Positions 1 through 64,000 of a stretch of DNA of 64,000 nucleotides are shown here, piece after piece. A program made the translations under genes and the position numbers. The DNA is taken from the NCBI GenBank assembly GCA_963833425.1, contig CAWHXP010000010.1, forward strand, positions 68,841 through 132,840, written 5' to 3'. Under the pieces are notes generated by a model that ran no database searches, was not told the DNA's origin, and was given only the letters and a program-made list of their open reading frames with translations. How positions within the stretch are numbered: position 1 is the first letter of the stretch; the number at the start of each line of letters is the position of its first letter. The DNA is from an uncultured Methanosarcinaceae archaeon (lineage in GTDB: Archaea > Halobacteriota > Methanosarcinia > Methanosarcinales > Methanosarcinaceae).

Positions 1-730
1 TTAATAATGTGATTATTGATTATTTCTAAAAAATATCAGACTCACGCACTTGAAAAAGCAAAACCAAATTCAATAGGCTTTATGGCCTTAACTTAGAAAC
101 TTGGATTTTTGATAGTTGAATGTTTAATGCGGTTGGTTTTTTAGTTCAATTTTGTAAGTCTTAGAATGCTTTTAGAATAACAGATTGTCGTGTGTTACAT
201 ATGTATCTTTTTATATTACTTTTTTGGACAAATTTTAATTTTATTATTAAGTAATGCTTTATTTTCATCTTATAGACATCCAATAGATGCTCTGTATTTG
301 GAATCAAAATTTGAATTATAATAATAATTGGATCCATGAAGAAGGATGAGAAGCTTTTACATATATGGGAATAAAGTAATTCTCGTATAGATAGAGTAGT
401 AATGCAAGATAAAAAGGAAAGTAGCTGAGAATACAGATTTAGGTTGATTGAAATTAATATAGTAGTCAAACTTTTTGATCTCTCGATTGTCATTTGAGTT
501 TTCCACACAAACATTGTAATTCAGACATGTTACAGTAGAATTACCTCAAAAGGTAGGAAGTACTATAATTTTACTGTAAATTCAAAGTAAAATTTTTGTT
601 TACTGCATGTACTTGAGTCTTCTGATGTGGAACTTTTGTTTAATAACTTATTGATATTTGTGATTTTACAGAAAATTAGACAATCTGCTATAAATTTGTC
701 TCGTTTATCCTTGTTTAGAGGCACTCATGA

Positions 731-819
731 AAGGATTTCAATAAATTCCAAAATCTTGTCATATGCTTATAAATAGTATATAAATGACTCGTGAAAATAC
801 GAGGTTTATCGAAATCCTC
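731..819. mobile_element. ~90-bp MITE family with GAGGATTTCGATAAACC-type terminal inverted repeats; other copies at ~1965-2053, 3106-3195, 21235-21320, 23765-23855, 35497-35590, 43584-43674
   Basis: Imperfect TIRs (e.g. AGACGATTTCGATAAACC...GGTTTATCGAAATCTTCT at 43584-43674); the 21235 copy is the reverse complement of the 731 copy; non-coding. Confidence 0.7.
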
Positions 820-1254
820 CTGAGTCTATGTTCTTCAGAACAGATTCTTCCGATCAAGTCTGTTGACTCCATGAAATATCTAAAGAACACTGGTAGTTTT
901 CAGAAAAAATGCCAAAAAAGATTTCATTGAGTAGCGAACCATAATTTTTAGTACCCTTCCCTTGCAGCTGAAATTCCCTACCTGCCTGCTTTTACAGGTG
1001 AAGAATATCCAGTGCTGCAAGATCAAGTACCAAATTTAGGAGGTTTTTTTATTTTTGTGTCTGTTCGTATAAACATATGTATGTAGGATAAACTTATATT
1101 TAATATTTTTTGTAATATTTGTTATATTTCATGTTATTATATTTTAAAATTATAACACATAATCTAAAGAAATACATAATTTAAGGGCAGATTGTGTAAA
1201 TCTTTGCTCCCAAAGATGGAAAAAAAAATCACGATTTCTTTAGTAGTTAGATGA

Positions 1255-1505
1255 AATCTCAGCTTCTTCTGTTCCCAGAATTATTAAAGAACTGGATGTA
1301 AAGGTCAAAAAATACCTTTCAAAACGAATAGAACAAGAAATCCCTTACTTGCTTATTGATGCTAATTACTATAAAGTAAAAGATGGGCTTCACTATGAAA
1401 CAAAATTCTCTTTGTAGTTACTGGAATAAGGATTGATGATTACCGTGAGATCCTTGGAGCAAAATTAACAGACCGTGAATATTGTTTGTTTTGGGAAGAT
1501 CTAAC
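1255..1505 (+). pseudogene. IS256 (Mutator)-family transposase remnant
   Basis: Manual translation gives PYLLIDANYYKVKDGLHYE / LFVVTGIRIDDYREILGAKLTDRE, matching the IS256 DDE region; frameshifted. Confidence 0.7.
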
Positions 1506-2255
1506 ATGATCAATAGCCCATAGTTATAGAAAATAATGCCACCGAAATTTGCTTAGTGGACCTTAATAAAGATGTTTATTGATATTATTTTCCCTGGCTG
1601 AAGAAGTTCATTTCTTTGTTAAAAGTAAATAATTAATGTAAAAATTATAACCTTTTCAGAGGTCTGAAATTACTCACTTTTCGGTAAAGGAAGGTGGGAA
1701 GTTTCAAGCTCAAGTACGGAAGGGGAAAATTATGGCGTTCTGTTCGGCATTGAATTTTTTCCAAAATCCTTTATTGCGTATCATCTATAAAATCCCAAAA
1801 TTCTTAGATTATTAAGTCCAATCTGTTTGGCCGGGTGACTGTTAACAATTAACATATATAAATTATTTTTTCGGTTATTGATAACACAAATTTTTACTTT
1901 AATATCATAAAATATAATTTAATTAAAGAAAAATATTAAATACGAGCTTGTCATACATCCATATGAGAATTTCGATAAACCTCCAATCTTAACAAAATGT
2001 GTATAAGCGCTTTAGAAACAACCATTCAAAAATTGAAATTTATCGAAATCCTCGAAAAGATCTTATTAATTAAAAAAAAACCAAATCGTACCTGAGATGT
2101 AATTGGTCATGTCTATGTGTTGTTGAAAATCGTAAACACAATATTCTATCGACATTTTCCCCAAAATGAGCGATAGACTCAGTTTGCAGATTTGACCAAT
2201 GATTCAAAGAAACGATCTAAAATTTTACTATTAAAATATATTTAGAAGGAGATTT

Positions 2256-2480
2256 TTGAACATGCATGCCGAAATGTGTGAAACACATCCAATAATGGAG
2301 ACTGTAATGGCTGAAATGTGGGAACTTCTGACTGTAGAAGAGAGAAAGAAAGTTGCAGTAATGAGAATGGATATGATAATACAATGGATGGAAGTAAAAA
2401 TCAATGATATGGAAAAGATGATTGAGCTGAAGAAGAAAGCTATATCAGACATTAGAAAGGTTCAGGAAATGCTAAAATAA
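2256..2480 (+). CDS. Small Met-rich coiled-coil hypothetical protein (likely start ATG 2262)
   Basis: AGGAG RBS upstream; helical heptad pattern. Confidence 0.65.
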   Translation: MNMHAEMCETHPIMETVMAEMWELLTVEERKKVAVMRMDMIIQWMEVKINDMEKMIELKKKAISDIRKVQEMLK

Positions 2481-3260
2481 AAGACTTAAATTAGACAGAA
2501 AAACAATCTCCGATTTTGTTGGTATCCAGATTTCTTACATGGATACCAACGTAATTAGAATAATCAGTTATATAACCATCTTTACCAAGCTTCAATGAAT
2601 AAAATTTGTCTGTTTTTTGTAACTGTCGGTTATTGGTCCTTTTCCATTTGCTCACCATTTAGTGATCAGAAAAATATAAAACTATAATAGATTACAATGC
2701 ACTGGTTTTTTTTGTAAATTTAATAGTTGCCCAAAATAATTTTTTTAAGAAATTTAGAAAAATGGACAGCTTTATTGTGTAATGTTCCAAGGGAGGAAGT
2801 GATGCAAGCTGTTAATTAATTTGTCATAGACAGTTGAAGGTTTAATGCTATCGATTTATCAATTCAACTGGTTCAGTTCTCTTCGAGTTATTTTTGGAAT
2901 ATACACCGATTCTTTTTCGTATGAAATTATTCTATTTGAGCACTTTCTAAGGTATATATTATCATAATTATCATTAAATATATTTTTAAAAAATCGAGTA
3001 ATAAATATGAAATTAAACAAATCACTGAATTTTAGAACTGACCTATAATTCAGTAAAACTATCATAATAATACTTAAAAGATTGGATATTATGGAAATGA
3101 ACTATAGAGGATTACAGATAAACTTCTGATTTTCAGAATCATTTATATACATTTCGAAATATCGGACGAAATTCGGATATTTATTGATACCTTCTATAAA
3201 ATATTCTTTGTATTAATCATCATAATTTTATTGCCGGCGAGTAATTTGCATCTTAGATAG

Positions 3261-5339
3261 TCATAGGTGTAACAATTGATTCTTCAGTTCAGACTCATAG
3301 GCCCGAATGAAATTACTAGCAGTGGGATTTCCCAAGCTGTCCTGTCTACCACGTTTATTTGTTTCATTTGCACGCTCAACATACAGAGAATCATTCTGAG
3401 ATGATATGTTAAGCATACTAGCGGGAATCATTACCTGATAATCAGAAACTTTTTGTAAATCTGTTGGAGCAACCTGAATTTGAGTGTAGGTTCCCATATT
3501 TTTCACGGCTATTTTTGGTGTGTGTCCTATTTTATACCCCCACACTTCATTGATTACTCTTTTAACTCCATGGCTTTCAGGGGCATCACCTTGTGATATC
3601 ATCCATTGTTTTGGAGTGTAGAGATATTGTGTGTTTTGGATCGTCATAAGAGGAGAACGCTGAATTGTGAAATTTCCAACCTTCCAGACACCATTTTCCT
3701 TAGTTGCTTGAGTGTAAAACACAGTCCAAACTCCGAGAGTATCTTTAGAAGGAATCCAAAGTTTTAATATGTTTCCATCATCGTTAAATATACCTGCACT
3801 ACGATATAATTGAACATCTTCATGTGTTGCAGATGATGAATCCTCGACTTTTAGAAGTGGTGAGCTTTGAACTGTAAAATTATCTGTGTAACTGTTTGCA
3901 GTTGCAATATGTAGATCATCGCTGAATTCTTCATTGCTTGTCAGTGTAAATAATGCATATATTGTTGATTTTCCTGGGTAATTCATCATATTCATATGCC
4001 AGGGGTGATATTGACTTGATAGACCCACAACTTGCTTATTACCAAAATGAATCCCATCTGTGGACGCGTATCTGTTTATTACATGCGGCTCAGGATCGAT
4101 ATCTACAATCCACATGTAATATGTTTTCGTAGCTTCATCATACAATACAGCCGGTGATACACCATGACCATTGACATTTATTTCTGGGGAAACAGTGATA
4201 CCATCATACGTTTTAACTTTAAGGCTTTCTATGGTTGCATTACCAATGGTATCCCCAGTTACATAGTAGCATATGAATTTTCCGGTATTAGGATTATATA
4301 CGAGATCAGGATCAGAACCATATGGATCAGAACCATATGGATCAGAACCATAAGGGTCAGAACCATAAGTATTTGAGTTATATTCGGATTCTATTTGCGT
4401 TCCAATAGGATTTCTTACTCCTGGTGGTACATGCCAAACTAGGCCATCATCAGAATAATACAAACATGCATTTTCATATGTATCGTTCGAATATGCATAT
4501 GGTGTAATAAGCATCCACCATTTATGACCAAATACGCCAGTCTCATTGAAATAGATAGACGGATGATTGAACTGGTTATACCCATATGGATCGGGGATAG
4601 ATAAAGGAAGACGATTTTGAGTTACATTTAGCATATACATGTTTGCATTACCAGAAGTATCATAACTGTATGCTACAGTATGTGAAATATTCTCTTCGAT
4701 GTAATCACTTAGCGTGATTCCAGGAGTTGGTATCTGAATATCCAAACTGTTTGAGTTTGCCCAAATTATTGCTATGTATATTCCTTGATTTTGGAATGAT
4801 CCCCCACCAGCTTTAAAGTTTGTATGCCACCAATCTGCTCCTCGAATCCCACCTACGAGTGCACCGGAACCAAAAGAAACATCCGAAAATGTACCTAAGT
4901 TATGTGTACCATCTGTTAGTGTTTCATTGATCGCCAATTCAATGTCGTTCGTGAATGGTTTATTCAGCACAACATTTGCAGAAGATGTGTTACCAGAGCC
5001 TGACAACACTAGATGCCCATTCTGTACGTCTATTGTTGAGTTATTGCTTCCTTCTTTGTAAGCTGTCCACTTTGAGGTATTTAAACTGCCTGAGCTAAAG
5101 TTATCGTATGCCCACATGACTAAATCTCCATTGGGAGAATAGCCAGGGGTATTGTACACATTGAAGTTTTGTGTGATGCCATTTATGTTGACGTTGAGCC
5201 ACAAATTATGTTGTGGATCAATATAATATGGCAGTGAAGAAGATTCCAAAGTCGAAGATACCGCAAGCGCAATTGCGGGCAATAAAGTCATGCTGATTAA
5301 TAAAAAGAAGATTTTAGATTTCATTTCCATAACATCCAA
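3261..5339 (-). CDS. Secreted protein with a probable five-bladed beta-propeller glycoside-hydrolase-like domain
   Basis: N-terminal signal peptide; HPSIYF, YSDDGLVW (Asp-box) and SDPDLVY motifs; 692 aa. Confidence 0.65.
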   Translation of the reverse strand: MDVMEMKSKIFFLLISMTLLPAIALAVSSTLESSSLPYYIDPQHNLWLNVNINGITQNFNVYNTPGYSPNGDLVMWAYDNFSSGSLNTSKWTAYKEGSNNSTIDVQNGHLVLSGSGNTSSANVVLNKPFTNDIELAINETLTDGTHNLGTFSDVSFGSGALVGGIRGADWWHTNFKAGGGSFQNQGIYIAIIWANSNSLDIQIPTPGITLSDYIEENISHTVAYSYDTSGNANMYMLNVTQNRLPLSIPDPYGYNQFNHPSIYFNETGVFGHKWWMLITPYAYSNDTYENACLYYSDDGLVWHVPPGVRNPIGTQIESEYNSNTYGSDPYGSDPYGSDPYGSDPDLVYNPNTGKFICYYVTGDTIGNATIESLKVKTYDGITVSPEINVNGHGVSPAVLYDEATKTYYMWIVDIDPEPHVINRYASTDGIHFGNKQVVGLSSQYHPWHMNMMNYPGKSTIYALFTLTSNEEFSDDLHIATANSYTDNFTVQSSPLLKVEDSSSATHEDVQLYRSAGIFNDDGNILKLWIPSKDTLGVWTVFYTQATKENGVWKVGNFTIQRSPLMTIQNTQYLYTPKQWMISQGDAPESHGVKRVINEVWGYKIGHTPKIAVKNMGTYTQIQVAPTDLQKVSDYQVMIPASMLNISSQNDSLYVERANETNKRGRQDSLGNPTASNFIRAYESELKNQLLHL
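4309..4368. repeat. 15-bp tandem repeat x4 encoding (YGSDP)4 on the minus strand
   Basis: GGATCAGAACCATAT unit read directly. Confidence 0.9.
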
Positions 5340-5540
5340 TCTTTTAAGTATTATTCAGATAATTTTAGTGAATTATAGGCTCAATTACAAAATTCAGTGA
5401 TTTTTTTAATTTCATATCTAGCATTGGATTCTGAAAGCCAGCCGAATAATATATATCTTAATATATATTTTCTAATGAGCGTTAAATAGTACCAAGTATA
5501 TCTAAAAAAATAAAATCTGTGTTTCAGAATGACTGGACTA

Positions 5541-5788
5541 AGACTTACGCAGTCTAACTGAAAAATCAATACCATCAATTCATTGATGATACAAAATCTA
5601 AATTTGAGCCACAACGTCTTTTGTATTGAGTTATATTCTTTAGCTGAATAACTATTGCAGGATCATCAATTGTAGGACTGACGTACTCAAAGAACAAAAT
5701 CAGATTCAATTGGCTGTAGATTTAAATATGAATTTAAGCTAGTTGAAAATCTAATTTTATTGATTTTTCAATTCGCCTGCGTAAGTCT
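5541..5788. mobile_element. MITE with AGACTTACGCAG...AAAAATCAAT 30-bp TIRs; solo related ends at ~16515-16545, ~35620-35638, ~38400-38425
   Basis: Imperfect 30-bp inverted repeats, non-coding interior. Confidence 0.7.
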
Positions 5789-6299
5789 TTGAATGATTTT
5801 ATAATATCAAATTGATAAGTAGTACATATGTATCATTTTATATTACTTTATTGGATAAATTTTAATTTTAGTATTAAGTACTCCATTTTACAGAGGTACA
5901 GAAACGCTTTATATTTTAGAGTCAAATTGTAAATTATAACGATAAGTGTGTTCATGAAGAAAAAAACATGCTTTTACACAGATCCCGGAAATAAATATCT
6001 ATAATGACAAAATTACACCGAAAATGTCAAAGATAGCAAGGTAGATTCTAAAGCATCTTGATACATATTTGGAACTATTCAAACCATGAATCAAGCTGAT
6101 TTCCTTAAGAAAAAAACATTAAAATTGCCTATTTCGCAATTAAAGTTGCTGCACCAATCTCTTCAATACTAGGAACAGATACTAAAATTTCATATAACTT
6201 TTATTTTTTCTCTAAGCATAATTAAAAATTTTTCCCCCTAAAGTTTCGATTTCACAATTAAGATATTTTATAAGATTTAGACAGAAAATATTGTCGTTG

Positions 6300-7337
6300 T
6301 CATAGTACTAGTTTCCACTTGTGCATTTTTTTGTTTTGGGTGATTGCAACTCCACAAGGTCTGTTTTCTATACGCACCGTGGATTTAACAGTATTAGTAC
6401 CCGTATCAATTACAGAAACATCGCTACTCCCCAAGTTCGTCACATATAACTGTTTTTCATTTGAATCCACTGCAACTCCAAGAGGATAAGTTCCTATCTT
6501 CACCGTGGATGTAACTTTGTTTGTAGCAGTGTCAATTACAGAAACATTTTGGCTAAAGAAGTTAGTAACAAATACCTTCGTTCCATCTGGATCAACTGCA
6601 ATTCCCTCAGGGCCATTCCCTACCTCAATAGTGGATATAACTTCGTTTGTTTTTGCATCAATTACAGAAACAGTTCCTGGAATGTTGTGGCTGCCTGAAT
6701 TCGTGACGTATACTGTACCCCCATCCGGAGTGACTACAACTCCCGAGGGTTTTTGTCCTACATTTACAGTAGCTGTAATTTTATTTGTGCCTGTGTCAAT
6801 TATAGATACATTGTTGCTACCATAGTTTACCACATATACCTTTGTTCCTGCTGGGTTGACTGAAACTCCACGAGGCCCTACTCCTACATTCACAGTAGCT
6901 GTAACCTTGTTTGTGTTTGCATCGATCACAGATACATTTTTGTCGCCGGTGTTCGTTACATATACCTTTTCTCCATCAGGAGTGACTGCAATTCCTCTAG
7001 GATGGGATCCTACAGGCACATTGGCTATAATGGTGTTTGTAAATGTGTTAATTACAGAGATGACGTTGTCGAGGGGATTTGTAAAATATACCTTTGTTCC
7101 GCCAGGGTTGATTGCAACTTCAAGAGCAAAATGAGTAGTTTCTAAATTTACATTGGCTGTAATTTTGTTTGTAGCAGTGTCAATTACAGAGATATTGTTG
7201 CTGCCAGCGTTCGTAATATATGCAAATGGGACCGCGCCTGAGATACTCATCACCATTGAAAACACCATTACTGATATCCCTAAAATCTTTATGAATGTAT
7301 TTCCTTTGTGTATTTTATTCCATTTCATTTTATTCAT
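6300..7337 (-). CDS. YVTN-repeat beta-propeller surface protein
   Basis: Signal peptide plus seven YVTN..VSVIDT repeats. Confidence 0.92.
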   Translation of the reverse strand: MNKMKWNKIHKGNTFIKILGISVMVFSMVMSISGAVPFAYITNAGSNNISVIDTATNKITANVNLETTHFALEVAINPGGTKVYFTNPLDNVISVINTFTNTIIANVPVGSHPRGIAVTPDGEKVYVTNTGDKNVSVIDANTNKVTATVNVGVGPRGVSVNPAGTKVYVVNYGSNNVSIIDTGTNKITATVNVGQKPSGVVVTPDGGTVYVTNSGSHNIPGTVSVIDAKTNEVISTIEVGNGPEGIAVDPDGTKVFVTNFFSQNVSVIDTATNKVTSTVKIGTYPLGVAVDSNEKQLYVTNLGSSDVSVIDTGTNTVKSTVRIENRPCGVAITQNKKMHKWKLVL

Positions 7338-8649
7338 TTTTAAACCTCAGGACATGAATTTCTATTGAGTAAGATGAAAAAACTAACATTAAAAGATGTG
7401 TCATTGTGTACTTACAGCTGAAATTCCCTGTCAGCTTGTTTTAACAAATGAGGAATATGATAGTGCTGAAAGGTCAAGTAATGAATTGAGGATGTTTTTT
7501 GTTCCTGTGTTTGTTCGCATAGAACATATATATGGTAAAATTATATTTTATATTTTTTGTAACATTTATCATATTTAATATTACTATTTTTAAAACTTAT
7601 GATATATATCGAAAATAAATACAACATTTAAGTATAGATGTCATCAATTTTGAAAAGTAGTTTATGAAAAATTATAGGCATAATGGATTTTTATATCTTT
7701 GATGTCGCCATTTTTAACTGGATAATTATTTACAACCCACATAAAACAACGGAGAATCCGATTTTCTTAGTTGATAGGTGGAAGGAAATCTTGATAAATC
7801 CACTAGCTTCACAAATCATTTATGTACCATTTTAGAATCCTATGACGGAATGTAGGAGTTTATTGGAATCCTTTTAAATATTTTTTGAGATTTTTCTGAT
7901 TTGTACAAATGGTTTTCAGAATGAGTAGATTTGGAAATACTGATAATATAAGTGGATTTGTATATCATATTGCGCATATGGCTCTTAAGTCTGAGAATCA
8001 ACTCAAGGAGTTCTAAATACGCTTATATGTTTCATTTCATCAAGTTCAGTCCCTTCAGGTGCACTACAAAAGATATCCACACCAGGGATTCCTGAAGGGG
8101 CTCCTATGGCTGTATTAACTTTGCTTCTGCTCCTTTTGCTCAGAGATTTCCTTCCATTGTCAAAACAGTGTTGAAATATTACAAAAGTCTCTTTGTATAT
8201 GGGAATTATTCCACTGTTATTTATCTTTGTTGCTAGCATTGTTTTAAAGCTCGTCGAGCTACTTTAATGGCCATAATATTTTATATTTTTTAAGGACATT
8301 TTCCAAGTGTCTGAATTTTATTATATCTCGTTTATTGATTATTCTATTTATTTGGTTGATGTTATTCCATAATACTCTTAATGCTGTTTTTAAGTCTGTT
8401 TTGTTTCGCATTTCAGTTATATGGGAGCAGACTTGTCTCAATGAATGAAAATGTAAGTTTTCATTGCATGAAGATTAATACTTCATAGCATACTCGATAG
8501 GGATTATGAGCTGATCAGAAGGTTTAAAACAAAAACTGCATCACTTCATGATTCGTATGTAGATTTATCAGAAAAAATGAGGTGTTTGACAGCAACAAGG
8601 TCTCTGTAATTGACACTGCTAAAAACAACGTTACATCCACGGTAAATTT

Positions 8650-8910
8650 GTAAAGGGATCGAGGATGCTTTTGAGCAAAATCAAAAGGTTATAATTCAAC
8701 AATAAAAAGAGAAGTAAAAGAACATCCTGAAAAGAAGGGTTATATTAAGAAAAAGAGGATCGGCTCCAAGAAAGTACTAGGTGAGCGAGTTTATGCAGTG
8801 AGTAAAAAAATATTCAAAGCAGGAAAGGTTCTTGTAACTACTATCCAAAGAGCGAATCTGAAGATGTTATGTAAAATTTTTTGTTATAATTTCCATCAAT
8901 TAATGACAAA
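8650..8910 (+). pseudogene. IS5-family transposase C-terminal remnant, preceded by a single YVTN-repeat remnant at ~8588-8648
   Basis: GERVYAVSKKIFKAGKVLVTTIQRANLKML..FCYNFHQL resembles archaeal IS5 C-termini; DSNKVSVIDTAKNNVTSTVN upstream. Confidence 0.65.
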
Positions 8911-9190
8911 AATTACAGAAATTCGCGGAAATGATTTAAACAGGATTCTCACGAAGAAAAAAAACAAAGGTAAATCTGAATCCTCCGAGGACTAAAATTT
9001 CTGATTTCGGTTAGAGCTTTAAAAATAGAGGGTGTGCAGATAAAATAAAAAAATAAATTTACTTTCAATACTATAAAACATGGAAAAATGTTCTGACAAC
9101 TTTAACAGCTCCCAATTTCTTTAGTCATAGTTTTGATATTTTTCCGTGTTTCTGATTTTTAAAGTCTTTCAAGGAAATTCTTTTACTGTA

Positions 9191-10177
9191 TCACACTCTC
9201 AGAGCCTGATTACTATCAATCCTGTTATACAACGCTTCCAAATTTTTCTGAAGCCTGTCAATTCCCTGTTTCCAGAGCATTTTATTGGATTTCAGAGATT
9301 CGCTCAGCTTCAAAGCTACGAGCTTTGCATAGTTTTGGGAAACTTTTTGATTGTTCCAGGAAAAGCCGAAAGCCATATCTGTTTTTTTGATACTGTATTT
9401 TTCGTGGATCAGGAATTCATAAAGTTCAGGAACACAATCTAGCTTTTTTTCGAAATTTACGGAAAAGTTTGTGGTAAGGTAAGCCAGATTTCGGAGACTA
9501 GACTGGACACCACAGCTTTCAGGACACAGTTTCTCCGAGTTTGCGAACTTGAGCATCTCTTTGAATTCAAGAAAAATATCAGTTTGCTCGAAACTGGATG
9601 GTAGAGTTTTTCCGAAGAAAATTAAGATATGGATGCATTCGTGAAAGAGAATTTTTGCAATCAGGAACTCGATTCTCTCCTGAAGGTTCCAGAACATTTC
9701 GACCAGTTCTTTTCCCCATAATTCATAGGGATTTATCAGGATAAGGGACCTGTAGATTATTTTGTTATTTTTTCTGGAAACGATCTTCTGTGGTTCGAAG
9801 GCCAAACCCGGCATATTACCAAAAAATTGTGCTTGAATAGCTAGATCCCAGAAGTATTCCCATTTTCTGGAACTTACACATTTTACTCTATAATATTTCC
9901 CATCAAAGTGAACTTTTTTTATTAACTGGTATATATCATCATTTTGTTCTTTAATAAGAATTTTTATCATGGCCTCTCGATAAATGTTTAGGTCAAGAAA
10001 GAAAAACCCTGGATAAGAAACTGAGCAGTTTAGACCAGGATAAGAAACAGGAAAGAAGAATTTAGTAATAGGGGAAGTTCCCAATGATGCTGGTAACGAC
10101 TTACCATGTTCCACATGTACCTGCAAACTGTTATTTTGCTCCAGCAAAGCCTTTTTTGTTCTAATTTCTTGCAACAA
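9191..10177 (-). CDS. Hypothetical protein with HEXXH motif (true start probably ATG ~9970)
   Basis: Long ORF; LFHECIHILI. Confidence 0.55.
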   Translation of the reverse strand: MLQEIRTKKALLEQNNSLQVHVEHGKSLPASLGTSPITKFFFPVSYPGLNCSVSYPGFFFLDLNIYREAMIKILIKEQNDDIYQLIKKVHFDGKYYRVKCVSSRKWEYFWDLAIQAQFFGNMPGLAFEPQKIVSRKNNKIIYRSLILINPYELWGKELVEMFWNLQERIEFLIAKILFHECIHILIFFGKTLPSSFEQTDIFLEFKEMLKFANSEKLCPESCGVQSSLRNLAYLTTNFSVNFEKKLDCVPELYEFLIHEKYSIKKTDMAFGFSWNNQKVSQNYAKLVALKLSESLKSNKMLWKQGIDRLQKNLEALYNRIDSNQALRV

Positions 10178-11033
10178 GAACCCATCCTTTGCAATTCATC
10201 TTATTTTCTTATATTATGGAGGTTAGTATTACTAAATTTTATTTTTGTATTGAATTATGATAAAATATTTTACAATATTTATACTTATTCATAAAAATAT
10301 AAAAATTAGTATTAACAGCTTCGATGATAAAAAGGAACTGAAATTTTTTGAAAAAAATAGAAAATAAATGCAAATAATTAGTGTGAGAACTAGAATCTAA
10401 TCCATTTGTTCAACTAAAATCACAAAAATTTTTCGGCGGCTTCCTTCAATTACGTTTTTTCCAGAGATATTTCCCAATACTTTTTTGCAGTTATTGTTAC
10501 ATATTCTATTCTCTTTAATCATACAAACTGCTATAACTTTTTTACAGTACTCTGAACTCAAAACAAAAATCTAGTAAGTTAATTCCAAAGCCGACTTTTC
10601 AAAGGCGTTCTTGAAATATTTGTTTTTTCAGAATATCAATCAGTTACCTTTTTGAATACATTAAAGCTATATTTTGGTATTATTTATATAAAATTATTTA
10701 TCAGTTTTGTGTGTAATAAATATCAAATAGGAAATAATTTATCTTAAAAAAACTAACATTAATATGAATCAAAAGCTAAGAAAACAATGTTTAGCAAGGA
10801 AAGGAACAAAATATGCCTAAGGAAGTTGCGAAAACAAAAATCTTTGGCTTAAAAAATACGCGTATACAAAGTTTGAAAATAAAAGATATAACGCCAAAAC
10901 CATTCATCATAAAAAACCTTGCGCGAAAGGAAGTTACCTTCTATAGAATCAAATCATAACAATAAATAAAAATTGATTCTAAATTTACATCAAATTTGCA
11001 ATACTACCAAAAAAGGCTCTAAAACTCTAACCT

Positions 11034-11930
11034 TTGGAAAATAGTGAGCTTACCCACCCAAAAGAAAAACCTGGATACAAAAACATTCTGAAAACCAAAC
11101 TAAGAAAGCAGGAAAAAGTTTTGCAAGGAAAGGAGCCGGTAATACCTCTCTTTTTAAGATTTCTTGGAGGAATTTGCATAGACTGCAAGAAAGTTATTGC
11201 CAACTACTGGAATATAAGGTCTTCAACATACACAAACGGAGTAAATGGTTTTGATGAAGAAGAACGCCATGTTTGGAAACAAACCTTTGAAAATTCTCTG
11301 CCTGCCAATGAGCATTTGAAAATACTGGACGTTGGGACAGGCGCTGGTTTTCTAGCCCTTCTTTTTGCTGAGATGGGACATGAGGTAACAGGTATAGATC
11401 TTTCTGCAGGCATGCTCGAGAAAGCAAAGGATAATGCAGAGAATATGGAACTTAAAATTGATTTTTTTCATGGTGACGCTGAAAATCTTTCATTTGAGGA
11501 TAATTCCTTCGACTTGGTTGTAAGCAAATTCTTGCTCTGGACTCTCCCAAAACCTTCTTGTGCGGTTAGGGAATGGAAGAGAGTCCTGAAACCGAACGGC
11601 AGGGTTTTTGCCATAGATGGAGATTGGTTTGATCCCAGACCAAATAGACGGATAAAAAGAAAGATTTCCGAGTGGATAGGAAGAATTGTGAAAAAGAACC
11701 ATAATTCTTTGGTTTTCAAAAATTATTATGGATCAATCCGAGATTTTTTGCCTCTCTATGAGAAAATAAGTCCGGAAAATGGTTCATTTCTTTTTTCGCA
11801 AAACGGACTTGTAAACACTGCAGTCAATCCTCTTCTGGAGGTACAAAAATTTAAAAAAAATAGGCAATCATTCACGCAGAGGTTTATTGGGAATAATTCT
11901 ATTTTTCTGATATCTGGAGAAAAAAGGTAA
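11034..11930 (+). CDS. Class I SAM-dependent methyltransferase (UbiE-like); the probable native start at 11178 reads ATA
   Basis: ILDVGTGAG motif I, GIDLS, GDAENL, FDLVVS, RVLKPNG; GGAGG RBS just before ATA-GAC-TGC. Confidence 0.88.
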   Translation: MENSELTHPKEKPGYKNILKTKLRKQEKVLQGKEPVIPLFLRFLGGICIDCKKVIANYWNIRSSTYTNGVNGFDEEERHVWKQTFENSLPANEHLKILDVGTGAGFLALLFAEMGHEVTGIDLSAGMLEKAKDNAENMELKIDFFHGDAENLSFEDNSFDLVVSKFLLWTLPKPSCAVREWKRVLKPNGRVFAIDGDWFDPRPNRRIKRKISEWIGRIVKKNHNSLVFKNYYGSIRDFLPLYEKISPENGSFLFSQNGLVNTAVNPLLEVQKFKKNRQSFTQRFIGNNSIFLISGEKR

Positions 11931-12204
11931 AAAAACTATTTAGTACCTATATTTTTTTGGGTTGGATCCTCCCTGAAAATGCCGCAACATACCTTAATTC
12001 ACGCTTTTAACAAATGTCTTTTTCCCATTTTCATACCATTCTGAAAGTTATTGCTAATCCTTCTTACGTTTGTTATCATATTTTTGATTTGTCAGATACT
12101 AATATTATATTTATACATACTTTTCTATAAAACTCACAAACTTTAAATACGGGTTCCCTACAAAAAAGAATTATTAAAACTAGGCTATTATGAATTCAAG
12201 ATTT

Positions 12205-12328
12205 TGCAGATGTACACAAATGTATAATTTGTTTGCCTAGTTGGCCACTATCATTCGTTAAAAGTTAGATTAAATTTTAAACTACCGCCATATTGAGAAA
12301 AGGGATAGCATTTTTGTGTACATCTGCA
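12205..12328. mobile_element. 124-bp MITE-like element with perfect 16-bp TIR TGCAGATGTACACAAA; diverged inverted copy at 17205-17333
   Basis: TIRs read directly; interiors align (aatctaacttttaa, aacaaattatacat). Confidence 0.7.
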
Positions 12329-12365
12329 GGAAATGAATATAATATAATATATATTATATTTAACT

Positions 12366-13265
12366 GTGGGGAATAGGGGATTAAACGGCATGAGCACTGC
12401 ACAGATAACTGAAAATATTAATTTCCCAGCCTTATTTCAAGCTTCAGAGAAGCAACTGCAGCTATATGATATAAGATCCAAGTTGTTACTTTTTTGTAGT
12501 AAAATTGCAGAGTTTGATTTGACCAAAATGACAGATTCAAATCTGGCTGGACTCTACAAGGTTTTTGCAGAATTGGATGCACTAGGAAATCTGGATGTTG
12601 ACAACGAAATGTGTGAGTGTATTCTTCAAGACCCAGTGATTCAGTCCTTACTTCCTACAATCCATTCCAGCTACAGCAGCTTTTTCAGCTTGCATGAGAC
12701 ACATCTTGCACAAAAAATACTTAACTATGAGAACCCCTGGAAAATGTTGCAATCTTTCCCCCTATATCCGAAATACGAAAATCTGATCAGTGTACATTTC
12801 CATAATTCCCCAAAAATTGAAGTGCTGGCCTTTGTAGGTTGTGGTCCCATTCCTGTTACTCTGTTACTTTTCAGTAAATTATATGGCATCCTCTGCATCG
12901 GCATAGATCAAGATCCCGGAGCAGCAGCACTGGCCAAAAGGTGTGTAAAGCACTTTGGCCTCGAAAAAAAAATCAGTATTATTTGGGGGGATGAAACATC
13001 ACTTTCAAAAATTGAATGGAATTCTGTACTCATAGCAGGGCTTGCTGAACCAAAACTACGAATTTTCCAGAACCTCCATAAAATAATTAAAAAAAAATCC
13101 GAGTCAAAAAAACCTATTTCTGTATGCTATCGTAACTATACCGGCATGAGGCAGTTGCTCTACTGGCCCATCCAGCCGAAGTGGACCCGAGGTTTTCGGA
13201 AAATAAATGAAATTTATCCCACAGGTGGAGTAAACAACACTCTAGTCTTCCTGGAGTGTGAATAA
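12366..13265 (+). CDS. Nicotianamine synthase family protein 1 (likely start ATG 12390)
   Basis: FPLYPKYENL, AFVGCGPIPVT, IAGLAEPK, YRNYTGMRQLLY, VNNTLVF motifs typical of archaeal NAS. Confidence 0.9.
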   Translation: MGNRGLNGMSTAQITENINFPALFQASEKQLQLYDIRSKLLLFCSKIAEFDLTKMTDSNLAGLYKVFAELDALGNLDVDNEMCECILQDPVIQSLLPTIHSSYSSFFSLHETHLAQKILNYENPWKMLQSFPLYPKYENLISVHFHNSPKIEVLAFVGCGPIPVTLLLFSKLYGILCIGIDQDPGAAALAKRCVKHFGLEKKISIIWGDETSLSKIEWNSVLIAGLAEPKLRIFQNLHKIIKKKSESKKPISVCYRNYTGMRQLLYWPIQPKWTRGFRKINEIYPTGGVNNTLVFLECE

Positions 13266-14079
13266 TATCTTACAAGTCGAAGCTTCGTACTTAATTTCAG
13301 AACTTCGACAGATTCATGCTCTGATAAAGGATATTGGAGAAGAAGAAGTTTTGGAGAGCTCCTCGGTAGAACTGCAGGTAGCTTTTAAGAGGTTGGATGA
13401 ACTAGCTGCTCTTGAACTGGATGAAGAATCCACAGAGATGATCCTCAAAAGGCTGGAGCTTGAACCTTTGCTTATTTCAATTTCTAACTTTCGGTTCTCA
13501 TATAATCTGAAGGTTGAAATCGAAAAAGCAAAAAGCATCCTTGAAAGCCAGGACCCGTGGAAAACCCTCAAGAATTTTACGTTTTATACAAACTATCTGC
13601 AGCTCGCTAGGACTGAATACATAGGTTCCAAACTAAAACCAGAAGACTGCGTTGTGTTTCTTGGCAGTGGTCCTCTACCACTGAGTTTGATAATGCTCTG
13701 TCACGAGCATGGTGTTCAAGGAATTGGAATTGAGCAAGATGGACAAAGAGCAAGTCTCTCACGGGAAATAATTTCCAAACTCAAGCTTTCAGAAAAAATT
13801 AGAATAATTGAAGGAAATCACATCTGTCTTCCTCTCAAGGATAGATGTGAACTTTACATGATCGCTGCCCAAGCCGAACCCAAAAAAGAGATATTCGAGC
13901 ACCTAGCAAAAGTTCTGCCCAAAGGAAGTAAAATCTCCTATCGTCTATATGAAAAAGGCCTTAGAAGAATACTGGATGGCGGTATTCTCTTCGAACTACC
14001 GGCAGAATTTGAAGAATATCTTAGAGTTCAGCCAGAACCTCCGGTTAATAATACAGTTGTGTTTTTAGAAAAAAATTAG
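13258..14079 (+). CDS. Nicotianamine synthase family protein 2
   Basis: FTFYTNYLQLARTE, VFLGSGPLPLS, IAAQAEPK, SYRLYEKGLR, VNNTVVF; overlaps NAS1 stop by 8 nt. Confidence 0.9.
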   Translation: MNNILQVEASYLISELRQIHALIKDIGEEEVLESSSVELQVAFKRLDELAALELDEESTEMILKRLELEPLLISISNFRFSYNLKVEIEKAKSILESQDPWKTLKNFTFYTNYLQLARTEYIGSKLKPEDCVVFLGSGPLPLSLIMLCHEHGVQGIGIEQDGQRASLSREIISKLKLSEKIRIIEGNHICLPLKDRCELYMIAAQAEPKKEIFEHLAKVLPKGSKISYRLYEKGLRRILDGGILFELPAEFEEYLRVQPEPPVNNTVVFLEKN

Positions 14080-14235
14080 TAGCCCAGCAACCTCTATTTA
14101 CCTTTTAGTTTAGCTGGGAATTTATTCCACTCCTCTTGCCAACAATAGCTAAGATCGAGCAGTTGATAGGTCGCACGACAACGTGCAGCATCTAGATTTT
14201 CTGTAATTTTGGATATTGCCCGGTCAGTTACAACC

Positions 14236-15075
14236 TTAATTCTCATGCTCATGAATGTGCTCCTCATCAAGGGCAGGGTGCAGATGCTCATGCACAAGCA
14301 TGCCGTGAATGTGCATGTGCTCATGGATCAAATTTGCGGAAAGAAGAAGCTCCCGGTTATCAAGTATCTTTTCTGCTCTATCATCCACCACAATCCTATG
14401 GTCTTCGCCCATGACTATGACTCTTTTGCTAATCTGCTCGACTGTTTCAAGGTCATGAGTTGCAGTAATTATTGTCTTTCCCGCAGTCCCAAGATCTTGT
14501 AATAGCTCTATAAGCCATAGCTGGGTTCTCGGGTCCAATCCTGCAGTAGGTTCATCCAACAAAAGGACATCGGGGTTATTAGCCAGAACGGAAGCTATGC
14601 AGACTTTTTTCTTCTCCCCCCCGCTTAGAGTGTGAGGAGATCGATCTTTAAGCTTAGTGATTTCTATCATCTCCATTACTTCCAAAACTCTGGTCCTGAC
14701 ATCCTCAGGATTCATGTCGAGCTGAAGGGGTCCAAATGCAATCTCATCAAAGACTGTGGGCGAGAAGAGCTGCACATCAGAGTTCTGAAAGACAAATCCT
14801 ATTTTTTTTCGGAAATAGGACCTGAATTCATTATCTTTAATAGTATCGAAAACCTCTTCTACTATCTTATTGTCAAAGGCATAGAATTCTCCCAAAGTAG
14901 GATATATAAGCCCGTCTAACATAGCCAACAAAGTAGATTTGCCACAACCATTTGCGCCAATTATAGAAATCCGCTCACCAGGCTCCACTTTGAAGTTAAT
15001 ATCATTTAAGGCATTTATTTTTCCTACATATGAATATGAAACATTCCTTAAGTCAAAGATCGTTTCCATATCCAT
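14236..15075 (-). CDS. nikO: ECF transporter ATPase NikO/CbiO with His-rich tail
   Basis: Walker A GANGCGKS, LSGGEKK, LLLDEPTAGLD; C-terminal HEHMHIH..HEHLH. Confidence 0.9.
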   Translation of the reverse strand: MDMETIFDLRNVSYSYVGKINALNDINFKVEPGERISIIGANGCGKSTLLAMLDGLIYPTLGEFYAFDNKIVEEVFDTIKDNEFRSYFRKKIGFVFQNSDVQLFSPTVFDEIAFGPLQLDMNPEDVRTRVLEVMEMIEITKLKDRSPHTLSGGEKKKVCIASVLANNPDVLLLDEPTAGLDPRTQLWLIELLQDLGTAGKTIITATHDLETVEQISKRVIVMGEDHRIVVDDRAEKILDNRELLLSANLIHEHMHIHGMLVHEHLHPALDEEHIHEHEN

Positions 15076-15076
15076 G

Positions 15077-16013
15077 TCATCTGATAATGTTCTGAGAAAT
15101 CAACACCAAGGCTATGCTCAGAGATATTACTATTGCCCCTGAAACATAATCTCGGATACGCATTTTAAATTCTTGCATTGTTTTAACATCCCCATTGTAG
15201 CTCCTGGATTTCATGGCTTTATATACCTCTTCACTCATTCCCAGAGATCTTATCAGCACGTATCCTATTCGTCCCCCTACCCACTTTTGCTCCTCAAACA
15301 TGCTTCTATATTTTATTGTCCTAGCTTTCTTTGCAATGTACATATCGCGAACCAGATTAGTTAGAACGAAAATATACCTGTAGGTCATACCCAACGTGAA
15401 AACATAGATTTTTGGAACGCCAATACTACGAAAGGACTTAAAGAGCATTTGCTGAGGTGTAGTCAGAAAAAGTAGAACTGTGGCAGAAACACATGTTGCA
15501 ACACGCATTGTAAATATTACAGCGGCATTGACGCCCTGTCTGGTGATATAGATATACTCTCCGGCAGTGAAAATGGCCCCAAGTGAGAGTCAGGACCAAG
15601 GTATGCTAACCTAATTAGAGAATCGCCTGGTAAGAAGATATTGAAGATCATGGGTATAGCGATGATGCCTGAAAAGATGGGGATGAAAAGCCAGACCCGC
15701 TTGATGAAAAACAGGGCATCTATTTTACTGAGATACGAAAACAACAGCGTAAGCATATAAACAAAGATCAGTAATTTCAGATCTCTGATCAAACTCGTTG
15801 CGAATATCAAAATCAGGATAGAAACTAGCTTAATCCTGGAATCCAAGCTTTGAAGCAGGCCTTTTCGCCTTGAATATACTTCTGAAAAAAAGTGGTCTCC
15901 ATGAACTCGACAACTTCCTCAATTGTTCTACCTATGAAGCTCTTTTTACCATGATATACAGCAGAGCACCTACAAGGTTCTACCTTCACTTCTTTCATCC
16001 AGTTCGGGATCAT
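15077..16013 (-). pseudogene. nikQ: ECF T component NikQ/CbiQ split by two frameshifts
   Basis: Three consecutive ORFs (15825-16013, 15517-15846, 15077-15508) with MTYRYIF and AMKSRSY motifs. Confidence 0.85.
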
Positions 16014-16050
16014 TTGCCTCCAGTAAAAATAAAATGAGCTATTAGTTTGG

Positions 16051-16160
16051 TTAATCGTTGAAGCCTCTCTGACACAAAGCCTATTTTATCATTAAGCTCC
16101 TATTGTGCAGATTTTTTATCTGTAGTGCCTGCATTTGCAGCAGGCACTAGAGCAAGTAAC
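16051..16160 (-). pseudogene. Remnant of a nikN/PDGLE-type gene upstream of nikQ
   Basis: Translates to ..AGTT..*ELNDKIGFVSERLQRL, versus ELKDKIGFVPHGLEEL in 39449-39772. Confidence 0.55.
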
Positions 16161-16572
16161 TGAAGCCTTTCAGACTAGAGAGTTCCCATTTTCCTTTTTG
16201 CATAAGTCCAAATTGAGATTATGATTCTCCAGAATACGATAGATATATGTGACCCTAAAAACTGAAATCTTTATTTTGATTGAATAATTCTTCATGTTAT
16301 GGAAAATGCGTCTTATGTGAAGAATAATAACACTCTCAAAACAAGCTTGTTGAGAGAGATTTCCACAAATAATTCAGCTTCTTCAAACATCTAATACGGT
16401 TCTTATGAATTATTCTTGAAGAATATGGGAATTGTGCACTTGAGAAACGAAATAAAATATTACCGAAGCTGTTGTCTAAACATCTATTTTAGACAATTTA
16501 AGGTTAAATGATATTGATTTTTCAGTTCAACTGCATAAGTTCTAGAATATTCTTATAATACCAGATTGTTAA

Positions 16573-16600
16573 GTATTACATAGGCATCATTTTATATTAC
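16573..16600. promoter_or_regulatory. Putative NikR operator GTATTAC-N14-ATATTAC; similar sites at 5819-5846, 10226-10253, 38013-38040, 38341-38368, and an N15 inverted form at 19111-19139
   Basis: Spaced half-sites upstream of the nik remnants, nikM and nikR; AT-rich background lowers certainty. Confidence 0.4.
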
Positions 16601-17516
16601 TTTGTTGGATAAATTTTAATTTTATTATTAAGTATTCCACCTTACAGAGATCCTAGAAACGCTTTGTATTTGGAATCGAAATGTAAATTATAACGACACG
16701 TGAGCCCATAAAAAAGAGAATTTTACAGATATTGGATTAAAAAAATTCTCAAAGATAGAGTAGTAATATAAGATTAAAAAAGTAACCGAGAATACAGATC
16801 TTGGACAATTGAAATCGATGTTATAGTTAAGCTCCTTGATTTTTCGGTATTATCATGTGATTTCCCCACACAAATATTACAATGCTGCATGTTACAACAG
16901 AATTACTCAATAGGTAGGCACTATTGCAAATTTGATGTAAACTCAAAGTTAGATTTTGTTTGCTGCGTGTAATTAGGTTTTCTGAAATGGAACTTTTTTG
17001 TTCAAGAACTTATTGAGATTTGTGCTTTTACAGAAAATGAAACAATTTGATGTAATTTCTTCTCGTTTGTCCCGGTTTAGAGCTAGCCATATGTCTATGT
17101 TTTTCAGAACCGATTATCTGGTCAAGTTTGTTGATTCTATAAAATATCCTAAAACATTAGCAGTTTTCAGAATAAATGAGGTGAAAGATTTCATTGAGCC
17201 AACCCTCTGCAGATGTGCGCAAGAATACCATATATTTTTCAGATATGACAGTAACTTAAAAAATAATCTAACTTTTAATAAATAATAGTAACCAAATAGA
17301 CGAACAAATTATACATCGTATACATCTGTAGAGTATAGGAGATGGGAAATTAATCTCCTTTAGCAGGTAATTATTTAAAAAAATAATAAATATCTATACA
17401 TTAGTATTACTCTATACTACATATTTTACAAAAAGTATTTAACAAATAGCAATTATACATTTATATATAGCCAAATGAATTTAAGGTTCTAAACTTTTGG
17501 CTGAAAAATATGACAG

Positions 17517-17738
17517 ATGGTGAAAGATATGGAAGAAAAAGAAATGCACATCCACGTACATAAGCCCGATGAAAAAAAGCTTGAGGAAGCACAAGTACAT
17601 ATACACTTACATGTCCACGAATATAAACATGAACATGAGCATGAGCACGAAGAAGAGACTCACACACAAGAGCATCCGCATAAAATCGAACATGAACACG
17701 AGCATGAGCACGGACACGAGCATGAGTACAAAAAATAA
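17517..17738 (+). CDS. Small His/Glu-rich (HE)n putative nickel-binding protein
   Basis: MHIHVH, HIHLHVHE, HEHEHEH tracts; GGTGA RBS before ATG 17529. Confidence 0.75.
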   Translation: MVKDMEEKEMHIHVHKPDEKKLEEAQVHIHLHVHEYKHEHEHEHEEETHTQEHPHKIEHEHEHEHGHEHEYKK

Positions 17739-18654
17739 GGATGGATCAAGATAACAATCTAGCTAGTTATGAGTAATTGATGTACTGGCAAAGAAATAAT
17801 CATTTTTCAGGATGTCGATAGAGCAGAGACAAAAATTTTGACCAATCGAGAAAATTTCATTTCATCTACAACCTAGATGAATATAATTTTCTCGATCTTT
17901 ATTCTTGGGATCCATTCGCTTACTAGTCTTAGTTTTCAAATAATTTGGAAATAGTGCTCATAAGCGGAAAAATAAAGCATAAGCAGAGATGCCATAAATA
18001 TTATCATTTAAATCAATAGCTACCTAATTTTATTGATTTCTTACTATAAACACTTAAGTCTTAAATTGAATAAAGGAGTGCCAAAATGTTTCAGTTGATA
18101 GTCCCAAGTTTAGATAAAATTTTGGCTTTACTTGCATTAACTTATGCAGTAATTTGGCGTTGTAGAAACTTTCTCTAAAGTAACATTCTTAGGTTAAATT
18201 TGAATCTAGAAACTTGCCATTGTAAATTTAATTAAAAATGTTCAGTTTGTTTCAACCGTTCCAACCTGCTGTAATTTCTAATGATCAATTATAGTAATGA
18301 GACTAAATAGTTCAGAAGACACTACAAGAAAGATATTTGTATTCACATTGGACATGGAGCCATTTTGGATATCACATTAAACAATTCTATTATCTTCAAT
18401 CATTTTTATAATTGCAACTTAATCTATAAAAAATAGCTTTCTGAACTAAAGAGATTCAAAACTACTTTAGTATATATGTAAAGATTTCTAAAAGGTTATT
18501 ATTGAATTAAAAAATTCTGTCTACTATATTGAAGCTATGTTTGAATCTACTACACCCAAAAATTAAATTGAAAAAATCAAGAGAAACTTCATCCACCTAT
18601 CAAGTTTGACTTCCTTTGATACCAGATACTAATTTATATCATTCCACTAAAGAA

Positions 18655-19077
18655 TCACACATTTTCGTTTGATGGTACAGTTGTGAGTTTTGAGAATTTT
18701 ACCCCTTTTAGGGCCATTATAGATTCGTCAACCTCTTTAATTCTTTCACCATCTCCATCCAAAACAATTACTTCAAAACAGTTTTCATGATCGATGTGTA
18801 TATGCACGGATGACTTTATTAGGTGAGAGTATTGATGCTGGATATCTGCAAGGGCGTTTGAGAGACCTCTTTTATTGTGGTCATAAACAACAGCAATGGT
18901 TCCGATACGATGGCCTTTAATGCCACCCATCCACTCGTAATAGGAAATATAACTCCTGATGGCATCTCTTATGCCTTCTGAACGGGAAGAATAGCCTCTT
19001 TTTTTGGTAATCTCATCAAATTTACTCAAAAGGTTGTCAGGAAGAGAAACCCCTATCCTCATAAGTTCTGTTTCCAT
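18655..19077 (-). CDS. nikR: Nickel-responsive regulator NikR
   Basis: [33 protein letters not shown] Ni site. Confidence 0.96.
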
Positions 19078-19714
19078 CGTATCACCAAATTATTTGGATT
19101 TATCCATTTAATAATACTTTATTATAACATAAGTATTACTATATATGTTTTATCCACTTAATAACCACATAAAATAATTAGTTATGATTCCATACTAGAA
19201 ATCAGTACTTCATAAGCCCCGAAAGATATTTTTAATCTGTTAAAGTTTTGAAAACTTCAATATTTAGCAGTTATTTATAGTTCAAAACGTCTTCAATACC
19301 ATCTCTCAGTTTTTTTGTTTCGCCTTTTGGATGGAGAGCGTAGAACGTCTTGATGCATGAAAAACCTAAAAATTTTGGTATTTTACAGATGATATGCCAG
19401 AAAAGACTTTGGAAATATTGAAATTTATCGATGGCCATGTTTTTTTAACTAGTTATCCGAAATATTTACAATCCTAAGCCAACAAAGGTTTGTTAATATG
19501 CATTCACTAAAGCAGGATTTATTCAAAATTATATAATCATAAAAAGAAGTCGATTTAGTCCTAAAAAGAAAGAAATTAAGGGTTTTAAATTTATTTTTAC
19601 GACCTATTGCCGGTAGACCTTTTTGGGGTAGTTTTGCATAAGGATCGCAAAATAATTTAGACCATTATTTATATTCCATATATTTTTTCCAGTTGTTTAT
19701 ATCATTTTCTGGAA

Positions 19715-20026
19715 CTAGGGTTCGACAATTGGATTAAAGTGTCCTGACTCTGTACCAGCAGGTACCTCACCCAAGTAGGGGAAACTGGTTGCAGGAGAAG
19801 GACAAGATACAACCCAGGATCCTGCGCCATTATAAACATACTGACAAGGACCAGACCAGTTCCATCCCCAGCCAAAGCCGTCACCCCAGCTTCCTCCAAA
19901 GCCCCAAGCTCCACCACGGTACCAACCTGCACGTGCACTAACTGACATACCTGTCAATGATACTAAAAACAGAGCTGCTAAATAAATAGACAGTACCTTT
20001 TTCATTTTACTGGATGATTGTTTCAA
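19715..20026 (-). CDS. Small secreted Gly/Trp-rich peptide (shared-leader family)
   Basis: Leader KQSSSKMKKVLSI..SVSA shared with three other ORFs in the window. Confidence 0.7.
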   Translation of the reverse strand: MKQSSSKMKKVLSIYLAALFLVSLTGMSVSARAGWYRGGAWGFGGSWGDGFGWGWNWSGPCQYVYNGAGSWVVSCPSPATSFPYLGEVPAGTESGHFNPIVEP

Positions 20027-20389
20027 TATTTTATTACGCTCCTTTTATATTGTTTAACTTAACACTGAATACTGATAACATTTATAGATATATAAATATA
20101 TATGTATAATTACTAATTTATTGTTTATAAGCCCTGGAAGATAATGATATTCCGTAAGGTAACAAATATTGCCCTATTTCTTTTTTGAGTCGTCAGTAGT
20201 ACTTATTATTTAATCCTTCGTTAAAATTGATTCAAAGCATTTCTTATAATCAATCTTTTACGCCTATTTATTTTGCTAATTTATTAGATTTGGTAATAAA
20301 ATTTGGATATTATCAAAATATTTAGAATATAACCAAAAATTTATCTATAATAGATATAGCATATAATTCTTAATATTTATTAGAATAAA

Positions 20390-21092
20390 TATAAAAGGTG
20401 AAACAAATGTTAAAACAAACATCTAGTAGAATGAAAAAGGTACTGTCTATTTCTTTAGCAGTTCTTTTTGTAATATCGGTGACATCAGTGGCAGCTAGTG
20501 CACACTATGGTGGCTGGGGCGGCTATGGCTGGGGTCCCGGATGGGGCTATGGTACTGGTTGTAGGTGGGTGGGTGGTGATAATTGGCTTTGCCCTGGATT
20601 CAATTTTACATCGGGAATGCCATACACTATTCAAAATTCAACACCTGCAGCTCCAGCTCCTGCGGCTCCGGATCTAGGTCCAGATGCAGGACTAGCTATA
20701 TTTCCAAAAAAAGCATCCACATAGATAATTTCTTCAAGTATGTGATTAAAACAATGTAAATGATGTTACCCTTAGTCATTGTATAGGATTTTGATAAGCA
20801 AGGCATAAAACATTTTAAAATTGACAATAGTTTGAGCTTATTACATTTTTAATCATTCCTGGATAACATCACAAGCTTATCAACAAATAACGTAATTTGT
20901 GGAGTTCAAACATTGTCATAAAATATTAATATATTAAAATTTTGCATTTGATTTAGATAGGTTTCTTTGATGGTTTAGCTGAAGTTCTGTTATATCTGAT
21001 GAGCTCTTTATCATTTTCTTTCACTTCAAAAAAGCAGGATGCTGAAGTAGTAGTTATACTAACTAAATTTTTGTTATTTTATTCTTATTTAT
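20390..21092. repeat. ~700-bp segment duplicated in inverted orientation at ~37135-37850; its 3' part also recurs at ~44760-44980
   Basis: Peptide gene plus downstream sequence (gtttagctgaagttctgttatatctgatgagctct) match in reverse complement. Confidence 0.85.
20398..20724 (+). CDS. Small secreted Gly/Trp-rich peptide (shared-leader family; likely start ATG 20407)
   Basis: Signal peptide ending ASA-H; near-identical paralog at 37507-37836. Confidence 0.75.
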   Translation: MKQMLKQTSSRMKKVLSISLAVLFVISVTSVAASAHYGGWGGYGWGPGWGYGTGCRWVGGDNWLCPGFNFTSGMPYTIQNSTPAAPAPAAPDLGPDAGLAIFPKKAST

Positions 21093-21518
21093 GCTTGTGA
21101 TTTAGTTTAATTAGTTCCAAGTGTTCCAAGAGCTCCATGTGTAATGGATCTTCAATGTTTTCTTATTCTGGAAGGAGCTTAGAAAATTCAGAGATTTTCG
21201 CACCAAAACTATGCATGGAAGATTAAAAAGGTAAAATTTCGATAAACCTCTGACTTTCACGAGTAATTTGGATATCAATTATAAGCATATGATAAAATTA
21301 AGGACTTTATTGGACTCCTCTATAACCCTAAGTTTACAGATCCTACTGATTAATACAATCGTTTATTACACAAAGCATATTTTAGCGGCACGACATATTT
21401 ATAAAAAGTTAATAATGTTACAAATCAAAGCACATACTGTAAAACTTTAAATTATATGGGGAAAAAAGAAGTTGAAGCCCATTTTTATATTGCAAAATAT
21501 GCTTCGATCAAATTATAG

Positions 21519-22890
21519 TTATAATTGTAGCTTAAGAATTTCAGAGCTGTCATCGGTATCCTCAACCCACTTGCAGCTATCTTCCCAGTTGAACACTCCA
21601 ACAGCGAACTCTATTCCGCTCATTTTCACGTATTCCCGGATTTTGTTCAGCGCATGATCTACCATACCACCAGCTGTAAGGATAAGGCAACGCTTTCCAC
21701 AAAGAGCCATTAGTATAGATTTGTCTATAACTCCTGAGGTGACATCCAGGTGGATTCCATCCTGCTCTGCGAGATTTTTACTTTTATTGCCCATTCTACC
21801 TACAAAAACCATTTTCCCTTCTTCCAAAAGTTGTCGTACCTCTCCCAGAGAATAATTAACAGTATCATAAACCAAAATTCCTCCGGCTTTAATCCCTTTA
21901 CGCTTTACTCCAACAATGGCTTTTCCATCGGGATGGAAATGGAGAACTGTAGCGTTAATGGCTTCGTAAGGAGATTGAGTTGCATATTCTCCATACATAA
22001 TTCCAAGGTTTAGACTATCTCCTTCTTTGACTTTCGGAGGAACATCTACCCACATCAGGTCCAGAATTTTTAGGGTACTTACTATTTCTGGTATAGTTTT
22101 TGGGGAGTGTTTGCCGTATGCAAGCCCTCTTCTTTCGAGTTCATGATACATTTCAAGAGTAGTTGGTTGGCAGATGTCTACTTTTTGAAGAAACTCCTGC
22201 TTTTTGAAGACCTCTACAGCAGGTGTTCCCTGGCCTATAAGTTTGCTGCTGGACATGATGTACACATAGTCAGATCAGCGGTACGCCAGATCCACATCAT
22301 GAGTGGAGATGATGATAGTGGTTCCGAATTGGTTAAATTCGTCAATCAGATCCATTATTTCGTCCGCACCCATCGGATCAAGATTCGAGAGAGGTTCATC
22401 CAAAATGATTACTTCGGGTTCCATTGCCATAATCCCAGCAATTGCAACTCTTTTTTTCTGGCCTCCGCTGAGATGATGTGGAGGCTTGTCCTGCAAGTGG
22501 GAAAGCCCAACTTGCTCAAGAGAACTCCTGTACGCAGACATCGACCCTTTCTTTTGAATAACCCAAGTTTGCAGGCCCAAAAGCTACATCCTGGTACACA
22601 GTTGGAGCAAATATCTGGTCATCAGAATTTTGGAAAAGTATTCCTATGGATTTTCGGATTTCTCTGAGGGATTTTGAATCATATTTAACTGAAAATCCAT
22701 GAAAATGAACCTCACCTTCATCAGGTTTGAAGGTTCCATTCAGAAGTAGAAACAGTGTGGACTTTCCTGAACCATTTGGCCCTACAAAAGCGACCTTTTT
22801 CCCTTTTTTGATTTCAATATTCAGACCCTGGCAAGCTACAGTCCCGTCCGGATAGGTGTATTTAAGGTTCTTAGTCTCAAGAATGATCAT
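21519..22890 (-). pseudogene. cbiO: CbiO ATPase with C-terminal extension, broken by a frameshift (~22530) and an in-frame TGA (22275-22277)
   Basis: GPNGSGKS in 22516-22890, LSGGQKK/LDEP in 22275-22580, then [12 protein letters not shown] continuing in frame into 21519-22265. Confidence 0.85.
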
Positions 22891-22901
22891 AACCTGTTAC
22901 C

Positions 22902-23684
22902 TCAAAAAATGGATATATTTTTTGTAAAATAAAAGAGTGAAAGAGTCGAAATGAAATAAACAGAAGTTAAAAGCAATTCTATCGACTTTATAGGCTTGTG
23001 AACTTCGAAAATCGTCATTTTCCCGTTATAACATCTGGAATTCATGGCAATGAAGAGCTTCTCTCCCTGTTCCCACGATCTTATAAAAAGTGTGCTTGTA
23101 AGCATGCCAATAGAATTAATGGAACGCCTGAAATTCGAGTATCCTAATCTTATTGTCTGAGCATACATTATGGAAATGGCAATTTCGAGAAAGACGAAGA
23201 TATAACGATAAATTAGCATGGTAAGTTCTATCAGAGTATCTGGTAGTCCGGAAGTTTTGAAAACAGCAAAGAGTTCGATCATAGGGGTTGTCAGTGCAAG
23301 GAAGTAAAGGCAACACATCCCACTTATAGCCCTTGACAAGACCAGAAGTGCAAGCTCAAGTCCATCTGCCTTTATTGAAAGAGGATATCCTATAAGTTTG
23401 AAGGATAATAGGTCCTGTCCCGAGCCTGAAAAAAAAGCAATTATAAGAACACCAACGGCAGCAAAGCTCATAGGAGCTAGCAAAAGTTTGAAATAGAGTA
23501 TAGGAGACACCCTCCCAAAAACAATTATCGTAAAACTCATACAGAGGGCTATGAATACAGGAGTGATAGGGGATGTACATGAAACTCCTATAATTAATCC
23601 AAAGAAAGCTATTGCTAGTTTCAACCAGTTGTTTCGGTGCCTTAGAGGACTCATAAGAGCATGATCGTCAAGAATATTGGTCAT
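22902..23684 (-). CDS. cbiQ: Cobalt ECF T component CbiQ
   Basis: Membrane protein with LIYRYIF, QTIRLGY, AMNSRCY motifs. Confidence 0.9.
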   Translation of the reverse strand: MTNILDDHALMSPLRHRNNWLKLAIAFFGLIIGVSCTSPITPVFIALCMSFTIIVFGRVSPILYFKLLLAPMSFAAVGVLIIAFFSGSGQDLLSFKLIGYPLSIKADGLELALLVLSRAISGMCCLYFLALTTPMIELFAVFKTSGLPDTLIELTMLIYRYIFVFLEIAISIMYAQTIRLGYSNFRRSINSIGMLTSTLFIRSWEQGEKLFIAMNSRCYNGKMTIFEVHKPIKSIELLLTSVYFISTLSLFYFTKNISIF

Positions 23685-23881
23685 TGGGGCACCTGCTAGA
23701 TAAGTAGATCGAAACTAAAGAATTCTTCGTTATTTCAAGTGAGTTCTCGCCAACTAAAAATTAAAGAGGATTTCGATAAATCTCTGATTTCAATGAATTA
23801 ATTATATGCTCTTTACAAACAATCAAGCAAATTTGAGGGTTTTTTAGAACCCTCTAAAGGTTAAAAATTAAGGATTACCTA

Positions 23882-24226
23882 TCATGTTTGGATTTTTTCG
23901 TCCCTTTGCAGTTTTTTATCCTTTTGAATACCGAAATCGCTTTCAAAACTGTTTTTTGCTCTGTAATACCCGAGGAAGTAACCGATAATTATTGCACCGG
24001 TAGCTGCCTGAAGGCCAAAAAGCAGGCTTTCTATTTCATCACTCGGAGGTTTCCAGATAGGTTTTGCAATGGGTTTGTAAGCCCCATCTGTAATTTGATC
24101 AATAACACCTTCGGGTTTGTCATCAGCTCCACCATATTCGGCATGTGTAGTAGAAGACATATAAAAGAACTGAGCTGCAAAAATCAGAATTATAGCAATC
24201 ACGATAAATTCAAGTTTCCTGCTCAT
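23882..24226 (-). CDS. cbiN: Cobalt transport protein CbiN
   Basis: [32 protein letters not shown]. Confidence 0.92.
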
Positions 24227-24942
24227 GCAGCAAGCCCCCTGATTTTGCGAACTAAAGATTCGGTCAATACGTTCATTTCAACAAGGATATCACTCTTGAC
24301 CTCAATCACGTACTTGAAGAGTAGGGCACTAACTGCGCCTTCGATGATTGCTAGGGGTATCTGAGTAATTGCGAAGACTTCAAGAAATTTGCTGAATGAA
24401 CTGAAGAAACCCACATAATTTAAGATTCCTCCTGCAGGAAATGCCAAAGCAAGTTGTGTAGAAGTTGTAATATAAGTAGCCCAGTCGCCGAAAGCTGCAG
24501 CCAGAAAGACAATAAAATAAAAGTTGATTTTGGCTTTCATTCCGGCCTTATAAATTAGGTATGACACCACCGGACCCACGATGCCCATGGAGAATACATT
24601 TGCTCCAAGGGTCGTAAGCCCTCCATGGGCTAGGAAGAGAGCTTGGAAGATTAGTACAATAGTCCCAAGAACTGCAGTAATCGCAGGCCCAAAAATGATT
24701 GCTCCTACCCCTGTTCCTGTAGGGTGAGAACAGCTTCCTGTAACCGAGGGCATTTTTAGGGAGGAAAGCACGAATATAAATGCACCTGCGACCGCAAGGA
24801 TAGGTAATATCTCGCGTTTTTTGTTCACTAATTTATTCATTTTGTAAACACCATATGCGATCACTGGTATTGATACTGCAAACCATACTATACACCAAAA
24901 CACCGGTAAAAAGCCTTCCATTATATGCATAAAGATCACCAT
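24223..24942 (-). CDS. cbiM: Cobalt ECF S component CbiM (native start MHIMEG)
   Basis: [28 protein letters not shown]. Confidence 0.95.
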
Positions 24943-25232
24943 TAAATGTCAAATCAAGTAAAATATACTTAAAACTCATGCAATTGAAGTACAAAATAAA
25001 ACGTTTATTGCGCGAGTTCTAATATTATATCAAGTAAAGATTAGTTAAGTTAAATCAAATTTAGTTGTACTAAACCTAAATAAAGTTTGTTATTAAAAAA
25101 ACAAAGTGCATAAAAATTTATAAAAGTAGTTTAATGCAACCGCTATACTCAATGTAAAATAAATTGTAGATTAGAACAAGTAAACTTATATCAGCAGATA
25201 TATCTTCGAAATACAACTATCTTGCTTTTAGC

Positions 25233-26088
25233 GGTTCCGTTGCAAAAAATCCTTTCTAATGATACAATAGAATAAAAAGAAAATCAAAGATAGTAATATG
25301 CTATTTAATTCCTTTAAATGGAAACATTATGAAGGGGAAATCATCCTATTAAATGTAAGATGGTACTTAAAATATGCATTAAGTTATAGAAATTTAAAAG
25401 AAATGATGGCAGAAAGGGGAGTAAAAGTAGACCATACAACAATCATGAGATGGGTACATCAATATTCCCCTGAAATAGAAAAGAAGATAAGAAGACATTT
25501 AAGGCTAACAAACTATTCGTGGAGAGTTGATGAAACCTATATCAAAGTAAAAGGTAAATGGGACTATTTTTACCGAGCAGTTGACTCAAATGGGGATACA
25601 ATTGATTTCATGTTAAGTTCAAAACGAGATAGAAAAGCAGCAAAGAGATTCTTTAAGAAAGCTTTAAGTTCTAATCATAATCAAATTCCAAGAGAAACAA
25701 CCGTTGATAAGAATCCAGCTTATCCACCTGCTATAGATGAACTGAAAAATGATAAAATATTACATAAAAACGTAGGAATTAGACAAATCAAGTATTTGAA
25801 TAACATTATAGAACAAGATCATAGATCTATAAAGCGAATCGTTAATTCAATGTTAGGATTTCAGTCTTTTCGATCTGCTAATAAGACCTTAAAAGGAATT
25901 GAAGCTATGAATATGATTAAAAAAAGACAAGTAAATGATCTAAATTACTCTGTTCTTAATGAAGTCAAATACATTAATCAATTGTTTGGTATAGTTTTAT
26001 AATGTTAGTACATTTTCCTTGAATATTTTGATTTTTATTTATTACTTATAGATTTACATGCTTATTTTGAAGTTTTTGCAACGGAACC
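25233..26088 (+). mobile_element. Complete IS6-family element (856 bp)
   Basis: Perfect 16-bp TIR GGTTCCGTTGCAAAAA / TTTTTGCAACGGAACC around the transposase. Confidence 0.95.
25298..26002 (+). CDS. IS6-family DDE transposase
   Basis: WRVDETYIKVKGKW, TVDK, YLNNIIEQDHR. Confidence 0.95.
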   Translation: MLFNSFKWKHYEGEIILLNVRWYLKYALSYRNLKEMMAERGVKVDHTTIMRWVHQYSPEIEKKIRRHLRLTNYSWRVDETYIKVKGKWDYFYRAVDSNGDTIDFMLSSKRDRKAAKRFFKKALSSNHNQIPRETTVDKNPAYPPAIDELKNDKILHKNVGIRQIKYLNNIIEQDHRSIKRIVNSMLGFQSFRSANKTLKGIEAMNMIKKRQVNDLNYSVLNEVKYINQLFGIVL

Positions 26089-26115
26089 AAAATATGTTAA
26101 GTTAAACTGAAAATA

Positions 26116-26565
26116 TTAATCAACTGATAACTCATTACTTTCTGCAACCAGATCAAATTTCTCTAGAATTTGTTTTCTAATTTTGTCTGCGTCCTTGACG
26201 CTTATCTCGACATTTTGATTCAGGTTTTCTGCAACAACATTAGTTTTGCTATATACTCTCCGTCCAAATTCTTCAGGGAACCTTCTCTCCAAAATCCACA
26301 TGGAAACCTGGCAATTTCCAACTGCAGCTGCATTATTTAACCGTTCAAGAAGAACCTTTGCGGCATCAGCATTACATTTTTCAATATGTTGATAGAATTC
26401 AAAGTACTTTCCTGATGTTGAATCTCTTCCCAGTTTCATCCAATCATTGAACGCCTGATAAGTCAGACCTGCTGAATTAGCAGCGAGAGCATAAGTTAAT
26501 CCGAGAGATACACCATCACCGATTTTCTGTTGTACTTCGGGAGTGAGCTTTGTAGGACGTGGCAT
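26116..26565 (-). CDS. Terminase small subunit-like HTH protein
   Basis: MPRPTKLTPE N-terminus, HTH ending FNDWMK, WILERRFPEEFGRR motif typical of phage TerS-like proteins. Confidence 0.65.
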   Translation of the reverse strand: MPRPTKLTPEVQQKIGDGVSLGLTYALAANSAGLTYQAFNDWMKLGRDSTSGKYFEFYQHIEKCNADAAKVLLERLNNAAAVGNCQVSMWILERRFPEEFGRRVYSKTNVVAENLNQNVEISVKDADKIRKQILEKFDLVAESNELSVD

Positions 26566-26975
26566 GATAACACAGTTTTTTATTTTTTAGTAATAATATT
26601 AGTGAATCTTGTATTAAATGTTTCTTTAGTTCTTTTATGCATTAAGGCGGGGTTTTGACTCGATTAATCAACAATGGGCCATTCTCAGACGTTTTTTGAC
26701 TAGACTAATCATCTTCTAAGGGACTCCTAATAAACGTCACTCTAGTGGCCCCAGATTAAGCCATTTTTTCGACAGAACCAAGCCCCCATAAATCTATGCA
26801 CTGAGAACTTGGGATAGGTTCTCGAGATTTTTCATATATTTTTATTACTTTAAAATAATAAAAACTAAATAATTTATTTACTAGTGTGGAAAGACTTATG
26901 GCTGTAATTAAACAAAAAAATTGAATGTTAGAAGTGATTGTCAATTAGTCAACTTTCCAGTCAAATATCTACGAA

Positions 26976-27374
26976 TTACCCATGATTAATTTCGGTCTCA
27001 ATCTGCAGAAGCCAAACTTTTGCTTCTGTATTACCATCCTTATCGGTTATAGTGCAACCCAATTCATGAATAACACCAAGTTGTTGATCAAACTCAGCTA
27101 TTTGCTCTTGCATTGTTTTTTCGTGTGATGTGAAATATCTATGTTTACCTGTTTTGTCAAAAAATACCGGAGTACACAAAAAAGAACGTTTCTCGATTGA
27201 TGGGTCACAATCTTCAATAAGTGCACTTGCGACTTTCCAAAGCTGTATCGTATCTTCTTCCCATTTACACGGACGATCTTTGAGATAGTCTTCGTTTAAT
27301 TCCGGCATTATTTGCAATGCAAATTCTGGACTAATTTCTTGTCTGTAGCTATCAATGAAACTCATTTTAATCAC
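26976..27374 (-). CDS. Hypothetical protein of the integrated element
   Basis: ORF coupled to 27367-27600; GGTGA RBS. Confidence 0.6.
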   Translation of the reverse strand: MIKMSFIDSYRQEISPEFALQIMPELNEDYLKDRPCKWEEDTIQLWKVASALIEDCDPSIEKRSFLCTPVFFDKTGKHRYFTSHEKTMQEQIAEFDQQLGVIHELGCTITDKDGNTEAKVWLLQIETEINHG

Positions 27375-27600
27375 CTTTCACTTTCTGCCAACCGTAACTG
27401 TCGCCTTCAATTTCTATTTTCTTTACTTTACCTTCATTTACAAGCTTATAAAGCATGTTTTTAGCTGTGGACCGGCTGCATCCTACTAAACTCATAACAG
27501 TTGCAGTAGACTTGATGCTATCAATTGATAGAGCACTTAGGAACATATCTTCTGTAAACTTCTGTTGGAATCTTGTTTTACCACCTTTCATATTATCCAA
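27367..27600 (-). CDS. Small winged-HTH protein
   Basis: STATVMSLVGCSRSTAKNMLYKLVNEGKVKK. Confidence 0.7.
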   Translation of the reverse strand: MDNMKGGKTRFQQKFTEDMFLSALSIDSIKSTATVMSLVGCSRSTAKNMLYKLVNEGKVKKIEIEGDSYGWQKVKGD

Positions 27601-27850
27601 TCTACCAGCCAGTCAATTTTCAAAAAACTACGCTACTATATACTATTTATTAGTATTTATACTTTATTATCACTTAGTAATGGTAATGGTTATTGATAAC
27701 CTTTTGATGCTTGAATAGCTGGTTATGTAGAAAATTTTGACGGAAGAAATTTAAACGGGGGAATTTTAAAAATAGAACAGACAAAAATGTGATATTAAGG
27801 CTAACCCCGTTCGTTATGTATATTTCATATTATAAGTATGTCTTCAGCTA

Positions 27851-28152
27851 TTATATTCCCATTTATTCCCAATTATTCCCGTTATTTTCCCATTATATTC
27901 CCATTAAAAATAATATAAAAACAATAACAAGGTAATTAAAATTCATAAAAAAAGGGAGTTATGTTCCCAAAATTAAAAAATGATATATGATTTTTTAAAG
28001 TAATACCCGAAATATTAGAATGTCAAAAAGTGTAATTTTCTATTTTTTTCTTGCATTTTCGGGTTTTTGGGAACAAAATGTCAGATGATTGCGTTTCGAT
28101 GGGAATAAAATGGGAATATTGTGAAAATAAATGGGAATATTTGGGGAATAAA
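27851..28152. other. Putative replication origin: ATTCCC iterons, AT-rich spacer, inverted GGGAAT iterons
   Basis: ~10-bp periodic (T)TATTCCC x5 at 27851-27905 and inverted copies at 28099-28152, directly downstream of rep. Confidence 0.7.
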
Positions 28153-28177
28153 CGAATCAATTGCCTTTGTACCCTGA

Positions 28178-30413
28178 TCAGGCATCCTTCAAGAAAATAA
28201 ACTCTTTATCAAATAATGACCAGAAATTAAACTTTGAATTATCTATACTGAATTTGAAAGCCCTTCTTCCACTACTGCTTATCAAGATATCTCCTTCCCT
28301 CTTGTAGTCTGTATCAGTTTCTTCTTCCATTTTTAACTCTTTGATCTTGTCAAGAAGCCCACCTGCTTCCCGTTCTTTCCTTCCAAATAGGGCACGTTTA
28401 ACAGCTTGATAATTAATGCCTGTGTGGCTTGATATATCATTAATTGTGCATTTCGCTTTACTCGCTATATATTGGATTATCTGCCTTTCGTTTTCGTTCA
28501 TTTTTGTTACAGTGTTCTCTTTTTGAGCTTCGAATAACCTTTTTGCTCTTTTTAAGTCTTCAATCTCAGCTAGTAGATATCCGTCGTCGTCCAAAGTTCT
28601 CTGCTTCCATTTAAAGACAGCAAAACCCCGGACCATATCAAGGAACATTGGGAATATACGTGAATTACTGGTATCCTGCAGGTCTATCTTGTCCACAAAG
28701 GGTATTTTAATCTTGAATAAATTCTGTTTAAGTTCTCCATACATTCTTCTGCAGATAAGTACTTCAATGTTTATTTCCTGCCCGTTCCCACCCCTTGCAG
28801 CTTCGTGTTTCTGCGCATCAAATATCCTTTTTTTCTGCTCGGGACTGTTATCTGCATCAAAGGTGAGTTGACGATTGAGTAATTGATCAGATACGAAGCT
28901 TTCAACACTTGTTAAGTACCAATTTATCCGGGGTGGGATTACCAAGGATATTTGTTTTTGATCTTTCACAGTTGTATAGCAAGTTTCTTCCTGAAAGTTC
29001 GTTGTAGCCTGTTTTATGACTTCTTCAAATGCAGGATCAGGATCCTTATCGTCCGAAAAAATGATGACTCCAGGAGCTAAATTCATGTAGTAAGCAGCCT
29101 TCGCACTTAATCTGGTTACCCGTTTCCATTTTTTAGGAATTAAATGCAAATGTGTTTTTATTCCATGTGACTTCCCTGAGCCCGAAGTGCCATTTACGGA
29201 TATTTGTAAACCTGCTGTATTAAGGCAACACTGACAGGCTATTGATACGCATATTGCTTCTTGTGTATCCCGGTCCCCTACATGCTTTTTTGCTATTGTG
29301 TTCAGTATATAATCTATAGGGTCACCTTCCCTTAAGATCCTGTCTGCTTCTTCCTCTGCCTGCTGAACAAGTTCTGGTCTAAGGTCTATTTCATCATAGT
29401 CTATATTTAGGGGATTCTCTTTTTGAGCTTCTGGCTCAGATTTTTTCTGGCTACCTATATGGTGTGTCTGCCCCCTGAAAGTGCAATTATCACATTTTGA
29501 GTTAAGGGCATTATCAAGTATGACGCTTCCTAACTCTCTCTGGATAGTTTCACATTTCCAAGGCTCTTTTATTTTGCCTCCGTCTGGCCCCAGTTCAGAA
29601 TCACATTGTGACCGGCTGTAATCATCTCTAAAAAGGTATTTACAGGCAAGGTGCAAAACTTCATAGTCTGCACCATTCGCTTTCAGATCTGCCATCAGCG
29701 CCAGAGTTAACTGTCTGCCTGTGCTGGTATGCAATTCTGTGATATCAGGGCTTGCTTGATGGGTCTTGAATTTTTCACGTAGACATGGCTTGCATTTTTG
29801 CAAAATCACTTTTAACTTATTATTGGTTCCAAATAGGGCTGTAAGCCTGTTAATGAGTTTTTCAGGCATTTTTGGTATATCTTTCAAGTGTCCTGATTTC
29901 CCTGTTAAAGGAGTAAATCTGCCCGTTTTTATGCTTGCTTGGTGGTAGGACCGCATTGTTACCATCCGTTAAAATCTCTATGCCTAAATCGTGATGCTTT
30001 TGAGCCTTCAGAGCTTCTGTGTATTTAAAGAAGATATGTCCCCGATTCTCTGTCCTCTTAGACATAAGTCAATTATCCATGGCCAATCCGGCTGTGAGTT
30101 CACTCCATATGGCAGGGTTCCAGTCGTCCACATCGATTATGGTAATACCGGATCTTTTCCCGCATTGCAAGCCAATGTTCGCGTTATCAAAGTAAGAGCT
30201 CCTACCAGGTCCCCAATATTTTTTTATTTCTGCTTCCGTTAGGACACTTTCTCTTTCCTGCCAGGCTTTTATCAAAACTCCTTTACCTGGGCTCTGTTCT
30301 TTCCCTGTTTTAGGATTTGTCTCAGGTACATTAGGATTTAACAAAGGATGCACTATGAATCCTAATCTCGTGTAATTTAATGCAGCTTTAAGAATTGCAG
30401 TTTCATAACTCAT
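28178..30413 (-). pseudogene. Primase-polymerase/helicase Rep fusion interrupted by a TGA (30069-30071) and a frameshift (~29880)
   Basis: Prim-Pol motifs NIGLQCG..IIDVD, RGHIFFKY, VLPPSKH; Cys cluster; P-loop GTSGSGKS; C-terminal wHTH. Confidence 0.8.
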
Positions 30414-30646
30414 CTTTTCAGACTTTCTTCAAGCTGTAGATTCGTAACCGATGAAATCGAAAAGGACTGGTCAAACGCTCGTTTTAAATCTATGAGATAT
30501 CTAGGTCTTTGTCTCCTGCGCTCAGAATAAACCGTATCAAGAGAATCAAAATTCATTCTATACTCCCCTATCCTGCTGCTCTTCCAGATATTTAGGCTCT
30601 TTGTGGAGTCCATAGAGATGACGAGTCGTAGGTCTCTGCCTTCCAC
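30410..30646 (-). CDS. Hypothetical protein of the integrated element
   Basis: Overlaps rep start (ATGA coupling); start uncertain. Confidence 0.45.
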   Translation of the reverse strand: MEGRDLRLVISMDSTKSLNIWKSSRIGEYRMNFDSLDTVYSERRRQRPRYLIDLKRAFDQSFSISSVTNLQLEESLKR

Positions 30647-30670
30647 ATTCAGTAGTGGTGAGACTTAACA

Positions 30671-30946
30671 TCAGAACCCCTCTCCCAAACGATAAGTTCT
30701 TACAATATCTGCTCTTGAGCAATCATCAGGCTCTTCTGGAATCCGCCACGGGTTATAAGTATCGGTATGTATAGAACAACTCTGTCTATGCCAATAATAA
30801 AACAAATTATTAATTTGACTAAGCACCTTGTCTCTGTGTCCATCTGTGGATGTGACGAGAGAATTGTAAGTAATTTGAAATTTGGTACTATCAAAATTGT
30901 GATAAAAAACACTAATATCGTTTTGTTTATACGCAGAATATTTCAT
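30671..30946 (-). CDS. Hypothetical protein of the integrated element
   Basis: GGGGA RBS; co-oriented with rep. Confidence 0.45.
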   Translation of the reverse strand: MKYSAYKQNDISVFYHNFDSTKFQITYNSLVTSTDGHRDKVLSQINNLFYYWHRQSCSIHTDTYNPWRIPEEPDDCSRADIVRTYRLGEGF

Positions 30947-31137
30947 GGGTTTTATTCCCCCTTGAATTCGAAGAGAACAACAGAACCCTTAGCATCAGAA
31001 CCATCATTTGAATAAGATATTATTATTAACTATGAAAGTATAATTAATAATAGTTCAGTCATTGGAGATGACGATCTGAATTGCCTAGGACAGGGCTCAA
31101 TCTGTCCTGGGCTCAAATCTCTCAATTTTTGTTACCC

Positions 31138-31542
31138 TTAATCATTTTCTCTAGGTCGTTCACCGGAAATCTTCAATGCATTATCTCCAAGCATCTCGAT
31201 TTTCACAGAATCCCCTTCTTGGAAAATATTATGCACTGTCTTACCCTCGAGTAACACTTTGAGAATGTCTAAGGATTCAAATTCTTCTGCACTTTTAGTG
31301 ACCAAATCTGATAATGTAGCCACTTTTAGTGTTTTAGAACTAAGTGCTGCAAACATTTTAGGCTCCCGAAGAACGTTTATTTGAGATAAATAATTGTCTA
31401 ATATTTTATACAATGATATTAGTACTTCATCTATATGCCTAAAACTGGCATCAGTTATTTCAAGCATATATTCGTCAGATAACGAATTCAAATTTTCTTT
31501 ACACCGAATAGCTAAATCTTTTTTATAATCCATAGTAATCAC
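31138..31542 (-). CDS. Hypothetical protein of the integrated element
   Basis: 134-aa ORF; AGGTGA RBS before ATG. Confidence 0.6.
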   Translation of the reverse strand: MITMDYKKDLAIRCKENLNSLSDEYMLEITDASFRHIDEVLISLYKILDNYLSQINVLREPKMFAALSSKTLKVATLSDLVTKSAEEFESLDILKVLLEGKTVHNIFQEGDSVKIEMLGDNALKISGERPREND

Positions 31543-31728
31543 CTTACAAAATAATCCATATTTTCGAATTTGTTGAATTAGATGTCCTTAGGCTGTACAT
31601 GCAACCGTTAGTTACAGAGCTAAAAAAGGAAATTATATTTAGCATGTAGACTATGTTATTCATGATGCGTAACTTCTCATTTCTGGTTCGATCTGTTCTT
31701 GTGGGTCACTCGCGATGAAAGTAGGCGT

Positions 31729-31926
31729 CTATATGGGTGTTTTGCAAACTTTCCGACTGCTTGGCCGCTGCGGGATTTGCGAAACGCCTTTAGCAACACT
31801 TTTAATTAATATAGCTTGCGCCTGTTCATACACATTTCCGCACTTAATTCTATAGTCAATTAATTCATGGAATTCTGTATAGAATTTTTTAAACATTCCT
31901 ATCGTGTCTGGTTTTAGATCGTTCAT
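31729..31926 (-). CDS. Small hypothetical protein
   Basis: GGGAG RBS; co-oriented. Confidence 0.5.
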   Translation of the reverse strand: MNDLKPDTIGMFKKFYTEFHELIDYRIKCGNVYEQAQAILIKSVAKGVSQIPQRPSSRKVCKTPI

Positions 31927-31992
31927 TTACTTTTATCTCCCAGATGCATTACATTTTTTTGAACATGCAACTATCGAACTCTCTTGTGCAGT

Positions 31993-32172
31993 TTAATAGA
32001 AGATATTTTCATGGCAAGTGTCATCTGCTATGATTCTCAGTTGATTTTCGCTGTCCATCTCTATCACAACAGTTTTCACGTCTGCATCCATTGATTTCAT
32101 CCACGGCATAGGGAGCGAAATCATATAACTCCCACCTTGTTTAATTACAGTTCTTTTTCCGAATCTAAACAT
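31993..32172 (-). CDS. AbrB/MazE-like swapped-hairpin DNA-binding protein, 59 aa (absent from the ORF track)
   Basis: Manual translation MFRFGKRTVIKQGGSYMISLPMPWMKSMDADVKTVVIEMDSENQLRII..; AGGTGA RBS. Confidence 0.75.
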   Translation of the reverse strand: MFRFGKRTVIKQGGSYMISLPMPWMKSMDADVKTVVIEMDSENQLRIIADDTCHENIFY

Positions 32173-32322
32173 GATTTCACCTTAATAGGATAGAGTATCG
32201 ATTTTATTTGTGGACTTTCACGAATTGCTATCCTAATAAAAGCTTAATAGATCTTAAACATTAAAACAATTTTTATCTGCAACAATTAATAAATTGCTGA
32301 TAATCAGCAGAATATCAACAAT

Positions 32323-33144
32323 TTGCAGACTATTAACTCTCATTCGCAGATATCTTTCAATATAAATTTAAATTATCCATATAATATGCGGAAAAAAAGT
32401 AACAAAGAACGGATTTTAGATGGTTTGTTAGAATCTTCTAAAACGACTGGAGAATTAGCAACTGAGCTAGGCTATGTTGATCCAGATGGGACTCCACGTT
32501 ATAAGATAATTGGACGTGATTTAGACACACTCGAAGAAAATGGGTGCATTGAAAGTAAGAAGGTAAATTTAAGAAAAGGTAGACAAGACTCAACATCATA
32601 TTCGATTGTCTCCAGTATTCAGAACTTATCTCAAATACTGAAACAATATCCAGACTTAACATCAAAAATGCAAAGAAAAGATTCTATTTCTGAAAATATA
32701 TTTCGTGAGCATTTGAATTTAATTTATGGTTTAATTGATATGGAAGCTTTGAAAAGTGGAGCATTGGAAAGTGCAATTAAAAATCATTATATTATGGCTG
32801 TAAGAAATTCCTTACTTAGCTCATATCCAACTTATGATTCATTGATGAAGAATAGGGTGGAACATAAAGAAGTTACACTTGTTGAAAAAATAGAAATATT
32901 ATTTAAGGAAAAATTACAGTTATCCCCTGAATTTTTCAGACTTTTCCTGACCACTGATAAAAATGAATTAATAAATAATATTATAAAACTTATTGGCAAT
33001 TTGGATAATAGGATATACATAACGGATCTGAAATATGATCAGGACCCTGACAACTGGGTAGCAATGTATGGAACAACCTTTAATATCGAAAAAATTTTCA
33101 GGGAATGTGGTTGCATAGATATAATTAAAGAACAAAATAATTAA
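32323..33144 (+). CDS. Winged-HTH regulator, divergent from the AbrB-like gene (likely start ATG 32386; the frame continues past stops to ~33435)
   Basis: KTTGELATELGY..IIGRDLDTLEENGCIE wHTH; TATA-like box ~25 bp upstream of ATG. Confidence 0.7.
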   Translation: MQTINSHSQISFNINLNYPYNMRKKSNKERILDGLLESSKTTGELATELGYVDPDGTPRYKIIGRDLDTLEENGCIESKKVNLRKGRQDSTSYSIVSSIQNLSQILKQYPDLTSKMQRKDSISENIFREHLNLIYGLIDMEALKSGALESAIKNHYIMAVRNSLLSSYPTYDSLMKNRVEHKEVTLVEKIEILFKEKLQLSPEFFRLFLTTDKNELINNIIKLIGNLDNRIYITDLKYDQDPDNWVAMYGTTFNIEKIFRECGCIDIIKEQNN

Positions 33145-33665
33145 GAAAGGACAGAATCCATACTAGCACAAAATAAAATATCAGATGCAGAAATTCTGAA
33201 ATTAAGAAGAGAAATAATAAAATACTTAAATCAAATCAAAAAAGAAATATCAAATGCAGAAATTCAGCAGTTGGCATAATCACTTTTTGAACTTCGTGAA
33301 TTAAGAATAGCAATGATGAGCTATTTAATACATACAAAAAACGAAAAATCAGATACAGAAGCTCAAAAATTAAAAAAGTATGAAATGGATTTAATTTTCC
33401 CACCATATTTTCAACATCTGATAACTTATGACTAAATTAATTCTCATTAAAAATTATAAACTTAAAGAGACAATAGTATTTGAATACAGTTAACAGAACA
33501 AATTACTAAATATTATCTCATCTACCCGACTATTCAATATTCTATTGCAAAAATGCGGTTAGTTTTGAATAAGCAATGTTTTATCTTATATGGCTAGCTT
33601 TGTTTTATATATTAATACATATATGCAATAACCTGAACTAAAAAGTACAATTTTACTCTTATATT

Positions 33666-34883
33666 TTAAGTTTGTTTGTTCAGGAGTTTTTTGACTTCGA
33701 TTGCTATTTTTTCCAAAACCTTTGGGTCAACACTGGAAACTTCTAAGAATGATAAATCTAGTTTTTCTTTATCTTTTTCAAGTTTTAGAGCGGTTTCTTG
33801 ATCGAGAACCAGTGCGCATTGGCTACAAAATTTGTCGTCTGATTTTAATACATTATTACACCGTGGGCATCTTTTAAGTGTAACGTGTCTTTTGTCTTCA
33901 GTTTTGAGCCCGTATTTCTCAAAAATACTATTGTTAATTTCGTGATCCGTGAAATTTGCATAAATTTTGAACATTTGAGTACTGCCCCGACTCCAGCCCG
34001 CTCTGTGCTTAATTTCTTGCTCATTAAGTCCATCTAAAATCCAGTTTGTTATAGCCATATGTCGTAGCAAATGTGGATGTATACTTTTCTTGATGCCTAC
34101 TTTTTCGGCTGTAGTCTTTATCATTTTTCGGATAGCTTTATAACTCACAGCTTCTTTATTTTTGTTAAGGGTAATCCATAAGGGAGCTTCTGGATCTTCG
34201 TGAAAAGGATGAACTGCAAGCCACTGATTCAAATACCCCGCGCTCCAAGTGAGTGGTAGCCCCTTTGCAGGTGTTGTCTTGTTAGCCCCTGTTTTTGAAA
34301 GATAAATCATAGCTCCATATTGATTAAACTCTACATTTTTAACCCTGCAGGACATCATAGCCCCTACTCTCATTCCGCTATCTGCAAGAACAGCGATAAT
34401 AGCTTTATCCCTTGGATGTCTACAGCCTTCAAGGAGTCGGGTGAACTCATCTTTGGTCAGTATGTCCGAAGGTTGCACAGGGCTTTCAATTGTTTTTAGC
34501 TTCAGATCCATAATCCATTTAGGCTGGTTACCACTTGTGGACCATCTGAAGAATTTTTTGATCAATTTTTTATAATTTCTGATAGTGCCTGGAGAGAATT
34601 TCTTTTCATCTTCACAAAAAATAAGCAACCTATCAAAAGTATTCTGGTCCAGCTTGTCCAAGGTCTCATTGAATCCTAGTTCTTGAAGTTGCTCGACCAT
34701 CCTGGTTGCATAATACAAGTACCACGTGATTGTTGTTTTTGCTGCTCCTTCCCGTCGAAGAGCAATTGAAAAATTTTCAATCAACGCTTTGTTTTCTTCC
34801 CCAATATCTGCATTTTTCAATTTATGTTGTGCGCGTAAATAATCCGCATCAATACAATGAACATCATCAACAGATTTAGTCAT
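33666..34883 (-). CDS. Tyrosine recombinase/integrase with C-terminal zinc ribbon
   Basis: SGMRVG (R), HPHLLRH (HxxR), AGW, IYA (Y); CPRC..CSQC. Confidence 0.95.
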   Translation of the reverse strand: MTKSVDDVHCIDADYLRAQHKLKNADIGEENKALIENFSIALRREGAAKTTITWYLYYATRMVEQLQELGFNETLDKLDQNTFDRLLIFCEDEKKFSPGTIRNYKKLIKKFFRWSTSGNQPKWIMDLKLKTIESPVQPSDILTKDEFTRLLEGCRHPRDKAIIAVLADSGMRVGAMMSCRVKNVEFNQYGAMIYLSKTGANKTTPAKGLPLTWSAGYLNQWLAVHPFHEDPEAPLWITLNKNKEAVSYKAIRKMIKTTAEKVGIKKSIHPHLLRHMAITNWILDGLNEQEIKHRAGWSRGSTQMFKIYANFTDHEINNSIFEKYGLKTEDKRHVTLKRCPRCNNVLKSDDKFCSQCALVLDQETALKLEKDKEKLDLSFLEVSSVDPKVLEKIAIEVKKLLNKQT

Positions 34884-35684
34884 GTATATATCTAATAGAA
34901 GTTAAGGACTATAAACTTTTAGTATATAGACCTAAAAGGTAACTAAAATACGAAATAATAGATTTAAAGTTAAAACCAATTTCCTTATTTTTAGATAGCA
35001 GTGTTTTCAGACAAAACATTATTATTTTTTAAATTTTACGTTTGATTTTAAAAGTTTCTTTCCTTCGTGGGACAAAAAGCAACATTTTGGTTCTTAGTTA
35101 CTACATATTTTTTATTAAAAACGATGTATTATTCATTGAATCAATGCAAAAATGTCCCTATAATTTTGGCTTAAACTAAGAAATACATAGATTTAATCGT
35201 AAAAACTGTGTATACTAAAGTTGTCCATATTTAAAGCTTAATCCAGGAAAATAGCATTCTTAACGATCCAGTCTGATTGGGAAAAGTTGATTTAAACATA
35301 TGACAAATAGTATAATGAGTTAATAAATATTTTAAAAAATTATTAAATATAAGGAACTCTTATCCTGTATATATATATTTCTAGGTATTATATACTCATT
35401 GAATGATAATATATTGACGATACAATCCAAAATCTAGTGATTTTTATATTTCATCACGGTGCTTTGGTGCTAAGTAAACATGTGCTGTGAAATAAAGAGA
35501 GTTTTGATAAACTTCAGATTTTTCAATAGTTGTATGTAGACCAGTTATTAAGCCTGTGATAAAATATGGTGATTTATTGAAATTTCAGAACTTACACATT
35601 TAACAACGATTTTTTGCTGCTAAACTTCGTAAGTCCTAAACTGATTTACATTGTTCAAATTTAATAAAATAGGAGTGGAAATAA

Positions 35685-35876
35685 ATGTTGAAACTATCTT
35701 CTAGCGGAATGAAGAAAGGAATGTCTATTTTGCTGGCAGTTTTTTTTGTAGTGTCTTTGGCAGCTGTGGCAGCTAGTGCACATCACAGTGGTCATGGGCA
35801 TGGTGGCGGGGATGGCTGTGGCGGATGCGGCAGCGGGGATGGCTGTGGCGGATGCGGCGGATGCGGTGGCTGTTGA
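35685..35876 (+). CDS. Small secreted His/Cys/Gly-rich peptide (shared-leader family)
   Basis: AGGAG RBS; same leader; mature part HHSGHGHGGGDGCGGCGSGDGCGGCGGCGGC. Confidence 0.75.
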   Translation: MLKLSSSGMKKGMSILLAVFFVVSLAAVAASAHHSGHGHGGGDGCGGCGSGDGCGGCGGCGGC

Positions 35877-36799
35877 TAATCAAAGCGTATTTGTCATCAT
35901 AAATTAATTTATTTTTTTATTTTTTTATTTAATTGAATTTTTTCCAATGCTAATTTTTTTTAATTCATTATCAAGAATATACCATTAGGACAAAACCAAG
36001 TGGGATCCTAAAGTACAATAATCTAATTTTCGTTGAATCAAGAGCAAATGATGCTCTCCCTAGTTTACCTGTAAAATTAAAAATATCGAGCTGAAGTATC
36101 TGCAAATGATCTCCAGCGTATTGGGGGTAATTTATTTAGCCAAGCAATACTCCTGTATACCTTGATTTTATAGTACTTTCTAAATGGGTGATTACTAGAT
36201 TCACATAACTTAACATTGCTTAATTAATTCATTTTTGCAGAAATTACAATTTATTTAAATCGAACCCCAAATAGCTTGTTTCGGGACTAAAATTTTTCAG
36301 AAAACCAGTATTATAACTAACTGAGTTTATACTTTAAGCTACCTTTATTTTTGGCAGTGTACTTAAAATTCTGTAAAAATAATTGTTCTATGTCCTTTGC
36401 TTACATCACAAAACCGGACTTCTTGATCTCGTTTATATATAGCTTTTATAGCAAAAACTGTGCATAATCCAGAGATTAACATTCAAAAATTAACCCAGGA
36501 TAACAGAAGGTTAAATATTAAGTTACTTCCTGAAAATTCAAAAATAAAAAAGCCCTAGTGGAAGTTTTGGTAATTAACATCAAATTTTTCCATATTTTTT
36601 ATGCGCTTGTTCAGCGATCAGAATATCAAAATGTACACTTATTTCCATTTGTATTTATACTACGAAAAATGGATTCAAGCTATAGGAAAGCATATTCAAA
36701 AGGGCTCAATTACTTGCTTTAGCATCTGGATTTGTGGCAGGGAAGCATATTGGATATATTATAAGAAACTGGGTTTGATATTGTGCCTATTTGAAAGAG

Positions 36800-37110
36800 A
36801 GTAGCTGGAAGGAAAACGGAGTGAAACCCTTCCATGACACTTGGTATTTTGTTTTAAAAATCTGAAACTTTCTACCTATTTTCACTAATTCCACCACCAC
36901 AGGGAATTCCAGCACAATAGGTTCGATGAATAGATTTCAGACCTTCTTATTTTTCTAGAGCTTTTGAATAGACATTTGAATGTATGACTAACTCATATTT
37001 ATTATTTTTTTTTTATTTTTTTCATATTTTATGATATTAAACTTAATAATAATATTACTTACCAAATTTCCATCAAAAATAATAATGAAGAATTTAAATT
37101 GAGAATGTAC
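36800..37110. repeat. ~300-bp segment repeated at ~40100-40410
   Basis: Shared gaaacccttc..ggtattt, aggttcgatgaata.atttcaga, atattacttacca.attt.catcaaaaata. Confidence 0.75.
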
Positions 37111-37506
37111 ATAGGTTTACACACTAAAACTGTGTATAAATAAGAATAAAATAACAAAAATTTAATTAGTATAACTACTACTTCAACATCCTGCTTTTTT
37201 GAAGTGAAAGAAAACGATAAAGAGCTCATCAGATATAACAGAACTTCAGCTAAACCATCAAAGAAACATATCTAAATTAAATGCAAAATTTGAAGAATAG
37301 CAATATTTTATGATAATGGTTGTTTTCTAGTAAAATTTGTAATTTGTTGATAACCTTGTGATGTTATCTAGAAATAATAAAAAATAAAATTAATATTAAA
37401 TTTTTGTCAATTTTAAAATGTTTTATACCTTGCTTATCAAAATCCTATACAATGACTAAGGGTAACATTATTCACACTGTTTTAATCACGTACTGGGAGA
37501 AATTAT

Positions 37507-37836
37507 CTATGTTGACGCTTTTTTTGGAAATATAGCTAGTCCCGCATCTGGACCTAGATCCGGAGCCGCAGGAGCTGGAGCTACAGGTGTTGAATTTTGA
37601 ATAGTGTATGGCATTCCAGATGTAAAATTGAATCCAGGGCAGAGCCAATTATCACCACCCACCCATCTACAACCAGTACTATAGCCCCATCCGGGACCCC
37701 AGCCATAGCCGCCCCATCCGCGGCCCCAGCCACCATAGTGTGCACTAGCTGCCACTGATGTCACCGATATTACAAAAAGGACTGCTAGCAAAATAGCAAG
37801 GACCTTTTTCATTTTACTAGATGATTGTTTTAACAT
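37507..37836 (-). CDS. Small secreted Gly/Trp-rich peptide, paralog of 20398-20724
   Basis: Near-identical sequence; AGGTGA RBS. Confidence 0.78.
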   Translation of the reverse strand: MLKQSSSKMKKVLAILLAVLFVISVTSVAASAHYGGWGRGWGGYGWGPGWGYSTGCRWVGGDNWLCPGFNFTSGMPYTIQNSTPVAPAPAAPDLGPDAGLAIFPKKAST

Positions 37837-38713
37837 TTACTTCACCTTTTATATTTTGTTCAAATTAATAATATGTTGAAATACAGAAAAATACAACTTG
37901 AAAGATCGGTTGATTTTACTGCAACTGCTAATGTTTTTGTATTTTTTTTGAATTGACATATAAATTATGACAACTTTATATTTAATATTTTCTTTAATCT
38001 TTTTTATATTTTATAATATAATACTAAAAAATTGTAATACTCATCTCAATTTAAATCAATTTTTTTTACTGTGATATATGGTAATTAGTTCAAATGTTCC
38101 GTAAGTGAAATATTTGCAATGCTTTTTTACTCTATATGGAAGTCAGAAAATTCGGGGACTTCAGCACAAAACACGTATATGAATTGAGTTTAAGCCAGTA
38201 CATCATTAGTTGCTCTTGAGAATTGCAGTCTATTGGTATCTATGGGTATCTATGGGTTCTGTCTTCTTTGTGGGAAGAATTCAAAGTAGGAATACGGATT
38301 TTGCTTTAATTATGAATAAAATTAAAGTTTGTCCAAAAAAGTAATATAAATTTATGTATATGTAATACTCAACAATATGGATTTATAAGAACACTCTATG
38401 CCTTATGCAGTTGAACTAAAAATAAAATTAAAGATTTAACTGTTTAAAATAAAAATTGAACAGACCGAGTATATTGAACTCAATTCTGTTTCCAAAGTGT
38501 TTTAGTTTTACATATTTTAGAAACAATGAATGACACATTTATTTAAATATTTCAGGGAGCAGAGTTGTCTTCGAAGATACTTTAATAAATACTTGCCTAA
38601 GCATGTTCGTATTCTTCTCATAAGGCTAATTTTTAATGTTATGAAAAATTACTCAATCAACATGACCATTTAATCTTAAAACCATAAGAAATTAGCTAGG
38701 GGAAGAGAGACAA

Positions 38714-39439
38714 ATGCACTTTCCAGATGGATATTAGGACCACATACATATATTGCTTTTTGGATTATTATGGTCCCGATATGGTATTATGCAGGAAAGA
38801 AGCTGACCGCAGAGCTCAAGTCCAGACAGGTTCCACTGCTGGCACTATCAGCTGCATTTTCATTCGTAATAATGATGTTCAATGTACCTATTCCAGGCGG
38901 CAGTACAGGCCATGCAGTCGGTGGTGGAATTATCGCCTTAGTCATAGGCCCCTGGGCATCAATTATAGCTATATCTGTAACTTTGGTGTTACAAGCAATG
39001 ATTTTTGGTGACGGTGGAATAACAGCCATAGCCGCTAATTGCTTCAATATGGGAGTGATGATACCCTTTGTCGCTTACTACGCTTATAAGTTGATTAGTG
39101 GTAATTCAGTGATTACATCCCGTATGAGAGTTATTGCTGCGGCTATTGCTGGGTGGCTTTCTCTGACCATGGCATCTCTTTGTGCGGGATTTGAATTAGG
39201 AATACAGCCAATTTTAGAGCACACAGCTGACGGAGTCCCACTTTATATGCCCATATACCTGGAATGTAACTATTCCGGCCATGGCACTTGAGCACGCTTT
39301 TGCATTTAGTATTCTTGAAGCACTGGTCACAGCAATTATTTTTGCGTATATCCGGAAAACAGATGCATCTATATTTTATGGAGAGAAATCTGAAGCGGAA
39401 TTCAACAGAACCGAAATAATGAGTGGAGTCACAACCTAA
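38714..39439 (+). pseudogene. nikM: Nickel ECF S component NikM with two frameshifts
   Basis: ATG CAC TTT CCA GAT GGA TAT (MHFPDGY), then -1 nt; GSTGHAVGG and FGDGGITA; +1 nt near 39250. Confidence 0.85.
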
Positions 39440-39448
39440 GGTGAGAAT

Positions 39449-39772
39449 ATGGATAAAATGGTAAGAAACCTATCTATTGGCCTGATATTTTTGATAGTTT
39501 TTGCGCCTTTAGGCCTACTTGCAGCAGGCACAGCATATGGTGAATGGGCGCCCGATGAGCTTAAGGATAAAATTGGATTTGTGCCACATGGATTGGAAGA
39601 GCTATTTGACTTATGGCATGCTCCAATGCATGAGTATAATATCCCCGGTGCCCCTTCCTTCCAAGATTCAAAGCTCATATCTTCAGCAGGATATATCCTG
39701 TCCGCAGTAATTGGAGTAGTCGTTGGTGGTAGTCTTTTATATTTCATAGGAAAGAAGGCTGCCAAAAACTAA
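39449..39772 (+). CDS. NikN/PDGLE-domain membrane protein
   Basis: GTAYGEW..GFVPHGLE..APMHEY; two TM helices; follows nikM. Confidence 0.8.
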   Translation: MDKMVRNLSIGLIFLIVFAPLGLLAAGTAYGEWAPDELKDKIGFVPHGLEELFDLWHAPMHEYNIPGAPSFQDSKLISSAGYILSAVIGVVVGGSLLYFIGKKAAKN

Positions 39773-40506
39773 GAAATATATCTATTTTGGATTATTATGA
39801 TCTAAATTTTATTTTTTAGGATTGAAATGAGAATCATCTTGTCTAGAATGGTTTAATCACTTGATTAAGTGCCTGGATTTGCAACAGGCATCTATATAGA
39901 TATACTATGACAGAGTGGATTTGATAGTCTTTTAATTTAAAAAAGAGTATATAGAAGGCTGGAGTGATTAAACCCTTCCTAAAATTGATTATTTTGTGTT
40001 CTGCAGTGGAAATTTTCTATTTACCTTTAAAGGCATATATATCGAATATATTCTAAGAAAGTGGATTTGATATTACGCCAAATTTGAAAGGGAATATATT
40101 GAAGGGAAAATGAGGAAACCCTTCTAAGACATGTGGTATTTTGTTTGAGAAACCTGAAAACTATCCATCGGCTTGCACTTATAGATAAGGAGTTTCACAA
40201 CCACAGGAATTCCATTACCAAAGGTTCGATGAATAAATTTCAGATCTACTCATTTTTCTAGATCTTTTGGATAGACATATGTATGTACAACAAACTCATA
40301 TTTATTATTTTTCTTTTTTTTTTCATATTTCATAATACCAAACTTAAAAAAAATATTACTTACCAGATTTACATCAAAAATAGTAATGAAGATTTTACAT
40401 TGAGAATTACATAATTTTTCAAATAAAATTTCTTGATTTTCTAAGTCACAAAACCAGCAGTTTACCATGCTACCATGTATCCAAAAACAGTATTCTGACA
40501 TTCTCG

Positions 40507-40571
40507 GGTTCCGTTGCAAAAAATTCTTTCTAATGATACACTAGAATAAAAAGAAAACCAAAGATAGTAAT
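40507..40571 (+). mobile_element. Solo IS6 left end
   Basis: Matches 25233-25297 and stops just before the transposase ATG. Confidence 0.85.
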
Positions 40572-40903
40572 AATTAAAGGAGGAAATATAGCCAAAATCG
40601 GAGGTCTTAAGATCTAAAGTAACGAACTCTCAGGATTGGAAAGGCAAATTAGACAAGAGGATAAAGGTTTGAAAGAATAGCGGATGGACTTTATATGAGC
40701 TTTATTATGATGAAGCCTATTAAGAGGCTTATGTCATTCATACATTAAAAGATAACAAATTGGACATGGCAAAACAGCATTTAAGAATTTCAAGCTATGG
40801 GAAGCGTACCGAAATTAGGCTCTCTGGCAATCGGCACTCAATTCTTCTAAGAGAAGACAAGATTAAGAGATTGCATACTAGAGATTTGGTTTTGAATTTT
40901 TAG

Positions 40904-43117
<2,214 letters not shown>

Positions 43118-43139
43118 TCGTAGCATAAATGTCTTCAAG

Positions 43140-43352
43140 TCCTTGAAGATCTTCAAAACAAACGACTTTGCTCAGACTGGAAAAAGGTATCGGTCGCTGG
43201 ATAAGACAGGGCAGGAACATACTATTATTGGTAACCTTGTGGCCGACCTGAGCCATGTCACCATTCCAGCTATTCAGAGACGTGCAATCGAAAACTTGCG
43301 GCAGGCTGATGAGACTTTCGCAGCATCTGTGGCAAAAGGATTGGGCCCTTAG
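43140..43352 (+). pseudogene. C-terminal remnant of a monofunctional catalase (KatE-type)
   Basis: TNDFAQTGKRYRSLDK..IGNLVADLSHV..IQRRAIENLRQADETFAASVAKGLG resembles the catalase C-terminal helical domain. Confidence 0.7.
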
Positions 43353-43772
43353 ATGTTGAGAGGAGCCTGATAGACTTGGCTGATATATGAAGCGGCTCAG
43401 ATCATTCAGGTTCCTCTCGATTTATAAGCCTTGAATTAGACATGGTGAAAGAATAAAGAGCTTAAAGGGAACTAAGACTGAGAAGAATTTATTGCTGCCC
43501 TTCGCCGGAGAATCTCAAGCCATGAATAGGTTCATCGATAACTTTTATTGACTATATTTTTAAACTCTCCCCACAATGAATTTAGACGATTTCGATAAAC
43601 CCCACTTTTTAGTAGATAGTTTATAGAGGGTATATAAGCAATTTGTTGAGATCAGAGGTTTATCGAAATCTTCTTTAGTCTTCTATTAAGAGTTTTGGAT
43701 TAGCTTTAAAAACCGATAAACATAGTTAGATACTGATGAGACATTAAAATCAAGTAACCAAGGTGAACGTAA

Positions 43773-43901
43773 ATGAGTGTATCTGCAAAAGGAGAAAGGT
43801 ATCTTTGTGAGATCTGCGGTAATGAGGTTATAGTAGAAAAAGTCGGTGGAGGAACTCTTGTTTGTTGTGGCCAGGAGATGACTCTTATAGAAGATAAATA
43901 A
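43773..43901 (+). CDS. Desulforedoxin-type Fe(Cys)4 protein, 42 aa (absent from the ORF track)
   Basis: MSVSAKGERYLCEICGNEVIVEKVGGGTLVCCGQEMTLIEDK; CxxC..CC; AGGTGA RBS. Confidence 0.9.
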   Translation: MSVSAKGERYLCEICGNEVIVEKVGGGTLVCCGQEMTLIEDK

Positions 43902-44067
43902 GTTAATCCTTTAAATTTTTTTAAATTAATTTCTGTAATCTTTCGATAACTTAAGGGATTAATAAATATAGATAAGACTTTTAGAAGTTTCTAAAAATTT
44001 ATATCGAAATCAAAATTTTTCGGAAACATAGTATAAGTGTCAAATTAATTAAAATTTAATCTTCGAA

Positions 44068-44346
44068 GTGATGGGCATGACAAAAGAACACTTTACGGCA
44101 GAAGAAGCAAAAAAAGTAGGCGAAAAAATTGGAATTAAATGGGATAAGTTCGATGTTGACCAATTCCGCAGAGGCATGGATGTAGAGCTGGAACACGGAA
44201 CCAGAGACCACTCAACCAATGTTACTAATGATGACCCAATTATGATTGGAAAAATCTCTCTGGCTCATTTGAATGAATTCCCTGATTACTATGACAGGTT
44301 GGAAGAAATGGAGGAAAAAGCCGAGGAGTTTTGGGGGAAAAAATAA
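44068..44346 (+). CDS. Conserved hypothetical protein (DUF5661-like)
   Basis: QFRRGMDVELEHG, SLAHLNEFPDYYDRL. Confidence 0.75.
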   Translation: MMGMTKEHFTAEEAKKVGEKIGIKWDKFDVDQFRRGMDVELEHGTRDHSTNVTNDDPIMIGKISLAHLNEFPDYYDRLEEMEEKAEEFWGKK

Positions 44347-45009
44347 AAAATGAATAGATTTGTTTATTGTTTTATTCCTTTAATTTGTATTTAATGGTGA
44401 TTTATTTTTTTACTTTTTTCGGTCTTTCAAGCCCAAAAATGTTGTAAATATCATATAGACTTTCTAGTAATGTGATATTAATTAGTCAAGCGGAAAATAA
44501 CACACTAAAGTAGATAATTGAGTTGAAGAGTAACGAGATTTAAAAGAATAATTACAATTTTGTCAGCACAACCACTAACTATGCACATTATTTTTTGTGT
44601 TGAAAGAGAAAAGATATAGGGTCAATCAGAATTTGCAGATTTTGAGGGATGTAGAGCATCCGAGGCTAATTAGATAAAAATAGTTTAATCTTTGACCAAT
44701 GATTCAATATTAAAATAGTTTCTGAACAAAGCTTAGTCCACAATTAAACATTAATTATATTTCTTAATTAGTTCTAAGTAACAGCACAACATTATCAACA
44801 AATACCATACATTACTAAGATAACAACCATCGTCATGAAATATTGTTAGTCTTCAAATTTTACATTTAATTTTGGTGAGTTTCTTCGATAGTTTAGCTAA
44901 AGTTCTGTGAAATATAACTGGCTTTTATTCTTTTCTTTCACTATAAAATGTAGGATGTATAGCCATTAGTTTTTTAATACCAATTATCCTTCTTCGGTTG
45001 TTTCTATTG

Positions 45010-45040
45010 ATGCATAGCTTTTATAGCAAAAACTCTGCAT
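45010..45040. other. 31-bp palindromic site ATGCATAGCTTT-TATAGCA-AAAACTCTGCAT; representative of >=12 copies in the window
   Basis: Copies start at 21186, 35183, 36435, 37107, 45010, 47158, 48971, 49290, 50226, 58144, 58652, 60203. Confidence 0.8.
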
Positions 45041-45321
45041 CAGTAAAAACGATAAATCTGTTTTTTGTGGTAAAGAAAAAGGGTACAGAATTAATCAGGG
45101 TCTACAGAACTTTCAGTCCCTGTTCTTTCATACTGGAATACTTGAAAAGGTTGTGTTTGCTCAAATGAGCTTTAACCTTGTGGCCGATAGAATCCGAATT
45201 TAGCGTTTCTGTTGTTCCAAAAGGTTCACTCCTTTATCCATAAGTACTGTGATACTTGAAATCTAGGATAATACCGAAAAAGAGATAGTAATAGCAGTAT
45301 ATACACTACCAAGGTGTAGAA

Positions 45322-46968
45322 ATGAAAGCGGGAGTTTTAGGCTCTTATATCCTGTTACTAACCCTGGTATTTTCTGTACTGTCCACAGTAGTTCAGGCAA
45401 CTGAATACAGAGAAGTTAATAAAGAAGTTCAAGCAGAAGATATCTTAAACCATATCGAGAATGGTGACGACGTTAATCTCACAAACTGTCACATAGTTGG
45501 GGAATTAAACGTAAGTACAATCAACCTTGAAACTGCTCTCAATCCATCTTTTTTATGGTTAAATAAAATTTTAATTAAGAGTAGTATCACAACTCAAAAC
45601 TCAACCTTTGAAACTGTTTTCAATCCATCTCTTTCATGGTTAAATAAAAATTTAAGTGTTATTAAGAGCAGTATCACAATTCAAAACTCAACCTTTGAAA
45701 ACGGGCTTAATTTCTCAAATGCGAAATTTAATAATGCTGTTTTATTTAAAAGAACGAATTTCAATAATTCTGCTAACTTTTATATGGCGCATTTTAATGA
45801 TACTGCCGACTTCGAATGGACGATTTTTAATAATAATGCCGACTTCGAATGGACGACTTTTGATAATAATGCCGATTTTAATATGGCGCATTTTAATAAT
45901 TCTGCCATTTTCACTGATGCGAGATTTTGGAATGATGCGTACTTCGTTGGGGCGACTTTTAATAATACTGCCAACTTTACTTTTACGAATTTTAACTATT
46001 TAGCCAACTTCCCTTGGACGGTTTTTAATAATACTGCCGACTTCAATTATTCGGGTTTTAAATATGCTGTATTCTCTAATGCGAATTTTAATAATCCTGC
46101 TAACTTTTATATGGCGTATTTTAATAATACTGCCGACTTTTATATGGCGCATTTTAATAATGCTGCCGACTTCGAATGGACGACTTTTAAAAAATCTGCC
46201 GACTTCTTGGAAGCTACTTTTAAAAAATTTGCCGATTTCGAGGGAGCAAATTTTAATAATCTAACTACCTTCAATGGAACAAAATTTATAGAAAGTTCTG
46301 TCTACTTCGAGGGAGCGAATTTTAGTAATTCTGTTTACTTCTATGGAGCTAAATTTAATGATCTCAACTACTTTACAGGGCCGGAAAAACCTGACAAACT
46401 TCTTTTGGATGGAAAGAATTTTCAAATATTTTATAAATATTATAATGGTCATGGGCGATACGACGAAGCAGATGCCGTATATTATAACTACCGACAAAAC
46501 GATATGAAACAGGAAAAGTGGAGTTCTTTTGGACATTGGTGGAATTTTTTATCTTGGCTCATTTGTGGTTTTGGGATAAAACCATTAAACACCCTTCTTT
46601 TTGGGATTGCAATTATATTTTTATTTTCGGGTATATATGCAAACCCGATATCATTAAAAATAAACACACACAGTGTGATCCCTATTAATTTACTTTCAAA
46701 TGTACATTTGTATAAAAGAAATAATAAGATAATACCTTTTGGATTATCTTTAAAGAACCCGGGTATTGTAAATGATCGTGATCAGAATCAAAAAGCACAT
46801 GTATTTGATGTAATTTACTATAGTATCGACTGTTTTACTTTTATGAACAATGGTAACTGGTATCCTAGAGCTAATTTCAAGAAATGGGAAACTTTTGAAG
46901 GGGCCCTTGGTTGGTTTATTCTTGGAATCTTCATGGCAACTCTTGCTAAAACGATAATAAGAATTTAA
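45322..46968 (+). CDS. Secreted/membrane pentapeptide-repeat protein with C-terminal ion-channel-like TM domain
   Basis: Signal peptide; 11-aa ADFxxAxFNNT repeats; CGFGIKP, YYSIDCFT..GNWYP..EGALGWF. Confidence 0.85.
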   Translation: MKAGVLGSYILLLTLVFSVLSTVVQATEYREVNKEVQAEDILNHIENGDDVNLTNCHIVGELNVSTINLETALNPSFLWLNKILIKSSITTQNSTFETVFNPSLSWLNKNLSVIKSSITIQNSTFENGLNFSNAKFNNAVLFKRTNFNNSANFYMAHFNDTADFEWTIFNNNADFEWTTFDNNADFNMAHFNNSAIFTDARFWNDAYFVGATFNNTANFTFTNFNYLANFPWTVFNNTADFNYSGFKYAVFSNANFNNPANFYMAYFNNTADFYMAHFNNAADFEWTTFKKSADFLEATFKKFADFEGANFNNLTTFNGTKFIESSVYFEGANFSNSVYFYGAKFNDLNYFTGPEKPDKLLLDGKNFQIFYKYYNGHGRYDEADAVYYNYRQNDMKQEKWSSFGHWWNFLSWLICGFGIKPLNTLLFGIAIIFLFSGIYANPISLKINTHSVIPINLLSNVHLYKRNNKIIPFGLSLKNPGIVNDRDQNQKAHVFDVIYYSIDCFTFMNNGNWYPRANFKKWETFEGALGWFILGIFMATLAKTIIRI

Positions 46969-47201
46969 ATTGCATTTTCCATTTTGAACAGTGATATAGG
47001 TACTATTGATAAAAATAGATAACAGTTTTGTATGTATCTGCGAAAAGTGAGATATAACATGTGTCTTAGTTCTACTCCTAAAGACATAACTACTTCTCTT
47101 CATCATGAAAATTTAGTTATGTATCAACTACCTAGTATAAAATTATCATATTTACTGATGCAGAAGTTTTCTTACAAAAACTGTGCATCTTAAAGTACAA
47201 A

Positions 47202-48812
47202 TTACAAAGTCATCCTTTCTGCTACAAAATCAGAGACCGTTTTTAGTGAATCATTGCCCAGCATTCCATTAAATATATTTATTAGGTTCTTGCTATCTTC
47301 AAGATTCACATAACTAACCTTTAAATTTGCTAATTCAAATTCGTAACATTCATTTATATGTTCATTCTCATCGAAACCTATTACAAAGTCAATATTCTCG
47401 CTTGGTTTTAACCCCCGCGCATCAAGGACAAAAAGTGGTATAGCAAATATTTTGTGATCAAAGTCCAAATTCATTAGCTTCTGGGGATCATGTAGTTTAT
47501 CAATTGGCCAGATAAGTATCCTAACGACTTCAAGCTCTGCCAATAAATTACAATTTGATTCTCTGAACCGATATCCTTTCCACATCGTTTTATTAGGTTT
47601 CCAACCAGTTTTATTTATAGCTTTTAAGATTGGTTCAGAGAAGCTAAGATACCGGTTTTGATTAGATTTCAAGGATGACAAACGCTGAATATATTGTTCT
47701 CGAAGATATCTGTTGAATCGAGAACTATCTAATGATAAACGACGATGACTATTAATAGCATATATATGGCGATATTTCTTCAAGTTATGATGAAACTTCG
47801 CGACCCATTCATCAGATTCATCACCCCAGTATGAATCGCTCAAAAGTTTACCTTGGATTTTATGGTAATCGTCTTGGTTACTTAATGATTCATCTAAGTT
47901 CACCACATTGATAGCATAATCATATAATTCTTTAGGTATTTCTTTCTCGTCTTTGTCGACTTTTAATTCATATTTTAGCTCAAATTTTAGTCCATGATCT
48001 AAAAATATTTTCTCCAGTTCCTTTATTTTTGGTTTTATCGGTTTAATAATAAGATCTTCAGTTAATTGTTTTCCTTCATTTATAGTGGGATATCTAGTAT
48101 GGATTGTTATGAGACGAGCTTTTTTATCCCCGCTTTTATGGGGGTCAATTATTACCCCGTTTGTGTAATGGTGCCTTAACCACTGAAGTCGAGAAAAAGA
48201 AGGCATTTGCATGTCTTTTGTTAAGATTTGGTACACGTTTTCAGGCGCTCGTCTATAATCAATATCAAGTTCATCCGCGATTCTTAAAAGTGCTGAAAGT
48301 AAACGCACACGTATGGTTTCGGAACTTATAGGAGTGTCTTCATATATAGGTGAAAAAAGATCTACTTTCCGGTGTCCTTCTGAGATTAATCTAATGCATT
48401 CGGATTCTACGTGGTCAATTCCTAAAGCTTTATAATGCTCTTTTATATAAGAGCCACTTCGTAGATGATGGTCAGCTCTTATGAGATCTTGATGTGTGTA
48501 AGATGCATCTATAGATAGTTGTATGCTTTTTACTTTTTCCTGGTCGTCTTGGTATGGAATTAGCATACCCACATCGTGTAAATATGCTGCTGACAGCAAA
48601 CAAAATATCTCAATCTCTGTTAATTTATCTTTAGGACCTAATCCCACTACTAGTTGATCAAGTTTATTTATAACTGCAATGGAATGCTCTATTCCATGTA
48701 AGGTGTAATCTGTACCGTACCAGGTGTCTTTTACCCATAGTTCTTTTGTTGTATTTTCGATAAGTCCCAACTTAATGGCATATTGACCATTTAATTGTTT
48801 TCTTAACACCAT
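47202..48812 (-). CDS. HD-domain protein (HD-CE-like) with unknown C-terminal domain
   Basis: YTLHGIEHS, AAYLHDVGM, DHHLRS, EGH, LRIADELD. Confidence 0.8.
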   Translation of the reverse strand: MVLRKQLNGQYAIKLGLIENTTKELWVKDTWYGTDYTLHGIEHSIAVINKLDQLVVGLGPKDKLTEIEIFCLLSAAYLHDVGMLIPYQDDQEKVKSIQLSIDASYTHQDLIRADHHLRSGSYIKEHYKALGIDHVESECIRLISEGHRKVDLFSPIYEDTPISSETIRVRLLSALLRIADELDIDYRRAPENVYQILTKDMQMPSFSRLQWLRHHYTNGVIIDPHKSGDKKARLITIHTRYPTINEGKQLTEDLIIKPIKPKIKELEKIFLDHGLKFELKYELKVDKDEKEIPKELYDYAINVVNLDESLSNQDDYHKIQGKLLSDSYWGDESDEWVAKFHHNLKKYRHIYAINSHRRLSLDSSRFNRYLREQYIQRLSSLKSNQNRYLSFSEPILKAINKTGWKPNKTMWKGYRFRESNCNLLAELEVVRILIWPIDKLHDPQKLMNLDFDHKIFAIPLFVLDARGLKPSENIDFVIGFDENEHINECYEFELANLKVSYVNLEDSKNLINIFNGMLGNDSLKTVSDFVAERMTL

Positions 48813-48870
48813 TTGTATCGATATGAAAATAATATTGGATCTACATTAAATTAATTATATAAAATGACAG

Positions 48871-49249
48871 GGTTCCGTTGCAAAAATAATATTTCTGCAA
48901 TTTGATACTAGAAATCTTACTTTTGTGTACCATTTTGCTGGATTAAGTTTTGAATATAAAAAGCTCTCGTATGCACAGATTTTCTAACAAAAACTGTGCA
49001 TTCATGCTAGTCGGATAAATTATGTTGTCTTAAAAAATTCACTTAAATTATTTAAAAATGTCTGGTCTGCCTTTTTTAGTGATATATAAAGTTAGTCATC
49101 TAATTTTGTAATAGAAAGTGTTTTAACTTTTGAAAGTTGATCAATTGTTAATTTGCTAGCTCCTTTAAGTTTAGCTCCTTCAAGATTAGTCATCTTCAAA
49201 TTTAGGCGGCTAGACTCTCCATGATTAAAAGATTTTTTGCAACGGAACC
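48871..49249. mobile_element. IS6-TIR-bounded mini-element carrying a pentapeptide-gene fragment and a 31-bp site; extra solo TIR at 49452-49467
   Basis: GGTTCCGTTGCAAAAA / TTTTTGCAACGGAACC; TNLEGAKLKGASKLTIDQLSKVKTL inside. Confidence 0.75.
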
Positions 49250-49497
49250 CTCTTTTCTTTGCCACAGAAAGCAGGATTATCGTATGCTGATGCACAGATT
49301 TAACATTATAATCTCTGCATAATATTTTCTCAGAAAGCAGTAAAAAAGCTCCTAAACTCTACGAAGCCTAGAGATAAGGAATTATATATTTGTTAACTAT
49401 TCATCATATATATTCCTAAACTGCCACTTATTTCGGTGAATCTTCTTTTAATTTTTGCAATGGAACCGGCGTGATATTTTCAGGAGCTTTGTTGCCT

Positions 49498-49947
49498 TCA
49501 ACAATTATCAACAAAATTCAATATATCTCGGGACATATCAAAATAATCACGTAATGGGATAGTAGATACCAGTTCTAAGAACAAGGGTGCTTCGCTATCA
49601 TCAGTTCTGACAACTAAAACTTTCTTATCTTTAGCCATTGCATATCCAATGCTGTATATTACACTATCATCATTTTCCTTCATGAAAGCAATAAGAATAT
49701 CACATATTTTTATAGTATCAAGAAGAGCAATTCGGTTATCATATTCTATTCCCACATAGTTGGTATCATATATTTGTACTTTCGGATATATCTGTAATTT
49801 ATGTAATGCACTTATGTTATTGTCTTTTTTTTCAAAATCGTTGGTATCATATATTTGTATTCCATGTGATTCTAGTTCGTCTTTTAGTGATTGTATATAA
49901 TCGCTTTCTTTCCCATTAAAAGCATAGGACAACAAAACCGTCTTCAT
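49498..49947 (-). CDS. TIR-like / nucleoside 2-deoxyribosyltransferase-like protein, possibly truncated
   Basis: VLLSY, IKICDILIAF, VIYSIGYAMAKDKKVLVV; internal duplication of QIYDTN. Confidence 0.6.
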   Translation of the reverse strand: MKTVLLSYAFNGKESDYIQSLKDELESHGIQIYDTNDFEKKDNNISALHKLQIYPKVQIYDTNYVGIEYDNRIALLDTIKICDILIAFMKENDDSVIYSIGYAMAKDKKVLVVRTDDSEAPLFLELVSTIPLRDYFDMSRDILNFVDNC

Positions 49948-50576
49948 TTTTTAAATCCATCCAAATAAATTTTCTTCTGTTAATATATAATAATATAGCT
50001 TTTATATAAATATATTGCGTTTTATTTTGACTGTTCTAAAATAAACACATGATTTAGTCTCCTCTGCTTGCATATACCTGGAACCTTATTTATTAATGAT
50101 CCGTGGGTTATTATCAAAAATAGAAGAATCAAAAAACACATAAGTAATGTGGAATACTGAGCGGATGCAGTCAATATTTCACAATATTTAAGAAGCAGTG
50201 GTCAATGCTAAAGTGCAACTTTTTAATACACAGTTTTTGCTATAAAATCTATGTATCAACGATAGCAAATGCAATTTGTGGTTTTGTATAGAAAAGAACA
50301 TGTTTCAATAAAATTGTAATAAAAATATATAAATTAAGAGAACCAATTTTTCCTGTATAACAAATAAAAAGACCTCATGCAGTAAATTCGAGACTGTTGA
50401 TATGTGCATCGTCAACAGTATCTCCCTCTCCAATTCATTATGAATTTTGATGCAGACAATATCCTATTGAAGAGTTGAAGTGTCATAGAATCTAACCTGT
50501 CTGCATTTTAAACAAGCTAATAAGATTTTATTTGACATGAATTTTTTGAAAGCTAAACTGCACTGAGATCAAAGGC

Positions 50577-51092
50577 TCAGGCAAACGGATGTTTTGCCGA
50601 GTCTTTTTTGGCGAGTGCTTCTTCAACAGTTGGCCTGCTCTCAGTAGCGCGTGCTATAGCTAGCTTTGTCGCCTCATAATTGTATTCGTAAACTTTTTCC
50701 TTATCTTTTGCATCCCACTCAATAAAAACTGAAACTATAATGAAAATATCATCGGCTTGTTCTTGAGGTAGCAGGCCTGAGGATACAGAATCCATAACCG
50801 CTTTTGCGACCGCAGCTTGAGCTGGTCCAAACATAAGGGTAGCTTGTGCCACGTTTTTTATCGTAACTTTATTTACGAGCAAAGTTACAGGCTTTGGTTG
50901 GACATTGGGTTCAAGAACTGCAAGAAGGGGAGTGTGCCCCTGTCTAGGCATTGCAAGGGAATTCATAAACGCTATCTCAACAGGTCCTCCTCTAGGTCCG
51001 ATGACGATGTCTATGTGAGCAATTTCCGGGCCGGAGCCAATGAGAGCTTCTCCTATCATACTTTTCATAATATTTTTAACCAGATTCAACAC
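50577..51092 (-). CDS. fae: Formaldehyde-activating enzyme
   Basis: IGEALIGSGPEIAHIDIVIGPR, GHTPLLAVL, MFGPAQAAVAKAV, YNYEATKLAI. Confidence 0.95.
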   Translation of the reverse strand: MLNLVKNIMKSMIGEALIGSGPEIAHIDIVIGPRGGPVEIAFMNSLAMPRQGHTPLLAVLEPNVQPKPVTLLVNKVTIKNVAQATLMFGPAQAAVAKAVMDSVSSGLLPQEQADDIFIIVSVFIEWDAKDKEKVYEYNYEATKLAIARATESRPTVEEALAKKDSAKHPFA

Positions 51093-51346
51093 CTCAACTC
51101 TATTTTGAAATATTTAACATAATACCCAGAATTTGTCGACCGGGGAATGACAGGTTTGTTAACATGTTTTAATCGAAATATAAGTAACGACTATTGTGCT
51201 TACTATATACACATATAAATGAGTATATTATATCAAATGAGCTTGTATCAAAACTACCATCTACCAAGTTCAATTAATATCCAAAATTGAAAAATAAGAA
51301 TATTCACAGATTAATATTTTTGAGTTTTCCGTGGTACTTATTATTC

Positions 51347-51526
51347 GGTTCCGTTGCAAATAATTCAAAAAAATATGTAAATCTATAAGTAATTAATAAA
51401 AATTAAAATATTCAAGGAAAATGTATTAACATTATAAAACTATACCAAACAATTGATTAATGTATTTGATTTTTATTTATTACTAATAGATTCACATGCT
51501 TATTCTAAAGTTTTTGCAACGGAACC
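51347..51526. mobile_element. IS6-derived MITE made of two right ends
   Basis: Both halves match the right end of 25233-26088 in opposite orientations. Confidence 0.85.
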
Positions 51527-51586
51527 GTATTATGTATTAGATTATCAAATGTTAATTGGCACATTATAGGTTGGTGTCTGTAAAAT

Positions 51587-52111
51587 ATGATCAATGAAAA
51601 TTCGATTAATACAGTAATAAAAATTATAATAAGTGATGATAATTATTCAACATCTACCAGCGGTACAAATTTTAAATTTACTCCCGATTTTGCATCGATT
51701 GAGCTTATAGCTTGGAATATCGTAGTTGCATTTGGGGTTAATGTTGTTTCTTCATATTTTTATGAGAATTATAAACCTAAAGTATTGAAAAACCAATCAA
51801 TAGAGGTCAAAAGACTCCAAAATGAGATTGAGCTCCTTAAAAAAGAGCAATCAGCCACAAAAGAAAAAATTGCCGCAATAGAAAATTATTCGAAGATAAA
51901 AGAAAATTATGCTAAAACATTAGAAGATATTAATAAATATATTCTGTTACTGAATATAAAAATAGATAATTTACCGATGATAAGCAATAACTATGAGCTG
52001 GTGGTAAAATCATTAAAAGAATTTGGCTGGTCTTCTCCGGAAGCACAAAAAATTTCAAAGAGAATAGTCGAGAGGCTGGCTGATGATAATTTTATTATCA
52101 ATAAACAATGA
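51587..52111 (+). CDS. Hypothetical protein with a hydrophobic segment and coiled coil
   Basis: 174-aa ORF. Confidence 0.65.
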   Translation: MINENSINTVIKIIISDDNYSTSTSGTNFKFTPDFASIELIAWNIVVAFGVNVVSSYFYENYKPKVLKNQSIEVKRLQNEIELLKKEQSATKEKIAAIENYSKIKENYAKTLEDINKYILLLNIKIDNLPMISNNYELVVKSLKEFGWSSPEAQKISKRIVERLADDNFIINKQ

Positions 52112-52290
52112 CTCACTTGTCATCTGTTAGCATGTAATCTGCAATAAATGTGTTACTTTTGATATGTTTCTATGTAAACTTTTTAATTAATTTCGATGCT
52201 CAAAAAATTTATGTAGTCAATTTGTAGTTAATACATTCCTTAACCGAATGCAGATGATTAATAACTAATATTTATAGAGGATTTATAATT

Positions 52291-53872
52291 ATGAGTAATG
52301 ATTTAAACGGGATTTTTATACCCTCAATATTCACTCATGACAGTTCATATTCAACGCTGAGGCAAACACTGGGTCTCCAAAGCCCGAATTATCAAGGTGT
52401 CTATGAACCTGGCTCATCGTTGATAATTTTAAACAAGGTAAAAGATGGCCAGGTATCTAAAAAGCAACAGGAGATTGTTCTCCGACATGAAATATATCAT
52501 TCTCAACAGTTAATCAGCACAACAGCTGGACTTATCAATCTTGTATTAATATCAGCAAGAAACAACGTATTTAGAAACTATATTTACCACCTTAATAAAA
52601 CATTTAATTCTGGGCTTTGGGTACCCATCAAGGGATGGCTGGACGATCTTGCTACCCATAACCCAGATGATTGGTATGATCCAAAAAAGGAATATTACTA
52701 TGTCAGTAGCCTGAAAAGATATATTGGTGAGATCGATAGCTTATTATTATCTATCGGAACCTTTGAATCGAAAAGTATAGATGACTGTTTTTATTGGATG
52801 GAAAGATTCCCATGGTCTGAATTATATAAAGACGAAAACTGGCAGTTTTGCTTCCAAAGGTCACTTGGTGATCAAGGTTTTTGGCCATATGGGTTTACTT
52901 CGCTATTAGAAGCAACCGCGCTATACACGGATTTATTGTATAAGTATGGTGATTTTTTTGAAGTTAATAAATATATCGCTCAGGAAATTAGAAGTATCCG
53001 CTTACATATGGGTAACGAAACTCTGAGAAATACTCCTTTACTTACATATTTTGGTCCGTTTTTTTTTATTAGAAGAGTATTTCCACAATAAAGATGCCCC
53101 TCCTTTTCACTTCGTTCCAATCGCTGCGTTCTGGGCTTTAAATTCACCTCTACCACATTTCACATTAAATAAAGAAATTATTGGTAGAAAGAATGAGTCG
53201 AACTTCCCATGGACGGAAGTTGACCCAAATAACCTGTTTTATACTTTTTTATTAGAAATTACAGATGATTTGAATAGAGAAGCTCGGGGTAATTCTTTAA
53301 TAGATTTAGCGAAAATGTGGGAGCCTCGTTTTTATTCGAATTCAGGCAAAATTGTTCATGTTGATGATATTATTAATGAAGATGTTACTTATCTTGAAAA
53401 GATTAAGGATCAATCTGAGTCGATCAGCAAGTGCTTTTCAATAGTCTTTAAAGATATTAAAATCCTTAAAACAAAAGAGGAGAGGATGAAATATTTTTTT
53501 TCATCACCACTAAATAACTATCCGATACAAGGAATCGAAATAATAAAAGATGGAGATTTTCCTTCACCGGATAAGCTGGATGCTTACCTATTGAATGCAC
53601 TAGCTAATCATCTTATTCCGATATCATCCTTTAGATCTTTAAACAGGTTTAGATTCGGTAAAACTTTTCTATGTCCATCAATTTTTGAGCCTTTTTACAC
53701 ACTATGCCCGGCTAAAGGTATATGTAATGGACAATTTCCTGGAACAAAAGATTTGCCATCAGAGTGCTGGTTTCAAAGTTCAATTAAGGAAAATTTATAC
53801 CTAGACCCAAATCGGATCGACATTGTTCCTGGAGAATTTGCCTCAGAAGAAGAAGTTTTACATCTTTTCTGA
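52291..53872 (+). pseudogene. HEXXH putative metallopeptidase split by a frameshift in a T9 run (53059-53067)
   Basis: LRHEIYHSQQ plus downstream LLEATA; removing one T fuses 52291-53091 to 53051-53872; Cys-rich C-terminus. Confidence 0.65.
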
Positions 53873-53887
53873 TAATAAATAAAATAC

Positions 53888-54038
53888 GGTTGTGTTGCAA
53901 AAATTTTCTTCTCGCACTTTGAGGCTATAATTGGTACCTTTATGTACTATTTTTTCGGGTGAGTAGAATGTTTAACTTTCCGAATTGTGAAGGTTTTAAA
54001 TGATTTTGTAAAAAAGCCAGATTTTTTGCAACGGAACC
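53888..54038. mobile_element. IS6-TIR-bounded mini-element (151 bp)
   Basis: GGTTGTGTTGCAAAAA / TTTTTGCAACGGAACC. Confidence 0.7.
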
Positions 54039-54067
54039 CAAAATATTCTATCCTTTTGGATGGATCA

Positions 54068-55342
54068 CTAAGTTTTACCCCGAATATATATCGCTCGAAA
54101 GTCACTAACATTTGTGCGCGTGGGGCCTGTCCCAACTAACCCCTTATATTTCTCAAAAAAACTATATGAATCGTTATCACTAGCATATTTCATAGGCGTC
54201 GGGTCAAAAGTCTTAGCTTTCTCATACATATCTGGAAGCATAACTGCGCCAGCTTTATCTCCTGTCCCATCGATGCCGTCTGTGTCACATGAAATCGCGC
54301 ACACATGGGGGTTTCCTTTCATTGCCATCAGGAAATAAAGAAGAAATTCTGTATTTCGCCCACCTTTGCCTTTCCCTTTTACGGTTACAGTCGTTTCACC
54401 ACCTGATAAAAGCACGCAAGGAGCGGAAAAAGGTTGATTAAAAATGATGATCTGTTTTGTAATTCCCGCCATGACCAAAGCCACATCGCGCGCTTCACCC
54501 TCTATAGCGTTGCCGAGAATGTGTGGAGTGACCCCTTGGTGTATCGCATAGCTGGCTGCGGCTACAAGCCCATCTTGGGGTGTCGCAATTAAAGTATTGG
54601 TGACTCGCTTAAGAATCGGATCTTCGAGCTTAACGGTTTCCTCTTTAGCCTCCTTTAAAAAATCTAAAATAGAAGGCGGTGTGAGAATGTTATAACGTTC
54701 CAAAATCTCAAGCGCATCGGCGAAAGTTGTAGGGTCGCCGACCGTAGGCCCTGAAGCGATCACGGAGAGGTCATCACCAGGAACATCTGAAATAATGAGC
54801 GAAACGACACGTGCTCCGTTTGTAGCGCGTGCCAAACGCCCTCCTGAGATCGCTGACAAGTGCTTCCGGATGCAGTTGATTTCATGAATAGTTGCTCCCT
54901 TTTTAAATAAAGCCTTGTTAACTTTTTGCAAATCTTTCAGCTCGATACCTGGAGCCGGTAGAGTCAGCAACGCAGAACCGCCACCTGAAAAAAGACACAA
55001 CAGAAGATCATTTGGTTCAAGTCTGTTCGCCATGTTGAGAATTTCTTCTGCTGCTTTTTGTCCAGTTTTCCCAGGCATGGGATGATCAGCTTCTACAAGT
55101 TTAATCTTTTTCAATGGTATTTCATATCCATGGCGCGTAACGACGAGTCCTGAGTCTATTGTCCCTGTATAGTGAGCTTCGACAGCTTGAGCCATAGCAG
55201 CTGCAGCTTTACCGGCACCAACAACGATAGTTCGACCTTTTGGAGGTTCTGGCAGATACGCTGGAACTACTTTTTCGCCTCGAACAGCATTAAGACAAGA
55301 TTCGTATAATTTTAACAAAAAGTCTTCTGGGGGCTGGTCCAT
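54068..55342 (-). CDS. Glycerate kinase type 2 (MOFRL/TtuD family)
   Basis: VVGAGKAA, SGGGSALL, ISDVPGDD, IASGPT, SGGETTV, GGRNTE, DTDGIDG. Confidence 0.93.
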   Translation of the reverse strand: MDQPPEDFLLKLYESCLNAVRGEKVVPAYLPEPPKGRTIVVGAGKAAAAMAQAVEAHYTGTIDSGLVVTRHGYEIPLKKIKLVEADHPMPGKTGQKAAEEILNMANRLEPNDLLLCLFSGGGSALLTLPAPGIELKDLQKVNKALFKKGATIHEINCIRKHLSAISGGRLARATNGARVVSLIISDVPGDDLSVIASGPTVGDPTTFADALEILERYNILTPPSILDFLKEAKEETVKLEDPILKRVTNTLIATPQDGLVAAASYAIHQGVTPHILGNAIEGEARDVALVMAGITKQIIIFNQPFSAPCVLLSGGETTVTVKGKGKGGRNTEFLLYFLMAMKGNPHVCAISCDTDGIDGTGDKAGAVMLPDMYEKAKTFDPTPMKYASDNDSYSFFEKYKGLVGTGPTRTNVSDFRAIYIRGKT

Positions 55343-55589
55343 TATTTCTCCTATATTTTTTCGATAGCGCTTGTGCCTGCGACAAAAAAATTAAATAACG
55401 GATAGTGATATGCTAAAAAGTTACCTAGCTAGATTTTTTAAAACATGTTGACCACGAATGATATTTTTGCACTTAGATCAATTTAGGTTTGTGAAGTCTT
55501 CGATGGCTGGTATTTTTTAAGTTATTAACTCATTAGCATGGCAGCATTTTAAAGAATATTATTAGTGTTATAATAATACTTTACAGGTC

Positions 55590-57140
55590 TCATTTATTAA
55601 AATCAATCCAGTTTAGATCTCGTCCATAATAATCTTCAGTACCCATTTCATTGCCATTGGGATTTATAGGACTGGACACCCATTTTTTATTCGTTTCATC
55701 AAAACGACGTAAAAAAATAATTGCCTTTCTATGATATGGATCTATTTTTACAAAGTTGTAATGGTGTTCTCGTGGCCCAACAAATTTGTAATAGGCTCCG
55801 GATGCTATTTCTATATTCGTGTCAGTCTTATCAACTAGCTTTCCCTTACAATAATGACCATGTAGACAAAAACCAAAATAATCTTTGATTTTACGTGAAA
55901 TCAAGTCAGATTCGTGACGATGAAACCAATCTAAAGGATGGTGAATAAGAGAAATTGAAAATGTAACTCCTTTTAAATTTTCATAAGTACTCTGAATTTG
56001 ATAACTTCCTAACCATAAATTGGATTTTTCGTCTACATGTCCTCCCAACGATGACCAAGCAGAATTTAATCCTGCGATTCCAATCTTGTATGTACCTATC
56101 TCCATTATTTGAGAATATATCAATCTTTCTGGATCTTCAAGAAGATGATCAAAACCAGAGGATTTCAAAAATTGTTTATATACTCTGAAACGTTCTATGC
56201 TTTTTTCCCAAAAAAATTCACCATTTATTATAAGTTTATTGACGCAATTGCAGGGATCCATAAGATCCATATCATCATTTTTAAAATCTTTTAAATATGT
56301 ATTTATTTCTGGAATAGGTATTGTCTTATCTAGATCATGGTTTCCTGGTACAATAAAAATATTTTTTGTGGAGAATTTCGGAGAAACTAAGTTGACAATC
56401 TTGACAATATTTTCTATAAATTTATTTGCTTCTTCAAATTGTTCTTCAAAATTTTTATCAAGCCTTTTGAAATCATTGCCGTAAACTATATCACCCGTAT
56501 AAAAAAGTATGTCGGGACATAACTTATGATCTGGATCTGTAATCATTTTTTCCAAATCATTATAAAATTCGTCACGTTTTTTAGAATAATCCCATCCGTT
56601 TCTGTTATCCCCAAAGAGAGTGTCAGAGATGTGTAGCCAAGTAATGGTCTCTTTCAAGTTGCTTTCCTCAATTGTACATGAGGAGAGTCTCTCTTCCGGA
56701 AGACTGATGGGTACTTTGTCTTCTCTCCTAGAGCCTCCCTCTGCGCAAGAGTCGAAGATCTTATCATATTTTTCACCATCTTCACCAGAGCACTTTCTCC
56801 AGTCTATATAATCAAGATGTGCAATGATATCAGGCCGGGTACAATCATCAATTAGGAGTGGGATCAATCGACGATGTATATTTATGGGATCACGATAGAT
56901 TATAGCAAACTGTTCTATCATTGCCCAATCTGACTCAAAATAAGCTGGAGACATACAAATTAGAAGCTTACGAGAAATTTTTATACCCTGGTCGATTTTC
57001 AAAGGAATTGAATCTCCAGGACGGATAGACCATTCATCCAATCATACTTTTAGATTGTCCTGTTTAAGGCGCTGAGCAAGCGGATGCACAATCTTTTTGT
57101 CCTTTGAGCTATAGCTAATAAAGACATCATATTCAAACAT
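55590..57140 (-). pseudogene. TIR domain + calcineurin-like metallophosphoesterase fusion with an in-frame TGA at 57042-57044
   Basis: Manual extension MFEYDVFISYSSKDK..LKV*LDEWSIRPGD; WLHISD, TGD, VPGNHD, HHP, LHGH motifs. Confidence 0.85.
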
Positions 57141-57288
57141 CTTACCTACATTCCTATCAATTGTCTTATCTTGCAAATTTAAACGAAATCATATATGTAA
57201 ATTCGTAAGGCTCTCAAATAAGTTGTCATTTAACCTAAAAGCTACAACAGTTACATACTTTTTAGGACAAAAACAACATTCTTTAAAG

Positions 57289-58056
57289 GGTTCCGTTGCA
57301 AAAAATTCAAAAAATATGTAAATCTATAATTAATTAATAAAAATCAAGATATTAAAGGAAAATGTATTAACATTATAAAACTATGCCAACCAATTGATTA
57401 ATGTATTTGACTTCATTAAGAACCGAGTAATTTAGATCATTTACTTGTCCTTTTTGATCATATTCATAGCTTCAATTCCTTTTAAAGTCTTATTAGCAGA
57501 TCGAAAAGACTGAAATCCTAACATTGAATTAACGATTCGCTTTATGGATCTATGATCTTGTTCTATAATGTTATTTAAATATTTGATTTGTCTAATTTAA
57601 ACATTTTTTAAAATGTTCTTCTCATTTTTGAGTTCATTTATGGCAGGTGGATAAGCTGGATTCTTATCAACTGTTATTTCTCTTGGAATTTGATTATGAT
57701 CGGAACTCAAAGCTTTCTTAAAGAATCTGTTCGTAGCTTTTTTATCACGTTTTGAACTTAACATGAAATAAATTGTATCTCCATTTGAGTCAACTGCTCG
57801 GTAAAAATATTTCCATTTACTTTTTACTTTGATATAGGTTTCATCAACTCTTCACGAATAGTTTGTTGGTCTTAAATTTCTTCTTATCTTCTTTTCTATT
57901 TTAGGGGAATATTGATGTACCCATCTCATGGTTGTTGTATGGTCGACTTTTACTCCCCTTTCTGCCATCATTTCCTTTAAATTTCTATAGCTCAATGGAT
58001 ATTTTAAGTACCACTTACATTCAATAGGATAATTTCCCCTTCATAATGCTTCCAGT
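57289..58056 (-). mobile_element. Degenerate IS6 copy lacking its left end
   Basis: Reverse complement of 25310-26088 with stops and frameshifts. Confidence 0.9.
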
Positions 58057-58458
58057 TAACATGCACAAAAGCACTATCAATTTAAATATCATAAAATATT
58101 ATAATTATTCTTGAATATTTAATTCGATGGAGATTCATATTCTCGTGACAGTTTTTGGTATATAATCTTTGTATGAAAACATCCACATCATTAAAAACGA
58201 TAAATTGTATTTTTTGTAGTGACAGAAAAAGTACATAGAACCGATCGGATATTGCAGAACTTTAGGTACACTGCTGCAAAAAAATATCTTTTTAATATGG
58301 TAATTTCATCCTAGTTAGTTGATACAGAACTAAAATTTCATGATAAAGGAAAATTATTATGGTTTAAAAAACAGTATAAATATAAGAATTATATGTCTTT
58401 TAAATGCTTTATTAAAAAATATTGACCACGGAAGCGTAGAACCATATTATGTGTCTAA

Positions 58459-58656
58459 TTATTCGACAACTGCACATGCAAAGCACACATACTCAAAACA
58501 CCCATCTTTACGCCCTTGCAAGTAACATTTTTTAATGTATTCTGGATTTAAATTTTCATGAAGACGGAATCCTAAAGTTGTGAGATCTTCACCCAACCTA
58601 GACGGATTGAAACCATCTGTTCTCATTTGCTCGTCTATTTTTTGCAAAAACTCCAA
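58459..58656 (-). CDS. Hypothetical ORF or 3' gene fragment starting inside a 31-bp site
   Basis: TTG start falls within site 58652-58682. Confidence 0.35.
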   Translation of the reverse strand: MEFLQKIDEQMRTDGFNPSRLGEDLTTLGFRLHENLNPEYIKKCYLQGRKDGCFEYVCFACAVVE

Positions 58657-58818
58657 TAGTTTTTGCTATAAAACCTGCGTATCAGTGAAACTTATAAGGC
58701 CTAACTCTTGTGAAACTCTTCTGAGTATGATTATTAATCTATATTTTTCTATTTTTGCGGGAAACGAAAAAAGAATACCCAGTTAATTTTCTCTGTTACT
58801 CTTCGAAACATTTAAAAT

Positions 58819-59856
58819 TCAATATAAACACATCTTCAAACTGGATCTCTCAAATCTTGAAGTTTCAAGAATTTGCTGCATTATGTAATATAACGAACTC
58901 AGCAAGCTATCAATATTTTCAGATCCTATCTCCCCTGCATAAGGGTGAATATTGTCTTCAAGAACTTTTAGAAGTTTTGGATCGATGTCGTTTATAAAAT
59001 AGGTGTCCAGAATAAGAAGACTTGAGATCTGTTCGTAGAAATCTGTAAGTTTTTGAAGCCATTCTGGGACTCTATAACTCATTATATATACCTGCTTATT
59101 AAGGAACATAAGGTAACCAAAAATGGCATTTATGAGATCCTCTGTTAGTCTGTTATCCGGAAATTTAATCGGGAAACGTCCCAAAACTGTAGGATCTGCA
59201 TAATCCGAGAAAATCATTTTAGACTTACATAATGCAGGAAATAGTCTGGAGATCGGGCTATTAAGCACGGCGGTAACATAAGGATACTTACTAGAGTCTT
59301 TGAGAACAATCCCACAGCCACTTCTAAATACATGATTTCCAACAGCATCGTATGTAGCCTGGAGATGATACCCGCCAATTGCAATGATTTTAGGAACATA
59401 AAGATGCTCAAGGAACTCTGTTCCTTTTATACTGTAATCAGCAGAGCTCAGTGGGGAGGTATCATGGAGAAATTGATTTTTGAATTCCATAATTCTCCTG
59501 TAAGCCCGTGGGAATTTGAACTTTAGATCTTCGGGTGAAATGATTTTATATTCTTTTTTAATCCCATCGGCTAGCTCATAAGGTAACATAAAGCGATAAG
59601 GTGAGGCTTGAACTGCAAATTTTTCAGAAACTGCCCCTGATACATATGGGTAGATTATTTCAGGTTCTAAAAATACAGGTTTACACAGACCTTCGCAAAG
59701 ATAGTATAATTTTGAGCCATCTTCCTCAGGAAAGAGAAGCCTATGCATCAGAATGTTTTTTGCACTTATACCCTCAAATATGCTTTTTGAGATATCTTTA
59801 AGTGTAACTGGAATTGTACACATTTTTTCGACGATTTTATTTTCTTTTGATAACAT
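58819..59856 (-). CDS. Protein resembling the TaqI-like C-terminal specificity region of restriction-modification enzymes; no MTase motifs seen
   Basis: PKII..ATYD..GNHVF, YVTAVLNS, LGRFPIKFP. Confidence 0.55.
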   Translation of the reverse strand: MLSKENKIVEKMCTIPVTLKDISKSIFEGISAKNILMHRLLFPEEDGSKLYYLCEGLCKPVFLEPEIIYPYVSGAVSEKFAVQASPYRFMLPYELADGIKKEYKIISPEDLKFKFPRAYRRIMEFKNQFLHDTSPLSSADYSIKGTEFLEHLYVPKIIAIGGYHLQATYDAVGNHVFRSGCGIVLKDSSKYPYVTAVLNSPISRLFPALCKSKMIFSDYADPTVLGRFPIKFPDNRLTEDLINAIFGYLMFLNKQVYIMSYRVPEWLQKLTDFYEQISSLLILDTYFINDIDPKLLKVLEDNIHPYAGEIGSENIDSLLSSLYYIMQQILETSRFERSSLKMCLY

Positions 59857-60740
59857 CTAATTTTCACTTCTATAGAACTTCTTATAAGCTACAATATACA
59901 ATCATCCAAATAATTATTTTAAATTAAGTATACAAAAAATAGTTTTGAAATGAAAAATTCTTCCAAATAAAACTTTTCACAATCAAAAAAAACAGTTAAA
60001 TATTAATAAGGATTTTTTTATTTTTCCCCAAAGAAAAAATTTAAAAATATCAGTCTCTTTTAGATTAGATTGTCATTATTTCATATTTTGTCATCGAGAA
60101 CTGAAAAGCTAAACTAGAGTAACTTTTCCAAATGGTGCAAAGCTAGCTTTGAGTAGAATTTCAGGATCAATAATTTAGCTATCATTCTCAGCTATCTCAT
60201 ACATGCATAGTTTTGTGTATAAAATCTATGTATATTCTTATTTTTAAGTTGGAATTATAAGGAATTTTGTCTGATGTCTGCAGGAAACACATTGTTTTTA
60301 TTAAAATATATGGCAGATAGACAGTCGAAAAGCTGTTATATCAATATTTTTGATGGTTTACAAATAATAATCCGAGTAGAAGCTACCATCCGTATACATT
60401 CTCACATTACAAAAATGAAGATCAACAAAATAATAAAAAACAGCAGATTTTTCAGTTAATTATTATTTCAAAAACAATTATGTTCTACATGAAAAGGCAA
60501 AATCAGGTTAATTAAATATATATAGATCTTCTTTTAACAAAATAAATTTATACATAAAGTATAATAATGTTTAAACTGTTTATATAACTAAACAATGTTT
60601 AGTGATTTTTGAAGTATCTCTAGTCATCTAACTTATACTGCACTTTCAATAATTAACAAGAAGCAAATTGAGAAATATTCTATACAGGGGAACATATTAA
60701 TATTTTTTAATAATTAATTATAGAAAAAGGAGATAAACGA

Positions 60741-63170
60741 ATGTTAAATAAAAAAAAGTTGTATTCGATAGCCTTAATGTCAGCAGCTATGATTTTTATG
60801 CTGGTAAATATTGTAGGCGCAGCGCCATATGCATATATTCCAAACGCTGGCAGCAACAATGTATCTGTAATTGATACCGCAACCAATACTGTTATAACCA
60901 CTGTGCCAGTTGGATCCGCTCCTTGGGGAGCTGCAGTCAGCCCAGATGGAAAAAAAGTATATGTGACGAACTTTGGCAGTAACAATGTATCTGTAATTGA
61001 CACAGCCACAAATAATGTTGTTACAAATGTACCTGTAGGAGAATGGCCTAATGGAGTTGTAGTCACACCAGATGCAACAAAGGTATATGTGACTAACCGA
61101 AGAGATAGTACCATCTCTGTAATTGACACAACAACCACCCCAATGAGTGTTATTAACACGGTGACGGTAGGATTCCTGCCTTATGAAGTTACAGTTACCC
61201 CTGATGGAACAAAAGTATATGTAGCTAACTTGGGTAGCGACACTGTTTCTGTAATTAATACAACAAATAATGCTGTTACAAATGTATCTGTAGGAGATAT
61301 GCCTTATGGAGTTGCATGTAGTCCAAATGGATCAAATGTATATGTGGCAAACGATGGTAGCAACACTATCTCTGTAATTAACACAACAAACAACACTGCA
61401 TATGCCAGTGTAAATATAGGAGTGTATCCTAATGGAGTTACAGTCACCCCAGATGGATCAAAGGTATATGTGACAAATGGTGGCAATGGCATTGCTCCAA
61501 GCAATGTTTCTGTAATTAACACAACCAGCAACACTGTACATGCCACTGTGGCTGTAGGAATCAATCCACAAGGAATTGCAATCACACCTGATGGATCAAA
61601 CGTCTATGTGGCGAACCAAGGCAGCAACAACGTTTCTGTAATTAACACATCCACAAACACTGTTACAGCTACAGTGCCTGTAGGAAACGATCCTGTTGCC
61701 TTTGGGAAGTTTATTGGTCCCGAACCAGTAGCTCCTACAATTACGTGGAGTAACCCGGCTAACATAACCTATGGTACACCATTAAGCAGCACTCAGCTAG
61801 ATGCAACTGCTTCAGTAAATGGAACCTTTGTATATAATCCAACATCAGGAACGGTATTAAGTGCAGGTTTGCATACATTGAATACCAGTTTCACACCAAC
61901 TGATACTGCAAACTATACTAACGCATCAGCTACTGCTTTAATTAATATAACACAAGTAACTCCTACAATTACCTGGAGTAACCCTGCTGACATAGTCCAT
62001 GGAACAGCTCTAGGCAACACTCAGCTAGATGCAACTGGATCTGTACCTGGACCTATTAGCTATAATCCAGTAGCAGGAACTATATTAGGTGTAGGTACCC
62101 ATACCTTGAATGCTACTTTAACGCCAACTGATTCTGCAAACTATACTATAGCAACAGATAGTGTTTCACTAAATGTGACACAAGCTACTCCTACAATTAC
62201 CTGGAGTAACCCTGCTAACATAGCATATGGAACAGCATTGAGCAACATTCAGCTAGATGCAACTGCTTTAGATCCAATATCGGGAGCTTCAGTACCTGGA
62301 TTCTTTTTTTACACTCTGCCAGCAGGGGATGTATTGAGTGTAGGTCAACAACTGCTGAATGTTTTATTCCTACCAGATGATCTTGTAGACTATAATATAA
62401 CATCTGCTACTGCTTCAATCAATGTACTTGGTATGCCTTCTGCAAATTTCGGAATCAATCAAACCCAAGGTCCTGTTCCACTTGATGTACAGTTCACGGA
62501 TAACTCTAAAGGATCACCAACATCATGGTACTGGGACTTTGGAGATGGAACTAATTCTACCCTACAGAATCCAGAGCATAGTTACAATACAGCAGGAATC
62601 TATATCCCTACACTGACAGCAGGCAATATAGCTGGTACAAACACGATGATATCAACAGTTCCAATAACTACAGAGGGTATTCTTGATGTACATTTCAGAA
62701 TCAATCAAACCCAAGGTACTGTTCCACTTACTGTACAGTTCACGGATAAAACTACAGGAGGACCAACGTCTTGGTACTGGGACTTTGGAGATGGAACTAA
62801 TTCTACCCTACAGAATCCAGAACATATTTACAATACAGCAGGGATCTATACCCCTATACTGACAGCTAGCAATGTAGTTGGTACAAGTACAAAAGTGTCA
62901 ACAGTTTCAATAACTGCAATGAGTATGCCTGATGCACATTTCAGAATCAATCAAACCGAAGGTCCTGTTCCACTTGATGTGCAGTTCACTGATAGAACTA
63001 CAGGAGAACCAACATCATGGTACTGGGACTTTGGAGATGGAACGAATTCTACACAACAGAATCCAGAGCATATTTACAATACAGCAGGGATCTATACCCC
63101 TATACTGACAGCTAGCAATGTAGTTGGTACAAGTACAAAAATATCAACAGTTCCAATAACTGTGACATAA
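60741..63170 (+). CDS. Cell-surface protein: YVTN beta-propeller, 3 TPTITWSNPA Ig-like repeats, 3 PKD domains
   Basis: Signal peptide; seven YVTN repeats; WYWDFGDG x3. Confidence 0.95.
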   Translation: MLNKKKLYSIALMSAAMIFMLVNIVGAAPYAYIPNAGSNNVSVIDTATNTVITTVPVGSAPWGAAVSPDGKKVYVTNFGSNNVSVIDTATNNVVTNVPVGEWPNGVVVTPDATKVYVTNRRDSTISVIDTTTTPMSVINTVTVGFLPYEVTVTPDGTKVYVANLGSDTVSVINTTNNAVTNVSVGDMPYGVACSPNGSNVYVANDGSNTISVINTTNNTAYASVNIGVYPNGVTVTPDGSKVYVTNGGNGIAPSNVSVINTTSNTVHATVAVGINPQGIAITPDGSNVYVANQGSNNVSVINTSTNTVTATVPVGNDPVAFGKFIGPEPVAPTITWSNPANITYGTPLSSTQLDATASVNGTFVYNPTSGTVLSAGLHTLNTSFTPTDTANYTNASATALINITQVTPTITWSNPADIVHGTALGNTQLDATGSVPGPISYNPVAGTILGVGTHTLNATLTPTDSANYTIATDSVSLNVTQATPTITWSNPANIAYGTALSNIQLDATALDPISGASVPGFFFYTLPAGDVLSVGQQLLNVLFLPDDLVDYNITSATASINVLGMPSANFGINQTQGPVPLDVQFTDNSKGSPTSWYWDFGDGTNSTLQNPEHSYNTAGIYIPTLTAGNIAGTNTMISTVPITTEGILDVHFRINQTQGTVPLTVQFTDKTTGGPTSWYWDFGDGTNSTLQNPEHIYNTAGIYTPILTASNVVGTSTKVSTVSITAMSMPDAHFRINQTEGPVPLDVQFTDRTTGEPTSWYWDFGDGTNSTQQNPEHIYNTAGIYTPILTASNVVGTSTKISTVPITVT

Positions 63171-63879
63171 CCAACATAGTAGACTCCTAATTAGCCTGAA
63201 AAACTATTAACCAGGTAAGAGATCAACTAGGTAGGGGGTGTCAACAAAGCGGAAGAAACAGATTGATGCAGTAATAGTGATGGGACATTGATGTTAAGAA
63301 TATACATCTGCTTTACTTTAAAAACGATGAATCAGTGAGAACAATAGACACAAGAGCTTTATCAGTAAAACTATTGCTCTCCATCCTACTTTTAGCGGTG
63401 AAGAAAAGGAGTATAGTACCAGTCATATTTTACAGAATTTGAGCATGAATGTAAAGATAAAATAATCATATATGCTAAAAATATTAAATATGTTTAGAAC
63501 TTAGTACAATTTGCGTTCTCATCTTCGATCATCTAGCAGCAATCTATCCCAAAAAAACCATCTATCCCATACTTCACAAAAATGTACCCCATAGAATAAA
63601 GAGATTAAATTATAAAATACAATTAGTGATTCCAATATCAAAGCTCTATATAATGCACTTCTTTCAAAAATCAGGTTTTGATTATATGTATCCAACTTCC
63701 AATGGAAAACGATAATAAGAATCTATATATTTAAAAAATCTCGTTTAATCTGTACGTGGTTTTATACAAACCAACAATCCAGGCAACTGAAAAAGTTTTA
63801 TCTGTTTCCCTTATTCATAAGAAATATATACCATAAATTTTATAGCATAACAACATGGTGTTTAGAGAATGACACTATG

Positions 63880-64000
63880 GTGTTTAATTTAAATAAAACT
63901 TCATCCTTCTACCTTTGTTCTCCATAGGAAGTGTAATACACAAACGTGTTTAATTTAAATAAAACTTCAGCCTTCTACCTTTGTTCTCCATAGGAAGTGT
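63880..64000. repeat. 66-bp tandem repeat running off the window end
   Basis: Unit starts at 63880 and 63946; one mismatch over the visible 55 bp. Confidence 0.85.

Follow-up and report, generated by a model that had tools for sequence, protein, structure and literature searches.

The window analysed here, a stretch of 64,000 nucleotides from an uncultured Methanosarcinaceae archaeon, contains what appears to be a biosynthetic cassette: a gene for a class-I SAM-dependent methyltransferase (MT), followed by a predicted bicistronic operon of two nicotianamine synthase (NAS) genes, NAS1 and NAS2. Sequence comparisons assign the two synthases to anciently separated NAS clades, and support the view that they form a conserved, non-redundant pair. 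We lean towards the interpretation that they constitute a two-NAS pathway that, with optional methylation, yields a nicotianamine-like chelator for the handling of nickel or cobalt. In the literature accessible to our search, we found no description of this arrangement of paired NAS genes.

Table 1. Genes and sequence elements in and around the NAS cassette (positions within the window).
Feature	Position	Strand	Description
orf328	9191-10177	-	Conserved protein with an HExxH-type motif (HECIH); oriented divergently to MT
NikR-like box upstream of orf328	10227-10252		TATTAC-N14-GTATTG, one mismatch
MT	11034-11930	+	Class-I SAM-dependent methyltransferase; Pfam Methyltransf_11, E 2.9e-28
Degenerate copy of conserved block	11976-12016		Consensus AAATGCCCTAACATTTTTATTT...CGTTAACAAT; upstream of NAS1 promoter
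TATA-like element	12138-12150	+	AAACTTTAAATA; presumed NAS1-NAS2 promoter
NAS1	12390-13265	+	NAS-family aminocarboxypropyl transferase, clade 1; PF03059
NAS2	13258-14079	+	NAS-family aminocarboxypropyl transferase, clade 2; PF03059, 106.7 bits
cbiO/nikO	14236-15075	-	ECF-transporter ATPase, intact, convergent with NAS2; ABC_tran, E 2.2e-32
cbiQ/nikQ	15077-16013	-	T component of the ECF transporter, disrupted by two frameshifts; tblastn, three frames
cbiM remnant	16139-16261	-	S component; tblastn with L014 CbiM-PDGLE protein
NikR-like box	16574-16599		TATTAC-N14-ATATTA, one mismatch to TAWTAC-N14-GTAWTA
Two NikR-like boxes upstream of His-rich gene	17384-17409, 17415-17440		One mismatch each, degenerate pattern
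His-rich protein	17517-17738	+	73 aa, HxH/EHEH repeats
nikR	18655-19077	-	Nickel-responsive ribbon-helix-helix regulator; NikR_C, E 9.2e-32; RHH_1, E 1e-09
Perfect palindrome	19112-19138		TAATAC-N15-GTATTA; between TATA-like element and nikR start

A preliminary description of this DNA had noted two divergent, translationally coupled NAS-family genes, preceded on the same strand by a methyltransferase gene, with a His-rich protein and nikR nearby, and all of these genes were recovered (Table 1). NAS1 scores 72.7 bits against the Pfam NAS model PF03059 (cut-off 27.1). Its longest open reading frame, 12366-13265 on the + strand, opens at a GTG at 12366; the true start is likely the ATG at 12390, which gives a protein of 291 amino acids, the relatives having 290. 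NAS2 begins at a GTG, with GGAG immediately 5′ of it, that still lies within NAS1, and the two genes overlap by the 8 nt that end in the NAS1 TAA stop. The two proteins are 32% identical across 256 residues (E 2e-35), whereas plant NAS paralogues are close relatives.

The closest solved relative of both proteins is MtNAS (MTH675 of Methanothermobacter thermautotrophicus; structures 3FPE, 3FPF, 3FPG and 3FPJ), a thermonicotianamine synthase of the same Pfam family, with E-values against 3FPE of 1.2e-36 for NAS1 and 5.8e-31 for NAS2. An AlphaFold model of NAS1 (pLDDT 86.4) and a model of NAS2 (pLDDT 88.0) share its fold, with TM scores to 3FPE_A of 0.78/0.86 and 0.81/0.84, respectively, although both proteins are only about 28-29% identical to MtNAS in the structural alignment. 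The catalytic residues of MtNAS are Glu81 and Tyr107 (PMC10491745, cited, like the other articles below, from the available part of its text). Their equivalents, E103 and Y129 in NAS1 (291-aa numbering) and E87 and Y113 in NAS2, are invariant in 20 and 15 aligned sequences, respectively. Across 118 sequences these Glu/Tyr equivalents, the GxG...P motif and the AEPK, R..Y..G and NNT motifs show conservation of 90% or more in each clade. As neither protein has lost its catalytic Glu and Tyr or the glycine motif that binds SAM, and both retain the fold of MtNAS, NAS1 and NAS2 are both predicted to be active.

In a phylogenetic tree, the branches that separate the NAS1 and NAS2 clades measure 1.08 and 1.26 changes per column, with an SH-aLRT support of 100 each. 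Seven positions are fixed in a clade-specific manner, and three of the seven precede the catalytic Glu by 1, 5 and 8 residues, with NAS1 and NAS2 differing at fixed positions along the helix that directly precedes this residue. The −8 position aligns with C69 of AtNAS1, which is close to the reaction chamber in a model, and the C69A substitution left AtNAS1 activity unaffected (PMC10248798).

NAS-family enzymes move the 3-amino-3-carboxypropyl group of SAM to an amine. In the pathway that we favour, NAS1 and NAS2 would take different substrates and act in sequence or as a hetero-oligomer, converting an amino-acid starter and SAM into a nicotianamine- or thermonicotianamine-like polyaminocarboxylate, and MT, where present, would methylate this product or an intermediate. 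Alternatively, the two enzymes could work independently, making their own chelators or the same thermonicotianamine-like compound, in which case MT would be an unrelated neighbour and the pairing would reflect co-regulation or dosage. We consider this alternative unlikely, although MtNAS makes thermonicotianamine alone, by two iterative transfers onto glutamate (PMC10491745), and a single NAS can thus suffice. Unlike MtNAS, the NAS enzymes of the window are two diverged, co-translated paralogues.

The arrangement of NAS genes in other genomes mostly argues against independent action. We compared 72 related loci, and counted over 25 loci of Methanosarcina type and 45 of ANME type; the synteny counts here and below are not independent phylogenetically. 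Pairing is strictly heterotypic: NAS1 is directly 5′ of NAS2 in 22 of the 25 Methanosarcina-type loci, and all 16 ANME loci with multiple NAS genes combine a subclade-A with a subclade-B member. The stop/start overlap is likewise kept, with 8 nt called in 15 of those 22 tandem loci and an overlap retained in the Methanothrix locus L061. The tandem also occurs in two Methanothrix loci and one bacterial locus (Tritonobacter), whose NAS1 and NAS2 sit close to the base of each clade, a placement that one would expect of a pair travelling together. Outside the Methanosarcina type there are four pairs of NAS1-like and NAS2-like proteins whose longest contigs agree exactly in length, so that each pair is presumably encoded on a shared contig; one pair is labelled Deltaproteobacteria by its source. 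In favour of independent action, a subclade-B NAS alone is visible in 24 ANME-type loci, some of these genomes having an A copy on another contig. Judging from these comparisons, the presence of the cassette in this genome is no accident.

MT is probably a tailoring enzyme. Among solved structures its closest match is LahSB (6UAK, E 9e-19), and its NCBIfam matches are to generic models alone, all below cut-off. Orthologues of MT (42-87% identity) lie no further than 1 kb from NAS in 18 of 25 Methanosarcina-type loci. Among the 45 ANME-type loci, 16 have one at a distance of up to 5 kb, variously oriented relative to NAS. The orthologues of ANME-1 (L036) and ANME-2 (L024) are each 43% identical end to end, over 249-252 aa. 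When only loci with adequate flanks (at least 1.5 kb on each side) are counted, MT is present in 16 of 20 Methanosarcina-type and 11 of 21 ANME-type loci. MT is co-conserved with NAS in Methanosarcina, ANME-1 and ANME-2, which favours the preliminary description, for which a lack of such co-conservation would have been a refutation, and this tracking of NAS through three orders, in differing orientations, is hard to reconcile with an unrelated neighbour. On the other hand, MT is missing from 4 of the 20 and 10 of the 21 adequately flanked loci, which fits independent action and indicates that MT is not essential to the core chemistry.

Independent action would also fit the likely transcription of MT in the window. 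About 460 nt separate MT from the NAS1 ATG, and as this gap contains a T-run and the TATA-like element, MT is co-oriented but probably transcribed apart from NAS1-NAS2. The element AAACTTTAAATA, which aligns with a conserved AAAnCTTTATATA across 18 upstream regions, is presumed to be part of the NAS1-NAS2 promoter. Alignment of 18 upstream regions also defined a conserved block, whose exact core occurs once per locus in 10 of the 72 loci, always 5′ of NAS1; the core is also found in L003, a locus without MT. An Rfam search with this block gave no match, and none of six pairs showed covariation. The block is of a type other than the NikR-like boxes discussed below, and our search of the window for such boxes found none at the NAS1 promoter and none near the MT start.

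The nickel-related surroundings of the cassette are only partly as previously described. The reported convergence of nikQO with the NAS pair holds for cbiO, which scores 227 bits against ECF_ATPase_2 (under the cut-off of 330) and has a His-rich C-terminal tail that is conserved in the related locus L014, but the adjacent ‘nikQ’ is broken, its frames covering 15077-15508, 15517-15846 and 15825-16013. In L009 and L014 the gene is intact, with a 311-aa product that matches CbiQ; relative to these versions, the copy in the window has gained 2 nt near 15555 and lost 1 nt between 15892 and 15891, beside a T7 run, and is either a pseudogene or the result of assembly errors. The cbiM remnant comprises some 40 codons, corresponding to residues 15-55 of the L014 CbiM-PDGLE protein (56% identity). 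The nikR product scores 229.5 bits against NCBIfam NF002169 (cut-off 111). The His-rich protein, which is kept in L009 (88%) and L014 (76%) and has no Pfam or NCBIfam family, is a candidate nickel-binding or storage protein.

The NikR-like boxes, which by their position would be NikR operators, precede nikR, cbiM, orf328 and the His-rich gene in the window. The pattern TAWTAC-N14/15-GTAWTA gave 34 matches, compared to 12.2 in shuffled sequences. The palindrome upstream of nikR, a candidate autoregulatory operator, is present in all four loci that hold nikR (the window, L002, L006 and L009). The box at the cbiM remnant resembles TATTACATATATACATTTTGGTATTA, found in 12 loci and in 10 of them at most 300 nt upstream of cbiM, and may be a relic of the cbiM operon promoter. 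In L011 and L015 a box also precedes MT, at a distance of about 250 nt, and boxes homologous to that at orf328 in the window stand ahead of this gene in L002, L010, L013 and L068. Whether orf328 is a member of the system is uncertain; it is present in 8 loci, has no Pfam or NCBIfam family, and gave weak leads only in the Atlas.

The idea that the cassette belongs to a nickel-uptake island thus draws support from these boxes and from persistent linkage to Ni/Co ECF transporter genes, although the window's own ECF operon is decayed and the NAS1 promoter has no box. Of the Methanosarcina-type loci, 16 of 24 have such transporter genes within 5 kb of NAS; for the ANME type the count is 20 of 45. 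The cassette of L008 and that of L014 are flanked by cbiOQ on one side and cbiMN on the other. In ANME-1 and ANME-2, its relatives adjoin operons of the order DUF4198-CbiM-CbiQ-CbiO, in some cases accompanied by a CbiX-type chelatase (DUF4198 in 18 and CbiX in 8 of 45 ANME-type loci). With homologues of nikR, cbiO, cbiQ and cbiM and candidate operators around the cassette, this setting resembles the NikMNQO systems of methanogens, which are predicted to be under NikR control (PMC10617489, citing Rodionov 2006). Unlike in those systems, the adjacent transporter copy has decayed in the window, and our literature search found no link between Nik/CbiMNQO ECF transporters and a NAS-type biosynthetic cassette. 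The gene neighbourhood, with its co-conserved methyltransferase and ECF transporter, also sets the cassette apart from MtNAS, which entered our comparison as an enzyme.

Because the cassette lies in or beside Cbi/NikMNQO-type ECF operons with NikR-like boxes (Methanosarcina) or DUF4198-CbiM-CbiQ-CbiO operons (ANME), we infer a role in nickel handling. That the product instead handles cobalt for corrinoids, or both metals, seems quite improbable to us. Small chelatases of the CbiX type are associated with both cobalt and nickel, and the neighbouring CbiM/CbiN pass the cut-offs of NCBIfam cobalt-transporter models (NF004902, 350 bits; NF005598, 447; NF004934, 163), but the names that NCBIfam gives to transporters of this family do not distinguish nickel from cobalt. 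Methanosarcina also has an unusually large Co/B12-dependent proteome (PMC2667541). Against cobalt, nikR is 1.4-7.3 kb from the cassette in four loci, one box type stands ahead of both nikR and cbiM, and the His-rich cbiO tail and small protein suit nickel better.

A different acceptor is conceivable, in that the NAS-like enzymes might modify some other metabolite, for instance the precursor of a tetrapyrrole cofactor, without making a free chelator, with MT and the ANME-2 radical-SAM enzyme as tailoring enzymes. CbiX-type chelatase genes between or beside NAS genes in 8 ANME loci and a radical-SAM gene adjoining MT in 7 ANME-type loci would fit this scenario, as would the many unrelated contexts that SAM-dependent aminocarboxypropyl transfer serves (PMC10491745). 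We nonetheless regard it as very improbable, as the catalytic and substrate-chamber architecture is kept, the conserved neighbours include no F430 or corrinoid pathway genes besides CbiX, and the characterized plant and fungal NAS, MtNAS and CntL, according to the available text, use amino-acid-type amines to build chelator backbones.

Returning to a chelator made by two NAS enzymes, parallels are offered by the opine-type metallophore systems (staphylopine, pseudopaline and yersinopine), which comprise CntL and CntM, the importer CntA-F and the exporter CntE. There, too, a NAS-like aminocarboxypropyl transferase, CntL, opens the pathway (PMC10491745), and a second enzyme completes a molecule that functions in metal acquisition. 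CntL shares its fold with NAS1 and NAS2 (TM 0.61-0.73), but the window proteins score only 28.5 and 34.8 bits against the CntL equivalog model (cut-off 350). The earlier remark that a CntM-like opine dehydrogenase is missing agrees with our results: none was found in the Pfam-searched window ORFs or in the clusters conserved over the 72 loci, and neither a histidine racemase nor an Opp-type importer was seen among these ORFs and clusters. In being archaeal and lacking CntM, the cassette is like MtNAS. The cassette instead has another NAS as its second enzyme, and its tailoring step would be methylation. The mugineic-acid pathway, by comparison, is tailored by an aminotransferase, a reductase and dioxygenases, and is not known to use a methyltransferase.

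Among related loci we found no conserved exporter; the only export candidates are a MATE/MOP-like transporter in five loci (L003, L004, L012, L026 and L062) and a MacB-type ABC system in one (L061). ECF importers of the Cbi/NikMNQO type, such as those neighbouring the cassette, take up free ions and are not known to take up metallophore complexes. A precedent for a non-secreted role comes from plant and fungal NAS, whose product is an intracellular metal chelator. These enzymes share family and catalytic residues with NAS1 and NAS2 (E77 and Y106 are essential in AtNAS1; PMC10248798), although one enzyme there performs three transfers and azetidine ring closure, whereas here two enzymes are present. 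The cassette of this Methanosarcina-like archaeon probably makes a small molecule, as yet undescribed, that binds nickel or cobalt and would serve its host in nickel handling (less likely cobalt), either by acquisition or by intracellular buffering and delivery.

The methyltransferase gene (MT) and the two genes of the nicotianamine synthase (NAS) family, NAS1 and NAS2, form a cassette in the order MT-NAS1-NAS2, and belong to an uncultured relative of Methanosarcina. Pfam and NCBIfam searches together with ORF calls recovered every gene named in the preliminary description, namely MT, the two NAS genes, cbiO, the His-rich ORF and nikR. For NAS1 the most likely start codon is the ATG at 12390, inside the longest ORF, which would give a protein of 291 aa (relatives have 290 aa). 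The GTG start codon of NAS2 lies 8 nt ahead of the end of the NAS1 TAA stop codon and has GGAG immediately upstream. With this 8-nt overlap, and only 32% identity between the proteins over 256 residues, the two genes are indeed clearly divergent and coupled, as had been proposed.

Features of the nickel-related region of the window (nucleotide positions within the window)
Feature	Position	Strand	Remarks
MT, class-I SAM methyltransferase	11034-11930	+	Methyltransf_11, E 2.9e-28
NAS1, longest ORF	12366-13265	+	PF03059, 72.7 bits (cut-off 27.1)
NAS2	13258-14079	+	PF03059, 106.7 bits (cut-off 27.1)
cbiO, ECF-type ABC ATPase	14236-15075	-	intact; convergent with NAS2
CbiQ, C-terminal piece	15077-15508	-	
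His-rich ORF	17517-17738	+	73 aa
nikR	18655-19077	-	RHH and NikR_C domains; NF002169, 229.5 bits (cut-off 111)
NikR-like box, 5′ of orf328	10227-10252		at most 1 mismatch to degenerate pattern
NikR-like box, relic cbiM promoter	16574-16599		at most 1 mismatch
NikR-like boxes, 5′ of His-rich gene	17384-17409 and 17415-17440		at most 1 mismatch

The neighbouring genes for an ECF-type Ni/Co transporter (S component CbiM, T component CbiQ, A component CbiO) are less well preserved than had been assumed. The gene taken for an intact nikQ (15077-16013) is spread over three reading frames when compared with the 311-aa CbiQ of two related loci (L009 and L014; L-numbers denote NAS loci from other genomes). 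One frameshift stems from the loss of 1 nt between 15892 and 15891, next to a run of seven Ts, and the other from a 2-nt insertion near 15555, within a TA repeat. Of the CbiM upstream of cbiQ, residues 15-55 alone survive (16139-16261). The set adjoining NAS2 is thus incomplete, with an intact cbiO, a cbiQ with two frameshifts and a cbiM remnant; full S, T and A sets are found in L014 and L003. A second cbiMNQO set in the window (22516-24942) also has a split cbiO (22122-22890), and a CbiM-PDGLE gene (38707-39769) is split too. The three split Ni/Co transporter genes could be redundant copies in genuine decay, or could stem from indel errors of the assembly. Across the aligned blocks, DNA identity between the window and its closest locus, L009, is 86-92%.

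Several other features of the window were recorded. Just past nikR are two divergent genes for paralogous small proteins of 103 and 108 aa (19715-20026, minus strand; 20398-20724, plus strand), with signal-peptide-like N-termini, Gly/Trp-rich cores and no Pfam match. Traces of mobile elements separate the nickel genes from the remaining window: an IS240-type DDE transposase (25298-26002, plus), a Prim-Pol fragment (30069-30413, minus) and a tyrosine integrase (33666-34883, minus). A 736-aa catalase-peroxidase (40907-43117, plus; Pfam peroxidase in two stretches) lies in a region with a G+C content of 46-47.5%, against about 33% in the rest of the window, which suggests horizontal acquisition. 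An HD-CE domain protein (47202-48812, minus) and a TIR-plus-metallophosphatase protein (55590-57041, minus) are possibly defence-related, and the Methanosarcina small RNA family sRNA41 (archaeal small RNA 41, RF02905) has a match at 958-1074 on the minus strand (73.2 bits; gathering score 45).

NAS1 and NAS2 are both members of the NAS family PF03059, with model scores exceeding the curated cut-off. The best solved relative of both is MtNAS, the thermonicotianamine synthase of Methanothermobacter thermautotrophicus (PDB 3FPE; E 1.2e-36 for NAS1 and 5.8e-31 for NAS2), whereas matches to CntL, the corresponding enzyme of opine metallophore systems, are far weaker in the PDB (E 1.8e-03 and 1e-05). 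AlphaFold models computed from alignments of 20 (NAS1) and 15 (NAS2) sequences have mean pLDDT values of 86.4 and 88.0, respectively. Both models adopt the two-domain fold of MtNAS and CntL, with an N-terminal helical and a C-terminal Rossmann domain, and their TM scores are 0.78/0.86 (NAS1) and 0.81/0.84 (NAS2) to 3FPE_A, and 0.61-0.73 to CntL.

The catalytic residues are retained in both proteins. In MtNAS the acceptor amine is deprotonated by Glu81 and Tyr107 (PMC10491745), and their AtNAS1 counterparts, E77 and Y106, are described as essential (PMC10248798). Counted from the alignments, the HETH motif of NAS1 and the VEIE motif of NAS2 supply the equivalent of Glu81, and that of Tyr107 is the Tyr of PKY and TNY, respectively. 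E103, Y129 and G150/G152/P155 are invariant among the 20 NAS1 sequences, as are E87, Y113 and G136/G138/P139 among the 15 NAS2 sequences. In a larger set of 118 sequences, the catalytic Glu/Tyr and the GxG...P, AEPK, R..Y..G and NNT motifs are at least 90% conserved within each of the two clades described below. By these residues, NAS1 and NAS2 both look catalytically competent. Seven positions in the same set are fixed differently between the clades, and three of these precede the catalytic Glu by 1, 5 and 8 residues (Y/F/H in the NAS1 clade, R/Y/L in the NAS2 clade). The -8 position corresponds to C69 of AtNAS1, which in the model of the AtNAS1 paper is near the reaction chamber and whose C69A mutant is still active (PMC10248798). 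The clade-specific residues preceding the catalytic Glu would fit different acceptor substrates for NAS1 and NAS2. In public databases these proteins are named just 'nicotianamine synthase family protein', 'methyltransferase' or 'hypothetical protein'.

To place the pair in a wider context, we searched one genome per species; this returned 88 relatives, and the best 80 of the 88 gave 72 distinct loci, mostly of the Methanosarcina and ANME types. An HMM search of the ORFs in these loci and the window yielded 122 NAS pieces. Twelve with a coverage below 200 profile positions were removed and eight bacterial proteins added, so that 118 rows entered a quick maximum-likelihood tree (midpoint-rooted for drawing alone). 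Two clades are deeply separated in this tree; their branches measure 1.08 and 1.26 changes per column, and both have an SH-aLRT value of 100. The NAS1 clade (n=29) comprises 18 Methanosarcina-type, two Methanothrix and nine bacterial sequences. The NAS2 clade (n=89) comprises 24 Methanosarcina-type sequences, three from Methanothrix or Tritonobacter and 62 ANME-type sequences, the last forming a subclade A with 20 members and a subclade B with 42.

Members of the two clades are paired with great regularity. NAS1 is immediately 5′ of NAS2 in 22 of the 25 Methanosarcina-type loci, window included. The exceptions are L005, whose contig begins 8 nt ahead of NAS2, L026 (a M. barkeri MAG), which has a truncated NAS2 (7894-8577) without NAS1, and L072 (9692-10279), where an MT fragment abuts or is fused to the last third of NAS2. 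The 8-nt overlap was called in 15 of the 22 tandem loci, and NAS1 is split into two ORFs in five of them (L001, L011, L015, L016 and L068). The tandem arrangement extends to Methanothrix (L061, with the 8-nt overlap, and L067) and to the bacterium Candidatus Tritonobacter lacicola (L064), in which the genes overlap by 4 nt and lie 3′ of glycine-cleavage genes. Bacterial NAS2-like proteins also occur in Desulfospira, Desulfonema and Desulfolithobacter. For four NAS1-like/NAS2-like pairs beyond the Methanosarcina type, the longest contigs are equal in size (4976, 2169, 2505 and 1933), which suggests that the two genes share contigs; the sources of the 4976 pair give Deltaproteobacteria.

The ANME-type loci follow a similar rule within the NAS2 clade: wherever a locus has at least two full NAS genes (16 of 16), both subclades, A and B, are represented. 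Loci with a single subclade (B alone in 24, A alone in four) are in many cases on short contigs, and at least three such genomes have further NAS genes on other contigs (L033/L044, L041/L060 and L028/L042). On the evidence of the tree and gene order, the NAS1-NAS2 pair is apparently old and has apparently been transferred as a pair. Cultured carriers include Methanosarcina sp. WWM596 (adjacent proteins AKB17243.1 and AKB17242.1), Methanosarcina sp. T3, Mfa9 and Ant1, and, for NAS2, M. siciliae strains. Decay products of the cassette include, besides the remnants in L026 and L072, NAS2 3′ fragments adjoining the second cbiO in L011 (13530-13923) and L014 (13300-13865). L005, a 2.7-kb contig labelled as a Deltaproteobacteria MAG, carries a NAS2 that is 71% identical to that of the window and falls inside the Methanosarcina clade of the tree; this contig is probably mis-binned.

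Ni/Co transport genes are persistent neighbours of NAS. When all ORFs encoding 80 aa or more in the 72 loci and in the initial 30 kb of the window were clustered, the commonest clusters after NAS were CbiO (39 loci), CbiQ (35), CbiM (31) and MT (29), followed by a CarboxypepD_reg-like (CPDreg) protein (19), DUF4198 (18) and CbiX (8). At least one ECF component is encoded no more than 5 kb from the NAS block in 16 of 24 loci of the Methanosarcina type and in 20 of 45 of the ANME type, and within the same distance DUF4198 is found in 18 and CbiX in eight of the 45 ANME-type loci. The regulator gene nikR is within 5 kb in three of 24 Methanosarcina-type loci, and at 7.3 kb in L009. The gene order of L014, from Methanosarcina sp. 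T3, locates the cassette within a transporter locus: cbiN-cbiM (minus), MT-NAS1-NAS2 (plus) and cbiQ-cbiO (minus), followed by the NAS2 fragment, a second cbiO-cbiQ-cbiM set (minus) and a His-rich gene. In ANME-1, L036 has DUF4198-cbiM-CPDreg-cbiQ-cbiO-NAS on one strand and then a convergent MT, while in ANME-2 loci NAS and DUF4198 are divergent, separated by about 290 nt. In L034 and L039 the two NAS genes flank a gene for CbiX. The cbiO product by NAS2 in the window has a His-rich tail that is kept in L014, and the small His-rich protein is conserved too.

The preliminary description had made its proposal depend on co-conservation of the methyltransferase, and this is confirmed, if not universally. 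In a tblastn search with the window MT, keeping matches of at least 35% identity, MT was found no further than 1 kb from the NAS block in 18 of 25 Methanosarcina-type loci, three of these being fragments (L016, L017 and L072), and in 16 of the 20 that have at least 1.5 kb of flank on each side. In the ANME type it occurs up to 5 kb away in 16 of 45 loci, and in 11 of the 21 whose flanks are adequate. The MTs of ANME-1 L036 and ANME-2 L024 are 43% identical to that of the window over 252 and 249 residues, in alignments that span the full protein including the part outside the Rossmann core. The gene precedes NAS, co-oriented with it, in Methanosarcina and Methanogaster-type loci, and in others follows NAS in convergent orientation. 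No specific function emerged for MT: NCBIfam matches are all far under their cut-offs, PDB relatives are generic, and Atlas clusters give a generic class-I methyltransferase. Among solved structures the closest is that of the carboxylate methyltransferase LahSB (E 9e-19), with phosphoethanolamine N-methyltransferases next. The most fitting role for the recurrent MT would be that of an accessory tailoring enzyme. Seven ANME-type loci (L023, L024, L030, L035, L045, L047 and L059) have a radical-SAM gene (394 aa in L024) beside MT and about 1 kb or less from the NAS block, which may encode a further tailoring enzyme.

The stretch from a TATA-like element to the nikR start codon contains a perfect palindrome, TAATAC-N15-GTATTA; it is kept in all four nikR-bearing loci, with a variant arm in L002. 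We scanned the 25 Methanosarcina-type sequences for the corresponding NikR-like box (TAWTAC-N14/15-GTAWTA), allowing spacings of N14-16 and at most one mismatch, and obtained 34 matches against a mean of 12.2 in shuffled sequences. A box of the form TATTAC(A/T)TATATA..TTTTGGTATTA is present in 12 loci, and in ten of these lies at most 300 nt upstream of cbiM. From its position, the box would be a NikR operator. In L011 and L015 the cbiM box also lies some 250 nt 5′ of MT, in the spacer between the divergent genes, and shared control of MT and cbiM is possible in these loci. A NikR operator at the NAS promoter of the window was rejected: a strict pattern derived from the nikR palindrome gave 12 matches in the window against 8.4 expected, none of them near MT or NAS1. 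In the degenerate scan, the sole match between 10100 and 12400 is the box by orf328, with none at the MT start or the NAS1 promoter. Of the elements of a NikR regulon, the window has the regulator, and has no box at the MT or NAS1 promoter.

NAS1 has conserved upstream elements of its own. They are a TATA-like sequence, CTTTATATA, and, some 120 nt 5′ of it, a block, AAATGCCCTAACATTTTTATTT...CGTTAACAAT. This block is palindromic (AAATGCC...ACATTT, then CGTTAACAAT) and lies about 245 nt upstream of NAS1 (11976-12016 in the window, 6582-6601 in L003); its core occurs once per locus in ten of the 72 loci, including L003, which is without MT. The block was also considered as an RNA element and rejected as such: Rfam searches at E values up to 1 gave two weak, chance-level matches alone, and the six pairs predicted by RNAalifold include none with compensatory changes. 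In ANME-2, the DUF4198/NAS intergenic region of about 290 nt contains a conserved inverted repeat near the DUF4198 start, GAGATA-N10-12-TATCTC, a candidate operator distinct from the box of Methanosarcina (L021-L025, L045, L047, L049, L052, L054, L059 and L063).

The conserved gene divergent from MT, orf328 (9191-10177, minus strand), is present in eight loci and encodes an HExxH-type motif, HECIH. It belongs to no Pfam or NCBIfam family, its Atlas recognition score (1838) is below the guide value of 2300, and the one lead from Atlas, a metallopeptidase-toxin family, accounts for just 12% of one matching cluster. Four loci besides the window have a NikR-like box 5′ of this gene, and orf328 may be an undescribed nickel-regulated protein.

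The cassette differs from the known systems that employ NAS-family enzymes. With regard to the Cnt opine systems, NAS1 and NAS2 are not CntL equivalogs (28.5 and 34.8 bits with NF033601, against a cut-off of 350). As originally noted, a CntM-like opine dehydrogenase is absent, both from the scanned ORFs of the window and from the representatives of conserved neighbour clusters in the 72 loci. Neither a CntE-like exporter nor a CntA-F-like binding-protein-dependent importer was found in the window. The locus, lacking CntM, CntK and an Opp-type importer, is thus not a Cnt-type opine system. Candidates for export occur elsewhere, as a MATE/MOP-like transporter in L003, L004, L012, L026 and L062 and a MacB-type ABC system in L061, and no exporter is conserved across the loci. 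Compared with MtNAS, what is new is that two diverged NAS enzymes form an obligate-looking pair, that a methyltransferase is conserved along with them and that the genes sit inside Ni/Co transporter loci.

The literature consulted (including PMC10491745) presents the one characterised archaeal NAS through its structure and co-purified product, and gives no biological role. A full-text literature search returned nothing on NAS linked to Methanosarcina, and nothing on NAS linked to ANME was evident from titles and the opening lines of abstracts. Paired NAS genes in methanogens were likewise not described in the papers retrieved, as judged mostly by titles and abstract openings, and a prior report is possible.

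Since the pair is strictly heterotypic, co-translated, co-transferred and active-looking, the simplest reading of these sequences is that both NAS enzymes would be needed for one product, either one after the other, each with its own acceptor, or together in a hetero-oligomer. The repeated presence of ECF Ni/Co transporters, together with the NikR-like boxes, His-rich proteins and CbiX, points to a role of the cassette in nickel handling; cobalt handling is less probable. CbiMNQO-type ECF importers are importers of ions. By analogy with nicotianamine in plants, an intracellular buffer or chaperone would be at least as likely a product as the secreted nickelophore. A more specific scheme, which we put forward tentatively and consider rather unlikely as it stands, would be a two-module assembly line in which one NAS primes an amino-acid starter, the other extends it and MT caps it. 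Its product, a new methylated compound of the nicotianamine type serving as nickelophore or nickel chaperone, would supply nickel to Nik-type ECF importers or to a CbiX/CfbA-type chelatase for F430 synthesis, in methane-cycling archaea (Methanosarcina, Methanothrix, ANME-1 and ANME-2) and some sulfate-reducing bacteria.

Methanogens and anaerobic methane oxidisers require nickel for methyl-coenzyme M reductase (in F430), hydrogenases and CODH/ACS. A conserved MT-NAS-NAS cassette tied to Ni/Co transporters would give archaeal NAS enzymes a possible role that is testable, since the cassette occurs in cultured strains. It would be a third route to nicotianamine-type chelators, besides the iterative single NAS and the combination of CntL and CntM, and would indicate that small molecules take part in how methane-cycling organisms manage trace metals.

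Follow-up and report, generated by a model that had tools for sequence, protein, structure and literature searches.

Palindromic sites and gene modules in the window

The window analysed here, a stretch of 64,000 nucleotides of Methanosarcina DNA, contains a recurrent 31-bp palindrome in which two 12-bp arms enclose a 7-bp spacer. A pattern search allowing up to three mismatches found ten strong copies (starting at 21186, 35183, 36435, 37107, 45010, 47158, 48971, 49290, 50226 and 60203), against a chance expectation of 0.00 in 100 dinucleotide shuffles. Twelve copies had been counted in a preliminary description of this DNA; the other two, at 58144 and 58652, have more than three mismatches. 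With a weight matrix trained on 105 related sites, the ten strong copies score 16.0–41.1 bits, whereas 58144 and 58652 score −11.4 and 0.8 bits, respectively; at 10 bits or more the matrix recovers the same ten sites only in the 64-kb window, with nothing before 21186, and no site in three shuffles. Since the 7-bp spacing and some of the arm sequence persist in both weak copies, one of which (58144) also has a flanking repeat in register, they are read as decayed sites. The constant 7-bp spacer holds for all 12 copies, as does the occurrence of the spacer TATAGCA in four of them, two per orientation (36435 and 45010 on the plus strand, 50226 and 58652 on the minus strand). Most sites have T at spacer position 1 and A at position 7, a feature previously unremarked, so that the symmetry often extends inward. 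The sites are intergenic as described, none of the 12 lying within an ORF of at least 70 aa, with 58652 overlapping a 65-aa remnant ORF. Half-sites never occur alone in the window, so that the palindromes are not IS ends.

The first site (21186..21216; two mismatches, 16.0 bits) has the variant left arm ATTCAGAGATTT and lies 3' of a cbiMNQO-like cluster; by its left flank and arm it falls into one family with the insert ends of L071, L032 and L049, three of the 100 loci fetched for comparison (numbered with the prefix L). A 405-aa XerA-like integrase with a C-terminal zinc ribbon (33666..34883, minus strand) scores 118.7 bits with the XerA model, the cut-off of which is 220, and gives a weak match of 29 bits to a 'tyrosine-type DNA invertase' model. 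Upstream of it, sequence inspection revealed a decayed 29-bp palindrome with a TATA-like centre (35101..35129, minus strand), in which the conserved AG/CT positions are gone, at 53 bp from an exact match to the site pattern (35183..35213; 35.6 bits). The left flank of the latter groups with flanks adjoining the small recombinase genes described below (flank family 2). In the module that follows (35214–36434), the sole clear ORF encodes a 63-aa secreted Gly/Cys/His-rich peptide (35685..35876, plus strand), the signal-peptide region of which gives 13 alignments to 11 loci. This module ends at the site 36435..36465 (plus strand, 31.2 bits), to the left of which is a type-A flanking repeat (36350–36434); to the right of the next site (37107..37137; 20.3 bits) is a type-B flanking repeat (about 37138–37260).

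As previously noted, sites bracket single genes. Site 45010..45040 (plus strand, 34.5 bits), with flanking repeats at about 44880–45009 and 45041–45130, is followed by the gene for a 548-aa pentapeptide-repeat protein (45322..46968, plus strand; Pentapeptide_3, E = 5e-32) and by the site 47158..47188 (plus strand, spacer TCTTACA, 26.0 bits), which separates two convergent genes. The second of these encodes a 536-aa HD-CE protein (47202..48812, minus strand; HD-CE, E = 7e-42) with a partial match to the PADLOC model RT_UG24, and precedes the exact site 48971..49001 (plus strand, spacer TCTAACA, 41.1 bits), at the right edge of which homology to L026 stops. A further 288 bp without an ORF of at least 70 aa leads to the site 49290..49320 (20.8 bits), after which a gene for a 149-aa nucleoside 2-deoxyribosyltransferase/TIR-like protein (49498..49947, minus strand) is shared with L044, where both of its neighbours differ from those in the window. 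The closing site, 50226..50256 (minus strand, exact, 39.7 bits), is orthologous to site 6001 of L044, and an indel of 108 bp directly adjoins it on the outer side. In the second group, the decayed site 58144..58174 (minus strand) has a type-A flanking repeat on its right, and the decayed site 58652..58682 (minus strand) abuts the remnant of an LCM-methyltransferase gene (58455–58666). The latter site and the exact site 60203..60233 (minus strand, spacer TATACAC, 26.6 bits) bracket the gene for a 345-aa protein (58819..59856, minus strand) that has no Pfam match; a resemblance to TaqI_C/Eco57I C-terminal specificity domains, with Atlas feature scores of 0.95–0.98, is a lead only.

Distribution and anatomy of the sites in Methanosarcina

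In about 25 Methanosarcina assemblies, the palindrome was found at 100 positions or more. When spacers of 0–15 bp were allowed, 116 of 129 arm pairs had a spacer of 7 bp, and 131 of the 136 matrix-scored sites lie outside ORFs of at least 100 aa, compared with 44% of bases. The gap between neighbouring sites has a median of 1493 bp and is at most 3 kb in 49 of 60 cases. Positions 3 and 29 are paired in 61 of 105 sites, with no excess over the 59.0 of shuffled controls, and unpaired rows number 27/107 at 3/29, 17/107 at 6/26 and 54/107 at 9/23. The arms thus vary independently, so the palindrome is not an RNA or DNA hairpin; they behave as protein half-sites.

The spacers are diverse, with 66 distinct sequences among the 136 sites, and the same module carries different spacers in different genomes. 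Cre and Flp need spacer identity; if the same held here, exchange would be blocked between most pairs of sites, a point against a recombination function.

Homology junctions at sites

The 101 inter-locus homology blocks have 182 internal junctions, of which 14 fall on a site in both loci and five in one. Block ends lie within 10 bp of a site in 9.3% of cases, compared with 1.6% for random intergenic positions; with both directions counted, 33 of 364 ends are at sites, against 0.95%. The other 163 of the 182 junctions lie away from sites and count against exchange by a recombinase acting on them. Junctions at sites are exact to 0–2 bp. A PAS histidine-kinase block of 2346 bp, 91.7% identical in L005 and L044, has different neighbours in the two loci and stops on both sides at the outer edges of the sites, and a module for a hexapeptide transferase, present in L005, L026 and L048, stops at a site in each of them and is followed by different sequence in all three.

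Inserts between sites were also seen. The single site of L031 corresponds to two sites around about 970 bp in L071, the outer arms of which match those of L031 at 12/12 and 11/12 positions, better than the inner arms do. The comparison of site 6001 of L071 with sites 1918 and 1323 of L032 likewise gave hybrid arms, around an insert of 565 bp. The insert borders are thus two different hybrid sites and not a duplicated target. In one of the three insert cases inspected (L040/L049) the site is absent at one border, and a strict search for pairs of one-site and two-site loci returned none. Taken at the level of sequence comparison, the palindrome looks like a marker of the points at which single-gene modules swap between genomes.

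A family of small tyrosine recombinases adjoins the sites

Among the loci, the palindrome occurs twice just upstream of genes for tyrosine recombinases of about 200 aa that consist of the catalytic domain only. The layout, shared by all five intact genes, is a full site (site A), about 52 bp, a variant with a 5-bp spacer around a TATA-like box (site B) and the start codon; six of the seven sites with a 5-bp spacer adjoin such a gene or gene fragment. L035 and L050 share 730 bp of homology that contains no other gene and begins precisely at site A's outer edge. All of 41 sequences compared have R55, K142, R145, H168 and Y177 unchanged. The AlphaFold model (pLDDT 90.7) has its best structural matches in archaeal XerA (4a8e and 5hxy), an MRSA integrase, the integron integrase and XerH. 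Several of the recombinase genes are truncated by IS or MITE ends and persist as fragments, which weakens the case for the family as the active agent.

Three recombinase clades pair with three palindrome sequences. The second clade (L024, L037 and L073) shows the same arrangement with AGCTACNTTT-N-AAANGTAGCT, and the third, on three plasmids and monophyletic with support of 100/100, has AACRTCAGGTTT-N7-AAACCTGAYGTT; the pairing draws on few independent lineages, type 2 comprising one intact and two broken genes and type 3 being effectively two. In each of four Methanosarcina plasmid records, a single recombinase gene is accompanied by a single site. Over its full length, the M. barkeri 227 plasmid has exactly one type-1 site, adjoining the recombinase gene, and one type-3 site lies beside the gene in the Wiesmoor plasmid (full length), the Kolksee plasmid (50,000 of 54,381 bases) and the vacuolata plasmid (50,000 of 58,133 bases).

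A small, previously undescribed family of DNA recombinases thus appears to use the palindrome as its target. Against this, tblastn (E of 1e-5 or better) found neither a gene nor a fragment of this family in the window, and the only A–B pair there (35101–35213) is orphaned and decayed; its layout, which matches the one preceding the small recombinase genes, suggests a promoter module left without its small recombinase gene. The likely enzyme for the sites is thus a small recombinase encoded outside the window, and the 405-aa integrase is probably not involved.

Alternative explanations

The palindrome might instead form the middle or one end of a selfish, non-autonomous repeat of the MITE, REP/REPIN or NIME kind, spread through intergenic DNA by transposition, the bracketing of genes being only apparent. 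Flanking repeats of 40–120 nt in fixed register, which an origin by recombination does not account for, suggest such an element: 117 of 196 flanks have a counterpart among the other flanks, an arm ending in ...TTTACAGAACTTTCAGTACACTG occurs within 190 nt of 46 of 131 sites (about a third), arms on both sides of 45010 make a long imperfect palindrome, two arm ends lie head to head in L100, and a repeat of about 230 bp is present three times in the window, each time adjoining a site. However, 85 of the 131 sites have no such arm, the flanks show no overall conservation, and sites occupy intergenic gaps of only about 190 bp (47158 and 11057 of L018). Neisseria intergenic mosaic elements (NIMEs) with dRS3 repeats and REP/RAYT systems are likewise dispersed, intergenic, short inverted repeats with mosaic flanks, rearrangements and a cognate enzyme gene, but their enzymes are Piv/MooV-type or HUH transposases rather than tyrosine recombinases, and REPs are conserved hairpins, the covariation of which is absent here. 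No half-site stands alone in the window, the borders of inserts are hybrid, and the strict 7-bp spacing together with the link to a tyrosine recombinase fits site-specific recombination better. We regard a selfish repeat as unlikely.

Distinctly unlikely, in our view, is an operator for a dimeric transcription factor controlling a large accessory regulon that includes the small recombinase gene, the junctions being a by-product of intergenic turnover. Independent variation of half-sites is what a protein dimer would produce, the A/T-rich centre resembles a TATA box, the presumed promoter of the recombinase gene overlaps site B, and 45010, 48971, 50226 and 60203 lie 160–500 bp 5' of gene starts. 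Of 115 sites flanked on each side by an ORF, however, 23 are in convergent, 19 in divergent and 73 in tandem gaps; as convergent gaps hold sites as commonly as divergent ones, a promoter operator is not indicated. The distance to gene starts is not fixed, with a median of 371 bp and quartiles of 211–690 bp. Nor does this explanation fit the precision of the junctions, the hybrid arms, the shift of palindrome sequence with recombinase clade or the conserved 730-bp unit.

The preliminary description had named host XerA or the 405-aa integrase as the driver, and the inverted arms around a short spacer and the positions of 35183 and the decayed palindrome 300 and 217 bp upstream of the XerA-like integrase are in keeping with this, but we consider it very unlikely that either serves the sites as dif-like or att sequences, because dif is single-copy and 11-6-11 in the accessible part of one source (PMC8371274) whereas the sites here are multi-copy and 12-7-12, the 405-aa integrase has no relative in any of the 100 fetched loci and hence beside no other site, repeats of at least 12 bp around 35183 do not bound the putative integrated element (12–13-bp matches of chance length aside), and the A–B layout is that of the small recombinase.

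Relation to known recombination systems

According to the accessible parts of three sources, pdif (XerC/XerD) sites flank dif modules in Acinetobacter plasmids (PMC6449649, PMC13141974 and PMC12907356), and within that scope the likeness is that short inverted-arm sites delimit small accessory-gene modules in different contexts. In contrast to pdif, the sites described here are chromosomal, archaeal and 12-7-12, with near-identical arms rather than XerC and XerD half-sites; the proposed enzyme is a dedicated minimal recombinase rather than host Xer, and no alternating-orientation rule applies, 45010, 47158 and 48971 sharing one orientation. Integrons and Vibrio superintegron arrays also hold single-gene cassettes, many of them accessory and defence-type genes, between recurrent recombination sites. 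The integron analogy drawn earlier nevertheless fails on anatomy: there is no attC-like site (judged from the general anatomy of attC), no IntI-type integrase and no single attI/Pc platform, and genes face both ways between sites scattered over the chromosome.

Plasmid multimer resolution, as by Cre/loxP of P1, offers a parallel for the four plasmid records, in each of which a single recombinase gene adjoins a single palindromic site whose spacer is asymmetric. loxP is 13-8-13, and unlike that system the present one has very many additional chromosomal copies, coinciding with module junctions, and a small enzyme without an N-terminal DNA-binding domain. The FimB/FimE invertases, of about 200 aa, also have no separate N-terminal core-binding domain, as is the case for the small recombinases, but no specific sequence relationship is detectable (the NCBIfam invertase model does not match the small recombinase), the best structural matches lie elsewhere, and the sites here are full 12-7-12 palindromes. 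Archaeal dif likewise places inverted arms about a short spacer, and the fold of the small enzyme is closest to that of XerA, yet it scores only 19.5–21.7 bits with the XerA model (cut-off 220).

Conclusions

In conclusion, the module idea put forward earlier is supported by the junctions at sites, the hybrid arms and a recombinase family with the site beside its own gene; tyrosine-recombinase-type sites delimiting mobile modules stand on comparative evidence, whereas the drivers first proposed do not. The site anatomy, its spread through the genus and the match between recombinase clade and palindrome sequence are likewise computational results. We consider it probable, though well short of certain, that the 31-bp palindromes are the core recombination sites of the small tyrosine recombinase family and that this family builds module arrays. 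The enzymes, whose genes lie directly downstream of sites A and B both on plasmids of Methanosarcina and within modules of the chromosome, would bind the two 12-bp arms and cleave at the edges of the 7-bp crossover region, and binding at site B may regulate their own expression. A circular DNA with one site, either a plasmid or an excised module, would recombine with any compatible chromosomal site and yield site–insert–site. Repeated rounds would have produced arrays of accessory modules, mostly of one gene each and with a site at either end, examples being those at 45–50 and 58–60 kb of the window. There, the array would need a recombinase supplied by a plasmid or by another part of the genome, and the modules may still be mobile if the system is active today.

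Palindromic sites in the window

The preliminary description listed twelve copies of a palindrome with two 12-bp arms around a 7-bp spacer (12-7-12). With up to three mismatches to its pattern, ten sites were recovered, at 21186, 35183, 36435, 37107, 45010, 47158, 48971, 49290, 50226 and 60203, against an expectation of none from 100 dinucleotide-preserving shuffles. A weight matrix built from 105 related sites scored these ten at 16.0–41.1 bits, but the two other listed copies, at 58144 and 58652, at −11.4 and 0.8 bits; since both retain the 7-bp spacing, and 58144 also has the flanking repeat in register, they are treated as decayed copies. Ten of the twelve thus stand as strong sites, the constant 7-bp spacer holds for all twelve, and the copy number in this 39-kb part of the window is 10–12. 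The matrix scan found no further site of at least 10 bits across the 64 kb, the first 21 kb being empty. No other recurrent 12-7-12 palindrome was found in the window, where 17 matches, six of them from this family, compare with 4–8 in shuffled sequences.

No window site lies within an ORF of at least 70 aa, and single genes are bracketed by sites, as had been proposed: a pentapeptide-repeat gene (45322–46968), an HD-CE gene (47202–48812), a nucleoside-deoxyribosyltransferase/TIR-like gene (49498–49947) and a gene for a 345-aa TaqI_C-like protein (58819–59856). A remnant of an LCM-type methyltransferase gene (58455–58666, −), homologous to L026 4840–5754 and to L011 (L numbers denote the related loci and plasmids fetched for comparison), comprises the last ~65 codons and terminates exactly at the decayed site 58652, so that it looks like a gene truncated at this site. 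A repeat of ~230 bp is present at 20808–21036, 37192–37423 and 44741–44948, each copy 60–150 bp from a palindromic site; it matches L001 6852–7086, prolongs the 'type B' flanking arm and has no Rfam match.

The window is Methanosarcina DNA, and its content includes the Rfam family sRNA41 and the Fae, KatG, NikR and cbiMNQO genes. The sRNA41 match (archaeal small RNA 41; 958–1074, −) is full length, with 73.2 bits at a cut-off of 45, and contributed to the assignment to Methanosarcina. A metal-related cluster (11034–24942) contains NikR, a tandem pair of nicotianamine-synthase-like genes and two sets of transporter genes of the cbi/ECF type; the ATPase beside cbiQ (22516–22890) is only a 124-aa fragment. 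The gene for a KatG-like catalase-peroxidase of 736 aa (40907–43117, +) lies in a stretch (~40–44 kb) with a GC content of 46–47% in a region of ~32%, which suggests that the stretch was horizontally acquired. An IS240/IS6-family element, found in many fetched loci at 83–94% identity, has an intact copy at 25233–26088 (transposase 25298–26002) and an inverted, degraded copy at 57287–58059. A TIR and calcineurin-like phosphoesterase gene (55590–57176, −), which matches the PADLOC model PDC-S60 with an E-value of 1e-30, is probably a pseudogene, as its TIR domain is interrupted by an in-frame TGA at 57042–57044.

Site anatomy and gene context

The matrix identified 136 sites in 75 related loci and the window, 76 sources in all. 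Each 12-bp arm is a near-identical inverted copy of the other, and the sites are near-perfect 31-bp palindromes, beyond which there is no general sequence conservation; when spacers of 0–15 bp were allowed, 116 of 129 arm pairs were separated by 7 bp. Inverted arms of ~9–13 bp around a fixed spacer of 6–8 bp are the generic core-site anatomy of tyrosine recombinases, and the sites have this anatomy. Their spacers are diverse, with 66 distinct sequences among the 136 sites.

A palindrome could also act as an operator bound at promoters. Of the 136 sites, 131 lie outside ORFs of at least 100 aa, compared with 44% of bases. For the 115 sites that have an ORF to either side, the genes are arranged in tandem in 73 cases, convergently in 23 and divergently in 19, and the quartiles of the distance from site to gene start are 211–690 bp. 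Because orientation is mixed and the distances are unconstrained, a promoter-bound operator is ruled out as the general role.

An RNA or single-strand hairpin fares no better. Watson–Crick pairing of positions 3 and 29 was found in 61 of 105 sites, with 59.0 expected from shuffles, and is only weakly in excess at 6/26 (63 versus 53.7) and 9/23 (49 versus 36.6); among 107 distinct rows, 27, 17 and 54, respectively, are unpaired at these positions, the last being half of the rows. The variable arm positions change independently on either side, a pattern consistent with a pair of protein half-sites but not with a hairpin that is being maintained. Searches of the sites and arms against Rfam gave nothing beyond chance miRNA-like hairpins, at ~19 bits versus cut-offs of 80–88.

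The distance from one site to the next has a median of 1493 bp and is at most 3 kb in 49 of 60 cases; with sites clustered at such gene-sized intervals, arrays of alternating sites and genes result in L005, L018, L026, L042, L044 and L052, and the window shows the same. Genes beside the sites are accessory genes of varied kinds, among them those for methyltransferases, TPR, PAS-kinase, pentapeptide and hexapeptide proteins and SIR2_2, together with a nucleotidyltransferase/HEPN-type pair, PIN, Fic, Schlafen-AlbA_2 and STAND NTPases.

Genes for a family of small secreted proteins often belong to modules flanked by sites. Those of the window (35685–35876, +; 37507–37836, −) are close to nickel/cobalt transport genes; others occur in L049 (about 5678–5163), L032 and L071. 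The family has a conserved signal peptide, MLKQSSSxMKKVLAILLAVLFV...AAAVSA, followed by hypervariable mature parts of low complexity that are Gly/Cys/His-rich, Trp/Gly-rich or composed of Met/Asn/Lys/Asp repeats.

When a collection of species-representative genomes was scanned with the pattern ATRCAYAGNTTT-N7-AAANCTRTGYAT, at least 100 stretches matched. Among the matches listed are 80 loci from 25 assemblies, labelled Methanosarcina, Methanosarcinaceae, Methanosarcinales or Methanobacteriota, with the exception of one Smithella and one Patescibacteria MAG contig. The recombinase of the Patescibacteria contig is 90% identical to one from a Methanosarcinaceae contig, and we therefore suspect that this contig is mis-binned. 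Single contigs other than that of the window also carry several copies, and on large contigs the matches are dispersed; one contig of 1.16 Mb, for instance, has them at 104, 658, 926 and 1131 kb.

A small recombinase family adjoining the sites

Five of 115 site-adjacent ORFs encode proteins of ~200–214 aa with a weak match to Phage_integrase. These form a single family with 58–96% identity, and homologues or fragments occur in 12 of 96 non-duplicate loci. Upstream of all five genes the order is the same: a full site (A) is followed after ~52 bp by a 29-bp variant with a 5-bp spacer (B), centred on TTTAAATA or similar, and the start codon lies 10–40 bp further on. Six of the seven 5-bp-spacer sites adjoin a small recombinase gene or fragment; the seventh belongs to an A–B pair in L014, where no recombinase was detected. 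L035 and L050 have in common a 730-bp stretch (91.5% identity) whose limits are precisely the outer edge of site A and the stop codon.

The predicted fold is a tyrosine-recombinase catalytic domain (pLDDT 90.7) without the N-terminal DNA-binding domain, and R55, K142, R145, H168 and Y177 are invariant in 41 sequences. The best structural matches, with TM-scores of ~0.6, are archaeal XerA (4a8e, 5hxy), an MRSA integrase (3nkh), the integron integrase (2a3v) and XerH. At the sequence level no solved structure was matched at E-values up to 1, the XerA model gave only 19.5–21.7 bits and the phage collection contained no match. Near the query the family has 223 clusters at 90% identity; at E-values up to 1e-3 it has 567 representatives, 48 of them at up to 1e-30.

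A second clade, ~50% identical, is represented by L024 and by broken copies in L037 and L073; it has the same layout with its own palindrome, AGCTACNTTT...AAANGTAGCT (type 2, the window sites being type 1). This palindrome is likewise dispersed: the loci, 890 kb in total, gave nine matches and the window gave none. It is also seen away from recombinase genes in L020, L028, L045, L052 and L077. Types 2 and 3 (the latter on plasmids L102–L104) have the 12-7-12 layout and the inner TTT/AAA in common, and each goes with a recombinase clade of its own. A tree of ten genes supports the type-3 clade at 100/100 and places type 2 on a separate long branch, without resolving the type-1 lineages.

The family was found on five Methanosarcina plasmids, four of which were examined. 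The entire M. barkeri 227 plasmid contains exactly one type-1 site, which adjoins the recombinase gene. The entire M. barkeri Wiesmoor plasmid contains one type-3 palindrome, AACRTCAGGTTT-N7-AAACCTGAYGTT, just upstream of the recombinase gene, and single type-3 palindromes occupy the same position in the Kolksee plasmid (50,000 of 54,381 bases) and the M. vacuolata plasmid (50,000 of 58,133 bases). A plasmid with one gene and one site recalls resolution or integration modules of the Cre/loxP type. The module proteins of the window gave only distant bacterial or haloarchaeal matches among plasmids, and none to a Methanosarcina plasmid.

A cognate recombinase gene thus stands beside the site in related loci and on plasmids, and neither a gene nor a fragment of the family was found in the window. 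The window does contain an orphan A–B pair (35183–35213 and 35101–35129, 53 bp apart) directed toward the gene for a 405-aa XerA-like integrase (33666–34883, −), and we take the pair to be left over from a small-recombinase module. The 405-aa integrase, which the preliminary description had named beside the host XerA as the candidate driver, is unrelated to the small recombinase family. It has a C-terminal zinc ribbon and is part of a putative integrated element (26116–34883) together with a Prim-Pol fragment and a 595-aa wHTH protein; a search for att repeats or borders of this element, which lies at 26–35 kb, gave nothing beyond chance-length matches of 12–13 bp.

Several copies of the small recombinase gene are broken by IS or MITE ends. 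A repeat of ~150 bp, at 53888–54038 and 51340–51472 in the window and in many copies in the fetched loci (72–86% identity), has ends resembling TTTTTGCAACGGAACC; the same motif cuts the small recombinase genes in L037, L046 and L073, and the repeat as a whole is probably an IS-end-related MITE.

Shared modules and homology junctions

The clearest shared module is a 2346-bp PAS histidine kinase block with 91.7% identity between L005 and L044, the limits of which are the outer edges of the flanking sites on both sides in both loci, beside a hexapeptide transferase in L005 and a homologue of the TIR-like gene of the window in L044. In each of three genomes a site ends the hexapeptide-transferase module, and the sequence that follows is unrelated from one genome to the next. 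Modules bounded by sites in differing contexts, as claimed by analogy with pdif, are therefore found. The border sites are more divergent than the modules they bound, and their spacers differ as well. The TIR-like module of the window is shared with L044, with two orthologous sites of identical spacer and different neighbours on both sides; a 108-bp indel between the two copies lies exactly at the outer edge of a site.

All loci were also compared with each other, which gave 101 homology blocks of at least 400 bp and at least 75% identity. A site is found no more than 10 bp from 9.3% of the block ends, compared with 1.6% of random intergenic positions; with both directions counted, 33 of 364 ends are at sites, compared with 0.95% of random positions. 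Of the 182 internal junctions, 14 coincide with a site in both loci and five with a site in one, which leaves 163 that do so in neither.

A strict search across the loci for pairs with one site in one locus and two in the other returned none. A relaxed search returned seven candidates, of which L031/L071, L071/L032 and L040/L049 were compared closely; the others were L005/L032, L010/L032, L012/L032 and L013/L071. L031 has a single site between its flanks and L071 has two sites around an insert of ~970 bp. The outer arms of L071 match L031 at 12 of 12 positions plus the left flank and at 11 of 12 positions plus the right flank, and the two inner arms are more divergent. A like pattern, with an insert of 565 bp, is seen for site 6001 of L071 and sites 1918 and 1323 of L032, and L040/L049 has one border without a site. 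As read from the aligned arms, the pattern of the first two pairs is the expected product of a one-site circle recombining with a resident site. Target duplication is rejected as the origin of these borders.

Comparison with known systems

In its manner of working, the system resembles the dif modules that are known from Acinetobacter plasmids. However, pdif sites have distinct XerC and XerD half-sites for the host XerCD, whereas here the arms are near-identical and a dedicated small recombinase is linked to them. Archaea have a single XerA.

Integron arrays show a looser resemblance, as a system of sites and modules. The integron-like part of the earlier claim is not upheld: the window has no IntI-type integrase gene, the integron-integrase model gave 50 bits on the 405-aa integrase (cut-off 265) and no match to the small recombinase, and there is no IntI/attI platform. 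In place of attC sites and one-way cassettes there are 31-bp near-perfect palindromes and module genes on both strands.

The chromosomal dif site is described as single copy, with 11-nt arms and a 6-nt spacer (11-6-11; PMC8371274), and the sites, being multi-copy and 12-7-12, lack these defining features of dif/XerA. REP/REPIN elements, which have a hairpin kept by compensatory changes and a RAYT gene between the repeats, differ in that the pairs 3/29, 6/26 and 9/23 are often unpaired here and the associated gene encodes a tyrosine recombinase, not an IS200-like transposase. A MITE would have a conserved body with terminal inverted repeats and a target-site duplication, and the flanking arms, which end ...TTTACAGAACTTTCAGTACACTG, are present at 46 of 131 sites and lacking at 85; the mosaic flanks recall the NIME/dRS3 elements of Neisseria. 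An IS end is rejected, as half-sites occur exclusively inside full sites. A literature search, with subscription journals outside its coverage, returned no paper describing the palindrome, its recombinase family or such modules.

Conclusions

Judged from sequence and gene order, the small recombinase family most likely has the palindrome as its core site, and the array in the window would be the outcome of repeated site-specific insertion and excision. The hybrid arms at the insert borders are indirect evidence that the small recombinase may bind the sites, cleave at the spacer edges and exchange strands there. Four observations fit such recombination poorly: most homology junctions lie elsewhere, the spacers are very diverse, several recombinase copies are broken by IS or MITE ends, and the model gives no role to the flanking arms, which about one site in three carries.

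It is possible, although on balance doubtful, that these elements form a chromosome-wide module-exchange system in Methanosarcina, with small recombinases on plasmids and chromosomes, dispersed spacer-coded 12-7-12 sites and at least three coexisting specificities. In such a system the dispersed sites served by the small recombinases would number dozens to hundreds, and the 7-bp spacers might serve as address codes that allow only matching sites to exchange, as in engineered recombinase-mediated cassette exchange. At least three recombinase/site specificities would coexist within the genus, and defence and other accessory genes would be moved module by module. If true, this could contribute to the extensive rearrangement that has reportedly been seen in methanosarcinal genomes.

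If the mechanism holds, the ~200-aa recombinase and its 31-bp site, with several apparent specificities, would be a candidate compact tool for methanogen genome engineering. Gene-module shuffling would then be a native process of an archaeal chromosome that relies on a dedicated enzyme family and site, in a role comparable to that of integrons and dif modules but of different construction, and would help to explain the variable defence and accessory islands and the mosaic intergenic DNA of Methanosarcina.

Follow-up and report, generated by a model that had tools for sequence, protein, structure and literature searches.

Gene Content of the Element

The window analyzed here is a 64,000-nt stretch of the genome of an uncultured Methanosarcinaceae archaeon. 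Judged from sequence, its positions 25233-34941 contain a dead copy of a small integrative element that belongs to a large family found in Methanosarcina-type archaea. Read from the integrase side, the parts are a tyrosine integrase, a divergent regulator pair, four small ORFs, a PrimPol-type replication gene, inverted iteron sets, a small HTH gene, orf132 and a TerS-like gene. A preliminary description of positions 26116-34883 had listed these parts in this order, and every one of them was found there. Among the 14 ORFs scanned in Pfam and PHROG, no match to families of capsid, portal, TerL or tail proteins came up, in agreement with the earlier statement that no such gene is recognizable.

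The intact integrase gene (33666-34883, minus strand) encodes a 405-aa protein with a C-terminal zinc ribbon, which matches PF00589 (E 7.8e-21), PF13495 and Zn-ribbon families in Pfam, PHROG 1 (E 8.1e-29) and, below the cut-off, XerA_Arch of NCBIfam (E 3.2e-34). Homology common to four full copies in this genome begins ~58 nt upstream of the integrase ATG; the alignment of these copies sets the integrase-side border at 34906-34941, and blastn end points on this side fall at 34932-34947. Just inside the border is an 8-nt inverted repeat with an 11-nt spacer (34906-34932), a pair that occurs in the whole genome only at the integrase ends of the four full copies.

Both divergent genes named earlier are present, with their labels supported to different degrees. 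The putative regulator on the plus strand (32323-33144, 273 aa) has homologues in the same place in the full copies on contigs C5, C9 and C20, and has no match in Pfam, PHROGs, NCBIfam or PDB sequences, so that "wHTH repressor" is a label given to it by eye; the equivalent gene of a second element family has a weak LexA_DNA_bind match (E 9.3e-4). The AbrB/MazE-like protein of SpoVT-AbrB fold (31993-32172, minus strand, 59 aa), the first gene of the leftward operon, matches PF04014 at E 1.6e-3, a score under the Pfam cut-off, and its equivalent in the second family does so above it (E 2.3e-6). Four small minus-strand ORFs of 65 aa (31729-31926), 134 aa (31138-31542), 91 aa (30671-30946) and 78 aa (30410-30646) follow, conserved and in unchanged order in the sister copies on C5, C9 and C20. 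No Pfam match at E<=0.1 and no PADLOC match was obtained for any of them, and the only PHROG match was a weak one of the 134-aa ORF to phrog_8836, of unknown function (E 0.0055).

Replication Gene and Putative Origin

The replication gene (28178-30413, minus strand), with a PrimPol part, a P-loop region and a C-terminal wHTH, lies in three pieces. The two N-terminal pieces match the Prim-Pol family PF09250 above the cut-off (30069-30413, E 5.3e-7; 29862-30065, E 4.8e-5), and the third is a 595-aa ORF (28178-29965) with an HTH_24 match at residues 489-526 that falls just under it (E 2e-4). By eye, the gene also encodes a Walker-A-like GSGKS, and its nearest Atlas clusters are DUF927/PF27228 (score 0.94). 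Of the primase-helicase proposed before, the primase half is thus borne out by PF09250 on both N-terminal pieces, and the helicase half is the weaker one, without a match to a Pfam or PHROG helicase family. The breaks are an in-frame TGA at 30069-30071 (TGG to TGA) and one extra A in the run at 29882-29884, both specific to this copy when compared with the three others.

Directly downstream of the replication gene, at 27850-28152, lie the iterons that had been noticed earlier. The direct set comprises 5.4 copies of an 11-nt unit (27850-27906, TRF score 79); across an AT-rich spacer of ~190 nt, the inverted set has four iterons (28101-28152). The motif GGGAATAT occurs eight times in the window, where 3.1 occurrences would be expected, a count of at least eight being reached in 2 of 100 shuffles, and four of the eight stand within this region, which we infer to be the putative replication origin.

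The terS-Side Module and the IS6 Insertion

In related copies, the far side of the element carries an HTH gene, orf132, terS and a convergent coiled-coil ORF. In the window, the HTH gene (27367-27600, minus strand, 77 aa) overlaps the start of orf132 and matches PF22168 (E 2.1e-5) as well as TrmB/IclR HTH families, all below the Pfam cut-off; it is kept together with orf132 in other copies. The conserved orf132 (26976-27374, minus strand) matched nothing in Pfam, PHROG or NCBIfam searches, nor did its predicted model (pLDDT 75.5) yield a fold match. Its 70 homologues carry only the source name "hypothetical protein" and none has a Pfam domain, and several elements whose replicons differ also have it upstream of terS. 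Between orf132 and terS is a 62-aa ORF (26756-26944, minus strand) with no Pfam match, a member of family F18 that occupies the same position on C5 and at a second locus (C10:35779) of this genome.

Past the terS stop codon, the window keeps 27 nt (26089-26115, minus strand) of a conserved spacer of ~95 nt, as aligned across 10 loci; at the other nine, homology extends ~120-250 nt beyond the stop, and in related copies the spacer is followed by the small convergent coiled-coil ORF and then by host genes. What stands there instead is an IS6-family insertion sequence (25233-26088, plus strand) with a transposase ORF at 25298-26002 (PF13610 DDE_Tnp_IS240, E 6.4e-48) and terminal inverted repeats of 16 nt that match perfectly (25233-25248 and 26073-26088). 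It has no target duplication, since the 8-mers on its two sides differ; the sister copy on C5 has the same insertion sequence at the same position. The IS6 is no original part of the element and truncates its terS-side end. The earlier caveat that it could have deleted structural genes does not hold: judging from the relatives, what was lost is the rest of the spacer, the convergent coiled-coil ORF and the element end with any attachment site there, and no structural module. As the preliminary description had supposed from the broken replication gene, this copy has decayed: with a nonsense mutation and a frameshift in that gene and its end replaced by IS6, it is dead.

Identity of the TerS Homologue

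The intact 149-aa protein encoded at 26116-26565 (minus strand) had been called similar to a small terminase subunit, and profile, fold and gene neighborhood all uphold this. It has no Pfam match and aligns with PHROG 4102, "terminase small subunit," at E 1.6e-23 over profile positions 9-143 of 166. With its AF2 model (pLDDT 81), Foldseek ranked Sf6 gp1 TerS first to sixth (best E 0.042, prob 0.99), and VIA-align superposed 106 residues of the 123 in Sf6 gp1 (3hef_A) at Z 8.8, the next best match having Z 5.0. A named viral relative, ORF8 of Methanobacterium virus PhiF3 (MN737622.1; 26% identical over 89% of the query, tblastn E 1e-8), belongs to the same family and is of similar size (432 nt); 15 nt separate it from the annotated TerL gene downstream, after which come portal, protease and capsid genes, whereas the terS of the element stands alone. 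Relatives were found directly upstream of TerL at three of five IMG/VR loci and on a contig of the same genus (G056:C342), where the TerS is 37% identical and the similarity reaches into the C-terminal region; that contig is a binned one of 9.4 kb, so its link to the host is indirect. Among 15 intact copies of terS, the median dN/dS was 0.20 (range 0.12-0.41; 96 of 105 pairs, nine with dS outside 0.05-2.5 being excluded), and on these codon comparisons the gene is under purifying selection.

Copies and Relatives

The genome of the window gave 39 TerS-like matches and none to PF03237, PF05065, PF04860, phrog_979 or phrog_2, which stand for TerL, portal and HK97 capsid. TerS is present in 20 of 59 genomes of the genus, six of which are rich in it, with 11-51 matches each (29-51 in five). 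PF03237 was found in none of the six TerS-rich genomes, as against 11 of the 59, in searches that took in three TerL families and genomes that are incomplete (80% for the present genome, 73-92% for the other five). Of the 12 TerL loci in the genus, only one has a TerS of the present family within 1.5 kb.

Four full copies in the present genome, namely the window copy and those on C5, C9 and C20, carry the PrimPol-type replicon. Other terS elements there have a PolA-type replicon (C18, C21) or a primase plus PolA (C8), and those of other genomes a DUF927 primase-helicase (G024) or an AEP primase (G014). In all, at least five different replication genes occur in such small integrase-plus-replicon elements, which have TerS at their end and integrase-to-terS spans of about 5 to 12 kb. 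As an exception, in G014 the TerS gene adjoins the integrase instead of lying at the far end, an order that fits a circular permutation. What the elements have in common in gene content is a tyrosine integrase, a pair of divergent regulators, a replicon of plasmid or virus type and a module ending in terS.

Apart from TerS itself, neither the 115 ORFs at six loci of this genome nor the 54 at four loci in other genomes matched a PHROG for head, portal, TerL or tail. At 12 further loci, none of 75 ORFs downstream of terS matched a phage structural Pfam family, and housekeeping genes (ThiC, HisF-type, Mch, CTP synthase) lie within about 1-3 kb past terS. In this and other Methanosarcinaceae genomes, homologous elements do not run on into TerL, portal or capsid genes. 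They end after terS, before host genes; the search for att direct repeats at seven elements found none, and no empty integration site turned up.

A Candidate Virus Satellite and Its Alternatives

The element had been read as the decaying satellite of a tailed virus. This agrees with its TerS, with relatives lacking structural genes and with its decay, while the att repeats were not found; a satellite lifestyle is the best reading of the sequence, one to which we give an even chance. An intact element would excise and then replicate from its own origin. Its TerS would bind the element DNA at a site that may be the conserved spacer just past terS, and would recruit from an infecting tailed virus the large terminase and the capsids; the element DNA would be packaged and spread as a virus satellite. 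In the window copy, this cycle would be lost through the two replication-gene mutations and the replaced end. No homologue of a capsid-size or helper-interference gene was recognized among the element ORFs. Neither packaging nor induction, a circular form or a helper was seen, the public sequencing runs yielding short contigs only. A packaging gene without shell genes makes such elements good candidates for parasites of tailed archaeal viruses; parasites of tailed viruses with such a make-up have been described so far mainly in bacteria, and we found no TerS-bearing archaeal satellite in the published literature.

A possible, if less probable, alternative is a helper-free integrative plasmid or transposon-like element. 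Its TerS-like HTH protein would act on the element's own DNA, in recombination directionality, in the initiation of replication or in partition, and the element would spread by means such as vesicles, contact between cells or hopping within the genome. In keeping with this are the replicons of plasmid type, the iteron origin and the lack of TerL in every TerS-rich genome; in addition, the 29-51 matches in each of five genomes, taken with the fact that long att repeats are lacking, suggest a recombinase of low specificity. Some sources moreover name the TerS-like protein "transposase," and one relative has a weak HTH_Tnp_1 match (E 3.2e-3). However, the similarity to viral TerS (PHROG 4102, Sf6 gp1) spans almost the whole protein, beyond the HTH; a C-terminal motif common to the TerL-adjacent TerS of G056 is retained; and the family adjoins TerL in every virus context examined. 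No TerS-fold protein is known to act as excisionase.

We consider it unlikely that the element is a complete small virus in no need of a helper, with virion genes among the unannotated 65-, 134-, 91-, 78- and 132-aa and coiled-coil ORFs. Capsid proteins of archaeal viruses are often unrecognizable, most ORFs here lack a family match in the libraries searched, and a 4.1-kb IMG/VR contig (L053) joins a PolA-like fragment to a TerS of the same family. Yet TerS is not known to work without a TerL ATPase and portal, neither of which was found; the small ORFs vary between element types that have terS in common; the predicted model of orf132 matches no capsid fold; and, by eye, no ORF resembles the membrane proteins of pleolipovirus or fusellovirus virions. 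Very improbable is a tailed-provirus remnant stripped of structural genes by the IS6, which abuts terS without target duplication and whose family causes adjacent deletions, for a truncated provirus is contradicted by relatives that lack IS6 and end alike (terS, short spacer, small convergent ORF, host genes), by the absence of TerL, portal and capsid family matches from the whole genome and by the recurrence of the same order with five replicon types.

Comparison with Known Systems

In SaPIs, the integrase is followed by divergent regulators, a primase-type replication gene, the origin and, near the far end, terS. The likeness to SaPIs and PICIs claimed at the outset holds for the gene order, the element having this same order and likewise no TerL, portal, capsid or tail genes. 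It differs in its archaeal host, its smaller size (about 5-12 kb), the lack of a recognizable capsid-size (cpm/sid) or Ppi-like gene, the failure to find att repeats, and in being known from its genes; its family also interchanges replicons and reaches about 50 copies or remnants in a genome. Such tens of copies and remnants, unlike the situation in PICIs, count against a satellite and would equally fit transposon-like spread.

In SaPI/PICI, a satellite-encoded TerS redirects helper packaging, as outlined in one account (PMC9618062). The same account describes VEIMEs, virion-encapsidated integrative mobile elements of marine bacteria, which are likewise small and integrase-bearing, some with primase/helicases and TerS, and whose TerS homologues are closest to those of co-occurring phages; these were detected inside virus particles (PMC9618062), whereas the archaeal element is known from its genes. 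PICMI (phage-inducible chromosomal minimalist islands) have a comparably minimal build of integrase, regulator and primase and, as their description states, no terS, which defines the elements here; they use virulent helpers, so that a helper need not reside in the host genome (PMC10803314).

Among archaea, plasmids of the pRN1 type and pSSVx/pSSVi have a similar replication protein with PrimPol, NTPase/helicase part and wHTH, and the fusellovirus satellites pSSVx/pSSVi are a precedent for small capsid-less archaeal elements riding a helper virus; unlike the present case, their helpers are spindle-shaped viruses without terminase, and no TerS is involved (PMC4158269). Satellites have also been proposed in haloarchaea and nanohaloarchaea (SRCEs; bioRxiv 10.1101/2025.02.15.638363) and in an Asgard archaeon, where NMV2S is linked to a tailed virus (bioRxiv 10.64898/2026.08.12.739948). 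Both depend on a helper virus and share plasmid-derived replication modules with the element; SRCEs, unlike it, encode a capsid protein and/or packaging ATPase of tailless icosahedral viruses (bioRxiv 10.1101/2025.02.15.638363), and where the excerpts of both reports mention no TerS, the element carries one (bioRxiv 10.1101/2025.02.15.638363, 10.64898/2026.08.12.739948).

A Terminase Small Subunit Homologue in Orphan Context

The 149-aa product of the gene at 26116–26565 (minus strand) is a homologue of the small terminase subunit (TerS) and stands in an orphan context, with no adjoining gene for a large terminase subunit (TerL) in the element or in the window's own genome (G000). The TerS assignment of the preliminary description holds on three independent lines: profile, fold, and gene position of relatives. 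The protein matched PHROG 4102 ("terminase small subunit") at E 1.6e-23, with residues 1–130 on positions 9–143 of the 166 in the profile; Pfam gave no match at E ≤ 0.1, and a search of PDB sequences gave nothing of note. With an AF2 model built on 36 relatives (pLDDT 81), ranks 1–6 of a Foldseek search were all Sf6 gp1 (best E 0.042, prob 0.99), and VIA-align, which is independent of Foldseek, returned 3hef_A as the sole outlier (Z 8.8, rmsd 6.5, 106 aligned; next Z 5.0). The modeled fold thus appears to agree with the N-terminal HTH and helical oligomerization core of TerS structures, and a Z that is middling for a helical protein supports the assignment rather than proving it.

Gene position provides the third line. 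In PhiF3, a cultured Methanobacterium virus, 15 nt separate a TerS homologue (26% identity, E 1e-8) from the annotated TerL downstream of it, and portal, protease, and capsid genes follow TerL. At three of five IMG/VR loci (L055, L056, and L057) TerS relatives lie directly upstream of TerL; at a fourth (L054) TerL is found 2.3 kb downstream, and the fifth, the 4.1-kb contig L053, lacks TerL and has a PolA-like fragment upstream of terS. An IMG/VR scan using the window TerS itself as query found no relative. A 37%-identical TerS also occurs directly upstream of TerL on a 9.4-kb contig of a same-genus bin (G056:C342). This virus-like contig (G056:C342:1-9428, locus L070) encodes a 636-aa primase in addition to TerS and TerL, and is a candidate relative of the putative helper virus. 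The TerS family as a whole comprised 5,679 representatives at E ≤ 0.001. Since the median dN/dS was 0.20 (96 of 105 pairs among 15 intact copies), terS has been retained by selection within the family.

Organization and Decay of the Window Copy

ORF listing and family scans confirmed that the gene order initially described is present on the minus strand. The product of the integrase gene (33666–34883, minus strand; PF00589, E 7.8e-21) has a SAM-like domain at its N terminus and a zinc ribbon at its C terminus. A 273-aa ORF (32323–33144, plus strand) diverges from a 59-aa AbrB/MazE-like ORF (31993–32172, minus strand) whose PF04014 match (E 1.6e-3) falls under the Pfam cut-off. The 273-aa ORF had been called a wHTH repressor; its divergent place is as described, but the label found no support in the family scans, and a PDB sequence search likewise gave nothing of note. 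A 34-nt direct repeat occurs three times (33170–33371; 76–100% alike, spacing 69 and 99 nt) in the interval that separates this ORF from the integrase gene's 3′ end; these repeats could be protein-binding sites of the arm or operator type.

Four small minus-strand ORFs separate the 59-aa ORF from the replication gene, which lies on the same strand in three pieces (30069–30413, 29862–30065, and 28178–29965). The first two both match PF09250 Prim-Pol above cut-off, and the third (595 aa) carries a C-terminal HTH_24. Of the "primase-helicase" first proposed, the PrimPol and HTH_24 parts were recovered but no helicase family matched: the middle part shows a P-loop motif by eye and has DUF927/PF27228 as Atlas language-model neighbors, and the 595-aa ORF gave nothing of note against PDB sequences. 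Compared with the pRN1-type plan of PrimPol, NTPase/helicase, and wHTH, the two ends are matched and the middle is without a helicase family match. Two inverted sets of 11-nt iterons (27850–27906 and 28101–28152) flank an AT-rich stretch downstream of the replication gene. A 77-aa HTH gene, the conserved orf132 (26976–27374), and a 62-aa ORF, all on the minus strand, lie between the iterons and terS. For orf132, Atlas returned no usable match, and the AF2 model (pLDDT 75.5) had a best PDB match of Z 3.3 and no BFVD match at E ≤ 0.001. At 25233–26088, 27 nt from the terS stop, lies an IS6-family element bounded by perfect inverted repeats of 16 nt. No tRNA gene was found in the window, and no Rfam family reached gathering score within 24000–46000.

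The view that the copy is decaying, with a broken replication gene, was borne out by an alignment of four copies, which revealed one nonsense and one frameshift change. At the PrimPol/NTPase junction the window has TGA (30069–30071) where the other three copies have TGG, and one extra A in the run at 29882–29884 is absent from those copies, whose own replication genes are broken at other places. For these reasons programmed read-through or frameshifting was rejected; to judge from the alignment, the changes are ordinary inactivating mutations and not recoding. The window copy is dead, and it retains open reading frames for the integrase, TerS, and the small ORFs.

Copies and Distribution of the Family

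Four full copies of this element type occur in G000, together with many remnants: the window copy, C5:151060-160186, one on C9 from 40319, and one on C20 up to 40647. G000 also contains element types that differ from this one in integrase clade and in replicon. Contigs C18 and C21 carry a family-A polymerase replicon, and C8 a 791-aa primase plus polymerase. The C18 and C21 elements (G000:C18:918-7629 and G000:C21:19596-26634; PF00476, E 8.3e-28) form a second family of the same plan, and both appear better preserved than the window copy; a copy at L027:1901-10210 likewise seems intact. The common plan comprises an integrase, an oppositely oriented regulator, an AbrB-like gene, replication genes, and terS last. 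Four other genus genomes have single distant TerS genes (32–37% identity) in small stretches beside an integrase and/or primase, not within proviruses, with a DUF927 primase-helicase in one (G024) and an AEP primase in another (G014). G014 breaks the order, terS adjoining the integrase, which a circular permutation would fit.

A profile search of 59 genus genomes found TerS in 20 of them. Matches numbered 29 in G000, 47 in G019, 11 in G055, 39 in G064, 26 in G065, and 51 in G067; G070 had three, and the remaining 13 TerS-bearing genomes one each. Terminase_6N (PF03237) occurred in 11 of the 59 genomes and in none of the six TerS-rich ones, which are 73–92% complete, so that absence is not proven. 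The related loci outside G000 belong to Methanosarcinaceae or Methanosarcina metagenome-assembled genomes, and related short contigs occur in public runs from peat, soil, and freshwater sediment. Twelve public runs, no RNA run among them, each contained at most 0.19 of the sampled words; assembly of four runs gave short contigs only, with no joint linking the two ends of an element. A simple periodic-repeat scan of the G000 assembly (80% complete) found no CRISPR array, two candidates being rejected as protein-coding repeats.

Ends of the Elements

Among related elements, a conserved spacer of ~95 nt comes directly after the terS stop, and beyond it lies the 3′ end of a small convergent ORF for a coiled-coil protein of 111–137 aa (236 aa in one copy with internal repeats). 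By tblastn, this ORF directly follows terS at 7 of 12 foreign loci; G019:C77 and two more loci of G000 have it too. PADLOC gave no match for 10 of 11 scanned proteins, and generic coiled-coil matches only for the coiled-coil ORF of a sister locus (C10b). In the window, the first 27 nt of the spacer are kept and the IS6 inverted repeat follows, this end of the copy having been replaced by IS6. The C5 sister copy carries this IS in the corresponding place; beyond it the two sequences are unrelated, and there is no target duplication. The IS was thus probably a passenger before the window and C5 copies split, and we infer that later IS-mediated deletions took the ends of both. IS6 is very active in G000, with ~46 full-size and ~47 MITE-size inverted-repeat pairs. 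IS6-derived MITEs with the IS6 inverted repeats at their ends lie in the window at 48871–49249, 51347–51526, and 53888–54038 (~150–180 nt in most window copies). Many of the 59 genus genomes gave matches to MITE copies, one of them on the virus-like contig at G056:C342:170-318.

The preliminary description had cautioned that IS6 could have deleted structural genes. This was not borne out, since relatives end with the spacer and convergent ORF, and PHROG and Pfam scans of related loci showed that homologous elements do not run on into TerL, portal, or capsid genes. Spacer, convergent ORF, and host genes place the end of the elements after terS as anticipated, but the att repeats also expected there were not found: an exact-repeat search of regions upstream of the integrase against regions downstream of terS, run on seven elements, found no repeat exceeding 12 nt. 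At one locus (L050), an IS6-derived MITE (L050:10747-10896) forms the terS-side junction. The host flank there has orthologues in all 59 genus genomes, homology beginning exactly at the MITE, and the 1.5 kb beyond this position in other genomes is unrelated. Neither the L050 flank nor the right flank of the window copy yielded an empty site.

On the integrase side, homology among the four full copies starts sharply ~58 nt upstream of the integrase start (~34941). The two 8-nt arms of an inverted repeat, 11 nt apart, lie just inside this end and occur at only these four places in G000. A role as palindromic half-sites (GGWCTATA/TATAGWCC) was considered and rejected, the pair being present only inside the integrase ends of the four full copies and at none of the terS ends. 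The flanking stretch at 34945–38700 consists of multi-copy families, with 58–86 matches per genome in five relatives, including small signal-peptide Gly/Cys-rich ORFs (35685–35876, plus strand; 37507–37836, minus strand). Their copies are often near other elements, possibly by chance.

Proposed Satellite Lifestyle and Alternatives

The SaPI and PICI satellites of bacteria have the same gene order as the window element. They share with it an integrase, regulators, a replication gene with its origin, and terS, together with the lack of structural and TerL genes; terS, which is under purifying selection, would supply a packaging-hijack function of the kind found in PICIs and SaPIs, and no capsid-size gene was recognized. 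Given this gene content, the conserved orphan TerS, the lack of structural genes, and the TerL-adjoining TerS of tailed viruses, we favor a satellite lifestyle for the element family, at an evenly balanced probability. An intact element would be excised by its own integrase, with the divergent regulator pair controlling this step, and would replicate from the iteron origin via its own primase-type protein, and its TerS would mark element DNA for the TerL and capsids of an infecting tailed virus.

The main rival is a mobile element that needs no helper, either an integrative plasmid or a transposon-like element, in which the TerS-fold protein serves DNA transactions of the element itself. This reading, too, accords with the very high copy numbers and the lack of att repeats; we consider it less probable than the satellite reading but more so than the remaining alternatives. 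An unrecognized small virus is improbable, and a provirus remnant very improbable.

Neither capsid, portal, TerL, nor tail genes are recognizable in the element, as first noted, and head-and-packaging PHROG matches were to TerS genes only, both among 115 ORFs at six G000 loci and among 54 ORFs at four foreign loci. Downstream of terS at 12 loci of other Methanosarcinaceae genomes, 75 ORFs gave no match to a phage structural Pfam family, and housekeeping genes were found there within a few kb. G000 itself (4.07 Mb, 21 contigs, 80% complete) gave 39 TerS-like matches and none to Terminase_6N, to the HK97 capsid or portal Pfam families, or to TerL PHROGs 979 and 2, with G056 scoring as positive control for the TerL families. 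Truncation of a provirus was rejected because neither the related elements nor G000 have TerL, portal, or HK97 capsid matches.

Returning to the satellite reading, some marine VEIMEs include TerS homologues (PMC9618062), and PICMIs are described as having no terS (PMC10803314). In the sources considered, the proposed archaeal satellites pSSVx and pSSVi use other routes (PMC4158269), and so do SRCEs and NMV2S (bioRxiv 10.1101/2025.02.15.638363; bioRxiv 10.64898/2026.08.12.739948). A literature search, in a collection with few subscription journals, found no TerS-bearing satellite of Archaea or Methanosarcina. If they are satellites, the elements would thus be new as archaeal TerS satellites of the known PICI-like plan. 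We tentatively suggest, at somewhat below even probability, that Methanosarcina of peat and soil carry a large, hitherto undescribed family of TerS-bearing satellites of tailed archaeal viruses, the first PICI-like ones in Archaea, in which a portable packaging module (HTH gene, orf132, terS, and coiled-coil ORF) is combined with at least five different replicons, which reach tens of copies per genome, and whose helpers are virulent and never reside in the chromosome.

In bacteria, satellites that hijack terminases influence both gene transfer and the ecology of phages, and Methanosarcina are important methane producers in peat. If the satellite reading is true, hijack of a helper's packaging motor by a satellite-encoded TerS would be common to both prokaryotic domains, and the elements would be a sign that virulent tailed viruses, so far unknown, infect Methanosarcina. 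They would also be small, self-replicating, integrating DNAs, perhaps packaged in virions, that could serve as a genetic tool. Even without a satellite role, the family merits attention: it is a sizeable part of the mobile DNA in six genus genomes (11–51 TerS matches each), and in it a viral packaging gene is under selection outside any virus genome.

Other Features of the Window

A 736-aa catalase-peroxidase gene (40907–43117, plus strand; PF00141, E 1.8e-71) lies in an island with a GC content of ~0.58 relative to ~0.35 for the genome, and appears to have been acquired recently from a donor of high GC content. Just upstream of it is a solo IS6 inverted repeat (40507–40522). According to the ORF list, cobalt/ECF-type transporter gene sets flank the element at 21519–24942 and 38770–39772, with CbiM-like ORFs at 24223–24942 (minus strand) and 38770–39291 (plus strand). 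The ATPase gene of the left set seems to be split (22275–22580 and 22516–22890).
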